Shown here one piece after another: positions 1 to 64,000 of a DNA stretch of 64,000 nucleotides. Below the pieces are notes generated by a model that searched no databases, was not told the DNA's origin, and saw nothing but the letters and a program-made list of their open reading frames with translations. The translations under genes and the position numbers were made by a program. This DNA comes from Bacteroidota bacterium. Lineage in GTDB: Bacteria > Bacteroidota > Ignavibacteria > Kapaibacteriales > UBA2268. Each line of letters begins with the position of its first letter. Position 1 is the stretch's first letter. The stretch is from assembly GCA_022707965.1 (NCBI GenBank), contig JAKIZO010000002.1:33841-97840 (forward strand), written 5' to 3'.

Positions 1-564
1 AGTACTTATCAACCTTATCTGTCGCTTGCAGGAACAATAGAAATACCGGATTTGCAAGACTTCGAAGTTTCGGGGATTGAGCCCGCGGGATTGCTCGATG
101 GCAACGAAGCTTGTTTTTCGATGTGGAAAGCTTCGGAAGGTTCGATAGAATTCTCGCTTGGAACCGTGGACAAAGCAAATCTAATAAACAATTCGGGCGT
201 AGTTGCTCATTTAGTATTAGAGCCGAAGCAAGGGAATAAGCACTCACCTACTATTGCAATGAAAAATCTAAAAGGAATTTCGCCTTATGGGCATATTTTC
301 GAGCTTTCTGCATATACTTCTATAAGCGAAAAATCTGAAAATGAAGAAATATTCTTTGCAAACAACACGTTCTATTTGAGCAATTGCTTTGGGAAATACG
401 ACAATTTAGAAATTTACAATCTATTGGGCGAACTCATTTACAATGCGGATATTAGAAATGCGTCGGCAATTGAGCTTGCTTCGAAAGTGCCGATGAAAGG
501 ATTGTTTGTTGCCAAATTCAGCAATTCAAATCAATCAAAAATACAAAAGATAATTCTTGAATAA
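1..564 (+). CDS. Secreted protein, C-terminal part only (5' end outside the window), with a T9SS/Por C-terminal sorting domain
   Basis: Frame 1 is open from base 1 with no stop before 562-564. The C-terminus (..LEIYNLLGELIYNADIRNASAIELASKVPMKGLFVAKFSNSNQSKIQKIILE) has the typical Por_Secre_tail pattern. Confidence 0.6.
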   Translation, partial: STYQPYLSLAGTIEIPDLQDFEVSGIEPAGLLDGNEACFSMWKASEGSIEFSLGTVDKANLINNSGVVAHLVLEPKQGNKHSPTIAMKNLKGISPYGHIFELSAYTSISEKSENEEIFFANNTFYLSNCFGKYDNLEIYNLLGELIYNADIRNASAIELASKVPMKGLFVAKFSNSNQSKIQKIILE

Positions 565-565
565 A

Positions 566-991
566 TTATTCCGCGGGATATTTAAAATCAGTTACATACC
601 ACTGGCTATCAATTTTTGCCGCGACAAAGTTAATTTTCTCCAACCAGTTAAGTTCCAAACTAACAATTGAAATATCGTCTGCAACGGGATTGGCTTTATA
701 TTCGGTAATCTTTTTATTATGCAAAATTCGGCGGACGCGCGTAATATCAGTAATGCGCTCGTAACGTTGCTCGGCAAGGTATTTCGTTTTTTCGGGCGAA
801 GCAATAAGCGACATAGCACCAAAGACGTTGCTACTATCGAGTTCGGCTTTGAAAAGCATCACTACGCTTAGCGGCGAGCGTTGCGAGAGTTCCACTCGCT
901 GAGTGCGTTCCTTAGGCGGTGCTTTGATAACAATCAGCTCGCAGCTCGCAAGCAACAGCAAAAGCAGCAATATGTATGGTTTGCTTTTCAT
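566..991 (-). CDS. Hypothetical lipoprotein
   Basis: Signal peptide with lipobox (MKSKPYILLLLLLLASC). No recognisable catalytic motif. The start overlaps the upstream gene stop by 4 nt. Confidence 0.6.
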   Translation of the reverse strand: MKSKPYILLLLLLLASCELIVIKAPPKERTQRVELSQRSPLSVVMLFKAELDSSNVFGAMSLIASPEKTKYLAEQRYERITDITRVRRILHNKKITEYKANPVADDISIVSLELNWLEKINFVAAKIDSQWYVTDFKYPAE

Positions 992-1827
992 TTTTCTTTA
1001 ATGAAATTAACTACTTCAACAACAAGCATTTCAAGCACCTGGTTTGATTGGTCGAACGGGTGAGACGAGTTGAACCCGTGTCCCGCACGGTCGAGCAGCA
1101 GGAAGCGAAGTTGCTCCTTGTTCTTCACGTTATGGGCAAGTTCGTATGCTTCTTTCGGCGAAACAGTTAAATCCTGCTTGCCGTGAACAATCAAAATTGG
1201 TTGCGTAACTCTGGAAATTGCTTTTGGCAAATCGAATTTATCAGCATTTAGCAAAATATCTTCAAGATAAGAGTAATTAATTCGCAATTTTTGTTGAGAA
1301 TGAACTAATTTGAATTCAACGTAGCCATTTCGCCGCCATAGGTCTTTCTGACGGTCGGAATATCGGTCGAAAGTCGCGATGGGCGATAGCAGAACAAGTT
1401 TTTTTATACGTGGGGAGAAATTTGCCGCAAGAATTGCAATGGCGGCACCACGCGAATGCCCGCAAAGAACAATTTCGCCGTCCCAGCTGTGATAATCTAT
1501 CGGAATTTGCTTGTTTTCGAGAGCCGAAAGAAAATCCTGAACATCTTGCAATTCTTGCGAAACGGTATTTTGGGCAAAGAGTTCGGGAATGTAAATCAAG
1601 CGTTCGCCATCGGCAACCGCCGAAAGCGAGAAATCAAAGCGAGCAGCGATGAAGTCGTTTTCAGCTACTTTTTCGCAAAGATATGGGTAAAATCCCCAGT
1701 TGCGAAACGCTTTGAACCCGTGGAGAAACAAAAACAGCGTTTTTTTTGTTCTATTGGAATTATCAACAATTTCTAAATTTATATCACGCCCGCAACTATT
1801 TTTGAACGAGCTTACAATAGTGCTCAT
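988..1827 (-). CDS. Alpha/beta-fold serine hydrolase
   Basis: HG oxyanion motif (LFLHGFKAF), nucleophile elbow GHSRGA, and distal D/H region (GKQDL.., AGHGF). Confidence 0.75.
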   Translation of the reverse strand: MSTIVSSFKNSCGRDINLEIVDNSNRTKKTLFLFLHGFKAFRNWGFYPYLCEKVAENDFIAARFDFSLSAVADGERLIYIPELFAQNTVSQELQDVQDFLSALENKQIPIDYHSWDGEIVLCGHSRGAAIAILAANFSPRIKKLVLLSPIATFDRYSDRQKDLWRRNGYVEFKLVHSQQKLRINYSYLEDILLNADKFDLPKAISRVTQPILIVHGKQDLTVSPKEAYELAHNVKNKEQLRFLLLDRAGHGFNSSHPFDQSNQVLEMLVVEVVNFIKEK

Positions 1828-1828
1828 T

Positions 1829-2761
1829 TTAACTAACAGTTGTTAATAATCTATTCCAGCGAATATTCTTAATTTTGTCAATTAAACCATAGGGACGGTC
1901 GAAAGCATCTTTAATTTCCCAGGACCAGTAGATAATAAGCGGTTTCCCAAGCACATTGTCGTAAGGAATAAAACCCCAATAGCGGCTATCGAGACTGAAA
2001 TCGCGGTTGTCGCCAATTCCGAAGCAATAGTCGCGTTGAACAATGTATTTATCCGTTGGCTTGCCGTTGATAATAATTTGGTTGCCCTCGACTTTCAAAT
2101 CGTTTCCTTCGCGTTTGATGAAAATATCCCACTCATCTAAGTTGTCGAGCGAGAGATTAATTACATCTCCTTTCTTTGGGATACGAATTGGTCCGTAGTT
2201 ATCGTGTGTCCAGTTGCGACCTTTGGGGAAGGTGCGAAGTGTTTCCATCGGGTCGCGGAGTGGATTGCTGCTGACAACTGCATTAGGCGGTAGTTTCTGC
2301 TCAACACCATTGACGTAAAGCACATTGTTGATGATTTGCAGAGTATCGCCGGCAGTTGCAACGCATCGCTTCAAGTAATACTGAAATTCTGAGGCTTCTA
2401 CTTCATCGCGGTAGCCGGGGAAAATGAACACAATAACGTCGTTCTTCTCGGGTTTTCGCAGCCCGGGGAATTTATAGAAAGGCAAAGGTATATTCACAAA
2501 CGGGATAATCTGAGGCGTAGATGGTCCGAAAATCAATTTATTGACGAAGAGGAAATCGCCCGTAAGAACGGTTCTCTCCATCGAGCCCGTCGGCACAACA
2601 AACGAAGCAATAAGCAGCCCGTTGATAATCATCACAAAGATAATTGCACCGACGATTGTTTTAATCCACGAAACGACGTGTTCGGCGAACGTCTGTGGCT
2701 TCTTTTTATTTGCTTTGTAGTCTTTGTATCGACGATAAGCAGAAACAATGAATTTTTTCAT
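1829..2761 (-). CDS. lepB: Signal peptidase I
   Basis: N-terminal TM segment, catalytic Ser box (PTGSMERTV) and GDNRDFSLDSRYWGFIP box. Lies immediately downstream of lepA, the conserved lepA-lepB arrangement. Confidence 0.9.
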   Translation of the reverse strand: MKKFIVSAYRRYKDYKANKKKPQTFAEHVVSWIKTIVGAIIFVMIINGLLIASFVVPTGSMERTVLTGDFLFVNKLIFGPSTPQIIPFVNIPLPFYKFPGLRKPEKNDVIVFIFPGYRDEVEASEFQYYLKRCVATAGDTLQIINNVLYVNGVEQKLPPNAVVSSNPLRDPMETLRTFPKGRNWTHDNYGPIRIPKKGDVINLSLDNLDEWDIFIKREGNDLKVEGNQIIINGKPTDKYIVQRDYCFGIGDNRDFSLDSRYWGFIPYDNVLGKPLIIYWSWEIKDAFDRPYGLIDKIKNIRWNRLLTTVS

Positions 2762-2777
2762 AATTTATTCCAATTAA

Positions 2778-4583
2778 TTAATCTTTATCAATACTAAGAA
2801 CAGCAAGGAACGCTTCTTGCGGAATTTCGACATTCCCTACCTGTTTCATACGTTTTTTGCCTTCCTTTTGTTTCTCTAAAAGTTTGCGTTTACGGGAAAT
2901 ATCGCCACCATAACACTTTGCGAGAACGTTTTTGCGAAGTGCTTTGACATTGGTTCGAGCGATAACTTTCGAGCCGATAGCCGCCTGAATAGCAACTTCG
3001 AACATCTGGCTAGGGATAAGGTCTTTGAGCTTAGTGCAAAGCTTTTTGCCCCATTCGTAAGCTTTGGAGCGGTGAACAATTGAGGAAAGTGCATCGACTT
3101 GGTCGCCATTAATCAAAATATCCAATTTTACAAGGTCGCCGGGCTTATAGTCATTGAATTCATAATCGAGCGAAGCATATCCGCGAGAAGTAGATTTCAA
3201 TTTATCGTAGAAATCGAAAACAACTTCGGCAAGCGGCAATTCCCAGCTCATATCCACGCGGTCGGCAGATAGATAGTGAGTATTGATTAGGGTGCCGCGT
3301 CTATCCATACATAGCTTCATAATATTGCCGATATACTCGCTTGGAGTAATGATTTGGGCTTTGATGTAAGGTTCCTGAATTTCCTCAATTTCGACGGGGC
3401 TTGGCAATTGAGCGGGATTTTCAATAAAAATTTCCTCGCCATTGGTTTTGATAACTTTATAGCGAACGTTTGGAACAGTTGTAACGATATTCTGATTGAA
3501 TTCGCGTTCAAGGCGTTCCTGAACAATTTCCATATGCAGAAGCCCAAGAAAACCGCAACGGAAGCCAAATCCCAGAGCGCTTGAAGTTTCGGGTTCGTAA
3601 TGAATAGCCGAATCGTTAAGCGAAAGTTTTGCCAGCGCTTCGCGTAAATCCTCGAAGTCGTCGGAATCAGCAGGATAGATGCCGCTGAACACCATCGGCT
3701 TGACATTTTTGAAGCCGGCAATAGGTTCAGTGCAACGATTTTTGAAAAGTGTAACTGTGTCGCCAACTTTTGTATCGTGCAAATCGCGAACATTAGCGAT
3801 GAAATAGCCGACATTACCGGCGGAAAGTTCGCCTGTGCGGTTTCGTTTCATATAGAGAATGCCTACTTCTTCAACGTCGTAGGTCATATCGGTTGCCATA
3901 AAATAGATTTTGTCGTTTTCACGAAGCACACCATCGAAAACGCGGATATAGACAATCACGCCGCGATAGGAATCGAAGACAGAATCGAAAATCAAAGCGC
4001 GAAGCGGTGCCGATGGGTCGCCTTTCGGCGGAGGAATGCGCTCGACGATTGCTTCGAGAATTTCGTCAATTCCGATGGATTTTTTTGCCGAGGCAAGCAA
4101 AATTTCTTCTTCTTTGCAGCCGATAAGATCAATAATTTGCTGCTTAACTTTGTCGATTGTGGTTTCGGCGCTCGGAAGGTCAATTTTATTAATAACGGGA
4201 ATAATTTCCAGATTATGTTCGATAGCAAGGTAGAGATTGCTGATAGTTTGTGCTTCGATGCCCTGGGTGGCATCGACAACCAAAATAGCACCTTCGCAAG
4301 CGGCGAGCGAGCGGGAGACTTCGTAGGAAAAGTCGACGTGTCCGGGAGTATCAATCAGGTTTAGAGTGTATTGCTTGCCGTTGCGAGCAGTGTAGTCCAT
4401 TTGAATAGCGTGAAGTTTGATGGTAATGCCGCGTTCTTGTTCGAGCGGGTTGTCGTCGAGAATCTGGTTGGTAACCATCTCACGCTCGGTAACTCTGCCG
4501 GTCCGCATCAGAAGGCAATCGGCAAGAGTAGATTTTCCGTGGTCTATATGAGCAATAATACAAAAGTTGCGAAAATTTTCCAT
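2778..4583 (-). CDS. lepA: Translation elongation factor 4 (LepA)
   Basis: [23 protein letters not shown]1 motif, [13 protein letters not shown], and the LepA-specific C-terminal domain. 601 aa. Confidence 0.95.
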
Positions 4584-4613
4584 TTTTCAAATTTTAGCCA
4601 AAATTACAAGCTA

Positions 4614-4621
4614 CAAATATA
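4614..4621 (-). promoter_or_regulatory. Candidate Bacteroidota-type -7 promoter element (TAnnTTTG) for lepA
   Basis: The minus strand reads TATATTTG, 30 nt upstream of the lepA ATG. Confidence 0.35.
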
Positions 4622-4692
4622 CTAAATTAACTTGTGAAATAATAATTAATTAGAATAAACTGCTATAAGCCAGGGAAGGTATATTAATCAAC

Positions 4693-4812
4693 GGTAGCAC
4701 AGACATTCCTGTCTGTGGTTTCTAACAGTGCGAAAAAGGTTTGTTTTATTCAATCTTGGTTATATATTTCAAGGCTTAGAACCTTCCGAAGGGCGGGAAC
4801 CTTCGGAAGGCT
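4693..4812. repeat. Composite intergenic repeat: module A (4693-4717), linker, inverted pair of module B (4774-4812)
   Basis: GGTAGCACAGACATTCCTGTCTGTG, then ..TTATTCAATCTTGGTTATATATTTCAAG, then GCTTAGAACCTTCCGAAGGGCGGGAACCTTCGGAAGGCT. Lies just 3' of the gene ending at 4822. Confidence 0.85.
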
Positions 4813-4821
4813 ACGAACACC

Positions 4822-7323
4822 TTATTCTTCTTTCCATTTCTCGACAAGATTGGCGTATTTGTTGCATAGCGAGACGGCGGTTTCGTAGTCGTCCGCTTCT
4901 CCGTAAACAGTGAATATAGGGCGTTCCTTCGATGGTAGCAAAAGTGCGCAGGTATTGCCATCGAACACCTTCACACCCTCGACCAATTGCCGTTGCATAC
5001 CTTCCGAGTGTTCCATTGCGTGTCTCATCACAGTGCCTTTGGCATTCCACGGAACGCTAACATCTCTGCTATAAACAAAGCGATGCGGTAATTTTTCGTC
5101 GAGAGTGGAAATCTTGCAATTAGTTTGTGCGAGCATTTCAAGTATTTTGCCGAGCGAATACATTCCGTCGGATGCAAATAGAAAATCGCGGAAAATAAAT
5201 CCACCCCAAACTCCACCAACAAACAAAACAGCGTCGTCGAGCGTTGCGTCCATCATCGCAGAGTGAGAATTCTTGATGCGGACAACCTCAACGTTGTAAT
5301 CCTTCGCAATTTGTTCGATTTCTTGCGACGCAACAATAGAAACCGCAATTTTGTATGGCTCGCGATGGCGGTTTGTCTCCAAAAAGAGCTTCGTTACAAT
5401 CGACAGCAAACGCATTGGATGATACCAGGTGCCTCTTTCGTCGATTATAGAGATTTTTTCAGCGCCCGATTCTATTCTAAATCCGAGTTCGTAACCAAGC
5501 GAACGCATAATTTTGCCCGTTTCGTCGGTTGTCGAATGCTGCGAAAGCGGGTCGGGATGGAACATTGTCGAATCAACATAGTTGTTCAGCGAAATTGCCT
5601 CCACACGCAACTTACCCAACAAGCTTGGTAGAATAGTCGAGGCAAGTCCGTATGAATAATCGACAAGCAATTTATATTTGCGATTTTGGATTAATTCTAC
5701 ATCAAGCGAATCAAGAAAACGATTTATGTAGATTTCATTAGTCCTTTCGGGATAAGAGATTTTGCCAATTTGGGAATAATGAACGCGTTTGATGTCCTCG
5801 CCGAAGAAGAAACGCTCGATTTTTTTCGCCATATTGATAGAAATATCCCTGCCATCTTTGTTGAAGATGATGATATCGGTCTGGTCGGGGTCGCGTGGGG
5901 AACGCCTAACGTGAAGCCCGCCATCGTAGCGACCGGTACGCAATTCCTGACGAGTTTGCGGAATAGAAGTAGTTTGCAAGTCGCTAATGTTAACGCCGAC
6001 TGAGGCAAGCCCGGCAGTAATCGAACGCTTCATAATGCGCGAAATGTTCGATGGGTCGCGCGAAGCAAGCAGTAGCGCCTTCGCTCCGAAAGCAAGTCCC
6101 AGCGCCGCACCTAATTTTGTGCCGAAATCGGGGTGTATTTCAATATTCGATATACCGGAAATTCGTGCATCTGTAAATATTTCGCGTTGCCATTTTTCTT
6201 CCTGAATTAACGAGAACGAAACCGAAGCACCTTCCTCAACTTGTTTGTCGGGCCACAATTTTATGTTCGATTTTAAGATTGCATTGTCCCCGATTTTGCA
6301 ATTGTCGGAAATGAAAACATTTTCGCCGACGACAACAGAATTGCCAATTTCGACGTTATTGCAGACCACATCATCGGTCATTTTGACGAAATCGCCGAGC
6401 TTGCAATTATTCCAGAGCGTTGCCCTGATTAATTTAACACCGTTGCCAATTACGCAGTTGTCCCCGATGGTGCAGTCGATAAGTTCGGAATATTTGCCGA
6501 TTGTAACATTGTTGCCGACAAGCACTTTACCCCCAAATTTAGCAGTCGGGGCAATATTGCAGTTGTTGCCGCGTGTCAGGTTGCCTTGCTCGGTGCCTTT
6601 TTTCTCAACTTTTATCACGCCCGTAAGAGCGTCGTATTGCCCGATAATGTATTCATCAAGATTGCCGACATCGCGCCAGTATCCATCGGCAATATAGCCA
6701 TAGAGCGGCATTCCGAGTTCGAGCATTTTGGGGAACAAATCTTTGCTAAAATCGAATTCTTCGCGATACGGTATCATATCGAGCACTTCGGGTTCTAAAA
6801 TGTAGATGCCTGTATTGATAGTATCAGAGAACACCTGTCCCCAGGAAGGCTTTTCCAAAAATCGGGTGATTTTGCCATCGTCGTCTGTCATAACAATACC
6901 GTATTGAAGTGGTGTATCGACGCGAGTAAGCAAAATAGTTGCTTTTGCGTTCTTGCTTTTGTGAAATTCAATTGCCTTAGTCAAATCATAATCGGTAAGC
7001 ACATCACCACTGATAATAATAAAACGCTCGTCGAGAAATTCGTAAGCGTTTTTTACACTTCCGGCTGTTCCATAGTCAGCTGCTGCTTGAACATAATCCA
7101 TATCAACATCGAAGCGACTGCCATCCTCGAAGTAACTTGTGATTTTCTCTGGCTGGAAGTAAAGCAACGAAACGATTTTATTAATGCCGTGCTTTTTAAG
7201 TAGATTAACTATATGTTCCATCATTGGGATATTAACAATTGGCACCATTGGCTTTGGAATGTTCATTGTAAGCGGGCGTAGTCTTGTGCCAAAACCACCT
7301 GCCATAATGACTGCTTTTTTCAT
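4822..7323 (-). CDS. Fused sugar-1-phosphate nucleotidyltransferase (with left-handed beta-helix) and phosphohexomutase (PMM/PGM-like)
   Basis: N-terminus MKKAVIMAGGFGTRLRPLT (NTP-transferase G-rich loop), hexapeptide-repeat region (VIGNGVKL.. VEIGNSVVVGENV), and a C-terminal half with PGM/PMM-like domains. 833 aa. Confidence 0.75.
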   Translation of the reverse strand: MKKAVIMAGGFGTRLRPLTMNIPKPMVPIVNIPMMEHIVNLLKKHGINKIVSLLYFQPEKITSYFEDGSRFDVDMDYVQAAADYGTAGSVKNAYEFLDERFIIISGDVLTDYDLTKAIEFHKSKNAKATILLTRVDTPLQYGIVMTDDDGKITRFLEKPSWGQVFSDTINTGIYILEPEVLDMIPYREEFDFSKDLFPKMLELGMPLYGYIADGYWRDVGNLDEYIIGQYDALTGVIKVEKKGTEQGNLTRGNNCNIAPTAKFGGKVLVGNNVTIGKYSELIDCTIGDNCVIGNGVKLIRATLWNNCKLGDFVKMTDDVVCNNVEIGNSVVVGENVFISDNCKIGDNAILKSNIKLWPDKQVEEGASVSFSLIQEEKWQREIFTDARISGISNIEIHPDFGTKLGAALGLAFGAKALLLASRDPSNISRIMKRSITAGLASVGVNISDLQTTSIPQTRQELRTGRYDGGLHVRRSPRDPDQTDIIIFNKDGRDISINMAKKIERFFFGEDIKRVHYSQIGKISYPERTNEIYINRFLDSLDVELIQNRKYKLLVDYSYGLASTILPSLLGKLRVEAISLNNYVDSTMFHPDPLSQHSTTDETGKIMRSLGYELGFRIESGAEKISIIDERGTWYHPMRLLSIVTKLFLETNRHREPYKIAVSIVASQEIEQIAKDYNVEVVRIKNSHSAMMDATLDDAVLFVGGVWGGFIFRDFLFASDGMYSLGKILEMLAQTNCKISTLDEKLPHRFVYSRDVSVPWNAKGTVMRHAMEHSEGMQRQLVEGVKVFDGNTCALLLPSKERPIFTVYGEADDYETAVSLCNKYANLVEKWKEE

Positions 7324-7483
7324 AAAGACCTCTCGACTAATTTATTGAGTTTGCTTGCGTGCGTTTAATTAGGACGTTTCAAAAAACGCTTTTATTTGTA
7401 AATATATTTAACATTCGGATAAAAATCAAATAATTTTTTGGTTTATGTTTCTATATTAAATAATTAATAATTATTTGATTTAT

Positions 7484-10400
7484 ATGAAAAGGTTTTTATC
7501 GATTATAATATTCTTACTTGCAACAGCGAACTTGCTGCCGTTTGGTTACTGGGAAAAGGTGAATTTGCCGGCGCCATACAATACAAACTATTGGCTTGAT
7601 ATATATTTCCATCCATATAATCCGCAATACGGCTGGGCTTGTGGCTTTAATGGTATGGTTGTGCGGACAACAGACGGTGGCGCAACCTGGCGGGGCTCGA
7701 TTGTTCAAGGTGCGTATCATCTCGAACATATTCACTTCCCAACCTTGCAAATTGGCTACACCTCGGGTGTGGAAGGCATTTTCAAGACTTACGATGGCGG
7801 GGCGACCTGGTATGATATCACACCTGACCAACTCCAATCGTATTGGGGCTGCTATTTTCTCAATGCCGATACAGGCTGGGTTGTGGGCGGCGGCTGTGCC
7901 GATGATGTTCAGCGTTTCTACCGCACTACCAATGGCGGGGCGACCTGGACGCTTTTCCTTGCAAACGAGCCAAATTCAGGTATGACCGACCTCATTGTTT
8001 ATCCCGATGGGAACGGCTATGCCGCAAGTAGTGGCGTTATCTGGAAAACAACTAATATGGGCGAAAGTTGGTTCGTGCATTCCTATACGGGGTCGAAAGT
8101 GTGGCACGAAGAAATAACCCATCAGGGTAATTCATTTTTTGTGCCGGCGGCAGGCACTACTTGCTCGGGTTCGGGGAACGTAGGCGGAATACTATTCTCC
8201 ACCAACTATGGCACTTCGTGGAATAGAACAATTGTCCGTGCACCGCTATTTGGCACTTTTCTTACTTCGGCAACTACGGGCTGGGCGTGTGGATACGACC
8301 GTCAGGTGTACTACACAAGCAATGGCGGGCTCTCCTGGGCTGAATACAATTGCGGTATCGACGAAGGCAATCTTGATGACATCTGGTTCATCACTCCAAC
8401 TAACGGCTGGGTTGTGGGCGAAGGCATATACAAACTTTCTCCACCTTCGGCGTCTGCCAATCCGCAAAGTGTTTCATTCGGGAATGTTTGCGTGGGGCAC
8501 TTCCCGCTCGATACTGTCTGGGTTAAGAACCTATCTTTTTATCCGTCAGTTGCTCAATTTTACATCACCGGACTTAATTCCAACGATTTTGAGATAATCT
8601 CGCCATTCTCGACGGAAGAAAACCTCGCTTCTTGCCAGAGTTTTCCGATTATCATTCAATTCAAACCAGGTTCCTTAGGTATGAAATACGCTCAGCTAAA
8701 TATACAACTCAACGGCAAAATTATTATCGTTCCGCTCGAAGGCAACTCCGTCCACTCCGAATTGCAGGCAGATAAATACGAAATCGTGCTCAATCCAATC
8801 GCTTGTGGATTTCCGACTGTTGCGACTTTCTACTGGACGAGCACCACTATCGACACATTAGAACGAATTCAGCAAATTTCCGGTAGTCCCGCAATTCAAG
8901 TGGCAACTAATTTACCCATCAGATTATCCGAAATTCCTGTTGCTACCAATTTTTCGATTAATCCGCCTGACACGGGCTGGTATAATGCTACTTTCGAGGT
9001 TAGAACTAAACTTTGCGACAATGTAAAGTTCGTAACTATTCGTGCCTATGCAGTTTCGCCAATATTAAATGCACCACGGGAACTTGTGAGGTCTATCGAT
9101 TGTGCCACAAGCGCGGAATTTCGAATACCGATTGAAAACACAGGCAACGCAAACCTGATTATTTCGAGCATTAATTTTACTGCTGCGAACCCATCATTTT
9201 CAATAATAGGATTTGCAAGCGGACAACCTATTCCCGCAACAATTGAAATTGGGCAAAGCGACACCTTGATTGTCGCTAACGATGCAACTGCGGGCGGGGG
9301 CAATACAGCACGCCTTGAAATCCTGAACAACGACGGGACAAGTGTTTTCGGGCAGAAAAACCCGTATTACATAGATTTGCGGGCAAATTTCAATTCACCT
9401 TTGATTTCGCCGAGCTTTGTTACAATTGATTTGGATACAGTTTGCGTTGGTGCAACGCTGCAAAAATCAGTTACATTGAATAATCTTGGAAACTTGTCGG
9501 CACTGATGGAAGGCGTATTCCTCGACGGTCAAATTGTTTCTATTTCGGCTGAAACGCAGGAAATTCCGGCATCGCAGCAGAAAAATTATGTGCTTGATGT
9601 TACAATCAGGCAGAAAGGCAACTTCGCCGACACAATCGCGATTGGATACGAACCTTGCGATAGAGAAATCTCTCTTATAGTTAGAGGTTTTGCCGTTGAA
9701 AGTCGGCTCGAAGCATTTCCGAACGAAATTCGCCTTGCAAGTATGGTCGGAACTCAATCTGAAAGTAGTATTTCGGTTAAATCACTCTCGAACATTCCAC
9801 AAAAAATCAGCAAAATTGAGATTATACCACCCGACTTGCCCGTTGAAATTGAATTTGCACATAGCCTTCCCCTGTTCATTCAGGAAAATGAGGAAATTTC
9901 GCTTCCGCTCACAATTCGTTCGGATATTGAAGGGAAATGGAACTTCACTATTTGCCTTGCGACCGAAGGCGTTTGCCCAACGGATATTTGCGTGCCGGTT
10001 GAATTTGTGTCCTTCCTCAATTTTATTTCTGCAGACGCAGACACTTTGAATTTTGGGATAATGACTTGCAACCCAAAAGAAGAACGCTTGCAAATTTCCC
10101 TGAAAAACGAAGCCGCTGTAATAGATACAATTTCATCTATATCGCTTGCCAACGCCGATAGCCCTTTCAATATTATTTTGCCGCCTGCTCTACCTATTCT
10201 ATTGGCACCGAACCAAACTTTGCGGTTGACCGTTAGATTTTTCCCCGCATCGGAAGGGCGATTTGAGAATGTGCTTGTTGTCCGGACGCAAGGGATTAAT
10301 CCGCAAACAATCGAAATACCGATTATTGCTGAATTTCGTAAAAGCATTCTGGCAACTAACCGTGCATTTATCGACTACGGAAAGGTCGAAAAGTGCTTCT

Positions 10401-11668
10401 CGAATATAGCGGACACACTTCTTGTTACAAATTACGGATTGCTGCAAGATACAGTAATTATTTCGCCGCCCACTTCGAACATCGTAAAAATACTTTCCCC
10501 GAACGAAATTCCAATTTTTGGGAACTCAACGGCAGCTATTCCGATAGAGATCGATATTTCGGCTATGCCAACAGCAGGCTTCTATTCGTCGAGCATAACA
10601 ATTCGTAGCAAAGCCTGCAATACTTCGTTCGACATAAACATTGTTTGCAGATTAATCGAACCGAACCTGTCGGTTGCCCCGTCGGTGCTTGATTTTGCGT
10701 CGGTATGGATGGGCGAACGCAAAACGCTATCCTTTGTAGTTGCGAACAATTCGGAAGAACCGATACACTTTCGAATTATTGGCACAACTCCCGAAAGCGA
10801 CGAGTTTAAATTTGACACTGCAACCTACAAATTAGAGCCAGGTCATCGAACAAGCAGCGAAGTTTCGTTCACTGCAAAAACAGTTGGCAATAAATCTGCA
10901 AGTTTGCTAATTGAGAAAATCACGAATTGCCTGGACACTTTGAGCATCGATTTGATTGCAGACGTTCCGCCCGAAGAGTATTTCCCTGTGCTAATTATTG
11001 ACGATTACGTAGCAAAGCCGGGCGATACTCTCAATATTTTTGTTCGGCTCGATACCGCACTTCCGAAATTGCGACCCGAAAAAGTCAGGTTTGCAATTAC
11101 TCTATCTCGGCTATTGTTCGAACCGCTCACACTCACAGCAGTCTACGACGCATATCAGAATTTAAACTTTGAGTTTAAACGCGACGTGCTTCGCTTCGAA
11201 GCAGGTTCGGCACAGGAAATTTTCCAGAAGGCAGGTGCTTTGTTCGAAATCAAAGGTATTGCGTTGCTATCGACACCGACCGAGACACCAATCAAGTTCG
11301 AGCAAGTTGAAATAGTGTCCGATAAGCAGGCAAATCCCTTGAAGAAGGACGGTTCGCTCTCGATTGCAGGATATTGCAATGCCCGCAATTTCACTATAAT
11401 TCAGTATTTGCCGCACATTAAGAACATTGTTATGAACGCAACAAATGAAAATTTAGAGGTAGATTATGAGCATTTTGGCGAGCAGACGGCGGAAATTGCG
11501 ATAATTTCGGCAATTGGCGAGAAAATAGCAGTCGAGAAATTTATGCTACGAAATGGAGCAAATTCGCACACTGTAAATTTATCGTATGTTCGCAGCGGTG
11601 TGTATTTTGTGGTGCTTCGGACGCAATCAAATGAAGTAATTAATAAAAAAATATTAATCATTCGTTAA
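7484..11668 (+). CDS. Very large secreted protein: N-terminal BNR/Ycf48-like beta-propeller repeats, many Ig-like repeat modules, and a T9SS C-terminal sorting domain
   Basis: Signal peptide. Repeated xTxDGGxTW motifs ([44 protein letters not shown]). Long series of roughly 100-aa beta-rich modules with recurring F/G..C motifs. C-terminus [26 protein letters not shown] at 7484 preferred over TTG at 7475. Confidence 0.75.
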
Positions 11669-11743
11669 TGAAATTTTATCTTAATTTTGAAAATATTAAG
11701 AAATTATTGCGTCTATTAGAGAACTAATAATGTGTTTAAATAA

Positions 11744-12754
<1,011 letters not shown>

Positions 12755-12759
12755 ATAGT

Positions 12760-13271
12760 GTAGGGGTATGGTATGCCGTGCCTCTACATCAACGCTTAGA
12801 ACCTTCGGAAGGGCATGAACCTTCCGAAGGTTTTTTTTAATGGTAGCACGGACATTCTTGTCTGTGGTTTCCAATGGCGAGAAATACGCTTATTTTATTC
12901 AAGGTTGGTCTAATATTACAGCGCTTATAACCTTCGGAAGGTTTGGAACCTTCCGAAGGTTTTTTATCAGCGGTAGCACAGACATTCTTGTCTGTGCAAT
13001 ATACATTGTATCAATCACCAGAAATCGCCTGAACCTTCCTAAGGTTTTTTATCAGCGGTAGCACAGACATTCTTGTCTGTGTGATGAACATTGTAATAGG
13101 CATAAATCGCCATAACCTACGGAAGGTTTTCTTCTTTTTGTTTGTGCAATGCACATTGAAAATAAATGAATTTTTCAGAAAGGAATGTCTGAACTACTAT
13201 TTAGGAAAAAATATCAGTATTAATCAGGTTGTCTCGCAATAACGAAGCTTAGAACCTTCGGAAGGTTTTTT
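12760..13271. repeat. 0.5 kb cluster of repeat modules: C (12760-12787), three intact A (12842, 12972, 13057), one degenerate inverted A (13176-13194), at least seven B
   Basis: Read directly from the sequence. Fills the convergent gap/htrA intergenic region. Confidence 0.9.
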
Positions 13272-13279
13272 ATAAGACA

Positions 13280-13312
13280 AAAAAGGCTGCCCAATTAAGG
13301 TACAGCCTTTTT
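13280..13312. terminator. Bidirectional rho-independent terminator-like hairpin
   Basis: AAAAAGGCTG - 13-nt loop - CAGCCTTTTT (10-bp stem, A/T runs on both sides). Lies 25 bp beyond the htrA-like stop. Confidence 0.7.
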
Positions 13313-13336
13313 GCAATTATTTGCAATTTATGTTTA

Positions 13337-14881
13337 TTACTGAATTTCTAATGCAACGATTTGGTTGCGTTCTTTGTATTTCACCTGGAACATTACGGTT
13401 TCGCCTTTTTGCTTGCTTTCCAGAATGTCTTTGAGTTGGCCTGTGGTTTTAAGGTCTTTTCTATCGACTTTGACAATAACACCGTTCGGGGAAAGCCCGC
13501 GTTCGGCAGCGTGAGAAAATCGCTGGACACGCGAAATATAGACGCCATTTTTTACGTCGAATTCTTTTTTCTGTTCTGAACTAAGTGGAGTAACAGAGAA
13601 ACCGAACTTGTCGAACGTTACGGGTTCGTTCGAAGAAGTATCGCCTTTCTTGCCGGAGGGTTCGTCATCGCTTTCGTTTTCAGCGACATCATCACCTTTG
13701 CGTCGTTCTAAGGTAACAGTTTTGTTGATTTTCTTTTTGTCGCGCCAGAGAGTAACTTTGACTTTGTCGCCGACACGTTTTTGTGCGATGTAGCTTTGCA
13801 ATTGGTTGGAGGTATTTATCTGCTTGCCATCTAATTCAAGAATAACATCGCCAATTTCAATTCCTGCTTTATCGGCGGGGCTATCTTTGAGCACGTCATT
13901 AACCATAACGCCCTGAACATCTGGCAACCCGACATTTCTTGCAGTAATTTCATCAACAGTAGAAATCACCACTCCGACGTAACCGCGGTCGATTTTCCCA
14001 TCTTCGATTAAATCCAGCACAACGGAATGGACTAAATCAACGGGTATTGCAAAACCATACCCAATATAAGTGCCCGTTTGAGTAGCAATTGCGGAATTGA
14101 TACCAACGAGACTGCCATTTATATCGAACAGCCCACCACCGCTATTGCCTGGATTGATAGGTGCGTCTGTTTGAATGAAGTATTCAACAGCGTAAGGGTC
14201 GCGACGAAGTCCCATCGCACCACGCCCAATTGCACTTACAATTCCGCTGGTAACAGTGAAGTTCAGCCCGAGCGGATTGCCCACAGCAATAACGAACTCC
14301 CCAATTTTCACATCTTCAATTTTAGCAAAGTGAGCAACTTTAAGCCCTGATGCTTCTATTTTGATAACAGCCAAATCAGTAAGCGGGTCGCGACCAATTA
14401 GTTTAGCTTTAAATTCTTTCTGGTCAACAGTAATGACTTTAATTCCATCTTCGACTGCATCTTCGACAACGTGATTATTTGTAACGATATAGCCATCTTC
14501 GGAAATAATCACGCCCGAACCTGCGCCACGACCGCGTCTTTCCTGGCGCGGTTCATCTTCGGGGAAACCGAAAAATTTGAAAAATTCCTCGAAACCAGGA
14601 ATTTGATTCATAGATTGTGATTTTGTTTCGACGCTAATAGCAACAACAGTGGGTTTCACCGCTTCGGATACTGCTACAAGAGCATCGTTGAACGCTTTTG
14701 CCGCTTCCGATGGGACTACGGGTGCAGCGTCGGCACCTATTTTAACATTTTTGGACTGAGCAAACGAGGAATTATAAAACATTATGCTAAATCCAATGAG
14801 CAAAGCGAAGCTCAAAACCGAAAGTGAAGAATAAAGCAAAACTGTTTTCTTGCTTGAACTCAACATATTCCAACCCTCCAT
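13337..14881 (-). CDS. HtrA/DegP-family periplasmic serine protease with two PDZ domains
   Basis: TNNHVV (His), DLAVIK (Asp) and GNSGGGL (Ser) catalytic triad motifs, with two PDZ-like segments at the C-terminus. The start could be the internal Met at 14866. Confidence 0.9.
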   Translation of the reverse strand: MEGWNMLSSSKKTVLLYSSLSVLSFALLIGFSIMFYNSSFAQSKNVKIGADAAPVVPSEAAKAFNDALVAVSEAVKPTVVAISVETKSQSMNQIPGFEEFFKFFGFPEDEPRQERRGRGAGSGVIISEDGYIVTNNHVVEDAVEDGIKVITVDQKEFKAKLIGRDPLTDLAVIKIEASGLKVAHFAKIEDVKIGEFVIAVGNPLGLNFTVTSGIVSAIGRGAMGLRRDPYAVEYFIQTDAPINPGNSGGGLFDINGSLVGINSAIATQTGTYIGYGFAIPVDLVHSVVLDLIEDGKIDRGYVGVVISTVDEITARNVGLPDVQGVMVNDVLKDSPADKAGIEIGDVILELDGKQINTSNQLQSYIAQKRVGDKVKVTLWRDKKKINKTVTLERRKGDDVAENESDDEPSGKKGDTSSNEPVTFDKFGFSVTPLSSEQKKEFDVKNGVYISRVQRFSHAAERGLSPNGVIVKVDRKDLKTTGQLKDILESKQKGETVMFQVKYKERNQIVALEIQ

Positions 14882-14929
14882 AAATTACAAAAGAAAAAAA
14901 CGAATAAGTCTAAAAAATCTTGCGATAAA

Positions 14930-15613
14930 TCACTCGTTTGCTTTATTGACATACCTGATTGGGTCTATATATCCAGCTTGCTCAAATCCACGAAGGCGAA
15001 GCAAGCACGATTCGCATTCGCCGCAGGCTGCATCTTCATTTACGTAGCAACTCCAGGTTAAATATAGCGGCACATTGAGCAGAATTGCCTGCTGAACGAT
15101 TTCTTTTTTCGAAAGAAGAATAATCGGGGTAACAATTTTTATGTTGGTTTCGGGCTTAGTGCCGTAGTTAAGTGCTTTCTCGAAGGCGCGGAAGAATTCG
15201 GCACGGCAATCGGGATAACCGCTTGAATCTTGCTCCACTGCACCGATGAAAAGAGCTTCTGCACCAAGTGTTTCAGCCCAGCTCGCCCCAATTGCCATAA
15301 TATTGCCATTGCGAAACGGAACGTATGTGTTCCGAATCTCGTTTTTGTCGAATTTAGCTTTGGGGACATCTATCTGCAAATCAGTAAGGCTCGAACCGCC
15401 AATTTGCTTGAAATAGCCGACATCAACCACAAGCCTGCGCGCAATCCCGTAAAAATCGCAAATATCGTTGAAGGCACGTTCTTCGCGCGCCTGCGTCCTA
15501 TGCTGGTAGTTTAAGTGCAAAGCAGCAACTTCGTAACCATCTTTGAGTGCTATTGCCGCGCACAAAGCGGAATCCATACCGCCACTCATCAGCACAACTG
15601 CTAATTTTTTCAT
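14930..15613 (-). CDS. queC: 7-cyano-7-deazaguanine synthase
   Basis: N-terminal PP-loop VVLMSGGMDSA and C-terminal Zn cluster CGECESCLLR. 227 aa. Confidence 0.9.
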   Translation of the reverse strand: MKKLAVVLMSGGMDSALCAAIALKDGYEVAALHLNYQHRTQAREERAFNDICDFYGIARRLVVDVGYFKQIGGSSLTDLQIDVPKAKFDKNEIRNTYVPFRNGNIMAIGASWAETLGAEALFIGAVEQDSSGYPDCRAEFFRAFEKALNYGTKPETNIKIVTPIILLSKKEIVQQAILLNVPLYLTWSCYVNEDAACGECESCLLRLRGFEQAGYIDPIRYVNKANE

Positions 15614-16860
15614 TTTGGCACCTTATCTTGAAATTCTTCTTCTGAATTTAACTCAGTTTTTCGCCATTCTTCGTAGAACATCATCAAAGCCGCAGTAGCT
15701 GGCACTGCGATAAGTAAACCAATCAACCCGAGCAACCCGCCAAATACAAAAAGCGAGATAATGAGTATTACGGGATGCAAACCAACCTGCTTGCCGAGCA
15801 CATTCGGCTCGATCAAATACGCATTGATAAAGTGTATTGTCGATATTGAACCAACAATTACCAGCAAGTTGGTAAAGAAATTGCCATCATCGACCAGTAG
15901 CATCACAAAAGCCCCAATAATCATCGAAATCGCCGAACCGAAATACGGAATTGGATTTAGTATTCCCGCAATAAACGCCAATACTATTGAATATGGGATA
16001 TCGAATAGTGTGTAGCTTATCGAGCAGAATGTAGCAACTATTATCGCAGCAACAATTTGCCAGCCGATATATTTTTTTACAATTACATTCACTTTGAGTA
16101 AGTCATTAAGTAACTTTTTGTTCTTTGTTTTCAGATTGTCTTTCAAATAATCTTTGAATTTTCTGAAATCTTTCAAAAGATAGAAGGTCATAATCGGCGT
16201 TAAAATAACATTTACAACCTGGGTTAATATTACCGACAAGCTGCTCAGAACATTAAGCAAGCTGCTGAAAATAATATTAACGATGCCTTCCACACGAGGG
16301 ATAAGTTCATCACGAACCGCTTCACGAATTGCACTTTTGGGAAGTCCGAATTTGTTTAATTTTCGGACGAAGGATTCGCTTTCGACATATTTTCTTGCTG
16401 AATCGACGTATGCAGTAAGGCTTTTGAGTGCATTATCGAGCTGGTCGAATATTATTGGGAATACGAACACAGCCACAGCCGAAAATATTCCGATAATTAT
16501 CAATATAAACACAAGCGAGGACAGCCATCGGGCAATATTCCACCTTTCTTTGAGCTTCTCGACAAACGGGTCAAGCAAATATGCCGTCAGAAACGCTATG
16601 AAAAACGGCACAATCGACGAACCAATCACCCGAAGCAAACTATAAACTAAGAAAATTGCTACTACAATTAGTAATTTTTCGATAATTGGTGCTTTTTTGC
16701 GGAAGGAAAATAGTATAAAAACAGAAATAAGAAGCAAAACAATTGGTTGAGCGGCAAGCCCCGTAACATATAAATACGCAGCAAAGAACAAAAAGCCAAT
16801 AACGATTGCGGCTATTGTCGAGACTTTTTGCGACTGATTTTTAAATCCACCGAAATTCAT
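15610..16860 (-). CDS. AI-2E/PerM (UPF0118) family membrane transporter
   Basis: Multi-pass membrane protein of 416 aa with the family-typical conserved region (NPIPYFGSAIS). Overlaps the queC start by 4 nt. Confidence 0.65.
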   Translation of the reverse strand: MNFGGFKNQSQKVSTIAAIVIGFLFFAAYLYVTGLAAQPIVLLLISVFILFSFRKKAPIIEKLLIVVAIFLVYSLLRVIGSSIVPFFIAFLTAYLLDPFVEKLKERWNIARWLSSLVFILIIIGIFSAVAVFVFPIIFDQLDNALKSLTAYVDSARKYVESESFVRKLNKFGLPKSAIREAVRDELIPRVEGIVNIIFSSLLNVLSSLSVILTQVVNVILTPIMTFYLLKDFRKFKDYLKDNLKTKNKKLLNDLLKVNVIVKKYIGWQIVAAIIVATFCSISYTLFDIPYSIVLAFIAGILNPIPYFGSAISMIIGAFVMLLVDDGNFFTNLLVIVGSISTIHFINAYLIEPNVLGKQVGLHPVILIISLFVFGGLLGLIGLLIAVPATAALMMFYEEWRKTELNSEEEFQDKVPK

Positions 16861-16917
16861 AATATTTTACTTAATTATGCAAGATATAAACGAAAATGAA
16901 TGAAAAATGTTTCTCAT

Positions 16918-19587
16918 TTATTTATCGAACGTGATTTTGAAGGTTGCGCCACCCATCTCGTTGTTGTATGCGTCGATAGTCCCGCCAATTCTTTGAGTGA
17001 AGACTTTCACAATTGCAAGTCCCAGGCCAGTTCCTTTGCCCTGCTTTTTTGTTGAGAAGAACGGTTCGAAAAGTTTCTCGACAGAGACACCTTCGGGCAA
17101 TCCAATTCCGCTATCAGCAATGGAAATATACTTTTTATCGTGTTCGATGCCATAGGAAATGACAATAACTTTTTCGTCTTGCTCTTTTTCGTCAATTGCT
17201 TGTATTGCATTAATAATGAGATTGTTAATGATGATTTCCAGCTGCAAGGCGTTTGCAGTGATAGTTAAATCGGGCTTTTTCTCTTCAATTTTCAGGTAAA
17301 TGTCGTGGGCTCTGATTTTTTGCATAATAAGGCTCAAAGCCCGCTGAATAACCGACGAAACGCTCACTTCAAGGCGTTCCTGGTTGGCTGATTTGAGCCA
17401 GTATGAACGCATATGCTGAATAATATCCTCGACTTTCGAAACTGCATTGGAAATTCTTTGAATAAGCCTTGTAATTTGGTCGGGAAGCGCCAGTCCTTGT
17501 TGCTTGTTCCAGTAGATAATTCCATCGGCAGCAACTTTGATTGCATTCAAGGGCTGGCTTATTTCGTGGGTTATTCCGCCAGCTATGACACCAATTGAAG
17601 CAATTCGGGCAGCATTTTCAATCATCTGGATTGATTCCTGACGTTTAATTTCGGCTTCTTTGCGTTCGTTTATTGGTCGAGCCATTAAGTTCACATACTG
17701 GACTTCCCCTTCAAGCGAATAGATTGGGCTAAAGACGTGCTCAATCCAGTAATCAACACCCACATAATCAACGTAGTTGTGTTCAAATAGTATTTCTTTG
17801 CCCGTCAACGACTCTTCGAACGAAGCAAGGATTTTTCTTGATAGTTCTGTATCTTTTAAGAATTGTTTGAAATTCTCCCTTTGCCTGAGATATATGTTTA
17901 ATGTCGAAAGCAGTTTGTCGAATGCGTTTTTGTTGAAAGTTACAACTCGCATATCTCTATCTAAAACAAGATAGTAGATATTTCCGCTATTGATAATGCT
18001 TTCGAGCAAATTTCTGTATTTGTGTATTTCGTTCTCAATTTTTACAATATCCGAAACGTCTCGCGAAGCACCAAGCAGTTTAATCGGTTTCTTTGTTACG
18101 TCGTCGTATTCAAATACAGCAACTTTATTTTCAAACCAGTGTTCGTTGCCATCGTAATCGCGCATTTTCAGGAAGAAATCAGTATGAGTAATTTCCCCGC
18201 GTTTAAACGAAATGTATAATTTACGCAAATATGGTATTTCGTCGTCGTAGCAATATTTTAATAATTCTCTACCTGAAAGAACGGGCGGTGGGAAGATGTT
18301 CACTTTATCCTCGTTAACTTTATGTATCGTGAACATATTGGTTCGGAAATCAAATTCCCAGAATAATTCGAACGACATACTGAAAGCAAATTGCAATTTC
18401 CTGCGTTCGTCGTTGAGTTCGATTTCTGCTTTTATCTTTTCGGTAATATCGTTGCTAACAATTGTCAGCCCGCTGAAATTGTTTGTTTCATCATATCTTG
18501 CAGAATAAAAGTTCTCTATGTAGTAATCCCCAATTTGTTCGATGGAGTATTTTGTGCGGTTTCGTGAAGCTTCGAGAATGTTTTTGTAGAACTGCGGGTG
18601 TGATTTCAGTATTTCGCCAATCTGCTCGCCAACTTGCATATTTTGAAGTAGTTCAACGTTCTCAATTTTGCCTAAGACAAGTTTAATTACAAAATTATGG
18701 TTGAGGTGCCAGACCATAAGGGGCAGGCTATTCAGCACTTTTGAAAGCAAATCAACATTGAATTTCAAAGCACGTTCGGCAAATTCACGTTCGGTTTGGT
18801 CATTTCGGAAAATTATATATTTGCAATCATTACTATCTTGGATTATCGGAACAACTGTGTATTCGATAACGTAATCATAATGGCGAAAAAGAAAATTGGC
18901 AGGCAATTTGGTAAGTTTAGCTTTTTTTGTATAAACTCGAAGCATTGAGCTTAGCCCGATAGAAATCATATCGTAGAGATTTTTGCCAAGGTAGCTGTCC
19001 AATCGGCGTATCATTATGTTGTCTGCGTAGTCGTTCGAACCAAGAATGGTGCCGTGTTCGTCAATCATAATTATAGGCTCGGGCGATGAATTTAATATTG
19101 TTCGGTAGAGCTCGGCTTTTTCTTCCAGTTTCCTGTATTTTTCTTCAAATTCCTGTTCGGAACGTTTAGCAGTGCAGAATTTAAGTTTCTTTAAAATTTT
19201 ATCTTTGTTATAATCTATTGATTTTTCATTATCTACGAGCAGAAGCGAATATGGGTATTTTTCGGCAAGCAGCGGGAAATCATTTGGGTCGGCGAAAATG
19301 ACGAGATTATCCAGCTTGTTCAATTTATTCAGGATTTCGATGAAGCTGTCGAACAAAAGCAAGTCCGACTGGTATTTGATAATTACGACGCAGCATTGCT
19401 CAATTTCTGTTGTATTAAGTTCGGATAAATTCTCTGCGACAAGCACATTAATTTTAATATTCTCATAGTAGCTGAATATTTCATCATTAGTGAAATTTAC
19501 AAGCAAAATGCAGTATTCAGAGAAATTTTCGTCCATTTCATTGCTATGCAAACTGGTGTCTAAATACAAATATCGGAATATTCTCAA
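16918..19587 (-). CDS. Cytoplasmic multi-PAS sensor histidine kinase
   Basis: H-box GITHEISQPLNAI and HATPase_c motifs (NLIINAIQA, DSGIGL, GTGLGLAIV). Several PAS-like segments. No TM segment and no adjacent response regulator. Confidence 0.85.
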   Translation of the reverse strand: MRIFRYLYLDTSLHSNEMDENFSEYCILLVNFTNDEIFSYYENIKINVLVAENLSELNTTEIEQCCVVIIKYQSDLLLFDSFIEILNKLNKLDNLVIFADPNDFPLLAEKYPYSLLLVDNEKSIDYNKDKILKKLKFCTAKRSEQEFEEKYRKLEEKAELYRTILNSSPEPIIMIDEHGTILGSNDYADNIMIRRLDSYLGKNLYDMISIGLSSMLRVYTKKAKLTKLPANFLFRHYDYVIEYTVVPIIQDSNDCKYIIFRNDQTEREFAERALKFNVDLLSKVLNSLPLMVWHLNHNFVIKLVLGKIENVELLQNMQVGEQIGEILKSHPQFYKNILEASRNRTKYSIEQIGDYYIENFYSARYDETNNFSGLTIVSNDITEKIKAEIELNDERRKLQFAFSMSFELFWEFDFRTNMFTIHKVNEDKVNIFPPPVLSGRELLKYCYDDEIPYLRKLYISFKRGEITHTDFFLKMRDYDGNEHWFENKVAVFEYDDVTKKPIKLLGASRDVSDIVKIENEIHKYRNLLESIINSGNIYYLVLDRDMRVVTFNKNAFDKLLSTLNIYLRQRENFKQFLKDTELSRKILASFEESLTGKEILFEHNYVDYVGVDYWIEHVFSPIYSLEGEVQYVNLMARPINERKEAEIKRQESIQMIENAARIASIGVIAGGITHEISQPLNAIKVAADGIIYWNKQQGLALPDQITRLIQRISNAVSKVEDIIQHMRSYWLKSANQERLEVSVSSVIQRALSLIMQKIRAHDIYLKIEEKKPDLTITANALQLEIIINNLIINAIQAIDEKEQDEKVIVISYGIEHDKKYISIADSGIGLPEGVSVEKLFEPFFSTKKQGKGTGLGLAIVKVFTQRIGGTIDAYNNEMGGATFKITFDK

Positions 19588-19626
19588 TAAAATAAAATAA
19601 AAAAACTATATCAAAAGTGTATTATT

Positions 19627-19790
19627 AGAACCTTCGAGGTTTGTCTCGTAATTGCCAGGTTTTCATAATTTGGTAGCACAGACATTCTTGTCTGTGAATT
19701 ATCACAGCGAAATTTGTTTTTTTCAATCAAGTTTTATCGTAATTTCAAAGCTTTGAACCTTCGGAAGGCTTTAAACCTTCCGAAGGTTTT
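19627..19790. repeat. Composite repeat: degenerate B (19627-19642), A (19672-19696), B pair (19750-19790)
   Basis: GGTAGCACAGACATTCTTGTCTGTG followed by AATTATCACAGCGAAA. GCTTTGAACCTTCGGAAGGCTTTAAACCTTCCGAAGGTTTT. Confidence 0.85.
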
Positions 19791-19826
19791 CATCATTGCG
19801 ATATTTTTTGACCATTGTAAAAATAA

Positions 19827-19854
19827 GACCTTTTAAGCTTACGCCTAAAAGGTC
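19827..19854 (-). terminator. Rho-independent terminator-like hairpin after the carboxyltransferase gene
   Basis: GACCTTTTA - 10-nt loop - TAAAAGGTC, followed on the minus strand by TTATTTTT. Confidence 0.6.
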
Positions 19855-19887
19855 GGTGATTGTTTTCTATGTCCCTATGAAACTATC

Positions 19888-21513
19888 TTAGTTCAGGCTT
19901 TGAACTTGAACGTTGAAACTTTGCCCTTCGACGGTGATTTTGTAGTTAGTTACCGCACTTGTTGGGTTTGTGTTAGGTGCACCCAAAAATCCAGGCGGAA
20001 TGTTAGAAATTTGTATATTACCTGGGATGTAATCCTGCTTTGGCGTGCTATTGCCATTGCTCGAACCATTTGTTTGAGCCGCTTTTGCTTCTTCTTTCTT
20101 TTTCTCTTCCGAGATTTTGCGAACATTCACTTTGCCATCACCTTTGAGGAAGGCAATACCTTTCGTCTGGCAGGAGACAGCAATAAAGATGTTTTCTTCT
20201 GTCAGTTCAATGTTTTCCTTTTCGAGTTGCTCTTTCCAGTAAGCAATAGATTTTTTCTCGTCGCGTTCAGCAAGCACAAGCGGACTTTCGGTAGTGCGTG
20301 GCAGTTTGAGCTGTTCTTCTGCTAATTTTACGACTTCGGGGTCGGGCTCGACAGGTGTACGTCCGAAGTAACCAAGCACCATTTTGCCATATCCTTCGGC
20401 AATTTGCTTCCATTTGCCAGCCATAACGTTGTTGTAAGCTTGCTGGAAATAGAATTGCGAAACGGGCGTAACCGAAGTGCCAAAACCGCCTTTTTCGACA
20501 ACTTCTCTCATTTCTTTAATCACTTGTGGGAATTTATCCAGCACTTTGAAATCTCTCATCATCTGGGTGTTTGCCGTTAGCGCGCCGCCAGGCATAGGCG
20601 AGAACGGTATCATCGGCGAAACCTGCACTGCTTCGGGCGGAATGAAGTAATCTTTCAGGCATTCGGTGAATACTTCTTCGTATTCTCTGATTTTTTCTAT
20701 ATCCAAGCCCAAATCGAAATCTGAACCTTTCAAAGCGTGTAGCATAATGATAATGTCGGGCTGACTTGTGCCACCAGAAACAGGAGCAGCAGCTAAATCT
20801 ATACCATCGGCACCAGCTTCGAGTGCAGCAACGTAGGAGGAAACCGAGACGCCGGCGGTTTCGTGTGTGTGCATACGAATGTGAGTGCCTTCGGGCAACA
20901 TTTTGCGAGCCATCTTGATAGTTTCATAAACTTTGCGAGGGCTTGCAGTGCCGCTTGCATCTTTGAAGCAAACCGAATGGAAAGGAATGCCTGCGTCAAG
21001 TATCTGCCGCAAAGTCTTTTTGTAGAAAGCAACGTCGTGGGCACCCGTGCATCCAGGAGGCAAATCCATCAAAGTAACAACAACTTCGTGTCGTAGCCCG
21101 TGGCGAACAATGCATTCGCCGCTGAAAATCAAGTTGTTTACGTCGTTGAGAGCATCGAAATTACGAATAGTAGTTGTGCCGTGTTTTTTGAACATTTTGG
21201 CGTGCAAATCTATAACTTCTTTCGGAGATGTGTCCAGTGCAACGGTGTTCACACCACGCGCAAGAGTTTGCAAATTAGCCTCAGGTCCGACAACAGAACG
21301 AAACTTGTCCATCATATCGAATGGATTTTCGTTCAAATAGAATACAGGTGCCTGGAAGCGAGCGCCACCGCCAAATTCAAAGTGGGTGATGCCCGCAGCA
21401 ACTGCTGCTTCGAGAGCGGGCAGAAAATCCTGCATAAGCACTCTGCCACCGAAAACTGATTGGAAACCATCGCGGAAGGAGGTATCCATTACGTCTATGA
21501 GTTTCTTTGCCAT
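19888..21513 (-). CDS. Carboxyltransferase (oxaloacetate decarboxylase alpha / pyruvate carboxylase B / transcarboxylase 5S type) without a biotinyl domain
   Basis: N-terminus DTSFRDGFQS, HTHETAG metal site, and a conserved C-terminal CT region. Ends ..YKITVEGQSFNVQVQSLN with no AMKM biotin motif. Confidence 0.85.
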   Translation of the reverse strand: MAKKLIDVMDTSFRDGFQSVFGGRVLMQDFLPALEAAVAAGITHFEFGGGARFQAPVFYLNENPFDMMDKFRSVVGPEANLQTLARGVNTVALDTSPKEVIDLHAKMFKKHGTTTIRNFDALNDVNNLIFSGECIVRHGLRHEVVVTLMDLPPGCTGAHDVAFYKKTLRQILDAGIPFHSVCFKDASGTASPRKVYETIKMARKMLPEGTHIRMHTHETAGVSVSSYVAALEAGADGIDLAAAPVSGGTSQPDIIIMLHALKGSDFDLGLDIEKIREYEEVFTECLKDYFIPPEAVQVSPMIPFSPMPGGALTANTQMMRDFKVLDKFPQVIKEMREVVEKGGFGTSVTPVSQFYFQQAYNNVMAGKWKQIAEGYGKMVLGYFGRTPVEPDPEVVKLAEEQLKLPRTTESPLVLAERDEKKSIAYWKEQLEKENIELTEENIFIAVSCQTKGIAFLKGDGKVNVRKISEEKKKEEAKAAQTNGSSNGNSTPKQDYIPGNIQISNIPPGFLGAPNTNPTSAVTNYKITVEGQSFNVQVQSLN

Positions 21514-21744
21514 ACCAAACTCTTTTATTGTTGAAAAAACTTGAATTGCATAAGCAATTCGAATGCAATTTAGTCTTAATTAAAAACAAGTGCAAGAAAA
21601 ATCGTCTATTCGTTTATTATTTATCGATATATTTTTATCGTATTAATTCCAACTTAATTAATTCTTTAAAAAATAAATTTTTTATGATTAATTCATTTGT
21701 TTATTTTTGTTACTAATTATTTTTTATTTCGTTATCTATATTAA

Positions 21745-22272
21745 TTGATGGAACAAAGCGAGTTCATAACTCACGCAAAACGAATGAAAAGCAGGTTGAT
21801 GCGGCTTGCTTATAGAATTTTGAACAATCGTGAGGATGCCGAAGAAGCTGTGCAAGAGGCATTTATTAAAATATGGGAAAAGCGTTCGCAAATAGACAGT
21901 AACGCAAACATCGATGGATTTGCAACTGTGGTGCTGATGAATATATGTCTGGACAAATTCAAATCCAAGCACTACAAGCACAAAAAAAGCGATATCGAGG
22001 AATACTCATACGTTCTGGAAACAAGCGACGTTTCGCCATACAAGAACGCAGAATACAAGGACGCCGCAGCGCTCGTATACAAAATTATTGAAGATTTGCC
22101 CGAAAAAGCCCGTCAGATTATCCAGCTGCGTGATATTGACGGATTTTCGAACCCCGAAGTTGCTGAAATTCTTGGTATAGATGAAAATGTTGTGAAAGTT
22201 ACTTTGTCGCGCACCCGAAAAAAAATTCGTGAAATTTTGATTAACAAGTACGGTTATAATTATGAACATTGA
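21745..22272 (+). CDS. ECF-type RNA polymerase sigma-70 factor
   Basis: Region 2 (EDAEEAVQEAFIKIW) and region 4 HTH (GFSNPEVAEILGIDENVVKVTLSRTRKKI). 175 aa. Confidence 0.9.
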   Translation: MMEQSEFITHAKRMKSRLMRLAYRILNNREDAEEAVQEAFIKIWEKRSQIDSNANIDGFATVVLMNICLDKFKSKHYKHKKSDIEEYSYVLETSDVSPYKNAEYKDAAALVYKIIEDLPEKARQIIQLRDIDGFSNPEVAEILGIDENVVKVTLSRTRKKIREILINKYGYNYEH

Positions 22273-22762
22273 TGAACTTATAGAAAAGTATTACAACGGC
22301 GAAACAACGCCCGCCGAGGAAGCTCTTTTGCGAAAGCATTTTGCCGAAGCGAACGAAAAATCGCCCGAAAAGGATATGTTCGAGTTTTTTTCGAGCGAAA
22401 GCAATGCTTTTGGTGAAATTGAATTCGACGAAAGCGAACTTCTCTCGAAAATCAGCAACACAAAAATTAGCCGTTTTCCTTCATTTTGGAAATATGCCTC
22501 TATTGCTGCAATTCTTATTCTTGCAATTAATGCGTATATATTTATCTCGAAATTCGCTTCTAACGACAACAAGCAGCAATACACATCAGGAATTGTCATA
22601 ACCGACGAAAATATCGCGATAAATAAGGAAAAAGCAGCCCTTGAACTTCAAAAAGCGTTCAGCCATCTCAATAATTCCCAAAAAATTGTCAATGAAAATC
22701 TGATGAATTTGAAAAAATTAAATGAAGCCAATAATTATTTAGAAATATTGATTACAAATTAA
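22262..22762 (+). CDS. Putative single-pass anti-sigma factor
   Basis: Overlaps the sigma gene by 11 nt. N-terminus YYNGETTPAEEALLRKH is typical of anti-sigma N-terminal regions. One TM segment (ASIAAILILAINAYIFI). Confidence 0.6.
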   Translation: MNIDELIEKYYNGETTPAEEALLRKHFAEANEKSPEKDMFEFFSSESNAFGEIEFDESELLSKISNTKISRFPSFWKYASIAAILILAINAYIFISKFASNDNKQQYTSGIVITDENIAINKEKAALELQKAFSHLNNSQKIVNENLMNLKKLNEANNYLEILITN

Positions 22763-22773
22763 GAGAAGAAATT

Positions 22774-23274
22774 ATGAAAGTGTTCTACAAAATATTATTA
22801 TTGCTGATAATTGTTGGTTCGGCAGTGGCGCAGCCGATGTCAATCACAAGCTTAACAGAGCTGTATTCGGGCAAAGACGGCTTTATCGTGCTTAATCTGA
22901 ATGATGCGGGGATTGTCCTGCGGGACCTTGTAAAGAACAAATCAGCACAGGAAGCAATAAAAACTGTAAAGAAAGTTACATTGATTAGATTTTCTACCGA
23001 GGAATTGAAAGACGAACGAAAAGCAGAAGCAATGAAAGAGGGGAAAAATTTCTTCAATCAGGTAAAAAACTTCCGTGCTTCGGACTATGAAGAGATATTG
23101 TCGTTCAGTCAGGGTTCCAATCGATTGCGTTCCTACTACAAAAAGAACGAACGTGGCGACAACGAATTCATAATGACCGTAACAGCAGAAGAGTACAACT
23201 GCCTGATAATGTATTTGAGCGGTTCGTTCACCAAAGAGGAAATATTAGAAATAGCCAAATCGATAAAGTTTTAG
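22774..23274 (+). CDS. Secreted DUF4252-like protein
   Basis: Signal peptide. Size (166 aa) and position after the sigma/anti-sigma pair are typical for DUF4252. The family assignment is from memory of its pattern only. Confidence 0.5.
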   Translation: MKVFYKILLLLIIVGSAVAQPMSITSLTELYSGKDGFIVLNLNDAGIVLRDLVKNKSAQEAIKTVKKVTLIRFSTEELKDERKAEAMKEGKNFFNQVKNFRASDYEEILSFSQGSNRLRSYYKKNERGDNEFIMTVTAEEYNCLIMYLSGSFTKEEILEIAKSIKF

Positions 23275-23293
23275 AAGGGGAATAGAAAGCGAA

Positions 23294-24166
23294 ATGCTAC
23301 TTAATCAAAAAATAATAAAGGAAGAGGAAAATAAATTTTTGAATGATAGTAATAATTCATTATTATTTGAATTGATAAATAACAAGTTCGAAAATACTGA
23401 ACAAATAAAATTAAAGCATAAAAAAACACTATTATTGAATGCAGACGTACTTGAAGAAAATTTGTTCGATAAGGAATACTTTGATTTAATAGTAACTTCA
23501 CCACCCTACAATGTTGATATTCAATACAACTCGCACAAAGATGATTTAACTTATGAAGAATATCTTGAATTTTCCGAAGCCTGGATGAGAAACTGCCTCA
23601 GGTGGACAAAACAACAAGGAAGATTTTGCTTGAACATACCTCTTGATAAAAACAAAGGTGGTCAAAAAAGTGTTGGAGCTGATTTAACAGCATTAGCTCA
23701 AAAAGTTGGCTGGAACTATCATTCTACAATCATCTGGAACGAGGGAAATATCTCACGGAGAACTGCCTGGGGGTCGTGGCTGTCCGCTGCTGCTCCTTAC
23801 GTTATCGCTCCGGTAGAGCTGATTGTAGTATTATTCAAGGGCGAGTGGAAAAAGACAACAGGTTCGAAAATTTCAGATATTTCGAAAGACGATTTTATGA
23901 AATGGACGAATGGACTTTGGACTTTTAATGGTGAAAGCAAAAAACGAATTGGGCATCCGGCACCTTTTCCGATTGAATTGCCTTATAGATGTATAAAATT
24001 ATTCAGCTACGTCGATGACCTTGTCTTAGACCCATTCGCTGGTAGTGGCACAACACTCATCGCAGCAAACAACACAAACAGATATTCTATCGGGTTGGAA
24101 ATTGATATAAAATATTGTGAATTAGCAAAAAACAGAATTATAAATGAAACGGAAATGCTTTTCTAA
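23294..24166 (+). CDS. Beta-class N4-cytosine/N6-adenine DNA methyltransferase (SPPY type, likely m4C)
   Basis: Motif IV DLIVTSPPYN precedes motif I LDPFAGSGTT (beta permutation). HPAPFPIELP motif present. Confidence 0.85.
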   Translation: MLLNQKIIKEEENKFLNDSNNSLLFELINNKFENTEQIKLKHKKTLLLNADVLEENLFDKEYFDLIVTSPPYNVDIQYNSHKDDLTYEEYLEFSEAWMRNCLRWTKQQGRFCLNIPLDKNKGGQKSVGADLTALAQKVGWNYHSTIIWNEGNISRRTAWGSWLSAAAPYVIAPVELIVVLFKGEWKKTTGSKISDISKDDFMKWTNGLWTFNGESKKRIGHPAPFPIELPYRCIKLFSYVDDLVLDPFAGSGTTLIAANNTNRYSIGLEIDIKYCELAKNRIINETEMLF

Positions 24167-24180
24167 CACTATGATAACCT

Positions 24181-24774
24181 ATGGAAAAGAAAAAAAGTAT
24201 AACTGATTTAATCATCGAGTATTTTAAAAAACATCCGAATATCGAGCTACATCATTCACCTGTCGTTGATTGGGTCGAAGAAAAATATAAATCACTATAC
24301 AACAAAAAACCAAGAGACACCTGGCGAGCGATCAGAATGTTACATCAAAAAGGTTTTCTAATTAAAGTAAAAAAAGGTGTGTATAAATACGACCCAGATT
24401 TTGCTAAAAACAGGCAAATCGAAGATTTCACACCAGAACAGAAAATTGAAATATTGAAAAGAGATGATTATAAATGTGTTATTTGCGGAAGGAGTGCAAA
24501 AGAAGGGTATGAACTTCACGTGGACCATATTTTACCAAAAGACAAAGGTGGCAAAGCTACATTAGAAAACGGTCAAACTCTTTGTTCAATATGTAATTTC
24601 AGAAAGAAAAATTATAATCAAACAGAAAGCGGGAAAAGAATGTTTATCAGGTTGTGGGAAACTGCAAAAAGAATTGGGGACACAGATACAGTTAAATTCT
24701 GCGAAGAAATATTAAAAACTTATGAAAAATTTGGAATTAACGGACATATCGAGTGGAAACAAAATAGCGAGTAA
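24181..24774 (+). CDS. HNH nuclease with an N-terminal winged-helix-like domain; putative restriction endonuclease partner
   Basis: HNH/Zn motif CVICGRS..HVDHILPKDKGG..NGQTLCSICNFRKKN. Starts 14 nt downstream of the methyltransferase stop. Confidence 0.7.
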   Translation: MEKKKSITDLIIEYFKKHPNIELHHSPVVDWVEEKYKSLYNKKPRDTWRAIRMLHQKGFLIKVKKGVYKYDPDFAKNRQIEDFTPEQKIEILKRDDYKCVICGRSAKEGYELHVDHILPKDKGGKATLENGQTLCSICNFRKKNYNQTESGKRMFIRLWETAKRIGDTDTVKFCEEILKTYEKFGINGHIEWKQNSE

Positions 24775-24808
24775 TAGAAACTCTATCTGCTAACACACAA
24801 AATTCAAT

Positions 24809-24840
24809 AGCCGCACATTCGGAAGTGTGGCTTATTTTAT
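24809..24840 (+). terminator. Rho-independent terminator-like hairpin after the HNH gene
   Basis: AGCCGCAC - ATTCGGAA - GTGTGGCT (one G-U pair), followed by TATTTTATTT. Confidence 0.6.
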
Positions 24841-24886
24841 TTCAATTGCGGTACTTAAACTTATTAGCACAGTCTTTTTATATAAT

Positions 24887-25096
24887 AAACCTTCGGAAGG
24901 TTCCAAACCTTCCGAAGGTTCTAAGCTTTGTAATTCGATAAATGCTCAATTTAAATTATATTTGTTTATACATTGTGTATTGCACAGACAGGAATGTCTG
25001 TGCTACCGTTTTTTCACTGTCCAGTCCACAGACAGGAATGTCTGTGCTACCATAATAAACCTTCCGAAGGTTCACGTCCATCGGAAGGTTATAAGC
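24887..25096. repeat. Repeat cluster: B pair (24887-24926), two direct copies of inverted module A (24983-25007, 25027-25051), B pair (25057-25096)
   Basis: CACAGACAGGAATGTCTGTGCTACC occurs twice, 44 bp apart. Lies between the HNH gene and the etfA 3' ends. Confidence 0.9.
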
Positions 25097-25145
25097 TTAA
25101 TATTTTTATAGCATTAGCAAAGTTTTATTACTTCGCAAGAAGGAA

Positions 25146-26108
25146 TTACATCTTTGCTTTTTGAATTTTTTCGGTCAATTTTGGCAAAATATCGAACAAA
25201 TCGCCCACCAAACCGTAGTCGCAATTCTTGAAAATTGGAGCGTCTTTGTCCTTGTTGATTGCCAAGATGTATTTCGAAGCGTTCATACCCGCAAGGTGCT
25301 GAATTGCCCCCGAGATACCGCACGCAACGTATAAAGTTGGCGAAACTGTTTTACCTGTTTGACCGACCTGTTCGTTGTGAGGGCGCCAACCCGCATCAAC
25401 AACTGCACGTGAAGCGCCAACAGCGCCGCCCAGAGCTTTAGCCAGATTTTCAATCAAGTGGTAATTTTCCGGTCCCTTAATTCCGCGTCCGCCCGAGACA
25501 ACAATATCGGCTTCTAAAACGTCCAATTTCCCTTCGTTTTTAGCAATATTTACTACTTTTGCGGATAAATCGCTATCGCTCAAATCGAAAGTTTTCTCTT
25601 TTATTTCAATACTGGTTGGGTTCTCGGCTGCAACAAACACATTTGGACGAAGCGAGAACACTTTCACGGGTGTTTCGCATTTGATTTTAACAACTGCTTT
25701 GCCAGCATAAACGGGTTTTTTGGCAATTAAATTGTCGCCGTCGGCTGCGAGCTCGATGCAATCAGCGATATAGCCCGCATCTAATTTTACTGCAACACGT
25801 GGGGCAACTTCCAATCCAGTGGAATTTGCAGGAAAGATAACGCAGTCGGCAGCGATTTCCTTAGCAGTCTCGGCAACAATTTTAGCGACGGCGGTGGAAG
25901 AGTGAAGTTCAATTTTTGGTGCAGAAACCAAAATTACTTCCGAAACACCGAATTTCGATGCCTGGCTTGCAACTTCTTTATTTGAGTTAATCATAATTCC
26001 GGTAACTTTTGCACCGTTGGCGATTTTGCAAGCGGCGGTTGCGATTTCTGTCGAAACGCGTTTCAAATTGTTGTTTGAAGCTTCTAAATATACTAATATA
26101 TTTTTCAT
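25146..26108 (-). CDS. etfA: Electron transfer flavoprotein alpha subunit
   Basis: C-terminal FAD-binding region (VVSGGRGI.., QVGQTGKTVSPTLYVACGISGAIQHLAGM). 320 aa. Confidence 0.9.
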   Translation of the reverse strand: MKNILVYLEASNNNLKRVSTEIATAACKIANGAKVTGIMINSNKEVASQASKFGVSEVILVSAPKIELHSSTAVAKIVAETAKEIAADCVIFPANSTGLEVAPRVAVKLDAGYIADCIELAADGDNLIAKKPVYAGKAVVKIKCETPVKVFSLRPNVFVAAENPTSIEIKEKTFDLSDSDLSAKVVNIAKNEGKLDVLEADIVVSGGRGIKGPENYHLIENLAKALGGAVGASRAVVDAGWRPHNEQVGQTGKTVSPTLYVACGISGAIQHLAGMNASKYILAINKDKDAPIFKNCDYGLVGDLFDILPKLTEKIQKAKM

Positions 26109-26117
26109 TTTTCCTCC

Positions 26118-26864
26118 TTAAATAACTTTTGCATCTTCTTTCAAAAGGCGAACAATTTCGTCGATATTGGCGTCGGTGGCTTCGAGCACTTTGCCCGCAC
26201 GAGCTTTGGATGGAATTTCCATACCGACGATAGTAGTCTTTGGTTCGGTTTTTTCTGCGTCGCGAGTGTCGATAGGTTTGGATTTAGCTTTCATAATGTC
26301 GGGAAGTTTCGGATAGCGTGGCTCATTAAGTCCCTTTTGAGCGGAAATAATGCACGGGAGCGAGCAAACGACTGTTTCTTTGCCACCTTCAACGTCGCGT
26401 TCGGCTTGGACCGAACCGTTTTCTATTTTGAGGGCAGAAACAACCGAAACCGAAGGCATACCAAGCATTTCTGCAAGCATCGAAGGCAACTGGAACGAAT
26501 CGAAGTCAATGCTCTGGCGTCCTAAAATAATTATGTCAGGATTGATTTCTCTGGCAACTTTTGCAATATTGTGGGCAACGTAGTAGGAATCGGCGGGTTC
26601 GTCGCCTTTGACGAGGACGGCTTTGTCGACGCCCATTGCAAGGGCAGTGCGAAGAACGTCGGTAGCGGCATCGGTGCCGACTGTGATTGCAGTAACGGTG
26701 CCACCATTTTTCTCACGCAAACGCAAACCTTCTTCGAGGGCGAATTCATCATAAGGATTGACTATATACTTAACACCATTTTTGTCTATGGACTTGCCGT
26801 CGCCGCCGACAATAATCCTTGTGGCTGTATCCGGAACACGTGAGACACATACCAGAATATTCAT
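26118..26864 (-). CDS. etfB: Electron transfer flavoprotein beta subunit
   Basis: MNILVCVSRVPDTATRI is the canonical EtfB N-terminus. ATG at 26864 is preceded by AAAGGAGAGAGA. The longer ORF start at 26897 was rejected. Confidence 0.9.
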   Translation of the reverse strand: MNILVCVSRVPDTATRIIVGGDGKSIDKNGVKYIVNPYDEFALEEGLRLREKNGGTVTAITVGTDAATDVLRTALAMGVDKAVLVKGDEPADSYYVAHNIAKVAREINPDIIILGRQSIDFDSFQLPSMLAEMLGMPSVSVVSALKIENGSVQAERDVEGGKETVVCSLPCIISAQKGLNEPRYPKLPDIMKAKSKPIDTRDAEKTEPKTTIVGMEIPSKARAGKVLEATDANIDEIVRLLKEDAKVI

Positions 26865-26901
26865 TCTCTCTCCTTTAATATGTTGAAAAGAATACATCTT
26901 A

Positions 26902-26909
26902 CAAATATA
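26902..26909 (-). promoter_or_regulatory. Candidate -7 element (TAnnTTTG) for etfBA
   Basis: The minus strand reads TATATTTG, 37 nt upstream of the etfB ATG. The 14-bp palindrome CTTTTTCGAAAAAG lies just upstream at 26922-26935. Confidence 0.35.
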
Positions 26910-26947
26910 ATTGATTTTTCGCTTTTTCGAAAAAGAAAATTACAAAG

Positions 26948-27233
26948 GTTAGGAGCAATTCTTGAATTGCCCCTACATATAACCTTCCGAAGATTTTTAT
27001 AAGGTAGCATAGACATTCTTGTCTGTGGGATACTCGACTGCATTATTCGCCATTAAATCCCGAAGGTTTTCCTTTATTACCAGACTTGGAACCTTCGGAA
27101 GGTTTGGAACCTTCCGAAGGTTTATATCAGGTAGCACAGACATTCTTGTCTGTGCAATACTCGACTGTATAATTCGCCATTAAATCCCAAAGGTTTTCCC
27201 TTTATTACCAGGCTTAGAACCTTCGGAAGGTTT
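26948..27233. repeat. Repeat cluster: degenerate C (26948-26977), then a tandem duplication with a 127-bp period of an A-linker-B unit (A at 27003 and 27130)
   Basis: The two units align almost base for base (..ATACTCGACTG[C/T]AT[T/A]ATTCGCCATTAAATCCC[G/A]AAGGTTTTCC..TTTATTACCAG[A/G]CTT[G/A]GAACCTTCGGAAGGTTT). Confidence 0.9.
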
Positions 27234-27334
27234 ATTAATAATATGTGATCTCGCTACGCAAAATACTATTGAATTGGGAAGTTATTCGAAAATAAAATGG
27301 TTAGGAACATTGCAAGATTGTGAAATTTAATTAG

Positions 27335-27342
27335 TATATTTG
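27335..27342 (+). promoter_or_regulatory. Candidate -7 element (TAnnTTTG) for the CcrM-like methyltransferase
   Basis: TATATTTG lies 8 nt before the ATG at 27351. This implies a near-leaderless transcript or use of the downstream ATG at 27363. Confidence 0.3.
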
Positions 27343-27350
27343 TAAAAAAA

Positions 27351-28535
27351 ATGGTTCGAACTATGGACAAGTTAGGCATTTTTGAATTGAACAAAATATA
27401 TCAGGGTGATTGCATTGAATTGATGAAAAACATACCTGATAATTCTGTTGATTTAATCTTTGCCGACCCACCTTACAATTTACAATTAAACGGCGAACTG
27501 TATAGACCAAATCAGACAAAAGTAGATGCTGTTGATGATGAATGGGATAAATTCTCGACAATGGAAGAGTATGATAAATTCACTTATTCGTGGATGCAGG
27601 AATGCCGACGAATACTTAAAAACACGGGCAGTTTTTGGGTTATTGGCACCTATCATAATATTTTTAGAGTTGGTGCTATTCTTCAAAATATTGGTTTCTG
27701 GATACTAAACGACATAATATGGATAAAAACAAATCCAATGCCAAATTTTAAAGGGACAAGGTTCAACAATGCTCACGAAACATTAATTTGGGCGACTAAA
27801 TCGAAGTCATCTAATTATACTTTTCATTATCATTCTATGAAAGCGATGAACGATGATTTGCAGATGAGAAGCGATTGGTTAATTCCTATTTGTCAGGGAA
27901 CAGAGAGAATTAAAATCAACGGGCAAAAAGCACACTCGACACAAAAACCAGCTGAGCTTTTGTATCGCATAATACTATCTACTTCAAATCCAGGTGATAT
28001 TGTGTTAGATCCATTTTGTGGAAGTGGCACTACCGCCGCTGTTGCAAAACGTCTTGGCAGAAGGTTCATCTCTTTTGATAAAGAAGAATTATACGTAAAA
28101 ATTGCTTCGGAGAGAGTTAATAAAATTAAACCTATCGATAAAAAATTACTCGAATATAAAGTAGAAAAACGAAAACCAAAGGTGCCTTTTGGAAACTTAA
28201 TTGAAAAAGGCTACATTAAAATTGGTGAGACTTTGTTTTCCCGAGATGGCAGATTTAAAGCAATTGTGTTAGCTGATGCTTCTTTGGAAGGTGACGGAAT
28301 TGTGGGGTCGATACACAAAGTAAGTGCGTATTATTTGGGCAAAGAAAGTAACAACGGTTGGAGTTTCTGGTATGTAAAACGGGATAATAAATTAATATGT
28401 ATTGATGAATTAAGACACGATTACGAAAACAGATTTTTAAAAGATGAAAATCATAATAATCAATTACAATTTGATAAAATAGAAGACTTTAGTAATGAAG
28501 CAGAAGGAGATTTTTTGAGTTATGGCAATTGTTGA
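27351..28535 (+). CDS. CcrM/M.HinfI-family beta-class N6-adenine DNA methyltransferase (predicted GANTC specificity)
   Basis: Long collinear similarity to Caulobacter CcrM as I recall it: [103 protein letters not shown], plus the CcrM-type C-terminal domain. Confidence 0.9.
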
Positions 28536-29391
28536 ATATAGCAAGTTCGCACAAATTCTGAATGAAACAATTTTTGAAAAATCAAAAGCTGATTTACTTG
28601 AAAAAATTGCTAATTCTCCAAATCGATATGTAGGTTTGTTCCGTCCGACAAAGCCCAAGGCTAAAATCTTACAAAATTTGCTTCAATCTCACGAAATTCG
28701 TTTCGGTGATGCTTTTGAACTTGTGATAGAGGAATATCTGAAAATTAAGAGTTGTTCTTTTCTGCCGAAAAGGTATACCGATAAATATGGCGAAGTTCTC
28801 AATATCGATCAATGTTTTAGCAAAGATGGTAAAATCTATTTTATCGAACAGAAAGTTAGAGACGACCACGACTCTACAAAAAAGAGAGGGCAAATACTAA
28901 ATTTTGAGAAAAAGTTGAATATTTTACTTTCTAAATATAGTGAAAATGAACTTGTTGGCATTTTTTATTTCATCGACCCTGAACTTATAAAAAATAAAAA
29001 CTACTATAAAGCCGAACTGGATAAAATGAGCATCGACTATAATGTCGAAACCCATTTATTTTACGGTAGAAGTTTGTTCGATTTTTTAGGTTTTTCTGAT
29101 GCTTGGGATGAAATATTGTTGCATTTAACAAATTGGAAAAAAGCAATTCCTGATTTGCCCGAAATTAATTTTGATATTGATGCCAAACATACTTTCGAAG
29201 AGATTAAAGACCTGAACCCAATGATATTCAGAAAACTTTTTGATAATGAAACGATTTTCAATGATATAATACTTACCTTGTTTCCGCAAAAGAAAACTCT
29301 TCGATTGTTAAACGATTATTTTTCGAACAAAACAGAGACTATTTACAAATCTTTATGCGAAAAAATAAAAAAGAAAATTGCAGAGGAATGA
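28522..29391 (+). CDS. Putative Type II restriction endonuclease (PD-(D/E)xK fold)
   Basis: Overlaps the methyltransferase stop by 14 nt. Candidate catalytic motif D-x13-E-x-K ([18 protein letters not shown]). Visibly AT-rich like its partner. Confidence 0.6.
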
Positions 29392-29410
29392 TGTTCAAAT
29401 GACGAAGGTT

Positions 29411-29514
29411 GTAGGGGCACGGCATGCCGTGCCCCTACATTGAACCTTTCATAGTTTTTTCCCTTTATTACCAGGCTTAGAACCTTCGGAAGGTTTGAAA
29501 CCTTCCGAAGGTTT
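29411..29514. repeat. Module C perfect palindrome (29411-29438) plus B pair (29475-29514)
   Basis: GTAGGGGCACGGCATGCCGTGCCCCTAC. TTTATTACCAGGCTTAGAACCTTCGGAAGGTTTGAAACCTTCCGAAGGTTT. Confidence 0.9.
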
Positions 29515-29536
29515 ATTAATAATAATCATAAATAAA

Positions 29537-29568
29537 AAAGGCTGCCCTGCGATTGAAAGGCAACCTTT
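29537..29568 (-). terminator. Rho-independent terminator-like hairpin after tonB
   Basis: AAAGGCTGCC - 12-nt loop - GGCAACCTTT (one mismatch). On the minus strand it is followed by TTTTTTATTT. Confidence 0.6.
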
Positions 29569-29591
29569 GTCCGGAAATATCTCGTAAGAAA

Positions 29592-30395
29592 CTATCTCAG
29601 TTTGAAGCGAATTGGGATAGAAACCCAGCAAGCGATTGGCTGACCGTTCTGAATTGCCGGTGTAAAGCGACCGTATTTGCGGATAGCTTCTTCGGCAGCC
29701 TGGTCGAGAAGTTTATTGTCTGAGTATTCAATAAGCATACGAGTTACGCTACCGTCTTTCGCAACGAGTACGCGAACAATAACAGTGCCCTCGACGCCAG
29801 CACGGCGAGCCAGTTCGGGATAGGTAACAAGAGATTGAAGCTTAGCTAAATCCACGCCGGGCTCTTTTTCGACGGCGATAAATTCGTCGGGTTCAGGTTC
29901 TTTTTCTTTGATATCAACTTTTACGGGAGTTTTTGCAGCGTCGAAATCAATATTAGCAGCAAAACCACCCATATCAACACCATCACCACCAGCGGCAGAA
30001 GCGCGAGCAATATCCTTAACCGTAGCGAAATCTTTCAAATCAGGAGAGATTTGAGCATCAGGAACAGGCACAGGAGTACCTGCACGAGCGGCCGGACCAG
30101 TGTTCAGCATAGTCTGAGTTGGGGGAGGAGGAGCATCCATAGCAGATTCGTCCGTCGGTGGAGGCAAGTTTTCAAGGTTAAGCCTAACCATCGGAGCCAG
30201 CTTCGGCGCTTTGCTTCTTTGCTCTTCGATTTTCTGGAAAATATAGAAAGTAATCAAGAATATAGCAAGCAGAGCTATAGATACCAGCAGACCGCGAATT
30301 GTATAGCGGCGGATAAATGCTTTAAGTTCCGCTGCGCCATACGGACACGGCAGTGGTATTTCATCGATAGGAACATTTCCAACTTTTGCTTCCAT
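29592..30395 (-). CDS. tonB: TonB-family energy transducer
   Basis: N-terminal TM anchor, Pro-rich spacer (PPPTDESAMDAPPPP) and C-terminal TonB domain (YPELARRAGVEGTVIVRVLV..DGSV). Confidence 0.85.
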   Translation of the reverse strand: MEAKVGNVPIDEIPLPCPYGAAELKAFIRRYTIRGLLVSIALLAIFLITFYIFQKIEEQRSKAPKLAPMVRLNLENLPPPTDESAMDAPPPPTQTMLNTGPAARAGTPVPVPDAQISPDLKDFATVKDIARASAAGGDGVDMGGFAANIDFDAAKTPVKVDIKEKEPEPDEFIAVEKEPGVDLAKLQSLVTYPELARRAGVEGTVIVRVLVAKDGSVTRMLIEYSDNKLLDQAAEEAIRKYGRFTPAIQNGQPIACWVSIPIRFKLR

Positions 30396-30397
30396 AA

Positions 30398-30967
30398 CTA
30401 CAACTCCGCTAATTTTTTAATGTCTTCTTCAAGCATTGGAGCGATAGTAAATCTACGCTCACGTTTTTTCGGCTGCCCGTTCTCATCAAGTTCTTTTGCA
30501 ATTTCTTCGGTAATTTTAACTTCCGCAAGATTTAACTCATCAAGAACTTTGATAACCATATCATAAGTAGCGTCGTCGGAGATTTTCAGTGAAGTAATAA
30601 GGCGATTGCGAACATTCGGCATAAGGTTCTCGCGTTCGGCTAAGGCACGCACTTCTTTTAGTTCAATTGGTTGTGGGTCGTCGCTGCCTTTTGAGTAGAA
30701 CAATTTATCGTCGTCACGAATAAAAATTTGTAAAAGTTCTGATTCGCGCACTTCTACTTGCTTAACAATCTCCGGTGGGATAGACATCTCCATTACTTGT
30801 GGAGCAGCCAAAGTGGTTGCAAACATAAAGAACGTCAAAAGCAGGAAGGTAATATCTACCAGAGGCGTCATATCGATATGAAAGCCGATACGCTTCATCT
30901 TCTTTCTTTTCGACGCCTTTCCTCTTTTGGCACGTTCTACTTTTAATTGACCACCACCACCAGCCAT
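30398..30967 (-). CDS. exbD: ExbD/TolR-family biopolymer transport protein
   Basis: IDMTPLVDITFLLLTFFM signature TM segment. 189 aa. Confidence 0.85.
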   Translation of the reverse strand: MAGGGGQLKVERAKRGKASKRKKMKRIGFHIDMTPLVDITFLLLTFFMFATTLAAPQVMEMSIPPEIVKQVEVRESELLQIFIRDDDKLFYSKGSDDPQPIELKEVRALAERENLMPNVRNRLITSLKISDDATYDMVIKVLDELNLAEVKITEEIAKELDENGQPKKRERRFTIAPMLEEDIKKLAEL

Positions 30968-31019
30968 TTATTTTCTCCTTAGTATTCTAATTAAAATAAC
31001 AATTAATTAGTTAAATTAG

Positions 31020-31532
31020 TTACTGTTTTTTATCAGTAACGTAATTGAACATCGTAGCTCGATTGCGGCGAAGAATATCCATCGCATCGGCTATCCATTT
31101 AAATTTCAGATTCTTATCAGCATCGATAGCAAACTTTGTCGCAGGGCGAACCACACGAGTAGCAAGCACCAATTCGTTGAGCATATCTTTGTCGACGGGC
31201 AATTGGTGTTTCGAGAGCAATTCAGGTGTAAAGTTTGGTATTTTTTGCCAAACAGCCTGACGGTCTGCCTCGTTTAGCACTTCGTAATAATACATTGTGT
31301 CGTTTGTTGCGCTATCGATGGCAACTTTTATTATTGCTAAATCTTTATCGGGCATTGTTGCTGTATCGACAGGAGTCGAAGCTGGTCTTTTGATTACAAA
31401 TTTCTGCTCGCTTTCTGCTTGTGTCTTGAATTTAGCAGTAAACATAAAGAAAGTAAGCAGAAGGAATGTAATATCGACCAGTGGGGTCATGTCTATTACA
31501 AAACCTATCCTTTTCTTTTTAACTTTAGCCAC
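31020..31532 (-). CDS. exbD: ExbD/TolR-family biopolymer transport protein (second copy)
   Basis: IDMTPLVDITFLLLTFFM signature. 170 aa. Confidence 0.85.
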   Translation of the reverse strand: MAKVKKKRIGFVIDMTPLVDITFLLLTFFMFTAKFKTQAESEQKFVIKRPASTPVDTATMPDKDLAIIKVAIDSATNDTMYYYEVLNEADRQAVWQKIPNFTPELLSKHQLPVDKDMLNELVLATRVVRPATKFAIDADKNLKFKWIADAMDILRRNRATMFNYVTDKKQ

Positions 31533-31563
31533 TTGCAGACTCCTTTTCTGCTAATTAGAAAAA

Positions 31564-32337
31564 TTATTTTTTAGTTTTAATAGTGAAAATTTGAGTAATG
31601 TTCAAAATTGCTTCGTCAATCATATAGACGAAATTGTCCACTTTTGTAGTGAAGAAGTTATAAGCAACGATAGATATAATAGCAGCAGCAAGCCCGCCAG
31701 CTGTATTATACAATGCTTCCGAGATACCGATAGAAAGCTGAATAGCCGAAACAGTACCGCTTTGAGCAAGTGCAGCGAATGCACGAATCATACCGATTGT
31801 TGTTCCCAATAGACCGACCATAGTTGCGATTGATGCAACTGTCGAGAGAATTACAAGGTTCTTTTCAAGAAGTGGTGTTTCTAAGTTCATCGCTTCGTCG
31901 ATTGCGCGTTGAACTTCGGAGATTTTCTTTTCGGGTCCGTAGTTTTCGTCGTCTTTTACTTCTTTAAAGCGTGAAATTGCAGCACGAAGAACGTTAGCTA
32001 TAGAACCACGTTGTTTATCGCATTCTGCCAGAGCAGCGTCCAGATTGTCATTTTCAAGATTTTTGATTACTGTGCGGATAAAAGCAACGGGATTGCCTTT
32101 TCCTTTTGCTTTGTTGATTGATAAGAAACGTTCAACTGTGAAAGTGATAGCCATAATCAAGAATGAAATAAGTAGTGCTACAAGCGGACCACCAGTGTAA
32201 ATCATACCAAGCACGTTCACCGGTTCGTGTTTTGCAGCGTCGGCAAAGTTTGATGGATTACCCATTACAATAAAATAAAATGCAAACGCAATTGCAATTG
32301 CTATCGTAATGGCAATTACATTAAACAGATTTTTCAT
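31564..32337 (-). CDS. exbB: MotA/TolQ/ExbB proton-channel protein
   Basis: Three TM segments and the conserved C-terminal region GLLGTTIGMIRAF..ISEALYNTAGGL. Confidence 0.85.
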   Translation of the reverse strand: MKNLFNVIAITIAIAIAFAFYFIVMGNPSNFADAAKHEPVNVLGMIYTGGPLVALLISFLIMAITFTVERFLSINKAKGKGNPVAFIRTVIKNLENDNLDAALAECDKQRGSIANVLRAAISRFKEVKDDENYGPEKKISEVQRAIDEAMNLETPLLEKNLVILSTVASIATMVGLLGTTIGMIRAFAALAQSGTVSAIQLSIGISEALYNTAGGLAAAIISIVAYNFFTTKVDNFVYMIDEAILNITQIFTIKTKK

Positions 32338-32376
32338 ACAAATACTCCATAATTAGTTAAAAGTTAAAAAATATTA

Positions 32377-32715
32377 TTACAACATTTTAATTGCTGATTG
32401 CAAATCATCTGCAACATTAAATACAGTTATCAATTTTGTTATGATAAATATATTTTCGAGCGATTTGTCTAAATTGCACAAAATAATTTCGCCACCGCGT
32501 TTAGCAAAGTTCGAATGTGCTGCAATTAGCACACCCAGAGCAGTTGAATTCAGGTATGTAGCTTTCTCGAAATTAATAATCAACTTGTTTTTCTTCTCTT
32601 CGGCATACTTCTTCAATACATCGCGAAGTGCATCGGTTTCCTCGCCACCGATGAATTGCCCACGCAAATGGACTATCACCCCGCCAATTTGCTCTTCTAC
32701 TTTTACTTGCGACAT
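32377..32715 (-). CDS. STAS-domain protein (SpoIIAA-like anti-sigma-factor antagonist)
   Basis: 112 aa. LIINFEKATYLNSTALGVLI matches the STAS phospho-Ser region. Confidence 0.7.
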   Translation of the reverse strand: MSQVKVEEQIGGVIVHLRGQFIGGEETDALRDVLKKYAEEKKNKLIINFEKATYLNSTALGVLIAAHSNFAKRGGEIILCNLDKSLENIFIITKLITVFNVADDLQSAIKML

Positions 32716-32902
32716 CTATATAACTCCTTTTATAATACGTAATTTCAAAAATAATAAAAAAAACATACTTAAAATAATAATTTGTTTATATTCTTCAATA
32801 TTAAACAAAAATTAATCATTTATTACCCAATTTGTTTATTCTTAATATTTCCTTAACTCTAAAATCACAATTTGTATTAAGACAAACCTAAAATTGAATT
32901 AG

Positions 32903-33739
32903 TTACTTTTCGCCGAATAATATTCTTGCAAATCCGTTAAAATCACTGATAAACTCTATCCTGAACCGACTGAAAATCGCTTTCAGTTCCGCTTCTTTGT
33001 TTGCCGGGAGTTCGAGCAAAAATGCACCATTGCCGTTCAACGAGGAAGGGAATATTTCAGCAAACCGGCGGTAGAAGGTTAGTCCGTCCGCATCGTCGGT
33101 CAATGCTTCTTTCGGTTCGTGGTAGAGTTCGCGTTCGAGCTGACGATAGTCGTCGAGCGAAACATACGGCGGATTTGAAACAATCAGGTCGTATTGCTGT
33201 TTTGGTGCGACTTTCAGAATATCCGACGGGAAAAACGAAACGTTGGCGACTTTGTTTAGCTCGGCATTTTGTTTTGCTGTTTCGAGAGCTTTCGTGCTTA
33301 TGTCGATTGCCACTATTTCCGCATCGGGGAAGCACTTTGCAAGATAAATTGCAATGCAGCCCGAGCCTGTGCCAATATCCAAAATTTTTTTGTATGAACG
33401 CTGCTGGATTATTTCTTCGGCTTTTTTCGCAAGAAGTTCAGTTTCGGGCCGGGGAATAAGCACAGAATTATTTAGGACAAGTTCAATGTTAATAAATTGC
33501 TCTTTGTTGAGCAGGTATTGCAAAGGTTCGCCGAGTGCGCGTTTCTTCAGCAATTGTCGCATCTGGTCGAGTTCTCGTTCTTCGAGCGGCATATCGTGTT
33601 TCAGATAAAGCTGCAACCTTTGCAAATTCAGCGTTTTCGAAAGAAGCAGTTCTACATTTAATCTTGGATTTTCGACGTTGTGTCGTTTCAGATATTCCGA
33701 GCCATTATTAATTATATCTAATATTGTAGTTTTCTTCAT
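32903..33739 (-). CDS. prmC: Release-factor glutamine N5-methyltransferase
   Basis: SAM motif ILDIGTGSGCIA and catalytic NPPY (IVSNPPYV). ATG at 33739 (MKKTT) avoids the overlap with pyrB that the longer TTG ORF creates. Confidence 0.85.
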   Translation of the reverse strand: MKKTTILDIINNGSEYLKRHNVENPRLNVELLLSKTLNLQRLQLYLKHDMPLEERELDQMRQLLKKRALGEPLQYLLNKEQFINIELVLNNSVLIPRPETELLAKKAEEIIQQRSYKKILDIGTGSGCIAIYLAKCFPDAEIVAIDISTKALETAKQNAELNKVANVSFFPSDILKVAPKQQYDLIVSNPPYVSLDDYRQLERELYHEPKEALTDDADGLTFYRRFAEIFPSSLNGNGAFLLELPANKEAELKAIFSRFRIEFISDFNGFARILFGEK

Positions 33740-33794
33740 ATTAGTTTGGACGATGAAAAGCGGGAAAATGAGTATAGACAGGTGGGGAACCTGC

Positions 33795-34727
33795 CTATAC
33801 TGCAACAAATTTGGAAAGAAGAGATAGCAAAGCCATACGAATAAAAACGCCGTGGGTAACCTGCGTTTGTATCAAGCAATTGGGGAACGAGCTCACTCTA
33901 TAATCAAGCTCAACGCCGTAGTTGACGGGTCCTGGGTGCATAAGCACAAGTTCAGGTTTGCGTGAGAACTGTTCCAGAGAAACGCTATAAAATTTAGAGA
34001 ATTCGCGGATGGACGGGAGTATGCCGCTTTCCATTCTTTCTCTTTGCAAGCGAAGCATAAGCAACACATCAGCCCATTCAATAGCGTCGTCGATACTTTC
34101 TATTAACTTCACATCCCAGGGATTGAGGTATCTTGGCAACAATGTTCCCGGCGAGCAAAGGGCGACTTCTGCGCCAAGTGTTTTCAGCACGTTAATGTTC
34201 GAGCGGGCAACACGGCTATGCAGAATATCGCCGGCGATACACACTTTCAGTCCTTCCACACGCCCGAAATGGCGCCAAAGCGTGAAGCTATCGAGCAATG
34301 CCTGAGTGGGGTGTTCGTGCTTGCCGTCGCCTGCGTTGAGGATTACGCCGCGAGTGTTCTCCTGCAAAAATTTAGGCACACCGCTATTTGAATGGCGAAC
34401 TACATACATCTGGACATCCATCGCTTCGATTGTGCGAAGAGTGTCTATCAGGGATTCGCCTTTGGTCAGGCTTGACGACGACGAAGCAAATGAAATTGTG
34501 TCGGCAGATAGTCTTTTCGCAGCAAGTTCGAACGAAAGTTTAGTGCGAGTGGACGGCTCGAAGAAAGCAAGCGCAACTGTTATTCCTTTTAAATCTGTAA
34601 ATTTTCTCTGCGACGGATAATTTTCCAGAAAAAACTGAGCTTTTTCGAAAAATGCGTAAATATCTTCCTTAGTTAAATCCTCAGAATTGATTAAGTATGG
34701 CTTGCTAAGTAAATAGTCATTATTCAT
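33795..34727 (-). CDS. pyrB: Aspartate carbamoyltransferase catalytic subunit
   Basis: STRTKLSFE carbamoyl-phosphate motif, HPTQALLD, and HPGP near the C-terminus. 310 aa. Confidence 0.9.
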   Translation of the reverse strand: MNNDYLLSKPYLINSEDLTKEDIYAFFEKAQFFLENYPSQRKFTDLKGITVALAFFEPSTRTKLSFELAAKRLSADTISFASSSSSLTKGESLIDTLRTIEAMDVQMYVVRHSNSGVPKFLQENTRGVILNAGDGKHEHPTQALLDSFTLWRHFGRVEGLKVCIAGDILHSRVARSNINVLKTLGAEVALCSPGTLLPRYLNPWDVKLIESIDDAIEWADVLLMLRLQRERMESGILPSIREFSKFYSVSLEQFSRKPELVLMHPGPVNYGVELDYRVSSFPNCLIQTQVTHGVFIRMALLSLLSKFVAV

Positions 34728-34769
34728 AATTTTTTAAAATTGAATAAAACAAATTTGGCAAAAATATAA

Positions 34770-34800
34770 AAAAAGCCGTTCATAATGAACGGCATTTTTT
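34770..34800 (-). terminator. Rho-independent terminator after the HU gene
   Basis: GCCGTTCA - TAA - TGAACGGC flanked by A5 and T6 runs. Lies about 20 bp beyond the HU stop. Confidence 0.7.
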
Positions 34801-34813
34801 ACAATCTTATAAA

Positions 34814-35113
34814 TTATTTTTTCTTCTTTGTTTTAGATGTTGCGGCAACTTCTTCTTTTAAAGTTTTGCCTGGTTTGAATCTTGCAACTTTTGTAGCAGG
34901 AATTTTAATTGTTTCGCCAGTACGTGGGTTTTTGCCAGTACGAGCTTTGCGGTCAGCAACTTCGAAAGTGCCAAAACCAACCAAAGTGAGTTTCTCGCCT
35001 TTTACGAGAATACCTTTGATTGAGTCGAAAGTAGCATTGATAGCTTTTTCAGCATCAACCTTTGTCATACCAGCGGTTTCTGCTACTGCTTTGATTAAGT
35101 CTGTTTTGTTCAT
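34814..35113 (-). CDS. hup: HU-family DNA-binding protein with a Lys-rich tail
   Basis: MNKTDLIKAVAE..GFGTFEVADRKARTGKNPRTGETIKIPA. C-terminal KTKKKK extension. Confidence 0.9.
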   Translation of the reverse strand: MNKTDLIKAVAETAGMTKVDAEKAINATFDSIKGILVKGEKLTLVGFGTFEVADRKARTGKNPRTGETIKIPATKVARFKPGKTLKEEVAATSKTKKKK

Positions 35114-35268
35114 AAAACACCTTTAATTAATGGAAAAAAAAGAGAGAACTAATAAAAAATTAGTATTTAAAAATTTACTTTGCTCTATAACGTTATTTTT
35201 CAAGGATTTCGCTACATTTTGCAAAACACACGATGTAAATATATAAAGTTTTTCAACAACTTACAACA

Positions 35269-35316
35269 TTTTTTTTCTAAACAAGTAATTTTTTTTCATT
35301 TTTTTTAATTTTTTTT
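35269..35316 (-). promoter_or_regulatory. Phased T8/A8 tracts (intrinsically curved DNA) upstream of the HU gene
   Basis: T8 runs at 35269-35276, 35289-35296, 35299-35306 and 35309-35316, with spacings of 20, 10 and 10 bp. Located 156-203 bp upstream of the HU start codon. Confidence 0.55.
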
Positions 35317-35336
35317 AAAATCTTTGGAAAATTTGC

Positions 35337-35557
35337 GGTAGCACAGACATTATTGACTGTGAATTATCACAGCAAAATTTTGTTCATATTATTCAAGGTT
35401 GGTTGAATATTGCCAGGCTTTGAACCTTCGGAAGGTTTTTATTTATCAGCGGTAGCACAGACATTCCTGTCTGTGATTTATCACAGCGTGAAATTGGTAT
35501 AATAAATAAATTAGGGGCGTATCGTGATACGCTCCTACCTGGAACCTTGCGAAGGTT
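35337..35557. repeat. Repeat cluster: degenerate A (35337-35361), linker and B (35417-35440), A (35451-35475), C variant (35511-35539), degenerate B (35541-35557)
   Basis: Read directly from the sequence. Lies between the HU promoter region and the 3' end of the SurA-like gene. Confidence 0.85.
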
Positions 35558-35573
35558 ATTTCATTTTGTGCTA

Positions 35574-37601
35574 CTAATTTTTCGCAATTTGATTGATGTT
35601 CTTGGTGTCGATTTTCACGGGGAACTGCTTGCGAAGACGGTTAAGCCATTGCTCTGTGAGATTTTTCTGGATTAAGTCCTGAATTCTTGGTGCAATATCG
35701 GGTATTGCTTCTTCGAAAGTTTTTCGGCGGGCGTCTTCGATTGCGTTGACTTTGATTATTGAATAGCCTTGCTCGAACGCAATTGGCTCAGAAATACTGC
35801 CAGGGGTAAGCTTACGCTCGGAAGCAATTTTCGCAAGCTGGTTGCGGTCTGCGGGAAGTAGTCCGTGATGCCCGTTTTTGGCACGCATTCCAATTCTTTG
35901 CGTGTGTTTGTTTGCTGCTTCGTCGAAGCTAATAGCACCGGAGCGAATTTGCTTCAACACGCTATCGGCGTCTGCCTTCTGCAAAAAGTAAATTTCGCTT
36001 ATATCATACATCACAGGTCGAGTTAAATCCATCGAAGTTGTGTCGTAGTATGCTTTTGCCAGCGTAGAATCGAACTTCATTTTGTCCCAAACTTCGAGCG
36101 CTTCGACTTTGAAAAGCAAGATGCCATCGCGAAATTCTTTCACCAAATCGTTAAATTCTTCGTATTCTTTTTCTAAGTTGCTTGTTGCAAAATCGATAAT
36201 GCGCGCTTCGACAATCTTTTTGATTGCATTGTTAAGTCCGTCGCGATTGAGCGGTGTGCCACGAAGTTCCCTCGAACGGGCGATTTCATCAACGAACTTG
36301 CCGACCGTTGTGTTTTCGTTACGCAACGAAAATAGAGTTTGCTTTCTTATGGGCTCGGTTACGCTTGCTTGCCAATCAGGGTCCAAACTTGTTTTTGTTG
36401 TGTCGAGAACGTTCAGCAAAGCATCGAGAGATTGTTCGTTTTTGCTGAAGCCGTAATCTTGCAAAAGTTTTTCGATAAATTTAATTTTATCTTCCGAAAA
36501 ATAAAGGCGTTTGTAGGTAGCGCGAAGTTCGTCGAGTTCGGCAGCAATGTTTATCGGCAAAATTGAATCAACCTTGAAAATATGGTAATAGTTTTGGGCG
36601 AAAATTGGGTCGGTGATTTCCCCAGATTTTAGATTATAGATTGCGTCTTCGATTTCGGGAATGTAAGTTTCCTGAGTGTTGTTCAAACCACTTGAACGGC
36701 TGTAGAAGCCATCGACTGCACCACCGTAAGGCGCGGTGCGAGTATCGATGCTATGCTCTTTTGCAATCGCCTCGAAAGTAACCTTGCCCGCGCGTATGAT
36801 TTTCACTAAACTATCGGCTTTCTGCCTGAATTCATCGTCGCTGAGCTTGTTGTTTTTGTTTTCGAGGACAATCGAGCGAAGTCTCAAATTGTATCGGGGT
36901 GATTCGTCCAGCGCTTTGATAAGGAAATAGCCGAAATTCGTTTTAACGGGTTGCTTTGTGTATTCACCTTTTTTCAATTTATATATTTCTTCTTCAAGAA
37001 TTCTATTGACGCGCCCGACAGTAATGTAGCTGCGGACAACGCCGCCGTTTCGAGCGGTTTCGGGGTCGTCGGAATACTTTTTGGCAACTTCTTCGAACGG
37101 CACGCCTTGCTGCAATTCGTTCAGAGCGTTGTTGATTTTCTCGAAAGCGGCAGTAGTATCGTTGTTCATACCGATCATTGCAATAATAATTGCAACTTTG
37201 TATTCTTTTTCGCGCATTTTTTGCCATTTCTCAAGGGTAGGTTCGGTAAGTTTCTTCTCGAAGAAGAAAGATTCTGCGAGCAACTTGCGGTTTTGAGCGA
37301 TGTCGTCGACCACAGCAGAATCTTTATCAAAACCGCGAGAAATTGCGTCCTGCACTTTAAGTCTATAATTAACGTAAAGATTAACGAAATCGATTATGCT
37401 ATCTTTTGGCAAATCGGATAGTTTCTGATGCTTGCGGTTCATATTTTTCTGGAATGCGCGCTCAACTTGCTTATAGGTGATATTTTCTTTGCCAACAGTT
37501 GCCAGCACCAGGTTTGAATAGTCGGTGGGTTTCTTCTTCTGCGCGAAAGAAACAAAACTAATTCCAAAAATCAGAAGTGCAACGATAATCCATTGCTTCA
37601 T
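35574..37601 (-). CDS. SurA/PpiD-like periplasmic chaperone / parvulin-type peptidyl-prolyl isomerase
   Basis: Signal/anchor sequence. Two parvulin-like segments (..GGVVRSYITVGRV.., ..GHHGLLPADRNQL..) within SurA-like helical regions. 675 aa. Confidence 0.7.
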   Translation of the reverse strand: MKQWIIVALLIFGISFVSFAQKKKPTDYSNLVLATVGKENITYKQVERAFQKNMNRKHQKLSDLPKDSIIDFVNLYVNYRLKVQDAISRGFDKDSAVVDDIAQNRKLLAESFFFEKKLTEPTLEKWQKMREKEYKVAIIIAMIGMNNDTTAAFEKINNALNELQQGVPFEEVAKKYSDDPETARNGGVVRSYITVGRVNRILEEEIYKLKKGEYTKQPVKTNFGYFLIKALDESPRYNLRLRSIVLENKNNKLSDDEFRQKADSLVKIIRAGKVTFEAIAKEHSIDTRTAPYGGAVDGFYSRSSGLNNTQETYIPEIEDAIYNLKSGEITDPIFAQNYYHIFKVDSILPINIAAELDELRATYKRLYFSEDKIKFIEKLLQDYGFSKNEQSLDALLNVLDTTKTSLDPDWQASVTEPIRKQTLFSLRNENTTVGKFVDEIARSRELRGTPLNRDGLNNAIKKIVEARIIDFATSNLEKEYEEFNDLVKEFRDGILLFKVEALEVWDKMKFDSTLAKAYYDTTSMDLTRPVMYDISEIYFLQKADADSVLKQIRSGAISFDEAANKHTQRIGMRAKNGHHGLLPADRNQLAKIASERKLTPGSISEPIAFEQGYSIIKVNAIEDARRKTFEEAIPDIAPRIQDLIQKNLTEQWLNRLRKQFPVKIDTKNINQIAKN

Positions 37602-37723
37602 AATTCCTTACCTCTATGAGAATTAACAATTTGTCTGCAAAATATTAAGTAAATTACTATTTTTTTTTTGAATTACAAAGAAATCGAACTTTTGCGGGAA
37701 TGTATTTGAATTGATTGGCGATT

Positions 37724-37820
37724 AGGAATGTACCCGCTACCGCTGAAAAAGGAAAACCTTCGGAAGGTTGTAAGCCTGGTGATTAGTGTAAAGCCTCGAA
37801 GGTTCTAAGCCTGGCGATAT
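37724..37820. repeat. Degenerate repeat remnants (A-like 37724-37743, B 37755-37769, B-like 37795-37805)
   Basis: AGGAATGTACCCGCTACCGC compared with AGGAATGTCTGTGCTACCGC. AAACCTTCGGAAGGTTGTAAGCCTGG and CCTCGAAGGTTCTAAGCCTGG. Confidence 0.6.
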
Positions 37821-37927
37821 TCCTCTTCCTTTCATTATATCATTTTTATTTTACAATCGTTTATATTATTTCATTTATATTGTAAATTTTATTAATATTG
37901 CTAATTCTTGATAACGAAAATGAGAAA

Positions 37928-39883
37928 ATGAAAAAATTACTGATAATATTAAGTATTTTGCTTATTGCTTCGTGTGCTTCCGAGAACGAATATCTTGTCA
38001 ATCCACCGCCGCGATACGAAACGGTAAATGTGCGTCTGCTCAATCTTGCGGGCGATGGGCAGAGCCGTTCGATTGTGCTCAACGGCGAAACCGAAATAGC
38101 CGACGTTCCTTATGGAATGGTGTCGGCATTTGTGCGCCCACCGGCGGATTCTGTTTCTCTGGAAGTGCGCCGTCAGGGCACAAGCGAACTGAAAGCGAGC
38201 AACAAAGTTCGCTTCGGGCGAAATATGAACTACACTTTTGTTGTTCTGCCGTCGGCTGATGGTGCCCCAAATCATCGCCAGGTCGATACTATAATCACTT
38301 TTTCCACTTCAATAGTTGTTGCACAAAGCCAAAGAGAAGCATATCTGAAACTATTCAACGGCAACCCCGATTCTACTGTGAGCTACTCAATGATGTTAGG
38401 TTGTCCGAGTGGAACCGTATTAGCAAACCACATTCAATATAGGCGGGCAACCGCCCACTCGGTTGTGCGTTCGGGCGAAGTAGCAATTTCGATTGTCCGC
38501 CACAAGCACAATGGCGACGAGCTAATCGGTCTTTTCGATTTAGTTTTAGAGAATTTGGGGCAATACGCAATTGTTATCCTTCGCGAAGGTAATTCGGAAA
38601 AAGTTTTGCTTCTGGACGAGAAGAATTCCACCGTCCAGGCACTAAAAGAACCCGCAAAAATTGAAAACCGCGACGCACATTTGAAAATTTCCAACTTCTC
38701 AACTGAGATGGTAAGCCTGCACCTGCATAGTTCGGGCGATGTGGCAAGCCTATTCCCGATGTTTTCCGATGCTGCGAAGAAAATCGAAGCGTGCGGAACA
38801 ACCACGAAGGACACTTTAAGCGTAAGGTGGGATGGTGCAACTACGGCAAAGCTCGACGTTGGAATAGATGTTCTTCAAAAATATTCTGCCTTTGTTTTCG
38901 ATAGTGCGAACTCGAAAGCAAAGAAATTAGTTTTTGCCGAACCGGTCTACCTCGCCGAAGAACTGAACAATCGAGCAATTGTCCGTGTGGTGAATGGCAA
39001 CTACCTGCAAAGCGGCGTGTCTGTCTCAGCAGGTGCACGCGAAATTGCCAATGCAACGGGCGAGGACAAAGCGCGCGGTTTCCGTTCGGGGGATAATCTT
39101 GCAAGCGGATTGAAGTTCGGCGAAATTTCCAAGCCGATGCTGCTCGAAGCAGGAACTTTGCCAATTGCTGTATTCACGGCAACTGAGCCCGCACGGCTAA
39201 TCACAACGGCGCGTCTGCGGCTCGAAGCAAACAAAAATTACTTTATCGTTGTATATTCAACACAATCGGGCGAACAAAAGGTGTCGCTTGTGGAAGAAAG
39301 TGCGCCGTCCAATCCAATAGTTGCCGAAAGCGAAGGTGTGTTCGCACAAATTATCAATACTATTGCTGATGCTGATTATGTAAGTTTTGCGCTTCCGGGT
39401 GTGTTTTCCGATGCACGGCTCAATTTCAGCAGCGCTCTGGCAACAATACTTGCCAGCGGGCAAACACAATTGAGCATTGCGGGCAAGCAATTTTCCTTTG
39501 CGGCAAGTCCCGAGCGGCGTGCAATGCTTATTGCAGCGGGCAAAGCAGACGCCCCCGAGCTTGTGGAATTCATCGAACCGCCCGTTCTTGCAGCGGCAGA
39601 CCACTATGTGCGTCGTTTTGTGAATGTTTCGGATGTGCCTAAAATCGATATCAAAATGGGCGAGGATGTGCTTATTTATCCCGGACTTGCCTTTGCTGAA
39701 CGCACACCAATCGAACGAATTTACAAAGAGAGAAAATTCAGTTTAACTTTTATCAATTCCGAAACTCAAAAGCAAATTGCTCGAATAGATGATTTATTCC
39801 TAACATACAACAAAACATACACGATAATTTTCGCGGGCAATTCGAAAAAAGGTTATTCCGTGATTATTCAGCAAGAATATTGA
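37928..39883 (+). CDS. Hypothetical lipoprotein with internally repeated beta-rich modules
   Basis: Lipobox MKKLLIILSILLIASC at the ATG at 37928. Recurrent V/L-N..P....V motifs. No catalytic motif recognised. Confidence 0.65.
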   Translation: MKKLLIILSILLIASCASENEYLVNPPPRYETVNVRLLNLAGDGQSRSIVLNGETEIADVPYGMVSAFVRPPADSVSLEVRRQGTSELKASNKVRFGRNMNYTFVVLPSADGAPNHRQVDTIITFSTSIVVAQSQREAYLKLFNGNPDSTVSYSMMLGCPSGTVLANHIQYRRATAHSVVRSGEVAISIVRHKHNGDELIGLFDLVLENLGQYAIVILREGNSEKVLLLDEKNSTVQALKEPAKIENRDAHLKISNFSTEMVSLHLHSSGDVASLFPMFSDAAKKIEACGTTTKDTLSVRWDGATTAKLDVGIDVLQKYSAFVFDSANSKAKKLVFAEPVYLAEELNNRAIVRVVNGNYLQSGVSVSAGAREIANATGEDKARGFRSGDNLASGLKFGEISKPMLLEAGTLPIAVFTATEPARLITTARLRLEANKNYFIVVYSTQSGEQKVSLVEESAPSNPIVAESEGVFAQIINTIADADYVSFALPGVFSDARLNFSSALATILASGQTQLSIAGKQFSFAASPERRAMLIAAGKADAPELVEFIEPPVLAAADHYVRRFVNVSDVPKIDIKMGEDVLIYPGLAFAERTPIERIYKERKFSLTFINSETQKQIARIDDLFLTYNKTYTIIFAGNSKKGYSVIIQQEY

Positions 39884-40794
39884 TGAGCAAAGGCAACATA
39901 CTCAAAACCATCTACAACGAGGTAATGGAATTTTCCGACCAGCTGGACGACAACCATACCTATATGCTTGCTGCAGGAATTGCCTTCAATATTGCGCTGT
40001 ATGTAATTCCGTTGTTTTTGCTTTCGATTTATCTTGTAAATGCTTTCATTGATATAAATCAGCTTTCGGACGTAATTGAGAAAATGCTTTCGGATTTCCT
40101 GCCGCCGACAAAGTCCTCGAAAGAGATAATTCACACAGTGCTGGAAGAAGTAAAGAAGATAAACTTGCATAGCAATGCCGCAGGAATTATCGGGCTTGTT
40201 TCGCTGTTGTGGATTTCGTCTATTCTTGTGTCGTCTTTGAGGTCGGGTCTGAATGCAATTTTTCACATTCCCGCAAAAAAGATATTCATCATCTACCGCT
40301 TGTATGATATTTTGCTGACAATTATTATCACAATTTTAATTTTGATTTATTCCTACCTTGTTCCAATTGGCAATTTTGTTATTTCGTTTCTGGAAAGTTT
40401 CTTCCCTGATTTCATACATAAAATAATAAGTGGTGCGCTTGTAACTCTGATTTCGCTTGTTTCGTCGTTTGTGATATTTTTCTTTATCTACACATTTATT
40501 CCGACAAAGCGAATGCCATTTTTTGTAATATTTTGGAGCACAGTTGGGTGTGTCGTACTCATTGAAATTGCCCGCCATATTTTTGGGTGGTATATTAGCG
40601 GAATTAGCAACTACGGCAAATTCTACGGCACTTTTGCGGTAGTGATTTCGATGGCAATCTGGATATATTATTCCTCGTTTATCTTGCTATTTTCGGGCGA
40701 ACTTGTAAATTTCATCTATAAAAAGCGTCAAATAAGTAAAGCAGAAAGCACCACGGGCGGCGAACCAACCGAAAGCACAGCTACCGAATTATAG
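39880..40794 (+). CDS. YihY/BrkB-family membrane protein
   Basis: ATGA start/stop overlap with the upstream gene. Six predicted TM segments. The AAGIAFNIALYVIPLFLL motif region is typical of YihY. Confidence 0.65.
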   Translation: MMSKGNILKTIYNEVMEFSDQLDDNHTYMLAAGIAFNIALYVIPLFLLSIYLVNAFIDINQLSDVIEKMLSDFLPPTKSSKEIIHTVLEEVKKINLHSNAAGIIGLVSLLWISSILVSSLRSGLNAIFHIPAKKIFIIYRLYDILLTIIITILILIYSYLVPIGNFVISFLESFFPDFIHKIISGALVTLISLVSSFVIFFFIYTFIPTKRMPFFVIFWSTVGCVVLIEIARHIFGWYISGISNYGKFYGTFAVVISMAIWIYYSSFILLFSGELVNFIYKKRQISKAESTTGGEPTESTATEL

Positions 40795-43452
40795 TTTCAT
40801 TCCTATGCTGAAATACAAAGCGGGTCTGCCAAAGGCAATTTCCCCATTTTCTTTGAAATAGAAGCTTCTGCCGACGGCGAACCGACCTGGTCCGAGCGGT
40901 GTGTCCATTTCGAAGGCAATTCCCCCGCAGTGAAGAAAATCTTTGAGTGCAATTTCGTCCGTCTGCAACCAAACGTTGCCTAAATCATACCTTGCTGATA
41001 GATATGTATCGAAATATATCTGAAATGGTAGTTTATATCGGGCTTCGAGCGATGCAGTGAAAATCTGCCGACCGCGTTCGGCGTCCTCGCGCAAGCCGTA
41101 GAAACTTGATTGTCCGCCCAGCGAGAAAAATTCAGCCTGCGGTAGCGTTTTATCTGCCGCACCAAACGAAACCGCCGGGCGAATAGTTACATTCTCAATT
41201 GTCAGATTATGATGGTAATAAAAGTATGCTTTGGAGAAACTCACCGACGGTTCGATTGCAATTGCGCCTGTTTCGAGATATAGCTCAATTCGCTGTCCGC
41301 TTCGCGCAAGGAACGAACGGTCCTCGCTATCGAAAATTGTTGCCACCTTTATTGTAGAAATATTGGAAAAGTTTGGTTTAGCCGCATTTTTTGCAAAATA
41401 GCGTTGCTTTTCTAATCTGTATGCAAAGGAAATTGTGCCATTTTTGTCCAGCTGCCGACCGAAATTAGCAATACCGCCAAAGCGTTCTATTGTGGTTTCA
41501 CCTGTTTTGTTGTACTTAAAGTGGTAAGGCGAAGTTCTCTCGAAGCTGAAAATATTTATATCGCGGTAGGAATAATACATCGCTGCCGATAGCGAGAAGT
41601 CCGTTTTGAAGATGCGGGGATTTTCGAGCAGCAAAACATAATCCTGATTGCGGGAACCAATAGTTGTGCGCGCCGAAAGTCGGACGCCCGCATTGAACAA
41701 ATTTTCCTGAATTGCGTCGATTGCAGCCTGACCGTAGCGCTCGCTATCGACTTTTCCGCCTATGCGAAGCGTTTGGGTGCCACCTTCGGTTACCTTTACG
41801 ATGACAACTTTCTTTGCATTTTCTAAATTTTCCTCAATATCTATTTCCACATTAGAGAAAAGCCCCGTTTTTACCAGGTTGTTCCACCCACGGACTAATT
41901 TTTCAGCATTGAGCACCTGCCCGACTTTGAATTTTAGCTCGCGCTGTATGAGAAAATCGCTTGTTTCTTCGTTCCCGATGATAACTATTTCGCCGATGGT
42001 GCCTTCGTCAATTGTAAGAAACAAATTGCCGAAATTATCAACTCTTTCGTTTGTGATAATGGCGTAAGAATAGCCTTCGGAACGGTATTTTTTCAGCAAA
42101 TCTTCCTTAACGGTGGTAATTCCACGCGGCGAGAGCGGAAGCGAAGGATTATTACGCACATAGTTTTGTGCAAATTCTGCGACGGCAGGATTTTCAACAC
42201 CTGCCAAATTTATCGAAGCAAGCGAAGGAAATTTCGTAGCGACAAATTTTACAGTATCTGAAAAAATAATGAGTTCGATTTGCTTGTATTTGTCTGTTTC
42301 GAGTAGTTTTATTACTAAATCGTTGTATTGGTCCTGGCTGAAAATTGAAGCAAGTGCTTGCTCGATAATTTCGCTTTCGGTGCTATCGAAGCCCGCAGTG
42401 GCAATTGATTTGCCCCGAAGCAAATCAATAGAGAAATCTTTGTGATATTCGTTGAGTTTTGAATGGAATTTGGAACGGTATTTTTGTTGAATTAGCGGCA
42501 CCAGATGTTCCGTAGCAATGCGTCCGGCACGGATAAGAGTGTCCAGGTGCGAAAAATCGGTGTTTTTGTGGCGGCCAATGTTTGGTGTAATGATAAAATC
42601 AGCGTATTCTTTTTGCTTGCGGGTGAATTTGTCCATCGAGATGGTAATCAACTGGTCGGCAATATTCCAGGGTGTGTTCAAATCTTCCGAATTTAGTTTA
42701 GGCGAAACGGTATTGATAGCGATAATCAAATCGGGCGAAAATTCAAGTGCTTGCTCGGCGGGAATATTTGCAAAGATGCCACCATCGACAAGTATTTGCC
42801 CGTTGGTGCGAATTGGCGTGTATCGCAGCGGAACAGTTGCGCTTGCACGTATCGCAGTGATAATATTGCCCGATTTCTGCGAAATTGATTCCCCCGAAAC
42901 AATATCGGTTGCCACCGCCCGAAACGGAAATTTCAAATTGTCGAAATTGCCGTGCGGTTTATACAAACTATTCCAGAAAACGCGTTGTAGAGTGATATTA
43001 AATTGGTCGCCTGCGGAAATTGCTTCGGGAACGACAAATTTGAAATTTTTGAAGCGAAAAGTAATTTGCGAGCGGTCTTCGATTATCTTCTGGTCTAAGA
43101 ATAAATCTGTACGGTTGTTTTGCTCTTTGAGAGAAAAAATATCGTTCCAATTGATTGAATATATGAGCGAGTCGAGTTCGAACGGGGAGTATCCCGAAGC
43201 AAGCAAGCCGCCGATTATAGAACCAATGCTTGTTCCGATGATTGAGTGGTAAGGTATTCGATTTTCTTCGAGCACTTCGAGCGAACCCACCTGCGAAATA
43301 CCGCGAGCACCGCCGCCGCTTAGCACTAACGCAACGCGTGGGCTAATTTCGCTCATAGATGGGTAAGTTATTTTTAAGATTTCGGCAGCAGCCCCTGATT
43401 GAAAAATCAGGAAAAGCAAGAACGCAGCGAATATTTTTCTAATATTGCTCAC
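40789..43452 (-). CDS. Patatin-like phospholipase fused to a POTRA/Omp85 beta-barrel (PlpD/FplA-like, type Vd autotransporter architecture)
   Basis: Signal peptide. Patatin motifs GGGARG, GTSIGS (GxSxG) and DGG (LVDGGIFANIP). The C-terminal roughly 450 aa is beta-barrel-like and ends in aromatic-rich strands (..ALYFSIGMKL). Confidence 0.8.
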   Translation of the reverse strand: MSNIRKIFAAFLLFLIFQSGAAAEILKITYPSMSEISPRVALVLSGGGARGISQVGSLEVLEENRIPYHSIIGTSIGSIIGGLLASGYSPFELDSLIYSINWNDIFSLKEQNNRTDLFLDQKIIEDRSQITFRFKNFKFVVPEAISAGDQFNITLQRVFWNSLYKPHGNFDNLKFPFRAVATDIVSGESISQKSGNIITAIRASATVPLRYTPIRTNGQILVDGGIFANIPAEQALEFSPDLIIAINTVSPKLNSEDLNTPWNIADQLITISMDKFTRKQKEYADFIITPNIGRHKNTDFSHLDTLIRAGRIATEHLVPLIQQKYRSKFHSKLNEYHKDFSIDLLRGKSIATAGFDSTESEIIEQALASIFSQDQYNDLVIKLLETDKYKQIELIIFSDTVKFVATKFPSLASINLAGVENPAVAEFAQNYVRNNPSLPLSPRGITTVKEDLLKKYRSEGYSYAIITNERVDNFGNLFLTIDEGTIGEIVIIGNEETSDFLIQRELKFKVGQVLNAEKLVRGWNNLVKTGLFSNVEIDIEENLENAKKVVIVKVTEGGTQTLRIGGKVDSERYGQAAIDAIQENLFNAGVRLSARTTIGSRNQDYVLLLENPRIFKTDFSLSAAMYYSYRDINIFSFERTSPYHFKYNKTGETTIERFGGIANFGRQLDKNGTISFAYRLEKQRYFAKNAAKPNFSNISTIKVATIFDSEDRSFLARSGQRIELYLETGAIAIEPSVSFSKAYFYYHHNLTIENVTIRPAVSFGAADKTLPQAEFFSLGGQSSFYGLREDAERGRQIFTASLEARYKLPFQIYFDTYLSARYDLGNVWLQTDEIALKDFLHCGGIAFEMDTPLGPGRFAVGRSFYFKENGEIAFGRPALYFSIGMKL

Positions 43453-43728
43453 TTAGCGAATTTCGAATGTTACAAAATTGTCCTCGCCCGCGAATTCCTC
43501 GAAAATCACATTATCAACTCTGCTGCGCGAATGTCCTGTGCGAAGAAGCGATTTAAGTCTCTCTATGCTTGTGGGGTCCCCAATTGCAACGCCCGACACC
43601 GTTCCATCGTATTCGTTGCGGACGTAGCCACGCAAGCCCATTGCCATAGCGTTCCGAGCAACAAAATAGCGAAACCCTACGCCTTGCACCAACCCAAACA
43701 CAGTGAATTTTATTTTTGCCGACACCAT
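43453..43728 (-). CDS. acyP: Acylphosphatase
   Basis: VQGVGFRYF signature and GYVRN..DGTV. 91 aa. Confidence 0.85.
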   Translation of the reverse strand: MVSAKIKFTVFGLVQGVGFRYFVARNAMAMGLRGYVRNEYDGTVSGVAIGDPTSIERLKSLLRTGHSRSRVDNVIFEEFAGEDNFVTFEIR

Positions 43729-43776
43729 TTTAACCCTCGAATTCTCAACAACTTAACACAAAGCCATAAACAGACA

Positions 43777-44814
43777 TCATTCAACAATATACTCCTCGCC
43801 GTGAATATCGCGGCGCACCTGAATATTGCCATCGCCAAGAATATTGCGTAAATCTTCTTCCGCAGGTGGCAGCACCTTATCGTTATCCATATATTTTTTC
43901 AGTTCATCAAAAGTTATTTGCTTGTATTTGCCTTCTTCGGGAAAATACAGAGTAGAAATTTGCTTGAAAATATCCACTTTAATAAGTTTAGCAAGACCTT
44001 CTTCTGTTTGAATACGCGATTGTAGCTGAGGATAGTGCCTAAGTGCCTCTGTGTAAGTTTCAATTTCGTAAACAAGGCAGCACTTTAATCTACCGCAATA
44101 TCCGCTAAGCTTTGCAACATTGTTGGAAAGTTGCTGCAAACGGGCGTGTTCCAATGTGATATGGTTGAAATCAGCCAGAAACGAAGTGCAGCAGAGGTTC
44201 AACCCGCACGGACCAAAGCCCGCACCCATACGTTTAGTTTCTTCGCGAGTGGAAATCTGACGCAACTCAATGCGAGTTTTGAAGACGCGAGCGAGTTCTT
44301 TGACAAGTTCGCGAAAATCAATGCGTTGCGGTGCAGTGAAATATATGGTCAAACGTTGGCGGTCGAGCTGCCATTCCGCTTCGGTTACTTTCATATCAAG
44401 TTTGAAATGCTCGACAAGTTCCTTAGTTTTTTTCACCACCGAAGGTTCTTCGGCGGTGTTTGTGAAGTAGCGTTCTAAATCGTCGTCCGTAGCTTCGCGA
44501 ACAACTTTGTATTTAACCGAACGAGCTTTGTGGCAGCAGCGAACGCGAGCTTTTGCCGACGCACCGATATAGGTAACAATGCCTAAATCAACACCATTTT
44601 CGGCTTCCACTACAATTTTGTCGTCGGGCTGAATAGTATCGAAGCCCGTCGAGATATAAAAACCACGCCTATTGCCTTTGAAGAGGACTTCTACAATATC
44701 CTCTTTTGCAAGAATTTCTTGAATTTGCTGAACGTGTTCGATAACTTTGTTGTCGCCGTTTGTTCCATTATTTGCGTGGTTCTTCCCATTTTGATTTATC
44801 TCATTTAATTCCAT
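43777..44814 (-). CDS. PSP1-domain protein (RicT/YaaT-like)
   Basis: Conserved Cys cluster GPCGLNLCC .. CGRLKCCL and PSP1 C-terminal region. Confidence 0.75.
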   Translation of the reverse strand: MELNEINQNGKNHANNGTNGDNKVIEHVQQIQEILAKEDIVEVLFKGNRRGFYISTGFDTIQPDDKIVVEAENGVDLGIVTYIGASAKARVRCCHKARSVKYKVVREATDDDLERYFTNTAEEPSVVKKTKELVEHFKLDMKVTEAEWQLDRQRLTIYFTAPQRIDFRELVKELARVFKTRIELRQISTREETKRMGAGFGPCGLNLCCTSFLADFNHITLEHARLQQLSNNVAKLSGYCGRLKCCLVYEIETYTEALRHYPQLQSRIQTEEGLAKLIKVDIFKQISTLYFPEEGKYKQITFDELKKYMDNDKVLPPAEEDLRNILGDGNIQVRRDIHGEEYIVE

Positions 44815-44966
44815 TAACTCTCCAAATATAAATCTATATCTATATAAATAAAATAAATGAAAAATAATTGAAAAAAATTAACTTTTAATATACAATTAAG
44901 TTTGCTAAAATACAAATTTACAAAAAATGAGAGAATAAATGAACGGTTGAAGTGAGTTGTATTTTT

Positions 44967-45191
44967 TTCAAGGTTGGTCGAATATTTAGAGGCTGAGAAC
45001 CTTCGGAAGGTTTTCTTTATTCGGGGCACATCGTAGGGGCACGGCATGCCGTGCCCCTACATAGTACCATCTTTAATCATCGGTAGCACAGACATTCCTG
45101 TCTGTGATTTCTGTTGCCACAAAAAAGGTATTTTTATATAATGTAGGGGCGTATTGCGATACGCCCCTACCTGGAACCTTCCGAAGGTTTT
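44967..45191. repeat. Repeat cluster: linker and B (44967-45014), C (45033-45060), A (45082-45106), second C variant (45143-45170), B (45174-45190)
   Basis: TTCAAGGTTGGTCGAATATTT..GCTGAGAACCTTCGGAAGGTTTT. GTAGGGGCACGGCATGCCGTGCCCCTAC. GTAGGGGCGTATTGCGATACGCCCCTAC. Confidence 0.9.
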
Positions 45192-45237
45192 CATAATAAT
45201 TCTGTACAATTCTGATGCTACACCATCAATCAGGTGC

Positions 45238-47790
45238 TTACACAATAATATTTATCAATTTATTCGGGACGAAGATGATTTTCTTAATTGCTTTGCCGTC
45301 GACGTATTTCTTCACCTGCTCGTTGTCGAGGACAATTTGCTTGACTTCGTCTTCGCTTGCATCAAGTTTGATTTGCAGGCGGGCGCGAATTTTACTGCAA
45401 ACCTGGACGACAAACTCGATGGTCTGGCGGACGGTTTTCGCTTCGTCGAACTCTGGCCATTCGGCAAATATTATGCTTTGGGTTTCGCCAAGACGCTGCC
45501 ACAGTTCTTCTGCAATGTGCGGTGCAAAAGGTGCCAGGCAAAGAACAAACTTTTTCATTGCCTCTTTGGGTTTTGTCTCGTACTTATAGAATTCATTGAC
45601 AAATATCATCATTTGTGCGATTGCAGTGTTGAAGCTTAAATTTTCAATATCTTCCTGAACCTTTTTGATAGTGTAGTTAAGCACATATTCCTGTTCGTCG
45701 TTCAGCGGTGCATCGACAACTGTCGGGGAAAGGTTGCCGTCCTCATCCAGAATCATTCTCCAAACACGGTTCAGGAAACGGTTCACGCCTTCGATACCTT
45801 TCGAGGACCAGGGTTTAGATGCTTCGAGCGGACCAAGGAACATTTCGAACAAACGAAGCGAATCAGCACCATATTCGTTGATTACTTCGTCGGGATTAAC
45901 AACATTGCCGAGCGATTTGGACATTTTTCGTCCATCTTCGCCAAGTATTAATCCTTGATGGAAAAGCTTCTTGAAAGGTTCGGGTGTGGAAACGTAGCCG
46001 TAATCGTAAAGCACTTTGTGCCAGAAGCGAGCATAAAGCAAGTGCAGAACTGCGTGTTCGGCACCACCGACGTAAAGGTCAACTCCGTCGGGCATCATCC
46101 AGTATTGCTCTTTTTCTTTCGAGCAGAAAAATTCGTCGTTTTGCGGGTCAATGTAACGTAGATAATACCAGCACGAACCCGCCCACTGCGGCATTGTGTT
46201 TGTTTCGTAGCGTGCGCGTTTCCCTGTTTTCTTGTCGATGAAGTCGACCCACTCGGGAACATTCGCAAGCGGCGATTCGCCTGTGCCTGCGGGCTTGAAA
46301 TCTTTCACTTCGGGCAGCAGCAACGGCAATTCGTCGAGGTCTAACGCACGCTTGGTGCCATCTTCGAAAAACATTATCGGGATTGGTTCGCCCCAATAAC
46401 GCTGACGAGAAAATAGCCAATCGCGTAATTTATATTGCACTTTGCGTTGCCCGATGCCGCGAGTTTCGACCCAGTTTATAATTCGTTCAATTGCTTCGCG
46501 GGTAGGCACTCCATTGAGCGAAACTTCGTCGTTTTCGGAATTGACGCCAATTCCATCATAAGAAGTAAATGCTTCGTTCTCTACATCGACCACCGAGCCA
46601 TCAGCAGGGGCAACCACCTGAACTATTGGCAACCGGAACTGACGAGCAAATTCGTTGTCGCGTGTGTCGTGTCCGGGGACTGCCATAATTGCGCCCGTTC
46701 CGTAGTGTGCGAGCACATAATCGGCAATCCAGATTGGAATTCGCTTTCCGTTTGCGGGATTAATCGCGTAGCCGCCAGTTGGGACGCCCGTTTTCTCTTT
46801 GGATAGTTCGGTGCGTTCGAGGTCGCTTTTCTCAGCTGCTTGCTTAATATATTGCTCTACTGCTGGGCGGTTCTCGTCTGTTGTGATTTCGGGAACAAGC
46901 TCGTGTTCAGGTGCAAGCACAAGGTAGGTTGCACCGAAAATTGTATCGGGTCGAGTGGTAAAGACGGTAATTTGCTTGTCGCTTGCGTCAATTTTGAAGT
47001 TAATCAAAGCACCTTCGCTTTTGCCAATCCAGTTTTTCTGCATTTCTTTGGTAGAGTGGGGCCAATCGACAAGTTCCAAATCAGTAAGCAAACGTTCAGC
47101 ATATTCTGTTATTCGTATCATCCATTGACGCATAGGGCGGCGTTCCACAGTATAGCCCTTTTCTTTCCACTCGTCGACTTCTTCGTTGGCAAGCACAGTT
47201 CCGAGTTCGGCGCACCAATTAACAGGTATCATAGCAATATAAGCAAGGCGGTGGCGGTCGCGGTATTCTTCAATTTCGCGTGGGTCAGTTATGTCCTCGG
47301 GAATAGGCAATTCATCGATTGGGCGCGCTTTATTGAGTTGCTTGTCGAAATAAGAGTTGTAAATCAGCAGGAACATCCACTGTGTCCATTTGTAGTATTT
47401 CGGGTCGGTAGTGTTGATACATCGAGACCAATCGTAGCCAAGCCCAATCATATTAAGCTGGCGTTTGAAGTTTTCAATATTTTTTTCGGTTGCGACTGCG
47501 GGGTGAATGCCCGTAGTCATCGAGTAGCGTTCAGTTGGCAGACCGAAGGCGTCGAACCCCATCGGGTGAAGCACAGAAAAGCCCTTCATTCTTTTGTAGC
47601 GGGCAATAATATCGGTTGCAGTGTAGCCTTCGGGATGCCCGATGTGAAGCCCCGCACCGCTCGGATACGGAAACATATCAAGAATATAGTATTTAGGATT
47701 ATTTTTGTTTTCGACAACTTTATTAACGTCATTTTCTTGCCAGAATTTTTGCCATTTTTGCTCAATTTCTTTGAAAGGATAGCCAGCCAT
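45238..47790 (-). CDS. leuS: Leucyl-tRNA synthetase
   Basis: [18 protein letters not shown] (HIGH) and KMSKS motifs, CP1 editing domain. 850 aa. Confidence 0.95.
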
Positions 47791-47980
47791 ATTATTTTTC
47801 TATTAATTAAACAAATACAAAAAACAAAAATAACGATTTTTTTCAAATCATAGTGAGATATAATAGATGCATAAGGAAAAAGTAGCAACATTCTCGAACG
47901 AAAATGTACGTGGGAAAACCTTCGTAATGGTCTATGACGGGGGACATATTGTGATTTGCACACAAAGATTGAAATAGGGA

Positions 47981-48020
47981 AAAACTTCGGAAGGTTTGAA
48001 ACCTTCGGAAGGGTCTAAGC
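47981..48020. repeat. Two B modules in direct orientation
   Basis: AAAACTTCGGAAGGTTTGAAACCTTCGGAAGGGTCTAAGC. Confidence 0.7.
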
Positions 48021-48248
48021 GTTGTGATTTAAGAAAAGCCGCGATAGTATAAAATCATCTGCCAACGTGAAATCTCGCAAATACAATTTTCCTGTGCGAA
48101 TCACCTTTCGATTTTTATTCATCGAAGACGTTTCCGAACAAATCGAGAAATTCATAATTAATTGATTTTAGGCTTGCTTAAAATTGAATTACTTTTTAAG
48201 TTTGAATATGTTAAATTTTCATTTTAGAATTATTATTTGGAGAATAGA

Positions 48249-48635
48249 ATGAAGAAGATTGCCGTTCCAGTAACAAGCAACGACCTGATTGACGAGCATT
48301 TTGGGCATTGCGAGTATTACAACGTTTACACAATTTCTGATAGTAACGAAATTGTGGATATTCAGAAAATTAGGTCTGAGCAAGGCTGCGGGTGCAAATC
48401 CAACATTGCATTCACCTTAGCACAAAGCGGCGTATCGATTATGCTTGCGGGCGGTATTGGTTCAGGTGCCGTAAATGTATTGAATGATGCAGGCATCGAA
48501 GTAATTCGCGGATGTTCGGGCAATTCAACTGAAATAGTCAAACAATTTGTTCAAGGGCTGGTTAATGATAACGGCTCGGTTTGCCAAAAACACGAACATC
48601 ATCACGGTGGTGGGCATCACGCTTGCAATAATTAG
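48249..48635 (+). CDS. NifB/NifX-family (dinitrogenase FeMo-cofactor-binding-like) small protein with a His-rich tail
   Basis: MKKIAVPV..HFGHCEYY motif. C-terminus CQKHEHHHGGGHHACNN. ATG at 48249 is preceded by GGAGAA. Confidence 0.7.
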   Translation: MKKIAVPVTSNDLIDEHFGHCEYYNVYTISDSNEIVDIQKIRSEQGCGCKSNIAFTLAQSGVSIMLAGGIGSGAVNVLNDAGIEVIRGCSGNSTEIVKQFVQGLVNDNGSVCQKHEHHHGGGHHACNN

Positions 48636-48649
48636 TATTTTCGTCAAGC

Positions 48650-48687
48650 AAAAAGAGGCTGTATCGATTGTTGCAGCCTCTTTTTTT
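48650..48687. terminator. Bidirectional terminator between the convergent NifX-like and aspA-fusion genes
   Basis: AAAAAGAGGCTG - 12-nt loop - CAGCCTCTTTTTTT. Confidence 0.75.
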
Positions 48688-48713
48688 ATACCAAAATTCA
48701 ATAAATATTGTCT

Positions 48714-50588
48714 CTACTTCTTCTTCAATGGCTTTGGTTCAATCATATTTTCGGGCGAAAGAATTTCGTCGAGTTGTTCTTTTGTGAGCAGGTTTTTCTC
48801 TAAAACGAGTTCGTAGATACCGCGATTTGTTTCGAGTGCTTCTTTTGCAAGAGCGGAACTTGCTTCGTAGCCAATGTATGGGTTGAGTGCGGTAACCAGT
48901 CCAATACTATTTTCAACGTAGGCGCGGCATCTTTCCACATTTGCTGTAATTCCATCGATGCAACGCAATTTCAAAGTTTTGATACCGTTTATCAGCATTT
49001 CCATAGATTCAAAAATACTTTGAGCGATAACAGGTTCCATCACATTCAGCTGCAACTGTCCTGCTTCGGCAGCCATCGTTACAGTCAAATCGTTGCCAAT
49101 TACCTTGAACGCAATTTGATTGACAACTTCGGGAATTACGGGATTGACCTTGCCCGGCATAATGGACGAGCCCGGTTGCATAGGTGGCAGGTTTATTTCG
49201 TTCAATCCCGCACGCGGACCCGAGCTTAGCAAGCGCAAATCATTGCAAATCTTCGATAATTTTATCGCAAGGCGCTTCACTGCCGATGAGAAAATCACAA
49301 ATGCACCTGTGTCTTGCGTTGCTTCCACAAGATTTGAAGCAGATTTGACGGGCAAACCTGTAATTTCCCAGAGATATTGAATAACCAATTCACGGAATTT
49401 GGGGTCAGCGTTTATTCCCGTGCCAATTGCCGTTCCGCCCATATTGACTTCGAGCAGCAGACGAGCGTTCGCTTCGAGACGTTGAATTTCCTCTTCCAGA
49501 GTATCGGCAAAGGCACCGAATTCCTGCCCGAGCGTCATCGGAACAGCATCTTGCAGCTGAGTTCGTCCCATTTTGATAACGTTTGCGAACTCTTTCGATT
49601 TATTGCGGAACGAAGAAATGAGTTCTTTCAACGCTTCCACTAAATTTTGACTTTCGTAAATAATAGCAATATTCAGAGCAGTTGGATAAGCATCGTTTGT
49701 CGATTGCGATAGATTTATATGATTATTCGGGTGGCAATGTTCGTAGTCGCCACGTTCGTAGCCCATAATTTCAAGGGCACGGTTTGCAATTACCTCGTTT
49801 GCGTTCATATTGGTTGAAGTTCCGGCACCGCCCTGGATAACATCAACGATAAAATGAGTGTGCCACTTGCCGTGAATAATTTCTTCGCAAGCTTCGAAAA
49901 TAGCTTCCGCCATACGCGGTGGAAGCAGTCCAAGAGCAAAATTCGCTTTCGCAGCGGCAAGTTTGACCTGCGCAAGTGCCTTTATCAGCAAAGGATAGTG
50001 CGAAATTGCAACGCCTGTGATATTGAAATTCTCGTAACCGCGGAGCGTCTGAATGCCATAATAGAATTCGTACGGCACTTCGCGCCAACCGAGCAGGTCG
50101 TGTTCGCGGCGGGTGCGTCCCGAAATATATTGAGCGGCTGCGTCTGCTACCTGGTTTGTAGTCTGACGCATACGGCGGGAAATTACTCTTGCAACACGCG
50201 AAAGGATTTTGACAACGGCTTGTGCCTGCGATTGCATAAGATTGTTTAGTTTTTCGCGGTGCAGCTGAATGATTGTGCTATCGAGGGCTGCTCTTGCCGA
50301 AGTTGAATGGGGATAGTCGTCCATCAGCGCGCCTTCGCCAAGAAAGTCGTATTTCCCGAATACTGTAAGGATTTTCTCACTTCCGAACGTTGTGCTTTTG
50401 ACAAGTTCGATTTCACCATCGGCAATCATATAAAGGTGAGTGCGTGGAGCGTTTTCCTCGAATAATTTTTCGCCTTTTTTGATTTTGCGGACTTCTGCTT
50501 GATTTGCAATTAGCGTAATTTCCTCGTCGCTTAGGTCCTTGAAAAGCTCTATTTCCTTGATAAACTTTTGAATTTCTTCAACTTTCAT
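48714..50588 (-). CDS. aspA: Cyclic-nucleotide-binding domain fused to aspartate ammonia-lyase
   Basis: The C-terminal roughly 470 aa are collinear with E. coli AspA as I recall it (GGAGTSTNMN, SQSTNDAYPTA, KMGRTQLQDAVPMTLGQEF, GSSIMPGKVNP). The N-terminal roughly 150 aa are CAP_ED-like (FKDLSDEE.., GEKLFEE.., FGEGALM). ATG at 50588 is preceded by GGAGAAAAAT. Confidence 0.85.
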   Translation of the reverse strand: MKVEEIQKFIKEIELFKDLSDEEITLIANQAEVRKIKKGEKLFEENAPRTHLYMIADGEIELVKSTTFGSEKILTVFGKYDFLGEGALMDDYPHSTSARAALDSTIIQLHREKLNNLMQSQAQAVVKILSRVARVISRRMRQTTNQVADAAAQYISGRTRREHDLLGWREVPYEFYYGIQTLRGYENFNITGVAISHYPLLIKALAQVKLAAAKANFALGLLPPRMAEAIFEACEEIIHGKWHTHFIVDVIQGGAGTSTNMNANEVIANRALEIMGYERGDYEHCHPNNHINLSQSTNDAYPTALNIAIIYESQNLVEALKELISSFRNKSKEFANVIKMGRTQLQDAVPMTLGQEFGAFADTLEEEIQRLEANARLLLEVNMGGTAIGTGINADPKFRELVIQYLWEITGLPVKSASNLVEATQDTGAFVIFSSAVKRLAIKLSKICNDLRLLSSGPRAGLNEINLPPMQPGSSIMPGKVNPVIPEVVNQIAFKVIGNDLTVTMAAEAGQLQLNVMEPVIAQSIFESMEMLINGIKTLKLRCIDGITANVERCRAYVENSIGLVTALNPYIGYEASSALAKEALETNRGIYELVLEKNLLTKEQLDEILSPENMIEPKPLKKK

Positions 50589-50616
50589 ATTTTTCTCCAA
50601 TTAAATGAAAATTTAG

Positions 50617-50624
50617 CAAATTTA
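50617..50624 (-). promoter_or_regulatory. Candidate -7 element (TAnnTTTG) for the cNMP-aspA fusion gene
   Basis: The minus strand reads TAAATTTG, 28 nt upstream of the ATG at 50588. Confidence 0.35.
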
Positions 50625-50781
50625 AGTATTTATTGTTTTTTTTCAATAAATTTTCAATATATTTACGAAATTAGTATTGAATGACGAATATATTTATATT
50701 AATTTTAGATTATATTTGAATTTATCGATAAAAATATAGCGAATTGGTTTTTTGATTTATCATAAATAAAGTTGAATATTT

Positions 50782-51711
50782 ATGAATGATTTAACAAAAA
50801 GAGTATTAGTTGCCGCCGTTGGAATTCCGTTTGCTTTGCTTATAATTGTGTTAGGCGGTTTTCCTTTTTTTATCACTGTCTCGTTTATTTCATTGATTTC
50901 ATTGCTGGAATTCTACTCGCTTGCGGAAAAAAAAGGATTTGCCCCGCACAAAATTAATGGGACAATATTTGGGATTATCCTTCAGATGGTGTTCTTTATT
51001 CAGTTCAGCCATTTTGGGAAGCTTAGTCCGTTTATGTCGGCAATATTGATATACCTGTTTTTTGTGCTTGTAACACTGATTTGCGAGACGTATTCGAAAA
51101 ACCCGAACAAAATAGCAAACGTCGGTGTTACTGTTCTTGGGATATCGTATATTTCGATATTTTTTATAACGTTCTATATAATGCGGGAGTTTAATTATTT
51201 CCTGTATTTGTTTGATATTCACGTAAAATCCTTTGCGCTTGGTCAGAATTTTGCACTACTTACGCAGTTGCTTAAAATTGCACCTGAACGGTGGGCTTTT
51301 TTGATTATCACAATGCTTGGGTCAATTTGGGTGTGCGATAGTGCCGCATATTTCATTGGCAGAGCGATTGGCAAGCACAAACTTTTCGAGCGCATTAGCC
51401 CGAAAAAAACAATCGAAGGAGCAATTGCTGGATTTGTGTTTGCAATATTGGCGTTTGTCGGACTAGGAGAATTGTTTTTGGCTGAAATACCGGTAGTGCA
51501 TTTTATTGTAGGCGGTTCAATAGTCGGGGTGTTGGGACAATATGGCGATTTGGCTGAATCAATGCTGAAACGCGACGCCGGCGTAAAAGATAGCTCGAAC
51601 CTATTGCCCGGGCACGGCGGCGCACTCGATAGGTTCGACAGTATTTTGTTTGTTTCTCCGTCTTATTTTATATATCTGAGTATTGTAATATTTTTTGATT
51701 TAGGGATATGA
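50782..51711 (+). CDS. cdsA: Phosphatidate cytidylyltransferase
   Basis: SDSAAYFIGRAIGKHKL, SPKKTIEG, and the C-terminal signature KRDAGVKDSSNLLPGHGGALDRFDS. Confidence 0.9.
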   Translation: MNDLTKRVLVAAVGIPFALLIIVLGGFPFFITVSFISLISLLEFYSLAEKKGFAPHKINGTIFGIILQMVFFIQFSHFGKLSPFMSAILIYLFFVLVTLICETYSKNPNKIANVGVTVLGISYISIFFITFYIMREFNYFLYLFDIHVKSFALGQNFALLTQLLKIAPERWAFLIITMLGSIWVCDSAAYFIGRAIGKHKLFERISPKKTIEGAIAGFVFAILAFVGLGELFLAEIPVVHFIVGGSIVGVLGQYGDLAESMLKRDAGVKDSSNLLPGHGGALDRFDSILFVSPSYFIYLSIVIFFDLGI

Positions 51712-52265
51712 GCAGAACAGCACTAATTGCCGTAGCGCAAGGAACAGAGGAAATTGAAGCAATCGCTCCGGCTGATTTATTGCGCCGGGCAAACTTCAAC
51801 GTAAAAATTGCAGGCGAAAACGAGATTATCACTTGCTCGCGCGGTGTGAAAATTATTCCTGACCTGCTTATCGAGCAACTCAATAGCGACGTCGAATTCG
51901 ATATAATCATTCTTCCGGGCGGTCGCACCGGCACTTTGAATTTGCTCAACAACGATAAACTCGAAAAGCTACTTCGCAAGCACTACGAGCGTGGCGGCTG
52001 GATTGGAGCAATTTGCGCCGCACCGACTATTCTCACGCAACACAAGATTTTGCCTAAGGGCTCGCCCGTTGCGGCACACCCATCAGTTCGCGAAATGCTG
52101 GTCGAGTATGATTATTCAGATGCTGCGGTTGTAGTGTATGAACGTTTCATTACAAGTCGCGGTGCGGGCACAAGCATAGATTTCGCTCTGAAAATCATCG
52201 AACTACTGCTAAGCAAAGAAACCGCCGACCAAATAAAAAGCGACATTGCTTATGATAGATTGTAG
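51708..52265 (+). CDS. DJ-1/PfpI-family protein
   Basis: Nucleophile-elbow Cys (GAICAAP). 185 aa. Overlaps the cdsA stop by 4 nt. Confidence 0.85.
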   Translation: MSRTALIAVAQGTEEIEAIAPADLLRRANFNVKIAGENEIITCSRGVKIIPDLLIEQLNSDVEFDIIILPGGRTGTLNLLNNDKLEKLLRKHYERGGWIGAICAAPTILTQHKILPKGSPVAAHPSVREMLVEYDYSDAAVVVYERFITSRGAGTSIDFALKIIELLLSKETADQIKSDIAYDRL

Positions 52266-52377
52266 GGGCAATTCTTGAATTGCCTCTACATAGAACCTTT
52301 GGAACATTTCCATATTGGTAGCATAGACATTCCTGTCTGTGAAATTCACATCGCCATAACCTTCCGAAGGTTTTTTT
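52262..52377. repeat. Composite repeat: C variant (52262-52289, overlapping the DJ-1 gene stop codon), A (52317-52341), B (52358-52377)
   Basis: GTAGGGGCAATTCTTGAATTGCCTCTAC. GGTAGCATAGACATTCCTGTCTGTG. ATCGCCATAACCTTCCGAAGGTTTTTTT. Confidence 0.9.
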
Positions 52378-52401
52378 AATAAACGTGTTGCGTCGAAACA
52401 G

Positions 52402-53721
52402 CTACTTCTTATTAAAAAGGAATTTGCCGTCGCTTGTGCAATCGATGATAAGTGTGTCGCCCGCAGAAAATTCGCCCGAAAGCAATTTCACTGCGAGTGG
52501 GTCGGTAAGATGCTTCTGTATTGCACGTTTCAGCGGACGAGCACCATACTGAATGTCGTAGCCAAGAGTTGCCAGCCAGTCTATTGCCGCATCTGTAATT
52601 TCAGCGTTGATGCCATTTTTGCTAAGCTTGTCGAATAGCGATTTTAGTTGAAGTTTTGCAATTTCCCTTATATCCTCTTTTGTGAGCGGATTGAACATTA
52701 CAATTTCATCAACTCGGTTCAGAAATTCGGGGCGAAGTGTGCGTTTGAGCAATTCGATAATTTTTATTTTCAGTTCGGCAATGATTGCTTCGCAGTTGCC
52801 GCTTTCGAGTTCGTTTAGTTTGCTCTGAATGATTTCCGTTCCAAGATTAGAAGTCATAATGATAATCGTATTTTTAAAATTGACGGTTCTGCCTTTGCTA
52901 TCGGTAAGTCGACCATCATCAAGGACTTGCAGCAGAACATTGAACACGTCGCTGTGCGCCTTTTCGATTTCGTCGAGCAGTATCACCGAATACGGGCGGC
53001 GGCGAACAGCTTCGGTAAGCTGACCGCCTTCTTCGTAGCCGACATAGCCCGGCGGAGCGCCAATTAGCCGCGAAACGGAGAATTTCTCCATATATTCGCT
53101 CATATCAATTCTAATCATTGCGTTTTCGTCGTCGAAAAGGAATTCCGCAAGCGCTCGTGCTGTCTCGGTTTTTCCGACGCCGGTTGTCCCAAGAAAGATA
53201 AACGAACCGATTGGGCGATTTGCGTCTGCCAGACCCGAACGCGAGCGGCGTATTGCATTGGCAATTGCTGTGATTGCTTCGTCCTGGCTGACGACACGCT
53301 GCTTAATTCGCTCCTCCATCTTCACAAGCTTCGTCTTTTCAGTTTCGAGCATCTTTTGAACGGGAATGCCCGTAGATTTAGAAATTACCTCAGCAATATC
53401 TTCCGAAGTAACTTCTTCTTTGAGAAGTTTCTTGTCTTTTTGCAACTGACTAAGTCGCTGGTTGGCATCGTCGAGCTTGCGGCTAAGCTCGTAGAGTTTG
53501 CCGTAACGAAGTTCGGCAACTTTCGAGAGTTCGCCTTTGCGTTCGAGTTCTTCGGCTTGGTGCTTCACGTTCTCGATTTCGACTTTGATTGCTCTAATTT
53601 CGGAAATTAGATTTTTCTCCGCTTTCCAGCGCTCTTCGAGTTCGGATTTTTGTTTTTTCAGCAATTCGAGTTCCTGCTCGATTTCTTCAAGCCGTTTTTT
53701 TGTAACTTCCTTAGAATCCAT
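52402..53721 (-). CDS. clpB: ClpB-like AAA+ chaperone, C-terminal half only (M-domain coiled coil, NBD2 and C-terminal domain)
   Basis: Coiled-coil M-domain sequence. NBD2 Walker A GTTGVGKTE, Walker B VILLDEIEKAH, and RPEFLNRVDE. No N-domain or NBD1. Only 78 bp separate the start from the upstream gene. GGAGGTG lies 8 nt before the ATG. Confidence 0.8.
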   Translation of the reverse strand: MDSKEVTKKRLEEIEQELELLKKQKSELEERWKAEKNLISEIRAIKVEIENVKHQAEELERKGELSKVAELRYGKLYELSRKLDDANQRLSQLQKDKKLLKEEVTSEDIAEVISKSTGIPVQKMLETEKTKLVKMEERIKQRVVSQDEAITAIANAIRRSRSGLADANRPIGSFIFLGTTGVGKTETARALAEFLFDDENAMIRIDMSEYMEKFSVSRLIGAPPGYVGYEEGGQLTEAVRRRPYSVILLDEIEKAHSDVFNVLLQVLDDGRLTDSKGRTVNFKNTIIIMTSNLGTEIIQSKLNELESGNCEAIIAELKIKIIELLKRTLRPEFLNRVDEIVMFNPLTKEDIREIAKLQLKSLFDKLSKNGINAEITDAAIDWLATLGYDIQYGARPLKRAIQKHLTDPLAVKLLSGEFSAGDTLIIDCTSDGKFLFNKK

Positions 53722-53729
53722 AAAAATAA

Positions 53730-53766
53730 CACCTCCATTTTTTTATTATTGACGTAAATGGAGGTG
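53730..53766 (-). promoter_or_regulatory. 11-bp perfect hairpin whose 3' arm contains the Shine-Dalgarno sequence of the half-clpB gene (terminator of the porin gene and/or a translational control element)
   Basis: Minus strand reads CACCTCCATTT - 15-nt loop - AAATGGAGGTG TTATTTTT ATG. The anti-SD CACCTCC pairs with GGAGGTG. Confidence 0.5.
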
Positions 53767-53799
53767 AATTATTTAAAAAAATTCATTTTTTATTAATGG

Positions 53800-55008
53800 T
53801 TAGATACCAATTTCAGTATTAAATCTAAATAGCCAGTTTTTCGAAATTGCTGATGTTTGCTTATTTTCGAGTGTGTTGTGAGTGATTTCTAATTGAAATT
53901 TAGCGCGATGCGAATGCAAATAATAAGTAGAATTTAATGTGATATTTCTATTCCATTCGGCATCTTTCAGACCGTAGATTTTGCTTTGCGGTTCGACAAT
54001 AGCCAATCGGGCGGCGAGTTCGATGTTGTTGTGGAAAAGGTAGGACGCTTGCAAAAGATAGCCGTCGCCGACATAAACATACTGAATATTCCCGTTTGCG
54101 TCTTTTGTAATTGGGTCTTTCGAACGGCGGTTAGCATATTCACCATAAACAGCAAAACCCTTGTATTTGAATATAAAGTCGGCAAACGCACCGGTCATAT
54201 CGCGAGGTTCGTAGAGTTTTTTGCCGAGTTGACCGCGAGTGCGAGTAGATTTTTTATTATCGGAATAAGCCGCCGCAATCGAGAGTTTCGGAGTGCTTTC
54301 GCGTACTAAATCACCTTCGAAATAGTCGCCGCCATCGGTGAATTTGCCGAAAGGCAATAGTTCAATTCGACCTGTGTAAGCGAAATTAGCACCTTCCATC
54401 TTAGGAGCGTAGCGTCCGTCGCCAGTGGAGACAGCTGCCCGCAAGTTGTAAGGCATACCCAGTATCGAGCTGGAATAATTTGTTTGAATGCCGAAGTCTC
54501 TATCAAGAGTGAATTTGGAGTTGACAATTGAGCGTTCGGCAAATTGCAAGTCGCCCGAAGAAATCACTCGCTGGCGGTTGCCTGGAAGCTTGGTTTGCCC
54601 AACTCCTATCTGGAAATTCTTCGAAAAAGCCCAAAAAGCCATCGCATCGCGAATTATATTGGGGTATTGCGTGTCCTCGTAGTCAAGGTCGCCACGAGCA
54701 AACGAAAGCTGCAAATTGAAAGTAAGTCGCGGGTCGTAGAGAAAACCACCAAAACGCAAACGCAGACGGCGAACGCCCAAATCAGAACTTGCAATATCGA
54801 AATCATCTTCCGATTTGGTATTGAGCGTAATTGAATTTTGAATGCGAAAACGCATAATTACTTTTGTTGAAGTGTCGGGGGCGATAAACTGCATTCCTTT
54901 ATCATCAAAATCGAAACTTGCGGACGAACGACGCGTTTCCTGCGCACTTATTCTTCCTGCAAAAACTGCGATTAACAGAAAACAAACGGTAATTAATCTA
55001 AATTTCAT
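53800..55008 (-). CDS. Outer-membrane beta-barrel porin (possibly phosphate-selective porin O/P family)
   Basis: Signal peptide and alternating amphipathic beta-strand pattern over 402 aa. Family assignment is tentative. Confidence 0.55.
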   Translation of the reverse strand: MKFRLITVCFLLIAVFAGRISAQETRRSSASFDFDDKGMQFIAPDTSTKVIMRFRIQNSITLNTKSEDDFDIASSDLGVRRLRLRFGGFLYDPRLTFNLQLSFARGDLDYEDTQYPNIIRDAMAFWAFSKNFQIGVGQTKLPGNRQRVISSGDLQFAERSIVNSKFTLDRDFGIQTNYSSSILGMPYNLRAAVSTGDGRYAPKMEGANFAYTGRIELLPFGKFTDGGDYFEGDLVRESTPKLSIAAAYSDNKKSTRTRGQLGKKLYEPRDMTGAFADFIFKYKGFAVYGEYANRRSKDPITKDANGNIQYVYVGDGYLLQASYLFHNNIELAARLAIVEPQSKIYGLKDAEWNRNITLNSTYYLHSHRAKFQLEITHNTLENKQTSAISKNWLFRFNTEIGI

Positions 55009-55104
55009 AAGCCAAACAAAATATTAATAATACAATTACAAAAAACACAAAAATAAAAAAATGAGCCGAAAAAGATTAATTTTTATTCGGTGTGGAGATT
55101 GAAG

Positions 55105-55389
55105 AAACCTTCGGAAGGTTCTATGCCTCGAAATATTCGACCAACCTTGAATAAAATAAACCTATTTCTCTGCATTGGAAACCACAGACAGAAATGTCTG
55201 TGCTACCGCTGATAAATGGGAAACCTTCGGAAGGTTCCCGTCCTTCCGAAGGTTATAAGCGTTGCAATATTCGACCAACCTTAAATGAAATAAACGTATT
55301 TCTCTCGATTGGGAACCACAGACAGGAATGTCTATGCTACCGAATAAAAAAACCTTCGGAAGGTTCCCGTCCTTCCGAAGGTTCTATGC
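55105..55389. repeat. Tandem array (period about 115-135 bp) of inverted-orientation composite units: B, linker, A(-) at 55183 and 55317, with B pairs at 55221 and 55350
   Basis: AATATTCGACCAACCTT[G/A]AAT[A/G]AAATAAAC..TTTCTC..GGAAACCACAGACAG[A/G]AATGTCT[G/A]TGCTACC occurs twice. AAACCTTCGGAAGGTTCCCGTCCTTCCGAAGGTT occurs twice. Confidence 0.9.
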
Positions 55390-55411
55390 GTTGTGCTAAT
55401 TTAATTTTCAA

Positions 55412-56329
55412 TTATTTTGAGTATATCATCTTGCCTTCTAATTTTTTGCCATCATCGAGCGACACGATATAAAGATATGTCCCCGGCTTAAAATTTTTCA
55501 CAGTGCTTGCCGAAAAAGTGATTTCGTTTTTGCCTTTGTTAAGTTTCCCTTTGAAAATTTCAGCAACAAATTCGCCATTGATATCAGACAAATTAATGCG
55601 GGCGTTCTGCTCTTTATCGGAATTCACTGCAATTGTCGTCTGGCTGGAAAATGGATTTGGGTAGTTGGTAACAGTGTTCAAATTAGCATCGGGACGAAGG
55701 CGTTCAGCTTTTTCAATGAAATTGCTGCCGTCCCAGAGCATAAATCTCTCAATATCAAATCCTCTGTGTAGTCTCATTCTATCTTGCATAGGACCGAAGT
55801 CTGGATTTGGTGCGTCCGGTCGCGGTTGCTTTTTGTCCTTGAAGTTCGGGCGTTCGGGCTGGATTTTCTCTAATTTTGGTTCAATATCCTGCAAAATCCA
55901 GTTATTGTTTTTGATGATTTTGTCGACTTCATCGAAAATTTCTTGCATTTTCTGGCGGTGCTGTTCCATTTCGGCGCGAAACTTCTGGCGTTCTTCGTAG
56001 TTTGGTTTTTTTTCGCGGTTTGGACGAGGCTTTTCGGTGCGCTTTTTCATTGCTTCTTCGCGAAGTTCAGCGGCGCGTTTGCGAAGTTGGTTGAGATTAT
56101 CGAGGTCAGTTTTGCTCAGTCGGTTGTCGAGTTCTTTTTTCAGTTCTTCTAATTTTGGAAGCATTTCGTTCTGGCAATACTCGCGGAATTGTTTTCGCGC
56201 GTCGGGATTGGGGCAGTTTGCAGCTTTGCCGCGACCGCCGAAGCCACCGCGTTGAGCAAGCAGCTCTTGCATTGGGAAAATCACTGCTAAAAGAATTGTC
56301 GCTGCGATAATCAATGTTTTCGATTTCAT
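55412..56329 (-). CDS. Secreted charged helical protein with a T9SS C-terminal sorting domain
   Basis: Signal peptide. Lys/Glu/Arg-rich helical middle region. C-terminal NYPNPFSSQTTI..GTYLYIVSLDDGKKLEGKMIYSK (Por_Secre_tail). Confidence 0.7.
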   Translation of the reverse strand: MKSKTLIIAATILLAVIFPMQELLAQRGGFGGRGKAANCPNPDARKQFREYCQNEMLPKLEELKKELDNRLSKTDLDNLNQLRKRAAELREEAMKKRTEKPRPNREKKPNYEERQKFRAEMEQHRQKMQEIFDEVDKIIKNNNWILQDIEPKLEKIQPERPNFKDKKQPRPDAPNPDFGPMQDRMRLHRGFDIERFMLWDGSNFIEKAERLRPDANLNTVTNYPNPFSSQTTIAVNSDKEQNARINLSDINGEFVAEIFKGKLNKGKNEITFSASTVKNFKPGTYLYIVSLDDGKKLEGKMIYSK

Positions 56330-56450
56330 TTTTTCTCCGTTCTGTGTTTGTGAAACAAATTACATTCATTTGACTTCAAATTTTGAAAAAGGTTTAATTA
56401 AAAAATCACTTTATTAGTCCATCCTAATAATTCTTTATTTTGCAATAACT

Positions 56451-56458
56451 TAAATTTG
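56451..56458 (+). promoter_or_regulatory. Candidate -7 element (TAnnTTTG) for the Fe-S oxidoreductase gene
   Basis: TAAATTTG lies 47 nt upstream of the ATG at 56506. Confidence 0.35.
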
Positions 56459-56505
56459 CTTTATTTTTGTTTTTTGAGTTTTTGTAAAAAATAATTGTGA
56501 GAATT

Positions 56506-58506
56506 ATGGAATTTGGTTTAAAAAATTTAATCTTTGTTTTTGTCTTTTTAGCCGCATTCGGATTTTTCACTAAAAATGTAGTTCGCCTCATCAGCTACTT
56601 GAAGCTTGGGCAAGCGGAAAACAGAACAGACAACATTGCCAAACGCCTGTGGCTTGCGCTGAAAGTGGCAATTTTCCAGACGAAAATATTGCGTGAAGCA
56701 AGCGGCGGAACAATTCACGCCTGGATATTCTGGGGATTTCTTATTTTACTTTTCGCTGCGTCGAATTCTGTTTTCACCGGCTTTGGAATTCACCACATTT
56801 ACAATTTTCTTGGTCCGATTTATTCAGCAATTACTTTCTTCATCGATTTATTCTGCGTTCTGATAATTATTGCTGTGGTGTGGGCTTTGCTACGCCGATA
56901 TGTGCTGAAAGTGAAACGCCTGCAAGTAGAAGGTGAGCAGCTCGAAGCAGGCTTTATTTTGATGATGATATTTGTTATCGTTAGTTCGCTACTAATTGAA
57001 AATGCAACAGCAATCATAACAAGCACAGACGCAAGCAATGCGTTCCGCCCGATTTCGGCAGCAATCGCACCGCTATTTTCGCCGCAATCGGCGTCGACAA
57101 TTCACGAAATTGCGTTCTGGGTGCATATTCTTTTCATCTTTGCTTTTATGAATTATCTGCCCTACTCGAAGCATCTTCACGTTCTGACCTCTGTTCCGAA
57201 CGTATTTTTGGGTTCACTCACCCCTGTCAATAAGCTTAAACCTATAAATTTCGAAGCAGAAGGCGTAGAAAAATTCGGTGTTGTCGATATTGAAGACCTT
57301 ACCTGGAAGCAATTGTTAGATGGATACACCTGCACCCATTGCGGGCGATGCACAAGCGTTTGCCCTGCCAATACAACGGGCAAAAAATTAGACCCACGCG
57401 AAATTATAATGCAAATTCGCCATAGAACTTTCGATGCTGCCCCAATTTTGCTGAAAAAGCAAAAAGAAAATGCTGAAATTTCGCCCGAAGAACAGGCAAT
57501 TCTGGATAAAAAGTTTGTCGGCGAATACGAAGATGTGGAGGCACTCTGGCAATGCACTACCTGCGCCGCCTGTATGCAGGAATGCCCCGTGATGATTGAA
57601 CACGTTCCCGCTATTATCGATATGCGCCGCTCGCTTGTGATGATGGAAGCCAATTTCCCGTCGCTGCTGCAAAATGCTTTCGGCAATTTAGAGACGAACG
57701 CAACACCCTGGGCGTTCTCGCAATCCGATAGAGCCCGCTGGGCAGAAGACCTTGGTATTCGTCAGGCAGCCGAACACCCCGAATTCGACGTTCTTTTCTG
57801 GGTTGGTTGTGCGGGTAGCTACGACGACCGTGCTATTAAAATTTCTCGTGCATTTGCCACTCTTATGCAAAAGGCAGTTGTAAATTTCGCCATTTTGGGA
57901 ACAGAAGAACAGTGCACCGGCGATGTCGCTCGCCGCGCAGGCAACGAGTATTTAGCCGATATGCTTGTCAAAGCAAATATTGAAACTTTGAACCGCTACA
58001 ACGTTAAGAAAATCGTTACTATTTGCCCTCACTGCTTCAATACTCTGAAAAATGAATATCCTGATTTTGGTGGCAATTACGAAGTTGTCCATCACACCGA
58101 ATTTTTGCTTAATTTGATTGAAGAAGGCAAACTAAAATTGAAGCAAAATGGTGCTTCGAAGCAAATTGCTTACCACGACTCTTGCTATTTGGGCAGATAC
58201 AACGAAATCTACGACAAACCACGAACATTGCTGAACAAAGCCGGCTTCGAAATCAGTGAAGTCGCTCGCAGTGGCGACCGTGGGTTCTGCTGCGGTGCCG
58301 GCGGCGCTCAAATGTTTATGGAAGAAACCGAAGGCAAACGCGTAAATATCGAACGCACAGAAGAACTATTAGCAACGGGTTGCTCGCAAATTGCCGTTAA
58401 TTGCCCGTTCTGCACAACTATGATTACCGACGGAACGAAAGCCAAAGAAACAGAGAACGTTGCCGTTCGCGATATTGCAGAAATTTTGCTCGATTGCGTA
58501 GAATAA
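56506..58506 (+). CDS. Membrane-anchored Fe-S oxidoreductase (NarI/DsrM-like TM domain, 2x[4Fe-4S] ferredoxin and two CCG domains; HdrD/DsrK/GlpC-like)
   Basis: About five N-terminal TM helices. CTHCGRCTSVCP and CTTCAACMQECP clusters. CCG-type motifs (CPHCFNT, CCGAGG, CPFC). Confidence 0.8.
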   Translation: MEFGLKNLIFVFVFLAAFGFFTKNVVRLISYLKLGQAENRTDNIAKRLWLALKVAIFQTKILREASGGTIHAWIFWGFLILLFAASNSVFTGFGIHHIYNFLGPIYSAITFFIDLFCVLIIIAVVWALLRRYVLKVKRLQVEGEQLEAGFILMMIFVIVSSLLIENATAIITSTDASNAFRPISAAIAPLFSPQSASTIHEIAFWVHILFIFAFMNYLPYSKHLHVLTSVPNVFLGSLTPVNKLKPINFEAEGVEKFGVVDIEDLTWKQLLDGYTCTHCGRCTSVCPANTTGKKLDPREIIMQIRHRTFDAAPILLKKQKENAEISPEEQAILDKKFVGEYEDVEALWQCTTCAACMQECPVMIEHVPAIIDMRRSLVMMEANFPSLLQNAFGNLETNATPWAFSQSDRARWAEDLGIRQAAEHPEFDVLFWVGCAGSYDDRAIKISRAFATLMQKAVVNFAILGTEEQCTGDVARRAGNEYLADMLVKANIETLNRYNVKKIVTICPHCFNTLKNEYPDFGGNYEVVHHTEFLLNLIEEGKLKLKQNGASKQIAYHDSCYLGRYNEIYDKPRTLLNKAGFEISEVARSGDRGFCCGAGGAQMFMEETEGKRVNIERTEELLATGCSQIAVNCPFCTTMITDGTKAKETENVAVRDIAEILLDCVE

Positions 58507-58530
58507 TTTGCGCTTTATTAATCGCGTTTA

Positions 58531-58756
58531 TAACCTTCGGGGCTTTACTTGTAATTTCCAGGCTGAGAACGACTAAAGCCTCTAATTCTAACTGCTCCAA
58601 CGCTTGGCTTTACTTGTAATTTCCAGGCTGAGAACCTTCGGAAGGTTTGGAACCTTCCGAAGGTTTTTATAAAAAAGGTAGCACAGACATTCCTGTCTGT
58701 GTGTCAGAAACATTCAGCCATAGGTGGCTTGAACAGACAAGAATGTCTGTTCTACC
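58531..58756. repeat. Repeat cluster: 30-bp perfect direct repeat (58541-58570 and 58606-58635), B pair (58627-58668), inverted doublet of module A (58677-58701 plus strand, 58731-58756 minus strand)
   Basis: GGCTTTACTTGTAATTTCCAGGCTGAGAAC occurs twice. GGTAGCACAGACATTCCTGTCTGTG, 29 nt, then GAACAGACAAGAATGTCTGTTCTACC. Confidence 0.9.
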
Positions 58757-58763
58757 AAATTAA

Positions 58764-58790
58764 CAAAGGCTGCCATTGAAGCAGCCTTTG
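58764..58790. terminator. Terminator-like hairpin between the convergent Fe-S oxidoreductase and phosphoesterase genes
   Basis: CAAAGGCTGC - CATTGAA - GCAGCCTTTG (perfect 10-bp stem). Flanking T runs are modest. Confidence 0.55.
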
Positions 58791-58819
58791 TTGTATCGTT
58801 GAAAAACTATTTCCCAATC

Positions 58820-60190
58820 TTATTTTACCACTTCAACAAGTTTCTTGCCGATTTCGCCTGTTTTTAAATCAAGTGTGAAATTATAATCGTCGGGTTCTAA
58901 GTCTTGAAACATTCCTTCCATCAGCATAATCAACCCCATAAGCTGCGGATTGGAAGCCATCGCAGATTTTGCCTGCGATATTTTCAGCTGAATTTCCTGA
59001 GTGTAGAATTGGTCTTCGTTGCCGTGCGAATACGCTTTGTATGCTTCTAATACAATTGGCGAAAGCACCGCAATTGCCTCATCGGGCAGTCCCATCTGCT
59101 TCAAATACGATTGAATAATCGTAGAAAGCCCGTTTGCAAATTGATATTGAGCGTATTCCTGAAAAGAACGTCCTTTTGTGTCGTAATTTATGCTTGTGAT
59201 TTTCTCGGAAGTAACCTGCATAACGCGATTTTTGTCTATGGTAACTCGACGAATTGCACAAGGAAAAGTAACAGTAGAACTTGTTTGCAAATCAACCAGA
59301 AAATTGCTGCCCGAACGGTAAATTCTTGCATCGTGTGCGTGATGATGCCCCGAAAATATCACGCTTAGCCCGTTTTCGGCAAATGTTTTGGCGACCAGTT
59401 CCCAGTTGTCGAGAACATATTCGCTGAAAAGCATCTTCTGCCCAACGAAATGCTCGACAACGTTGTGGTGGATTGCTCCAATCATCAATTTATTCTTTTG
59501 CTTGCCTTCTGCAAGTTTTTCTTTTATCCAGTTGAAGGTTGCTTCGCCGAAAATGCCACCAGTAACTGAGTGCGCTTTGCCTGCATTTTCTCTCCAACGG
59601 CAAGCATCAAGGCAAAACAGCCACACCCCATCGACAGGTTCAGCAATGTAAGTGAGCGAGCCGTTGGGGTCGATTGCAATAGCATTTTTGTAGCCAAAAT
59701 CAGCATATATGCTTTTAAATTGCTCGGCACTAACATTTGGCACTTTCACCGGCGCAGCTCCTGGATAAGAATATGATGCAGGGTTATCGACATCGTGGTT
59801 GCCGGGCAGGACAAACACTTTTTTGCCTTTGTCTTTGAGCTGTTTCAGGTAAGATGCAAACATCTGGTGGCTTTTCAGTTCGCCATCTTTTGTGAGGTCG
59901 CCCGTTACGATGACAATTTTAGAATTGTCGTGGGCAATCATATTGACAACAGACTTAGTAATCGCTTCGCTTTCGGCAATCATTTTTCTGTCTGATGCAA
60001 GATATTGCTCGAATGCTTCGCCGCTTGTGCCAAGAGAATTGTCGTAGAAGTGTGGGTCCGAAAAGATTGAGATTGTGATTAAATTTTCCTCTGTTGGTTC
60101 GGTCGTAGAATTTGCTTCGGTGCAGGAATTTAAGATAAATGCGAAGAATGCTAAAACAAGCATTAAATTGCGTTGAAAAAATGTTTTCAC
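58820..60190 (-). CDS. Secreted calcineurin-like metallophosphoesterase
   Basis: Motifs SDPHF, GDLTKDG, GNHD, GHHH. Signal/lipoprotein-like N-terminus (..ILNSC). Confidence 0.8.
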   Translation of the reverse strand: MKTFFQRNLMLVLAFFAFILNSCTEANSTTEPTEENLITISIFSDPHFYDNSLGTSGEAFEQYLASDRKMIAESEAITKSVVNMIAHDNSKIVIVTGDLTKDGELKSHQMFASYLKQLKDKGKKVFVLPGNHDVDNPASYSYPGAAPVKVPNVSAEQFKSIYADFGYKNAIAIDPNGSLTYIAEPVDGVWLFCLDACRWRENAGKAHSVTGGIFGEATFNWIKEKLAEGKQKNKLMIGAIHHNVVEHFVGQKMLFSEYVLDNWELVAKTFAENGLSVIFSGHHHAHDARIYRSGSNFLVDLQTSSTVTFPCAIRRVTIDKNRVMQVTSEKITSINYDTKGRSFQEYAQYQFANGLSTIIQSYLKQMGLPDEAIAVLSPIVLEAYKAYSHGNEDQFYTQEIQLKISQAKSAMASNPQLMGLIMLMEGMFQDLEPDDYNFTLDLKTGEIGKKLVEVVK

Positions 60191-60379
60191 AGTCTCTTCC
60201 TCAATAATTGAACAAATAGATGTCGCAAAAATATACTGCGAATATGAAGTTAGTAGAAATTTGAAATGAATTAGAAATAAAATTGTGAAATATCCGAAAA
60301 TCGAAGAAATATGCGGGAAAACATAAGGTTGCTTGCTTTTTCTGTTAAAAAATGTTTAATTATATTAAATGCACTTTAT

Positions 60380-60387
60380 TATATTTG
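60380..60387 (+). promoter_or_regulatory. Candidate -7 element (TAnnTTTG) for topA
   Basis: TATATTTG lies 60 nt upstream of the topA ATG. Confidence 0.35.
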
Positions 60388-60447
60388 TTTGATTTAAAAT
60401 ATTATTCTCTTTAATTTATCATTATTTTTATTTTCAGATGAAAAATT

Positions 60448-62754
60448 ATGGCAAAGAAAAAACTTGTAATTGTAGAATCGGCTACCAAATCGAAAACTAT
60501 AAATAAGTATTTGGGCAAAGACTATGTTGTCGAAGCATCAGTTGGTCATATAAAGGATTTGAGCAAATTCAATCTTGGGGTTGATATCAAAAACGGCTTC
60601 GCACCAAAGTATGTAACAATTCCCGGAAAGTCGAAAATTATAAGTAAATTAAAATCGACCGCGGAAAAAGCCGCCGAAGTGCTGATTGCCACCGACCCTG
60701 ACCGCGAAGGTGAAGCAATTGCCTGGCACATTGCCGAAGAAATTAAGCCCGTCAATAGAAATATTAAGCGTATTGTTTTCAATGAAATTACCAAGTCGGG
60801 CATTGAGAAAGGTATTTCGCATCCACGTGCGATAGACGAGCGTATGGTTGATTCGCAGCAAGCTCGCCGGGTGCTGGATAGAATAATCGGTTTTCAGGTG
60901 TCGCCGTTTGTTTCGAATGCGATGATTTCGAAAACTACAAATGCACTGTCTGCGGGACGAGTGCAGTCTGTCGCCTTGCGGCTGATTTGCGAACGCGAGC
61001 AAGAAATTGAAGCTTTCAAGCAAATTGAATACTGGAATATTTTAGGCGACTTCACTGTCGAGGGCAGCACCCCGTTCGAAGCCAAACTTATTGCTTTTCA
61101 TAATAAAGCAATAAAAAATCCCGAAGGTTCTGCCGAAGGCAAAACAGAAGAAGAAACAAAAAAAATACAGGCAAAACTCTCTAAACTTCATTTTGTTCGC
61201 AACAAGGAACAAGCCGAACAACTGATTGCTGAAATTAAGCAAGAAAAGTATAGAATTTCCGACATTAAGACATCGCAGGTCAAGAAAAAGCCTTCCGCTC
61301 CGTTCACAACAAGCACTTTGCAACAGGAAGCCTCGCGAAAACTCGGTTTTGCAAGCAAGAAAACAATGCAAATCGCTCAGCAACTATACGAAGGTGTCGA
61401 TTTCGGCAGCGAAGGGCGAATTGGTTTGATTACCTATATGCGTACTGATTCTGTTCGCACAAGCCCCGAAGCAATCGCATCGGTTCGCAATTTTATAGAA
61501 AAAACTTATGGAAAAGACTATTTGCCTTCGTCGCCAAATCATTTCTCGACGAAATCGGCAAACGTTCAAGATGCTCACGAAGCTATACGCCCAACTTCCG
61601 TCGAAATTACCCCGCAAATAGCCGAAAAGCACCTCACAAAAGACCAGGCAAAACTCTATCTGTTGATTTACAATAGGTTTGTTGCGTCGCAGATGGAAGC
61701 GGCAATTCTTGAACAAACCTCTGTTACAATCGAAGGCGGCAGCTTCCAATTCCGTGCAACGGGAACAATTGTGAAATTCGATGGATTTATGGCTGTCTAT
61801 CAAGATACGCAAGACACCGACAAAGACGACGAAAAAGATGCTTTGCTACCGAAAAATATTGCAAAAAATAAAGATGCGGAACTTGCCGACGCGCAAGCAA
61901 AACAATCATTCACCAAACCACCTGCAAGATACAACGAAGCAAGCCTGGTGAAAGAACTCGATGAGTTAGGTATTGGTCGCCCAAGCACATACGCTCAGAT
62001 TGTTTCTACTTTGACTGAACGCAATTACGTCGAAAAAAGCGGCAAAGCGTTTATTCCAACTGATTTGGGCAAAGATGTAAATGCAATTCTGGTAAGCAAT
62101 TTCCCCGATATTTTCAATGTAGAGTTCACTGCAAAGATGGAAGAAGAACTCGACACAATTGCCGAAGGCAAAAGCACATACGTAGAAGTTCTGACTGACT
62201 TCTACGGACCATTTAGCAAAGCACTGAGCCAAGCAGAACAAAACACAACAGATGTTCATTGCGATGAGTGCGGTGCCCCGATGGTGATAAAGGTTAGCCG
62301 ACGCGGGCGTTTCCTTGCTTGCACTCGCTATCCCGAGTGCACCTTCACCAAGTCCTTGAAGAAAGAGACAAAGCCCGAAATTGCCGAAGGTGTTAGCTGC
62401 GACAAATGCGGCAGTCCGATGGTAATTCGCAAAGGCAAATATGGGAATTTCTACGGTTGCTCGAATTATCCGAAATGCGACGGAACCAAGCCAATAAGTT
62501 CGAGCGTTATTTGTCCGGCTTGCAAGCAAGGGCAACTTGTCGAAAAATACAGCCCTAAATCAAAGAAAAAGTTCTGGGGTTGCTCGACTTATCCAAAATG
62601 CAATTTTATCACAAATTACGAACCTGTGGCAAAAGAATGCCCCGAGTGCGGCAATTATTATTTAGAAGTTCGTTATAAGAAAGTAGCTTCGGGCTTCGAA
62701 AAATACCTGCATTGCCCACACTGCAAGGCAAAGTTCGAAGAAAACGCCAATTAG
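60448..62754 (+). CDS. topA: DNA topoisomerase I with four C-terminal Zn ribbons
   Basis: TOPRIM (LVIVESATKSKTI.., DPDREGEAIAWH), active-site Tyr region (ITYMRTDS), and four CxxC..CxxC ribbons. Confidence 0.95.
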   Translation: MAKKKLVIVESATKSKTINKYLGKDYVVEASVGHIKDLSKFNLGVDIKNGFAPKYVTIPGKSKIISKLKSTAEKAAEVLIATDPDREGEAIAWHIAEEIKPVNRNIKRIVFNEITKSGIEKGISHPRAIDERMVDSQQARRVLDRIIGFQVSPFVSNAMISKTTNALSAGRVQSVALRLICEREQEIEAFKQIEYWNILGDFTVEGSTPFEAKLIAFHNKAIKNPEGSAEGKTEEETKKIQAKLSKLHFVRNKEQAEQLIAEIKQEKYRISDIKTSQVKKKPSAPFTTSTLQQEASRKLGFASKKTMQIAQQLYEGVDFGSEGRIGLITYMRTDSVRTSPEAIASVRNFIEKTYGKDYLPSSPNHFSTKSANVQDAHEAIRPTSVEITPQIAEKHLTKDQAKLYLLIYNRFVASQMEAAILEQTSVTIEGGSFQFRATGTIVKFDGFMAVYQDTQDTDKDDEKDALLPKNIAKNKDAELADAQAKQSFTKPPARYNEASLVKELDELGIGRPSTYAQIVSTLTERNYVEKSGKAFIPTDLGKDVNAILVSNFPDIFNVEFTAKMEEELDTIAEGKSTYVEVLTDFYGPFSKALSQAEQNTTDVHCDECGAPMVIKVSRRGRFLACTRYPECTFTKSLKKETKPEIAEGVSCDKCGSPMVIRKGKYGNFYGCSNYPKCDGTKPISSSVICPACKQGQLVEKYSPKSKKKFWGCSTYPKCNFITNYEPVAKECPECGNYYLEVRYKKVASGFEKYLHCPHCKAKFEENAN

Positions 62755-62805
62755 CAATATTTTGGAAAATTAACAGTCTTGAAAATATTATAAATTGAGT
62801 TTGGT

Positions 62806-63150
62806 ATGGAAAATCACGAAGTAAATCAATTAGAGCTCAGTCAGGAAAAGCTGGAAAGCAAAATTCAGTCGAGCTGGCAGCGAGCCGGTCGAAAGATTAT
62901 TGAAACAGCGCTTCAACTTTTCTTTTCGTTTCGCGATAGTGAAACTCCGAACTGGGCAAAAGCAGTAATTTTAGGTGCGCTCGGATATTTCATCACTCCT
63001 GTTGATGCAATACCGGACTTTGCTCCAATGCTTGGCTTCTCGGACGACCTTGCAATGATGCTAAGCGCTCTGGCGGTGGTAGCTATTCACGTTAAAGAAG
63101 AGCACAGGCAAAAGGCTCGTGATATTGCGTCCAAAATTTTCAGGGGTTAG
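62806..63150 (+). CDS. DUF1232 (YkvA-like) membrane protein
   Basis: Signature PVDAIPDFAPMLGFSDDLAM. 114 aa. Confidence 0.7.
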   Translation: MENHEVNQLELSQEKLESKIQSSWQRAGRKIIETALQLFFSFRDSETPNWAKAVILGALGYFITPVDAIPDFAPMLGFSDDLAMMLSALAVVAIHVKEEHRQKARDIASKIFRG

Positions 63151-63190
63151 CCGCGGCAATTTTTACTTGATTTAAGCTTTTTGGGGAAAA

Positions 63191-64000
63191 ATGAAAAATA
63201 AATTTCTGCTGCTGATTATTTGTATTGCCATTCTTTCGGCGTGCCGCACGTATCGACCGACTGATTTCGATTTCATCAAATCAATAGACGACCCGCTCGA
63301 TACCGCTCAAAAGCCTATTTATATCACTTCGACCATTCCAATCGATTCGGCAAATCCCGACCAGATTATCTACGATATTTTCCGAATTGAAATAGACAAA
63401 TATCCCGACACGGTGAAGCTCTACGCACGTGTCTATGATTCGCTCGGGCGGTTTATCACTCAGATGGCAAAGCCATACAAGAAGTCTGAGGAAAATTACT
63501 TTGTCCGGATGCGCGAAACGCTCGGCAAAGTCTATAATACAAGAGATGTCGAAATACCGAACTTTAACGTCCGCGAATTTGGGGCGCTCGATTCCATACC
63601 ATACAATATAGTTCTAACAGTTGATTACAGCGGTTCGATGGACCCGATAATGGGGGCAATTCATCAGGGCGCAGAAATTTTTGTAAAACTAAAATTCCCG
63701 TTCGACCAGATTGCAATAACTACATTTAACAAAGACTTCGATGTAAAAGTGCCGTTCAGCCGCGATACATCTACGATTTTGAATTTATTTCGGGCGAAAC
63801 GCAATCAAGGTTTTGGCTTGTTTAGCGGGATACGCGAAGCAGTTTACAAAGGAATAGAGCTTTTCGAAGGCACCGACCCAACAACCCCGCGCGTGCTCGT
63901 TTTGTTCACCGATGGCGACGAAAACTACTCGAAGCGTGAGGTTGGCGAAATTATCAAAGCCGCAAAAGAAAGCAACGTTAATATATTTTGCGTTGCTTTT
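63191..64000 (+). CDS. VWA-domain lipoprotein, N-terminal part (3' end outside the window)
   Basis: The ORF is open from ATG 63191 to the window end and is not in the supplied track. Lipobox LLIICIAILSAC. MIDAS motif VDYSGSM, later TDGDENYS. Confidence 0.7.
   Translation, partial: MKNKFLLLIICIAILSACRTYRPTDFDFIKSIDDPLDTAQKPIYITSTIPIDSANPDQIIYDIFRIEIDKYPDTVKLYARVYDSLGRFITQMAKPYKKSEENYFVRMRETLGKVYNTRDVEIPNFNVREFGALDSIPYNIVLTVDYSGSMDPIMGAIHQGAEIFVKLKFPFDQIAITTFNKDFDVKVPFSRDTSTILNLFRAKRNQGFGLFSGIREAVYKGIELFEGTDPTTPRVLVLFTDGDENYSKREVGEIIKAAKESNVNIFCVAF

Follow-up and report, generated by a model that had tools for sequence, protein, structure and literature searches.

Mosaic arrays of GTAG-tagged REP hairpins, likely mobilised by RAYT transposases, in intergenic spacers of a Candidatus Kapabacteria genome

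The 64-kb stretch of DNA that we analysed (the window) stems from a Candidatus Kapabacteria genome and contains three repeat modules, A, B and C, that populate exactly 13 intergenic spacers. Module A comprises 25 nt and is built from a GGTAG tag, an 8-bp stem and a TTCY loop. When up to three mismatches were allowed, we found 17 matches in the window where shuffled sequences lead one to expect none; in all 17 copies GGTAG lies directly 5' of the stem, and every copy is intergenic in a window of which only 12% is intergenic DNA. Twelve copies are located on the plus strand: 4693–4717 (a REP hairpin without mismatches), 12842–12866 (two mismatches), 12972–12996 and 13057–13081 (both with the loop TTCT), 19672–19696, 27003–27027, 27130–27154, 35337–35361 (three mismatches and a damaged stem), 35451–35475 (no mismatches), 45082–45106 (flanked by two C modules), 52317–52341 (one mismatch) and 58677–58701. 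The minus strand carries those at 24983–25007, 25027–25051, 55183–55207 (loop TTTC), 55317–55341 (one mismatch) and 58732–58756 (three mismatches). Only one decayed copy (13174–13198, minus strand, six mismatches) accompanies these 17 well-preserved ones; the A copies are thus young or maintained. With respect to the neighbouring genes, 10 A copies are found in convergent and five in co-directional spacers.

Module C, a palindrome whose two ends both carry GTAG (a "double foot"), occurs in seven copies, all of them 28 nt long. Three are perfect (29411–29438; 45033–45060; 45143–45170, GCGTAT subtype), while the other four deviate by one or two mismatches in the GTAGGGGC/GCCCCTAC feet: 12760–12787 (two mismatches), 26949–26976 (AATTC subtype, two mismatches), 35511–35538 (GCGTAT subtype, two mismatches) and 52262–52289 (AATTC subtype, one mismatch). 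The inner palindrome falls into three subtypes, and the feet read GTAG on both strands in five of the seven copies and TTAG in the remaining two. Module C is intergenic except for the copy at 52262–52289, which overlaps the end of the ORF 51708–52265 by 4 nt.

Module B is the most abundant of the three, with 32 copies at no more than one mismatch in the window (0.03 expected) and 36 distinct positions at no more than two. Pairing of 22 of these 36 copies yields 11 inverted pairs with a spacing of 3 nt, each forming a hairpin of 13–15 bp. These B-B' hairpins lie at 12800–12832, 12929–12961 (15-bp stem), 19756–19788, 24888–24920 (15-bp stem), 27090–27122 (15-bp stem), 29481–29513, 55222–55254, 55351–55383 and 58633–58665 (15-bp stem), together with a pair in CCG...CGG order at 4780–4812 and a degenerate pair at 47982–48014. 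Single B copies are present at 13032–13046, 13114–13128, 13253–13267, 25058–25072, 26981–26995, 27218–27232, 35423–35437, 35543–35557, 37755–37769, 44998–45012, 45175–45189, 52358–52372 and 55106–55120. Throughout the window module B is intergenic, with the exception of the copy at 128–142, which resides inside an ORF and may be a chance match. Folded as single-stranded DNA, modules A and C and the B-B' pair form stable hairpins of -7.5, -14.4 and -16.4 kcal/mol, respectively, with z-scores from -3.9 to -6.9.

Modules A and B are joined by two linker types into composite units of the order A-linker-B(B'), about 110–135 nt in length. This inventory agrees in most respects with an earlier note made on this DNA, which had reported the 13 module-bearing intergenic regions, at least 17 A copies, the seven C copies, the inverted B pairs with stems of roughly 15 bp, and at least two linkers with their composite units; the repeats are real, but the last minus-strand A copy begins at 58732 instead of 58731, and the number of B copies is about 36 rather than about 40. 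Whole units, and not the 25-mer alone, have been copied around, as linkers of one and the same type are found in spacers that are unlinked. In the arrays of the window the A copies are direct repeats that alternate with the non-REP palindrome B. The likeness to BIMEs drawn in the earlier note holds for the conserved linkers and the mosaic build but not for the orientation, which is direct instead of alternating; its comparison with BOX elements is a loose analogy only. An inverted A doublet was found just once, with the copy at 58677 as its left and that at 58732 as its right arm, all others being single or part of direct arrays. The window consequently does not show the REPIN arrangement, in which most REPs form inverted doublets.

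We compared these spacers among 13 contigs of the same species that had been assembled independently and are 98.3–99.8% identical. Module A was present in all compared strains, and because the same arrays recur in these contigs, the repeats do not stem from faulty assembly. Three of four A-bearing spacers differed between strains by one to three tandem units, and neither of two A-free spacers (those with the B-B' hairpin at 29481–29513 and the single B at 37755–37769) varied at all. Some strains have a single composite unit at the site of the A copy at 19672, others have two; the 44-nt tandem units, of which the window has two, with A copies at 24983 and 25027, number one, two or three in the strains; and of the two 127-nt composite units with A copies at 27003 and 27130, nine strain contigs contain only one. 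Every difference that we saw is a tandem gain or loss of whole units, and we did not see, among the contigs compared, a unit inserted where there had been none before. Slippage or unequal recombination is therefore a possible source of this variation as well.

The modules are not restricted to the window. We found the exact 25-mer of module A in more than 102 stretches of DNA from at least 53 assemblies and at least 11 phyla, and in 12 of 102 loci it is adjoined by a RAYT-like Y1-transposase gene, typically with inverted A copies on both sides. Examples are the loci L093 (A at 7132 on the plus and at 7666 on the minus strand), L023, L033, L080 and L083. A C-like hairpin flanks a RAYT gene in locus L142. 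The identical 25-mer adjoins three divergent RAYT subtypes, with only 24–47% identity between them. Module A also forms inverted doublets in other taxa; their spacers are lineage-specific and measure 42 nt (Kapabacteriales), 46 nt (Lentisphaerae) or about 100–108 nt (Tepidisphaerales).

The RAYT-like proteins exceed the cut-off of the Pfam family Y1_Tnp (PF01797), and their HUH and Y motifs are invariant. The motif forms that occur are NHAH/DHIH/DHVH/NHVH, WQ/WR/WM and Y[IM]xxNP; in relatives, the JGI annotation names them "REP element-mobilizing transposase RayT". An AlphaFold model of the RAYT (pLDDT 91) has as its best match in the PDB the E. coli TnpA-REP protein bound to REP (4ER8; TM 0.74, rmsd 2.3 Å), followed by IS200/IS608 transposases with a TM of about 0.5. 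By their Pfam match, motifs and fold, the associated proteins are Y1/HUH transposases of the TnpA-REP type.

Of 80 family members that we sampled independently, from the protein side, nearly all lie between hairpins in inverted orientation, each with a GT[AG]G tag, a stem of 7–10 bp and a pyrimidine-rich loop. For a covariation test we used 81 hairpins from RAYT flanks that had been picked by their unpaired features alone. Ninety-three percent of the positions pair, as compared to 70% in shuffles, and none of 500 shuffles reached 93%. Each of the eight pairs shows changes in both of its partners, and the compensatory positions add up to 153. The stem of the RAYT-flank hairpin is under selection.

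Taken together with its 5' GTAG foot, these features identify module A as a REP sequence, and module C is probably one, too. We consider it likely that RAYT-mobilised REP hairpins, arranged in mosaic units with the palindrome B, explain the repeats of the window. The earlier note had favoured such a reading, and it gains support from identical A copies flanking Y1/HUH transposase genes elsewhere, from the TnpA-REP fold and from the unit-number polymorphism. Both the variation between strains and the transposase gene between inverted A copies, for which that note had suggested to look, were found, the latter in other genomes. According to this scenario, a Y1/HUH RAYT of the TnpA-REP type would bind and cut the GTAG hairpins in single-stranded DNA, e.g., in the lagging-strand template at the replication fork; it would also cleave and rejoin the REP DNA. 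In this Kapabacteria genome, the mosaic units of about 45–135 nt consist of A and a linker followed by B or B-B', a palindrome specific to the lineage. Such units have been copied into a large number of spacers, in most cases downstream of genes and past the genes' own terminators, and the head-to-tail arrays that they form have gained and lost entire units among close relatives. Since direct A hairpins bracket each unit in a manner resembling the left and right end hairpins of an IS200/IS608 element, a RAYT could excise and reinsert, or duplicate, the unit. We infer that a RAYT, rather than replication slippage, causes the changes in copy number. Modules B and C are lineage-specific. Module B lacks the GTAG tag, and we did not encounter it next to the RAYT genes of other genomes, so that the scenario does not explain the whole mosaic. 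We prefer to regard this module as a passenger or companion palindrome, not as a transposase substrate.

A role of the hairpins for the host, in particular of B-B', is an explanation that we regard as rather unlikely. The hairpins would then serve as terminators, stabilisers of mRNA 3' ends, or nucleoid or insulator sites that were selected and duplicated, with transposition being irrelevant. The stability of the 15-bp B-B' hairpin (-16.4 kcal/mol) and the position of the modules, mostly downstream of genes, are in line with this proposal, and the two pairs that are followed by T-runs (12800–12832 and 12929–12961) top the list of terminator-like structures. However, these two are the only ones among the six B-B' pairs between 12 and 31 kb that qualify as Rho-independent terminators. 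The genes flanking the modules possess unique terminator-like hairpins of their own nearer to the stop codons (24809–24832, 29568–29537 and 19854–19827), and the modules sit beyond them. Their orientation to transcription is mixed, with units in co-directional spacers being antisense as often as sense, and the divergent promoter spacer 26898–27350 holds two units. Furthermore, a host function leaves the GTAG tag and the linkage of module A to RAYT genes unexplained. We conclude that module B can act as a terminator-like hairpin at some sites but is mostly not a canonical terminator.

As the earlier note had stated, the 64-kb window contains no RAYT gene: a tblastn search of it gave no match, and its best six-frame HMM match had an E-value of 0.36. 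A pattern search for module B and module A followed by a RAYT N-terminus did not yield a match either, and the closest RAYTs come from other assemblies. The arrays could be orphaned, the cognate RAYT having been lost from the species and the passive REPs changing only by slippage and unequal recombination. That no RAYT is linked to the species and that the polymorphisms consist throughout of tandem unit gains or losses would fit such a loss, which we nevertheless deem improbable. The uniformity of the copies, with 17 at no more than three mismatches against one decayed, is unexpected for decaying orphans; RAYTs are present in related lineages that share the same hairpin; and the window represents about 2% of the genome, if a size of a few Mb is assumed, so that a gene missing from it says little. 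The window's species presumably still encodes its cognate RAYT.

With hairpin A at the 5' side, then a linker and a B-B' hairpin with a U-run, the units also resemble a small RNA with its stem-loop, single-stranded region and terminator, but we consider it highly improbable that they are multicopy small-RNA genes. Only 6–16 nt separate a B' from the next A, which leaves no space for a promoter; the linkers, which would have to provide the "seed", are the least conserved part and belong to at least three unrelated types; the orientation to neighbouring genes is mixed; and Rfam 15 gave no match within the window at the gathering threshold. An origin as MITEs from a classical (DDE) insertion sequence, suggested by the unit size of about 110–135 nt, the modular build and the spread over many spacers, is scarcely credible, since each unit is bounded by unrelated sequences, A and B, and hence has no terminal inverted repeats, solitary units show no evident target-site duplication, and the A end is common to RAYT flanks.

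The repeats of the window belong to a known kind of selfish bacterial DNA, REP hairpins that a small single-strand DNA transposase, the RAYT, moves. The REP family itself, which the earlier note had thought undescribed, appears to be so, as none of the papers that we could search contains the module sequences; it is set apart from the families GTAG-17 to GTAG-20 only insofar as the core of module A is absent from the text and supplement of the pertinent study (Di Nocera 2013, PMC3733652), where the consensuses of these families are given in a figure. Outside the window, whole REP-RAYT-REP units are found in frame inside genes for type IIG/ISP restriction-modification methylases, valyl-tRNA synthetase, RecG, PurH and GcvP, and locus L044 contains an in-frame REP array within the RAYT gene. 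The in-frame hairpins read as short linker peptides (e.g., VAQTFLSV, GGTDIPVC, QTGMSVLP), and the transposase would thus form a domain of a host protein, often an essential one, in an intein-like position but with no splicing domain. Tentatively, and with doubts prevailing, we entertain the idea that module A, as its signature hairpin, marks a single REP-RAYT lineage which has passed from phylum to phylum and leads a second, undescribed life in frame inside host genes, the arrays of the window being its intergenic, non-autonomous progeny. If true, this would mean cross-phylum spread of a REP-RAYT lineage rather than inheritance within one lineage.

Among the known systems, the REP/BIME elements of E. 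coli and their TnpA-REP protein (RAYT group 2, TnpAY1 subclass 2.2; 4ER8) share with the window the short hairpin outside genes that carries GTAG at its 5' foot, the high copy number, the location mostly downstream of genes and the mosaics with conserved linkers; the proteins share the fold (TM 0.74) and the HUH and Y motifs. However, the hairpin sequences are dissimilar, the stem of module A is shorter, with a perfect 8 bp, a 4-nt pyrimidine loop and no bulge, the units are direct instead of alternating and have the untagged module B as a partner, the RAYT is only about 18% identical to TnpA-REP, and the host belongs to the Bacteroidota/Kapabacteria group, not to the Proteobacteria.

RAYT group 4 (Bertels 2017, PMC5581495), which corresponds to TnpAY1 subclass 2.4 (Quentin 2018, PMC6006769), is patchily distributed across many phyla, including Bacteroidetes and Chlorobi. 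Subclass 2.4 is characterised by "double foot" REPs (5' GT[AG]G ... C[TC]AC 3'), by the motifs NH[IFV]H, WQ and YIxNNP, and by REPs in frame in the transposase gene (PMC6006769). Module C resembles this REP type, and the patchy multi-phylum distribution, the in-frame REPs in the transposase gene of L044 and the similar HUH, WQ and YIxxNP motifs are further likenesses. By their motifs alone, the RAYTs beside module A may belong to subclass 2.4, with subclass 2.7 being possible, too. In contrast to the "long" REPs of subclass 2.4, the hairpin of module A is short (8 bp), and about 14 copies per replicon have been reported for the 16-mers flanking group 4 genes (PMC5581495) versus 17 A copies in this window alone.

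As in the REPINs of Pseudomonas (RAYT groups 2 and 3; Bertels and Rainey, 2011), the repeats would be non-autonomous and depend on a usually single-copy RAYT, and module A forms inverted doublets in other taxa. Whereas the replicating REPIN is an inverted doublet, the window has only one of these, and its unit is A plus linker plus B in direct arrays; moreover, REPIN-RAYT systems have been described as lineage-specific and vertically inherited, while at least 11 phyla share the identical module A hairpin. From Opitutus terrae and Rhodopirellula baltica, repeat families with a GTAG tag have been described, intragenic REPs among them (Di Nocera 2013, PMC3733652). These PVC-group families are similar in having short GTAG/GTGG-tagged hairpins, many of them in frame within genes, including genes for DNA repair and tRNA synthetases; that study covers groups other than Kapabacteria and Ignavibacteria. 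The IS200/IS608 family differs in that its transposase gene is flanked by direct hairpins, whereas those around the RAYT gene are inverted; the RAYT model is much closer to TnpA-REP than to the TnpA proteins of IS608 and ISDra2, and the repeats vastly outnumber transposase genes. It shares with the system studied here a transposase of the Y1/HUH type, the recognition of subterminal hairpins in single-stranded form, and the bracketing of a mobile segment by two hairpins of the same orientation, to which the direct A...A arrays of the window correspond.

Module A (GGTAGCACAGACATTCCTGTCTGTG), the GGTAG-tagged hairpin of 25 nt with an 8-bp stem and a TTCY loop, occurs in the window in 17 copies when up to three mismatches are allowed, in the number and at the positions that the earlier note had given, and in none of the shuffled sequences. 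A decayed copy lies at 13174-13198. For module B (AACCTTCSGAAGGTT), a palindrome without GTAG, roughly 40 copies, mostly in inverted pairs, had been claimed. Copies are indeed numerous (32 at up to one mismatch), and 22 of the 36 positions found at up to two mismatches pair into eleven B-B' hairpins with stems of 13-15 bp; only the count has to be lowered, to 36. The seven copies of module C (GTAGGGGC-12 nt-GCCCCTAC), which possesses GTAG at both ends, were recovered as three perfect and four slightly degenerate ones, all 28 nt in length and with inner palindromes of three different kinds. All copies of A, and all copies of B except one, are intergenic in a window of which spacers make up only 12%; one copy of module C (52262-52289) extends 4 nt into the end of an ORF. 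Modules are present in exactly 13 spacers, as had been noted. Folded as single-stranded DNA, modules A and C and the B-B' hairpins reach -7.5, -14.4, and -16.4 kcal/mol, respectively, values that are far below those of shuffled controls.

The modules are assembled in a recurrent order, in which A is followed by a linker of about 35-62 nt, belonging to one of a few types, and then by B or a B-B' hairpin; composite A-linker-B units with recurring linkers, as described in the earlier note, are a genuine feature of the window. Since the B' of the preceding unit is positioned 6-16 nt upstream of A in 11 of 17 cases, the units form head-to-tail arrays. Module C can replace A or sit between modules (e.g., at 29411, 45033, and 45143). 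To assess variation between strains, which the note had also raised, we compared thirteen contigs, drawn from several metagenomes and two NCBI MAGs, that are syntenic with about 17-38.5 kb of the window at 98.3-99.8% identity. Unit number differs at three of the four A-bearing spacers and at neither of the two A-free spacers: strains possess one or two units in the spacer at 19588-19887, one, two, or three units of 44 nt at 24775-25145, and one or two units of 127 nt at 26898-27350, and are invariant at 35127-35573, which carries A, and at 29392-29591 and 37602-37897, which do not. The combinations of unit numbers differ between the strain contigs, which implies several independent events, and in every case the differences at the modules are tandem gains or losses. 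Such tandem events fit the action of a TnpA-REP-type Y1/HUH transposase (RAYT) on directly repeated A hairpins, for which the ends of IS608 serve as the model, and replication slippage equally well. An assembly artefact is excluded, as the same arrays recur in 13 independently assembled contigs. The sole other large indel, about 195 nt of extra sequence near 21680 in two strain contigs (L109, 4257-4453, and L110), is unrelated to the repeats and was rejected as a repeat-unit event; it is located in the divergent spacer 21514-21744 between an HMGL-like gene and an ECF sigma-factor gene and contains a terminator-like hairpin.

The window itself contains no RAYT gene, in agreement with the earlier note. 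Its proposal that the GTAG hairpins are REPs linked to RAYTs is borne out in other genomes, where a Y1/HUH transposase gene adjoins identical copies of A in 12 of the 102 loci listed, typically with inverted copies on both sides. These transposases pass Pfam Y1_Tnp, and their HUH histidines and catalytic-tyrosine motif are invariant. Their relatives constitute a large family of 8,726 clusters at 50% identity (E <=1e-10), annotated by JGI as 'REP element-mobilizing transposase RayT'. A structure model of the RAYT (pLDDT 91) found its best match in E. coli TnpA-REP bound to REP (4ER8; TM 0.74, rmsd 2.3 Å), with the IS200/IS608 transposases ranking behind (TM about 0.5). When 80 members of the family were sampled from metagenomes regardless of hairpins, nearly all were flanked by inverted hairpins of 7-10 bp bearing GT[AG]G at the foot and a loop rich in pyrimidines; where the RAYT is at least 46% identical to that of Ignavibacteria, the stem follows the pattern xxCAGACA/TGTCTGxx and the loop is TTCY. 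Covariation was analyzed in 81 distinct 24-mers picked by unpaired features only (GTRG, N8, YTCY, N8). In this set, 93% of positions pair, compared to 70% in shuffles (0/500), both-side changes occur at all eight pairs, and 153 positions are compensatory. The inverted hairpins at the sampled RAYTs, together with this pairing and compensation, show that module A qualifies, in the strict sense, as a REP. The sequences most closely related to the Ignavibacteria RAYT belong to other assemblies, and a metagenome pattern search combining B, A, and the RAYT 'NLPHW' motif returned 0 matches. Three loci from sibling digester samples (L162, L166, and L167) were rejected as RAYT loci of this species, since their G+C content of 31-33% marks them as other organisms.

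Module A is not confined to the window. A scan for the exact 25-mer, with Y allowed at two positions, in a single genome of each species revealed at least 102 stretches from at least 53 assemblies. Among the matches listed are Planctomycetota, Verrucomicrobiota (including the isolate Ereboglobus sp. PH5-10), Lentisphaerota, Acidobacteriota, Bacteroidota (Ignavibacteria, Kapabacteriales, Marinifilum, and Chlorobiota), Zixibacteria, Hydrogenedentota, Sumerlaeota, Caldisericota, Aquificota, KSB1, and Desulfobacterota, at least 11 phyla overall. Mis-binning cannot explain this spread because several matches reside on contigs of 1-3 Mb. Elsewhere, A forms inverted doublets separated by conserved spacers particular to the lineage (42 nt in Kapabacteriales, 46 nt in Lentisphaerae, and about 100-108 nt in Tepidisphaerales) or, alternatively, in other lineages, direct arrays with a period of 30-45 nt. 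Long direct tandem arrays with such periods are present in other phyla at loci L033 (1050-1284), L007 (7325-7687), L015, L071, and L101. Modules B and C are local: B was absent from the other loci examined (including about 25 from Ignavibacteria/Kapabacteriales and the 80 RAYT loci), and C was encountered outside the window only as a related hairpin in locus L142. Phages are not an obvious vector, since only two of 2.9 million viral contigs carry A, neither with a RAYT, and none carries B-B'. The two viral carriers stem from IMG/VR (L198, 11319-11402, and L199, 4238-4261), and one of them holds an inverted doublet.

The exact CACAGACA stem adjoins three RAYT subtypes. Members of a short type (L093, L034, L080, and L125) are 51-75% identical among themselves, those of a long type (L033, L004, L017, and L166) 57-68%, and between the two types identity is about 29-47%; a third type (L083 and L047) shares 24-34% identity with the remaining RAYTs in the comparison. 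Conversely, stems can differ between close short-type relatives, as in L034 and L119, which are 70% identical and of which one has CACAGACA and the other GGTCAGACA. Hairpin identity thus does not simply track the protein tree. Constraint explains the sharing in part, since foot, loop, and CAGACA core are invariant throughout the clade; beyond this, the occurrence of the hairpin in many phyla may reflect horizontal transfer or one REP pool common to several RAYTs. An identical hairpin in at least 11 phyla beside divergent RAYTs bears on whether such systems are inherited strictly vertically and on how tightly a RAYT constrains its substrate.

As to gene context, ten copies of module A lie in convergent and five in co-directional spacers, and two share a divergent one. 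That the modules are canonical terminators was rejected: two of the six B-B' pairs between 12 and 31 kb have this appearance, but no more, and in several spacers the flanking genes possess unrelated terminator-like hairpins of their own beside the stop codons (24809-24832, 29568-29537, 19854-19827, and 58762-58792), with the modules beyond them. A small-RNA gene family and MITEs were likewise rejected as the identity of the units; Rfam and tRNA scans of the window gave no match. At 27146-27173 (+), the 3' arm of module A (TTGTCT) and the TATAAT of a type-2 linker match a sigma-70-like promoter in 10/12 positions and point to the methylase gene at 27351; the relevance of this match is doubtful if the host promoters are of the Bacteroidetes type. 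The genes of the window are the ordinary housekeeping set of an FCB-group bacterium, with one protein carrying a T9SS sorting tail. Proteins deposited under the name Candidatus Kapabacteria bacterium share 100% identity with the methylase (27351-28535), which identified the organism; for LeuS and TopA of the window, exact protein look-up gave no record. Two restriction-modification-type gene pairs, an N6/N4 methylase with an HNH nuclease (23294-24774) and a RAMA-domain methylase with a HinfI-like endonuclease (27351-29391), are close together, and both adjoin repeat-rich spacers. The latter pair is mobile and found in unrelated contexts in other genomes; loci of methylase homologues from other species displayed no synteny, and A, B, and C were absent from the 40 kb examined there. 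Two fusions were also observed: an aspartate ammonia-lyase (48714-50600, minus strand; residues about 162-624) with an N-terminal cyclic-nucleotide-binding/Crp-like domain (about 4-165), and a patatin-like phospholipase domain joined to an Omp85/BamA-type beta-barrel (40789-43452, minus strand), whose architecture resembles a type Vd secretion protein.

In other genomes, REP-RAYT-REP units are often situated whole and in frame within large host genes, and their hairpins are translated. Five of the six reading frames of module A are open, and the repeat period of intragenic REP arrays is divisible by three, at 30 nt in L033 and 27 nt in L044. In 15 of the 80 sampled loci, the open frame that contains the RAYT spans 498 codons or more; long proteins of this sort were excluded by Quentin et al. 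(2018; PMC6006769) as 'gene fusions or annotation errors'. Very large restriction-modification hosts of the MmeI/Eco57I type or type ISP (L023, 2180-6253; L004, 672-4856; L033, 2-3109; L017, 2510-4909; L119, 49-4041; L167, 1-3780; L044; and protein P0371) mostly carry the RAYT domain between the FYTPREIV and DPAxGSGAF motifs; its position after DPAxGSGAF in L017 indicates that insertion occurred independently. The RAYT domains of these loci are bracketed by module-A-type hairpins. In gene predictions, the proteins are often broken up into two halves of about 720-780 aa. Further hosts are essential housekeeping genes, in which the hairpins are translated as short peptides: valyl-tRNA synthetase (L148, 1174-5196; L137, 1519-3969; P0471; P0399), RecG (P0376, where the flanking peptide VAQTFLSV translates module A exactly), PurH (L170, 1693-4344; P0411), and GcvP (L176, 442-4104). 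Our literature search found no description of RAYTs embedded in host genes; if confirmed, in-frame REP-RAYT units in essential genes would represent a new mode of transposase persistence.

REP-RAYT systems are a leading example of 'domesticated' or long-persisting selfish bacterial DNA. To our knowledge, work on them has been confined almost entirely to Proteobacteria, in which REP sequences are specific to the individual lineage. Kapabacteria are an uncultured branch of the Bacteroidota/Chlorobi group, and a dense, undescribed REP family in them is new; its arrays, visibly variable between strains of one species, could serve as natural strain markers in anaerobic-digester metagenomes. The analysis also yields a set of RAYT-hairpin pairs that can be tested. 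The earlier note had not recognized the family as a described one, and our literature search likewise found no paper in which the sequence of A, B, or C appears. Di Nocera et al. (2013; PMC3733652) catalogued GTAG repeats in PVC-group bacteria together with intragenic REPs, and the core of module A is absent from those portions of its text and supplements that we consulted. A comparable group is TnpAY1 subclass 2.4 as described by Quentin et al. (2018; PMC6006769), the counterpart of RAYT group 4 in Bertels et al. (2017), which is characterized by a patchy multi-phylum range, 'double foot' REPs (GT[AG]G ... C[TC]AC), and in-frame REPs in the transposase gene. Module C corresponds to a double-foot REP, a C-like hairpin flanks the RAYT in L142, and L044 contains an in-frame REP array inside the RAYT domain. 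For group 4, flanking 16-mers have been reported at only about 14 copies per replicon. The window repeats are a genuine REP-RAYT-type family of a known kind; what is unusual is their mosaic build in the Kapabacteria lineage, the wide phylogenetic spread of an identical hairpin, and the measurable turnover between strains.
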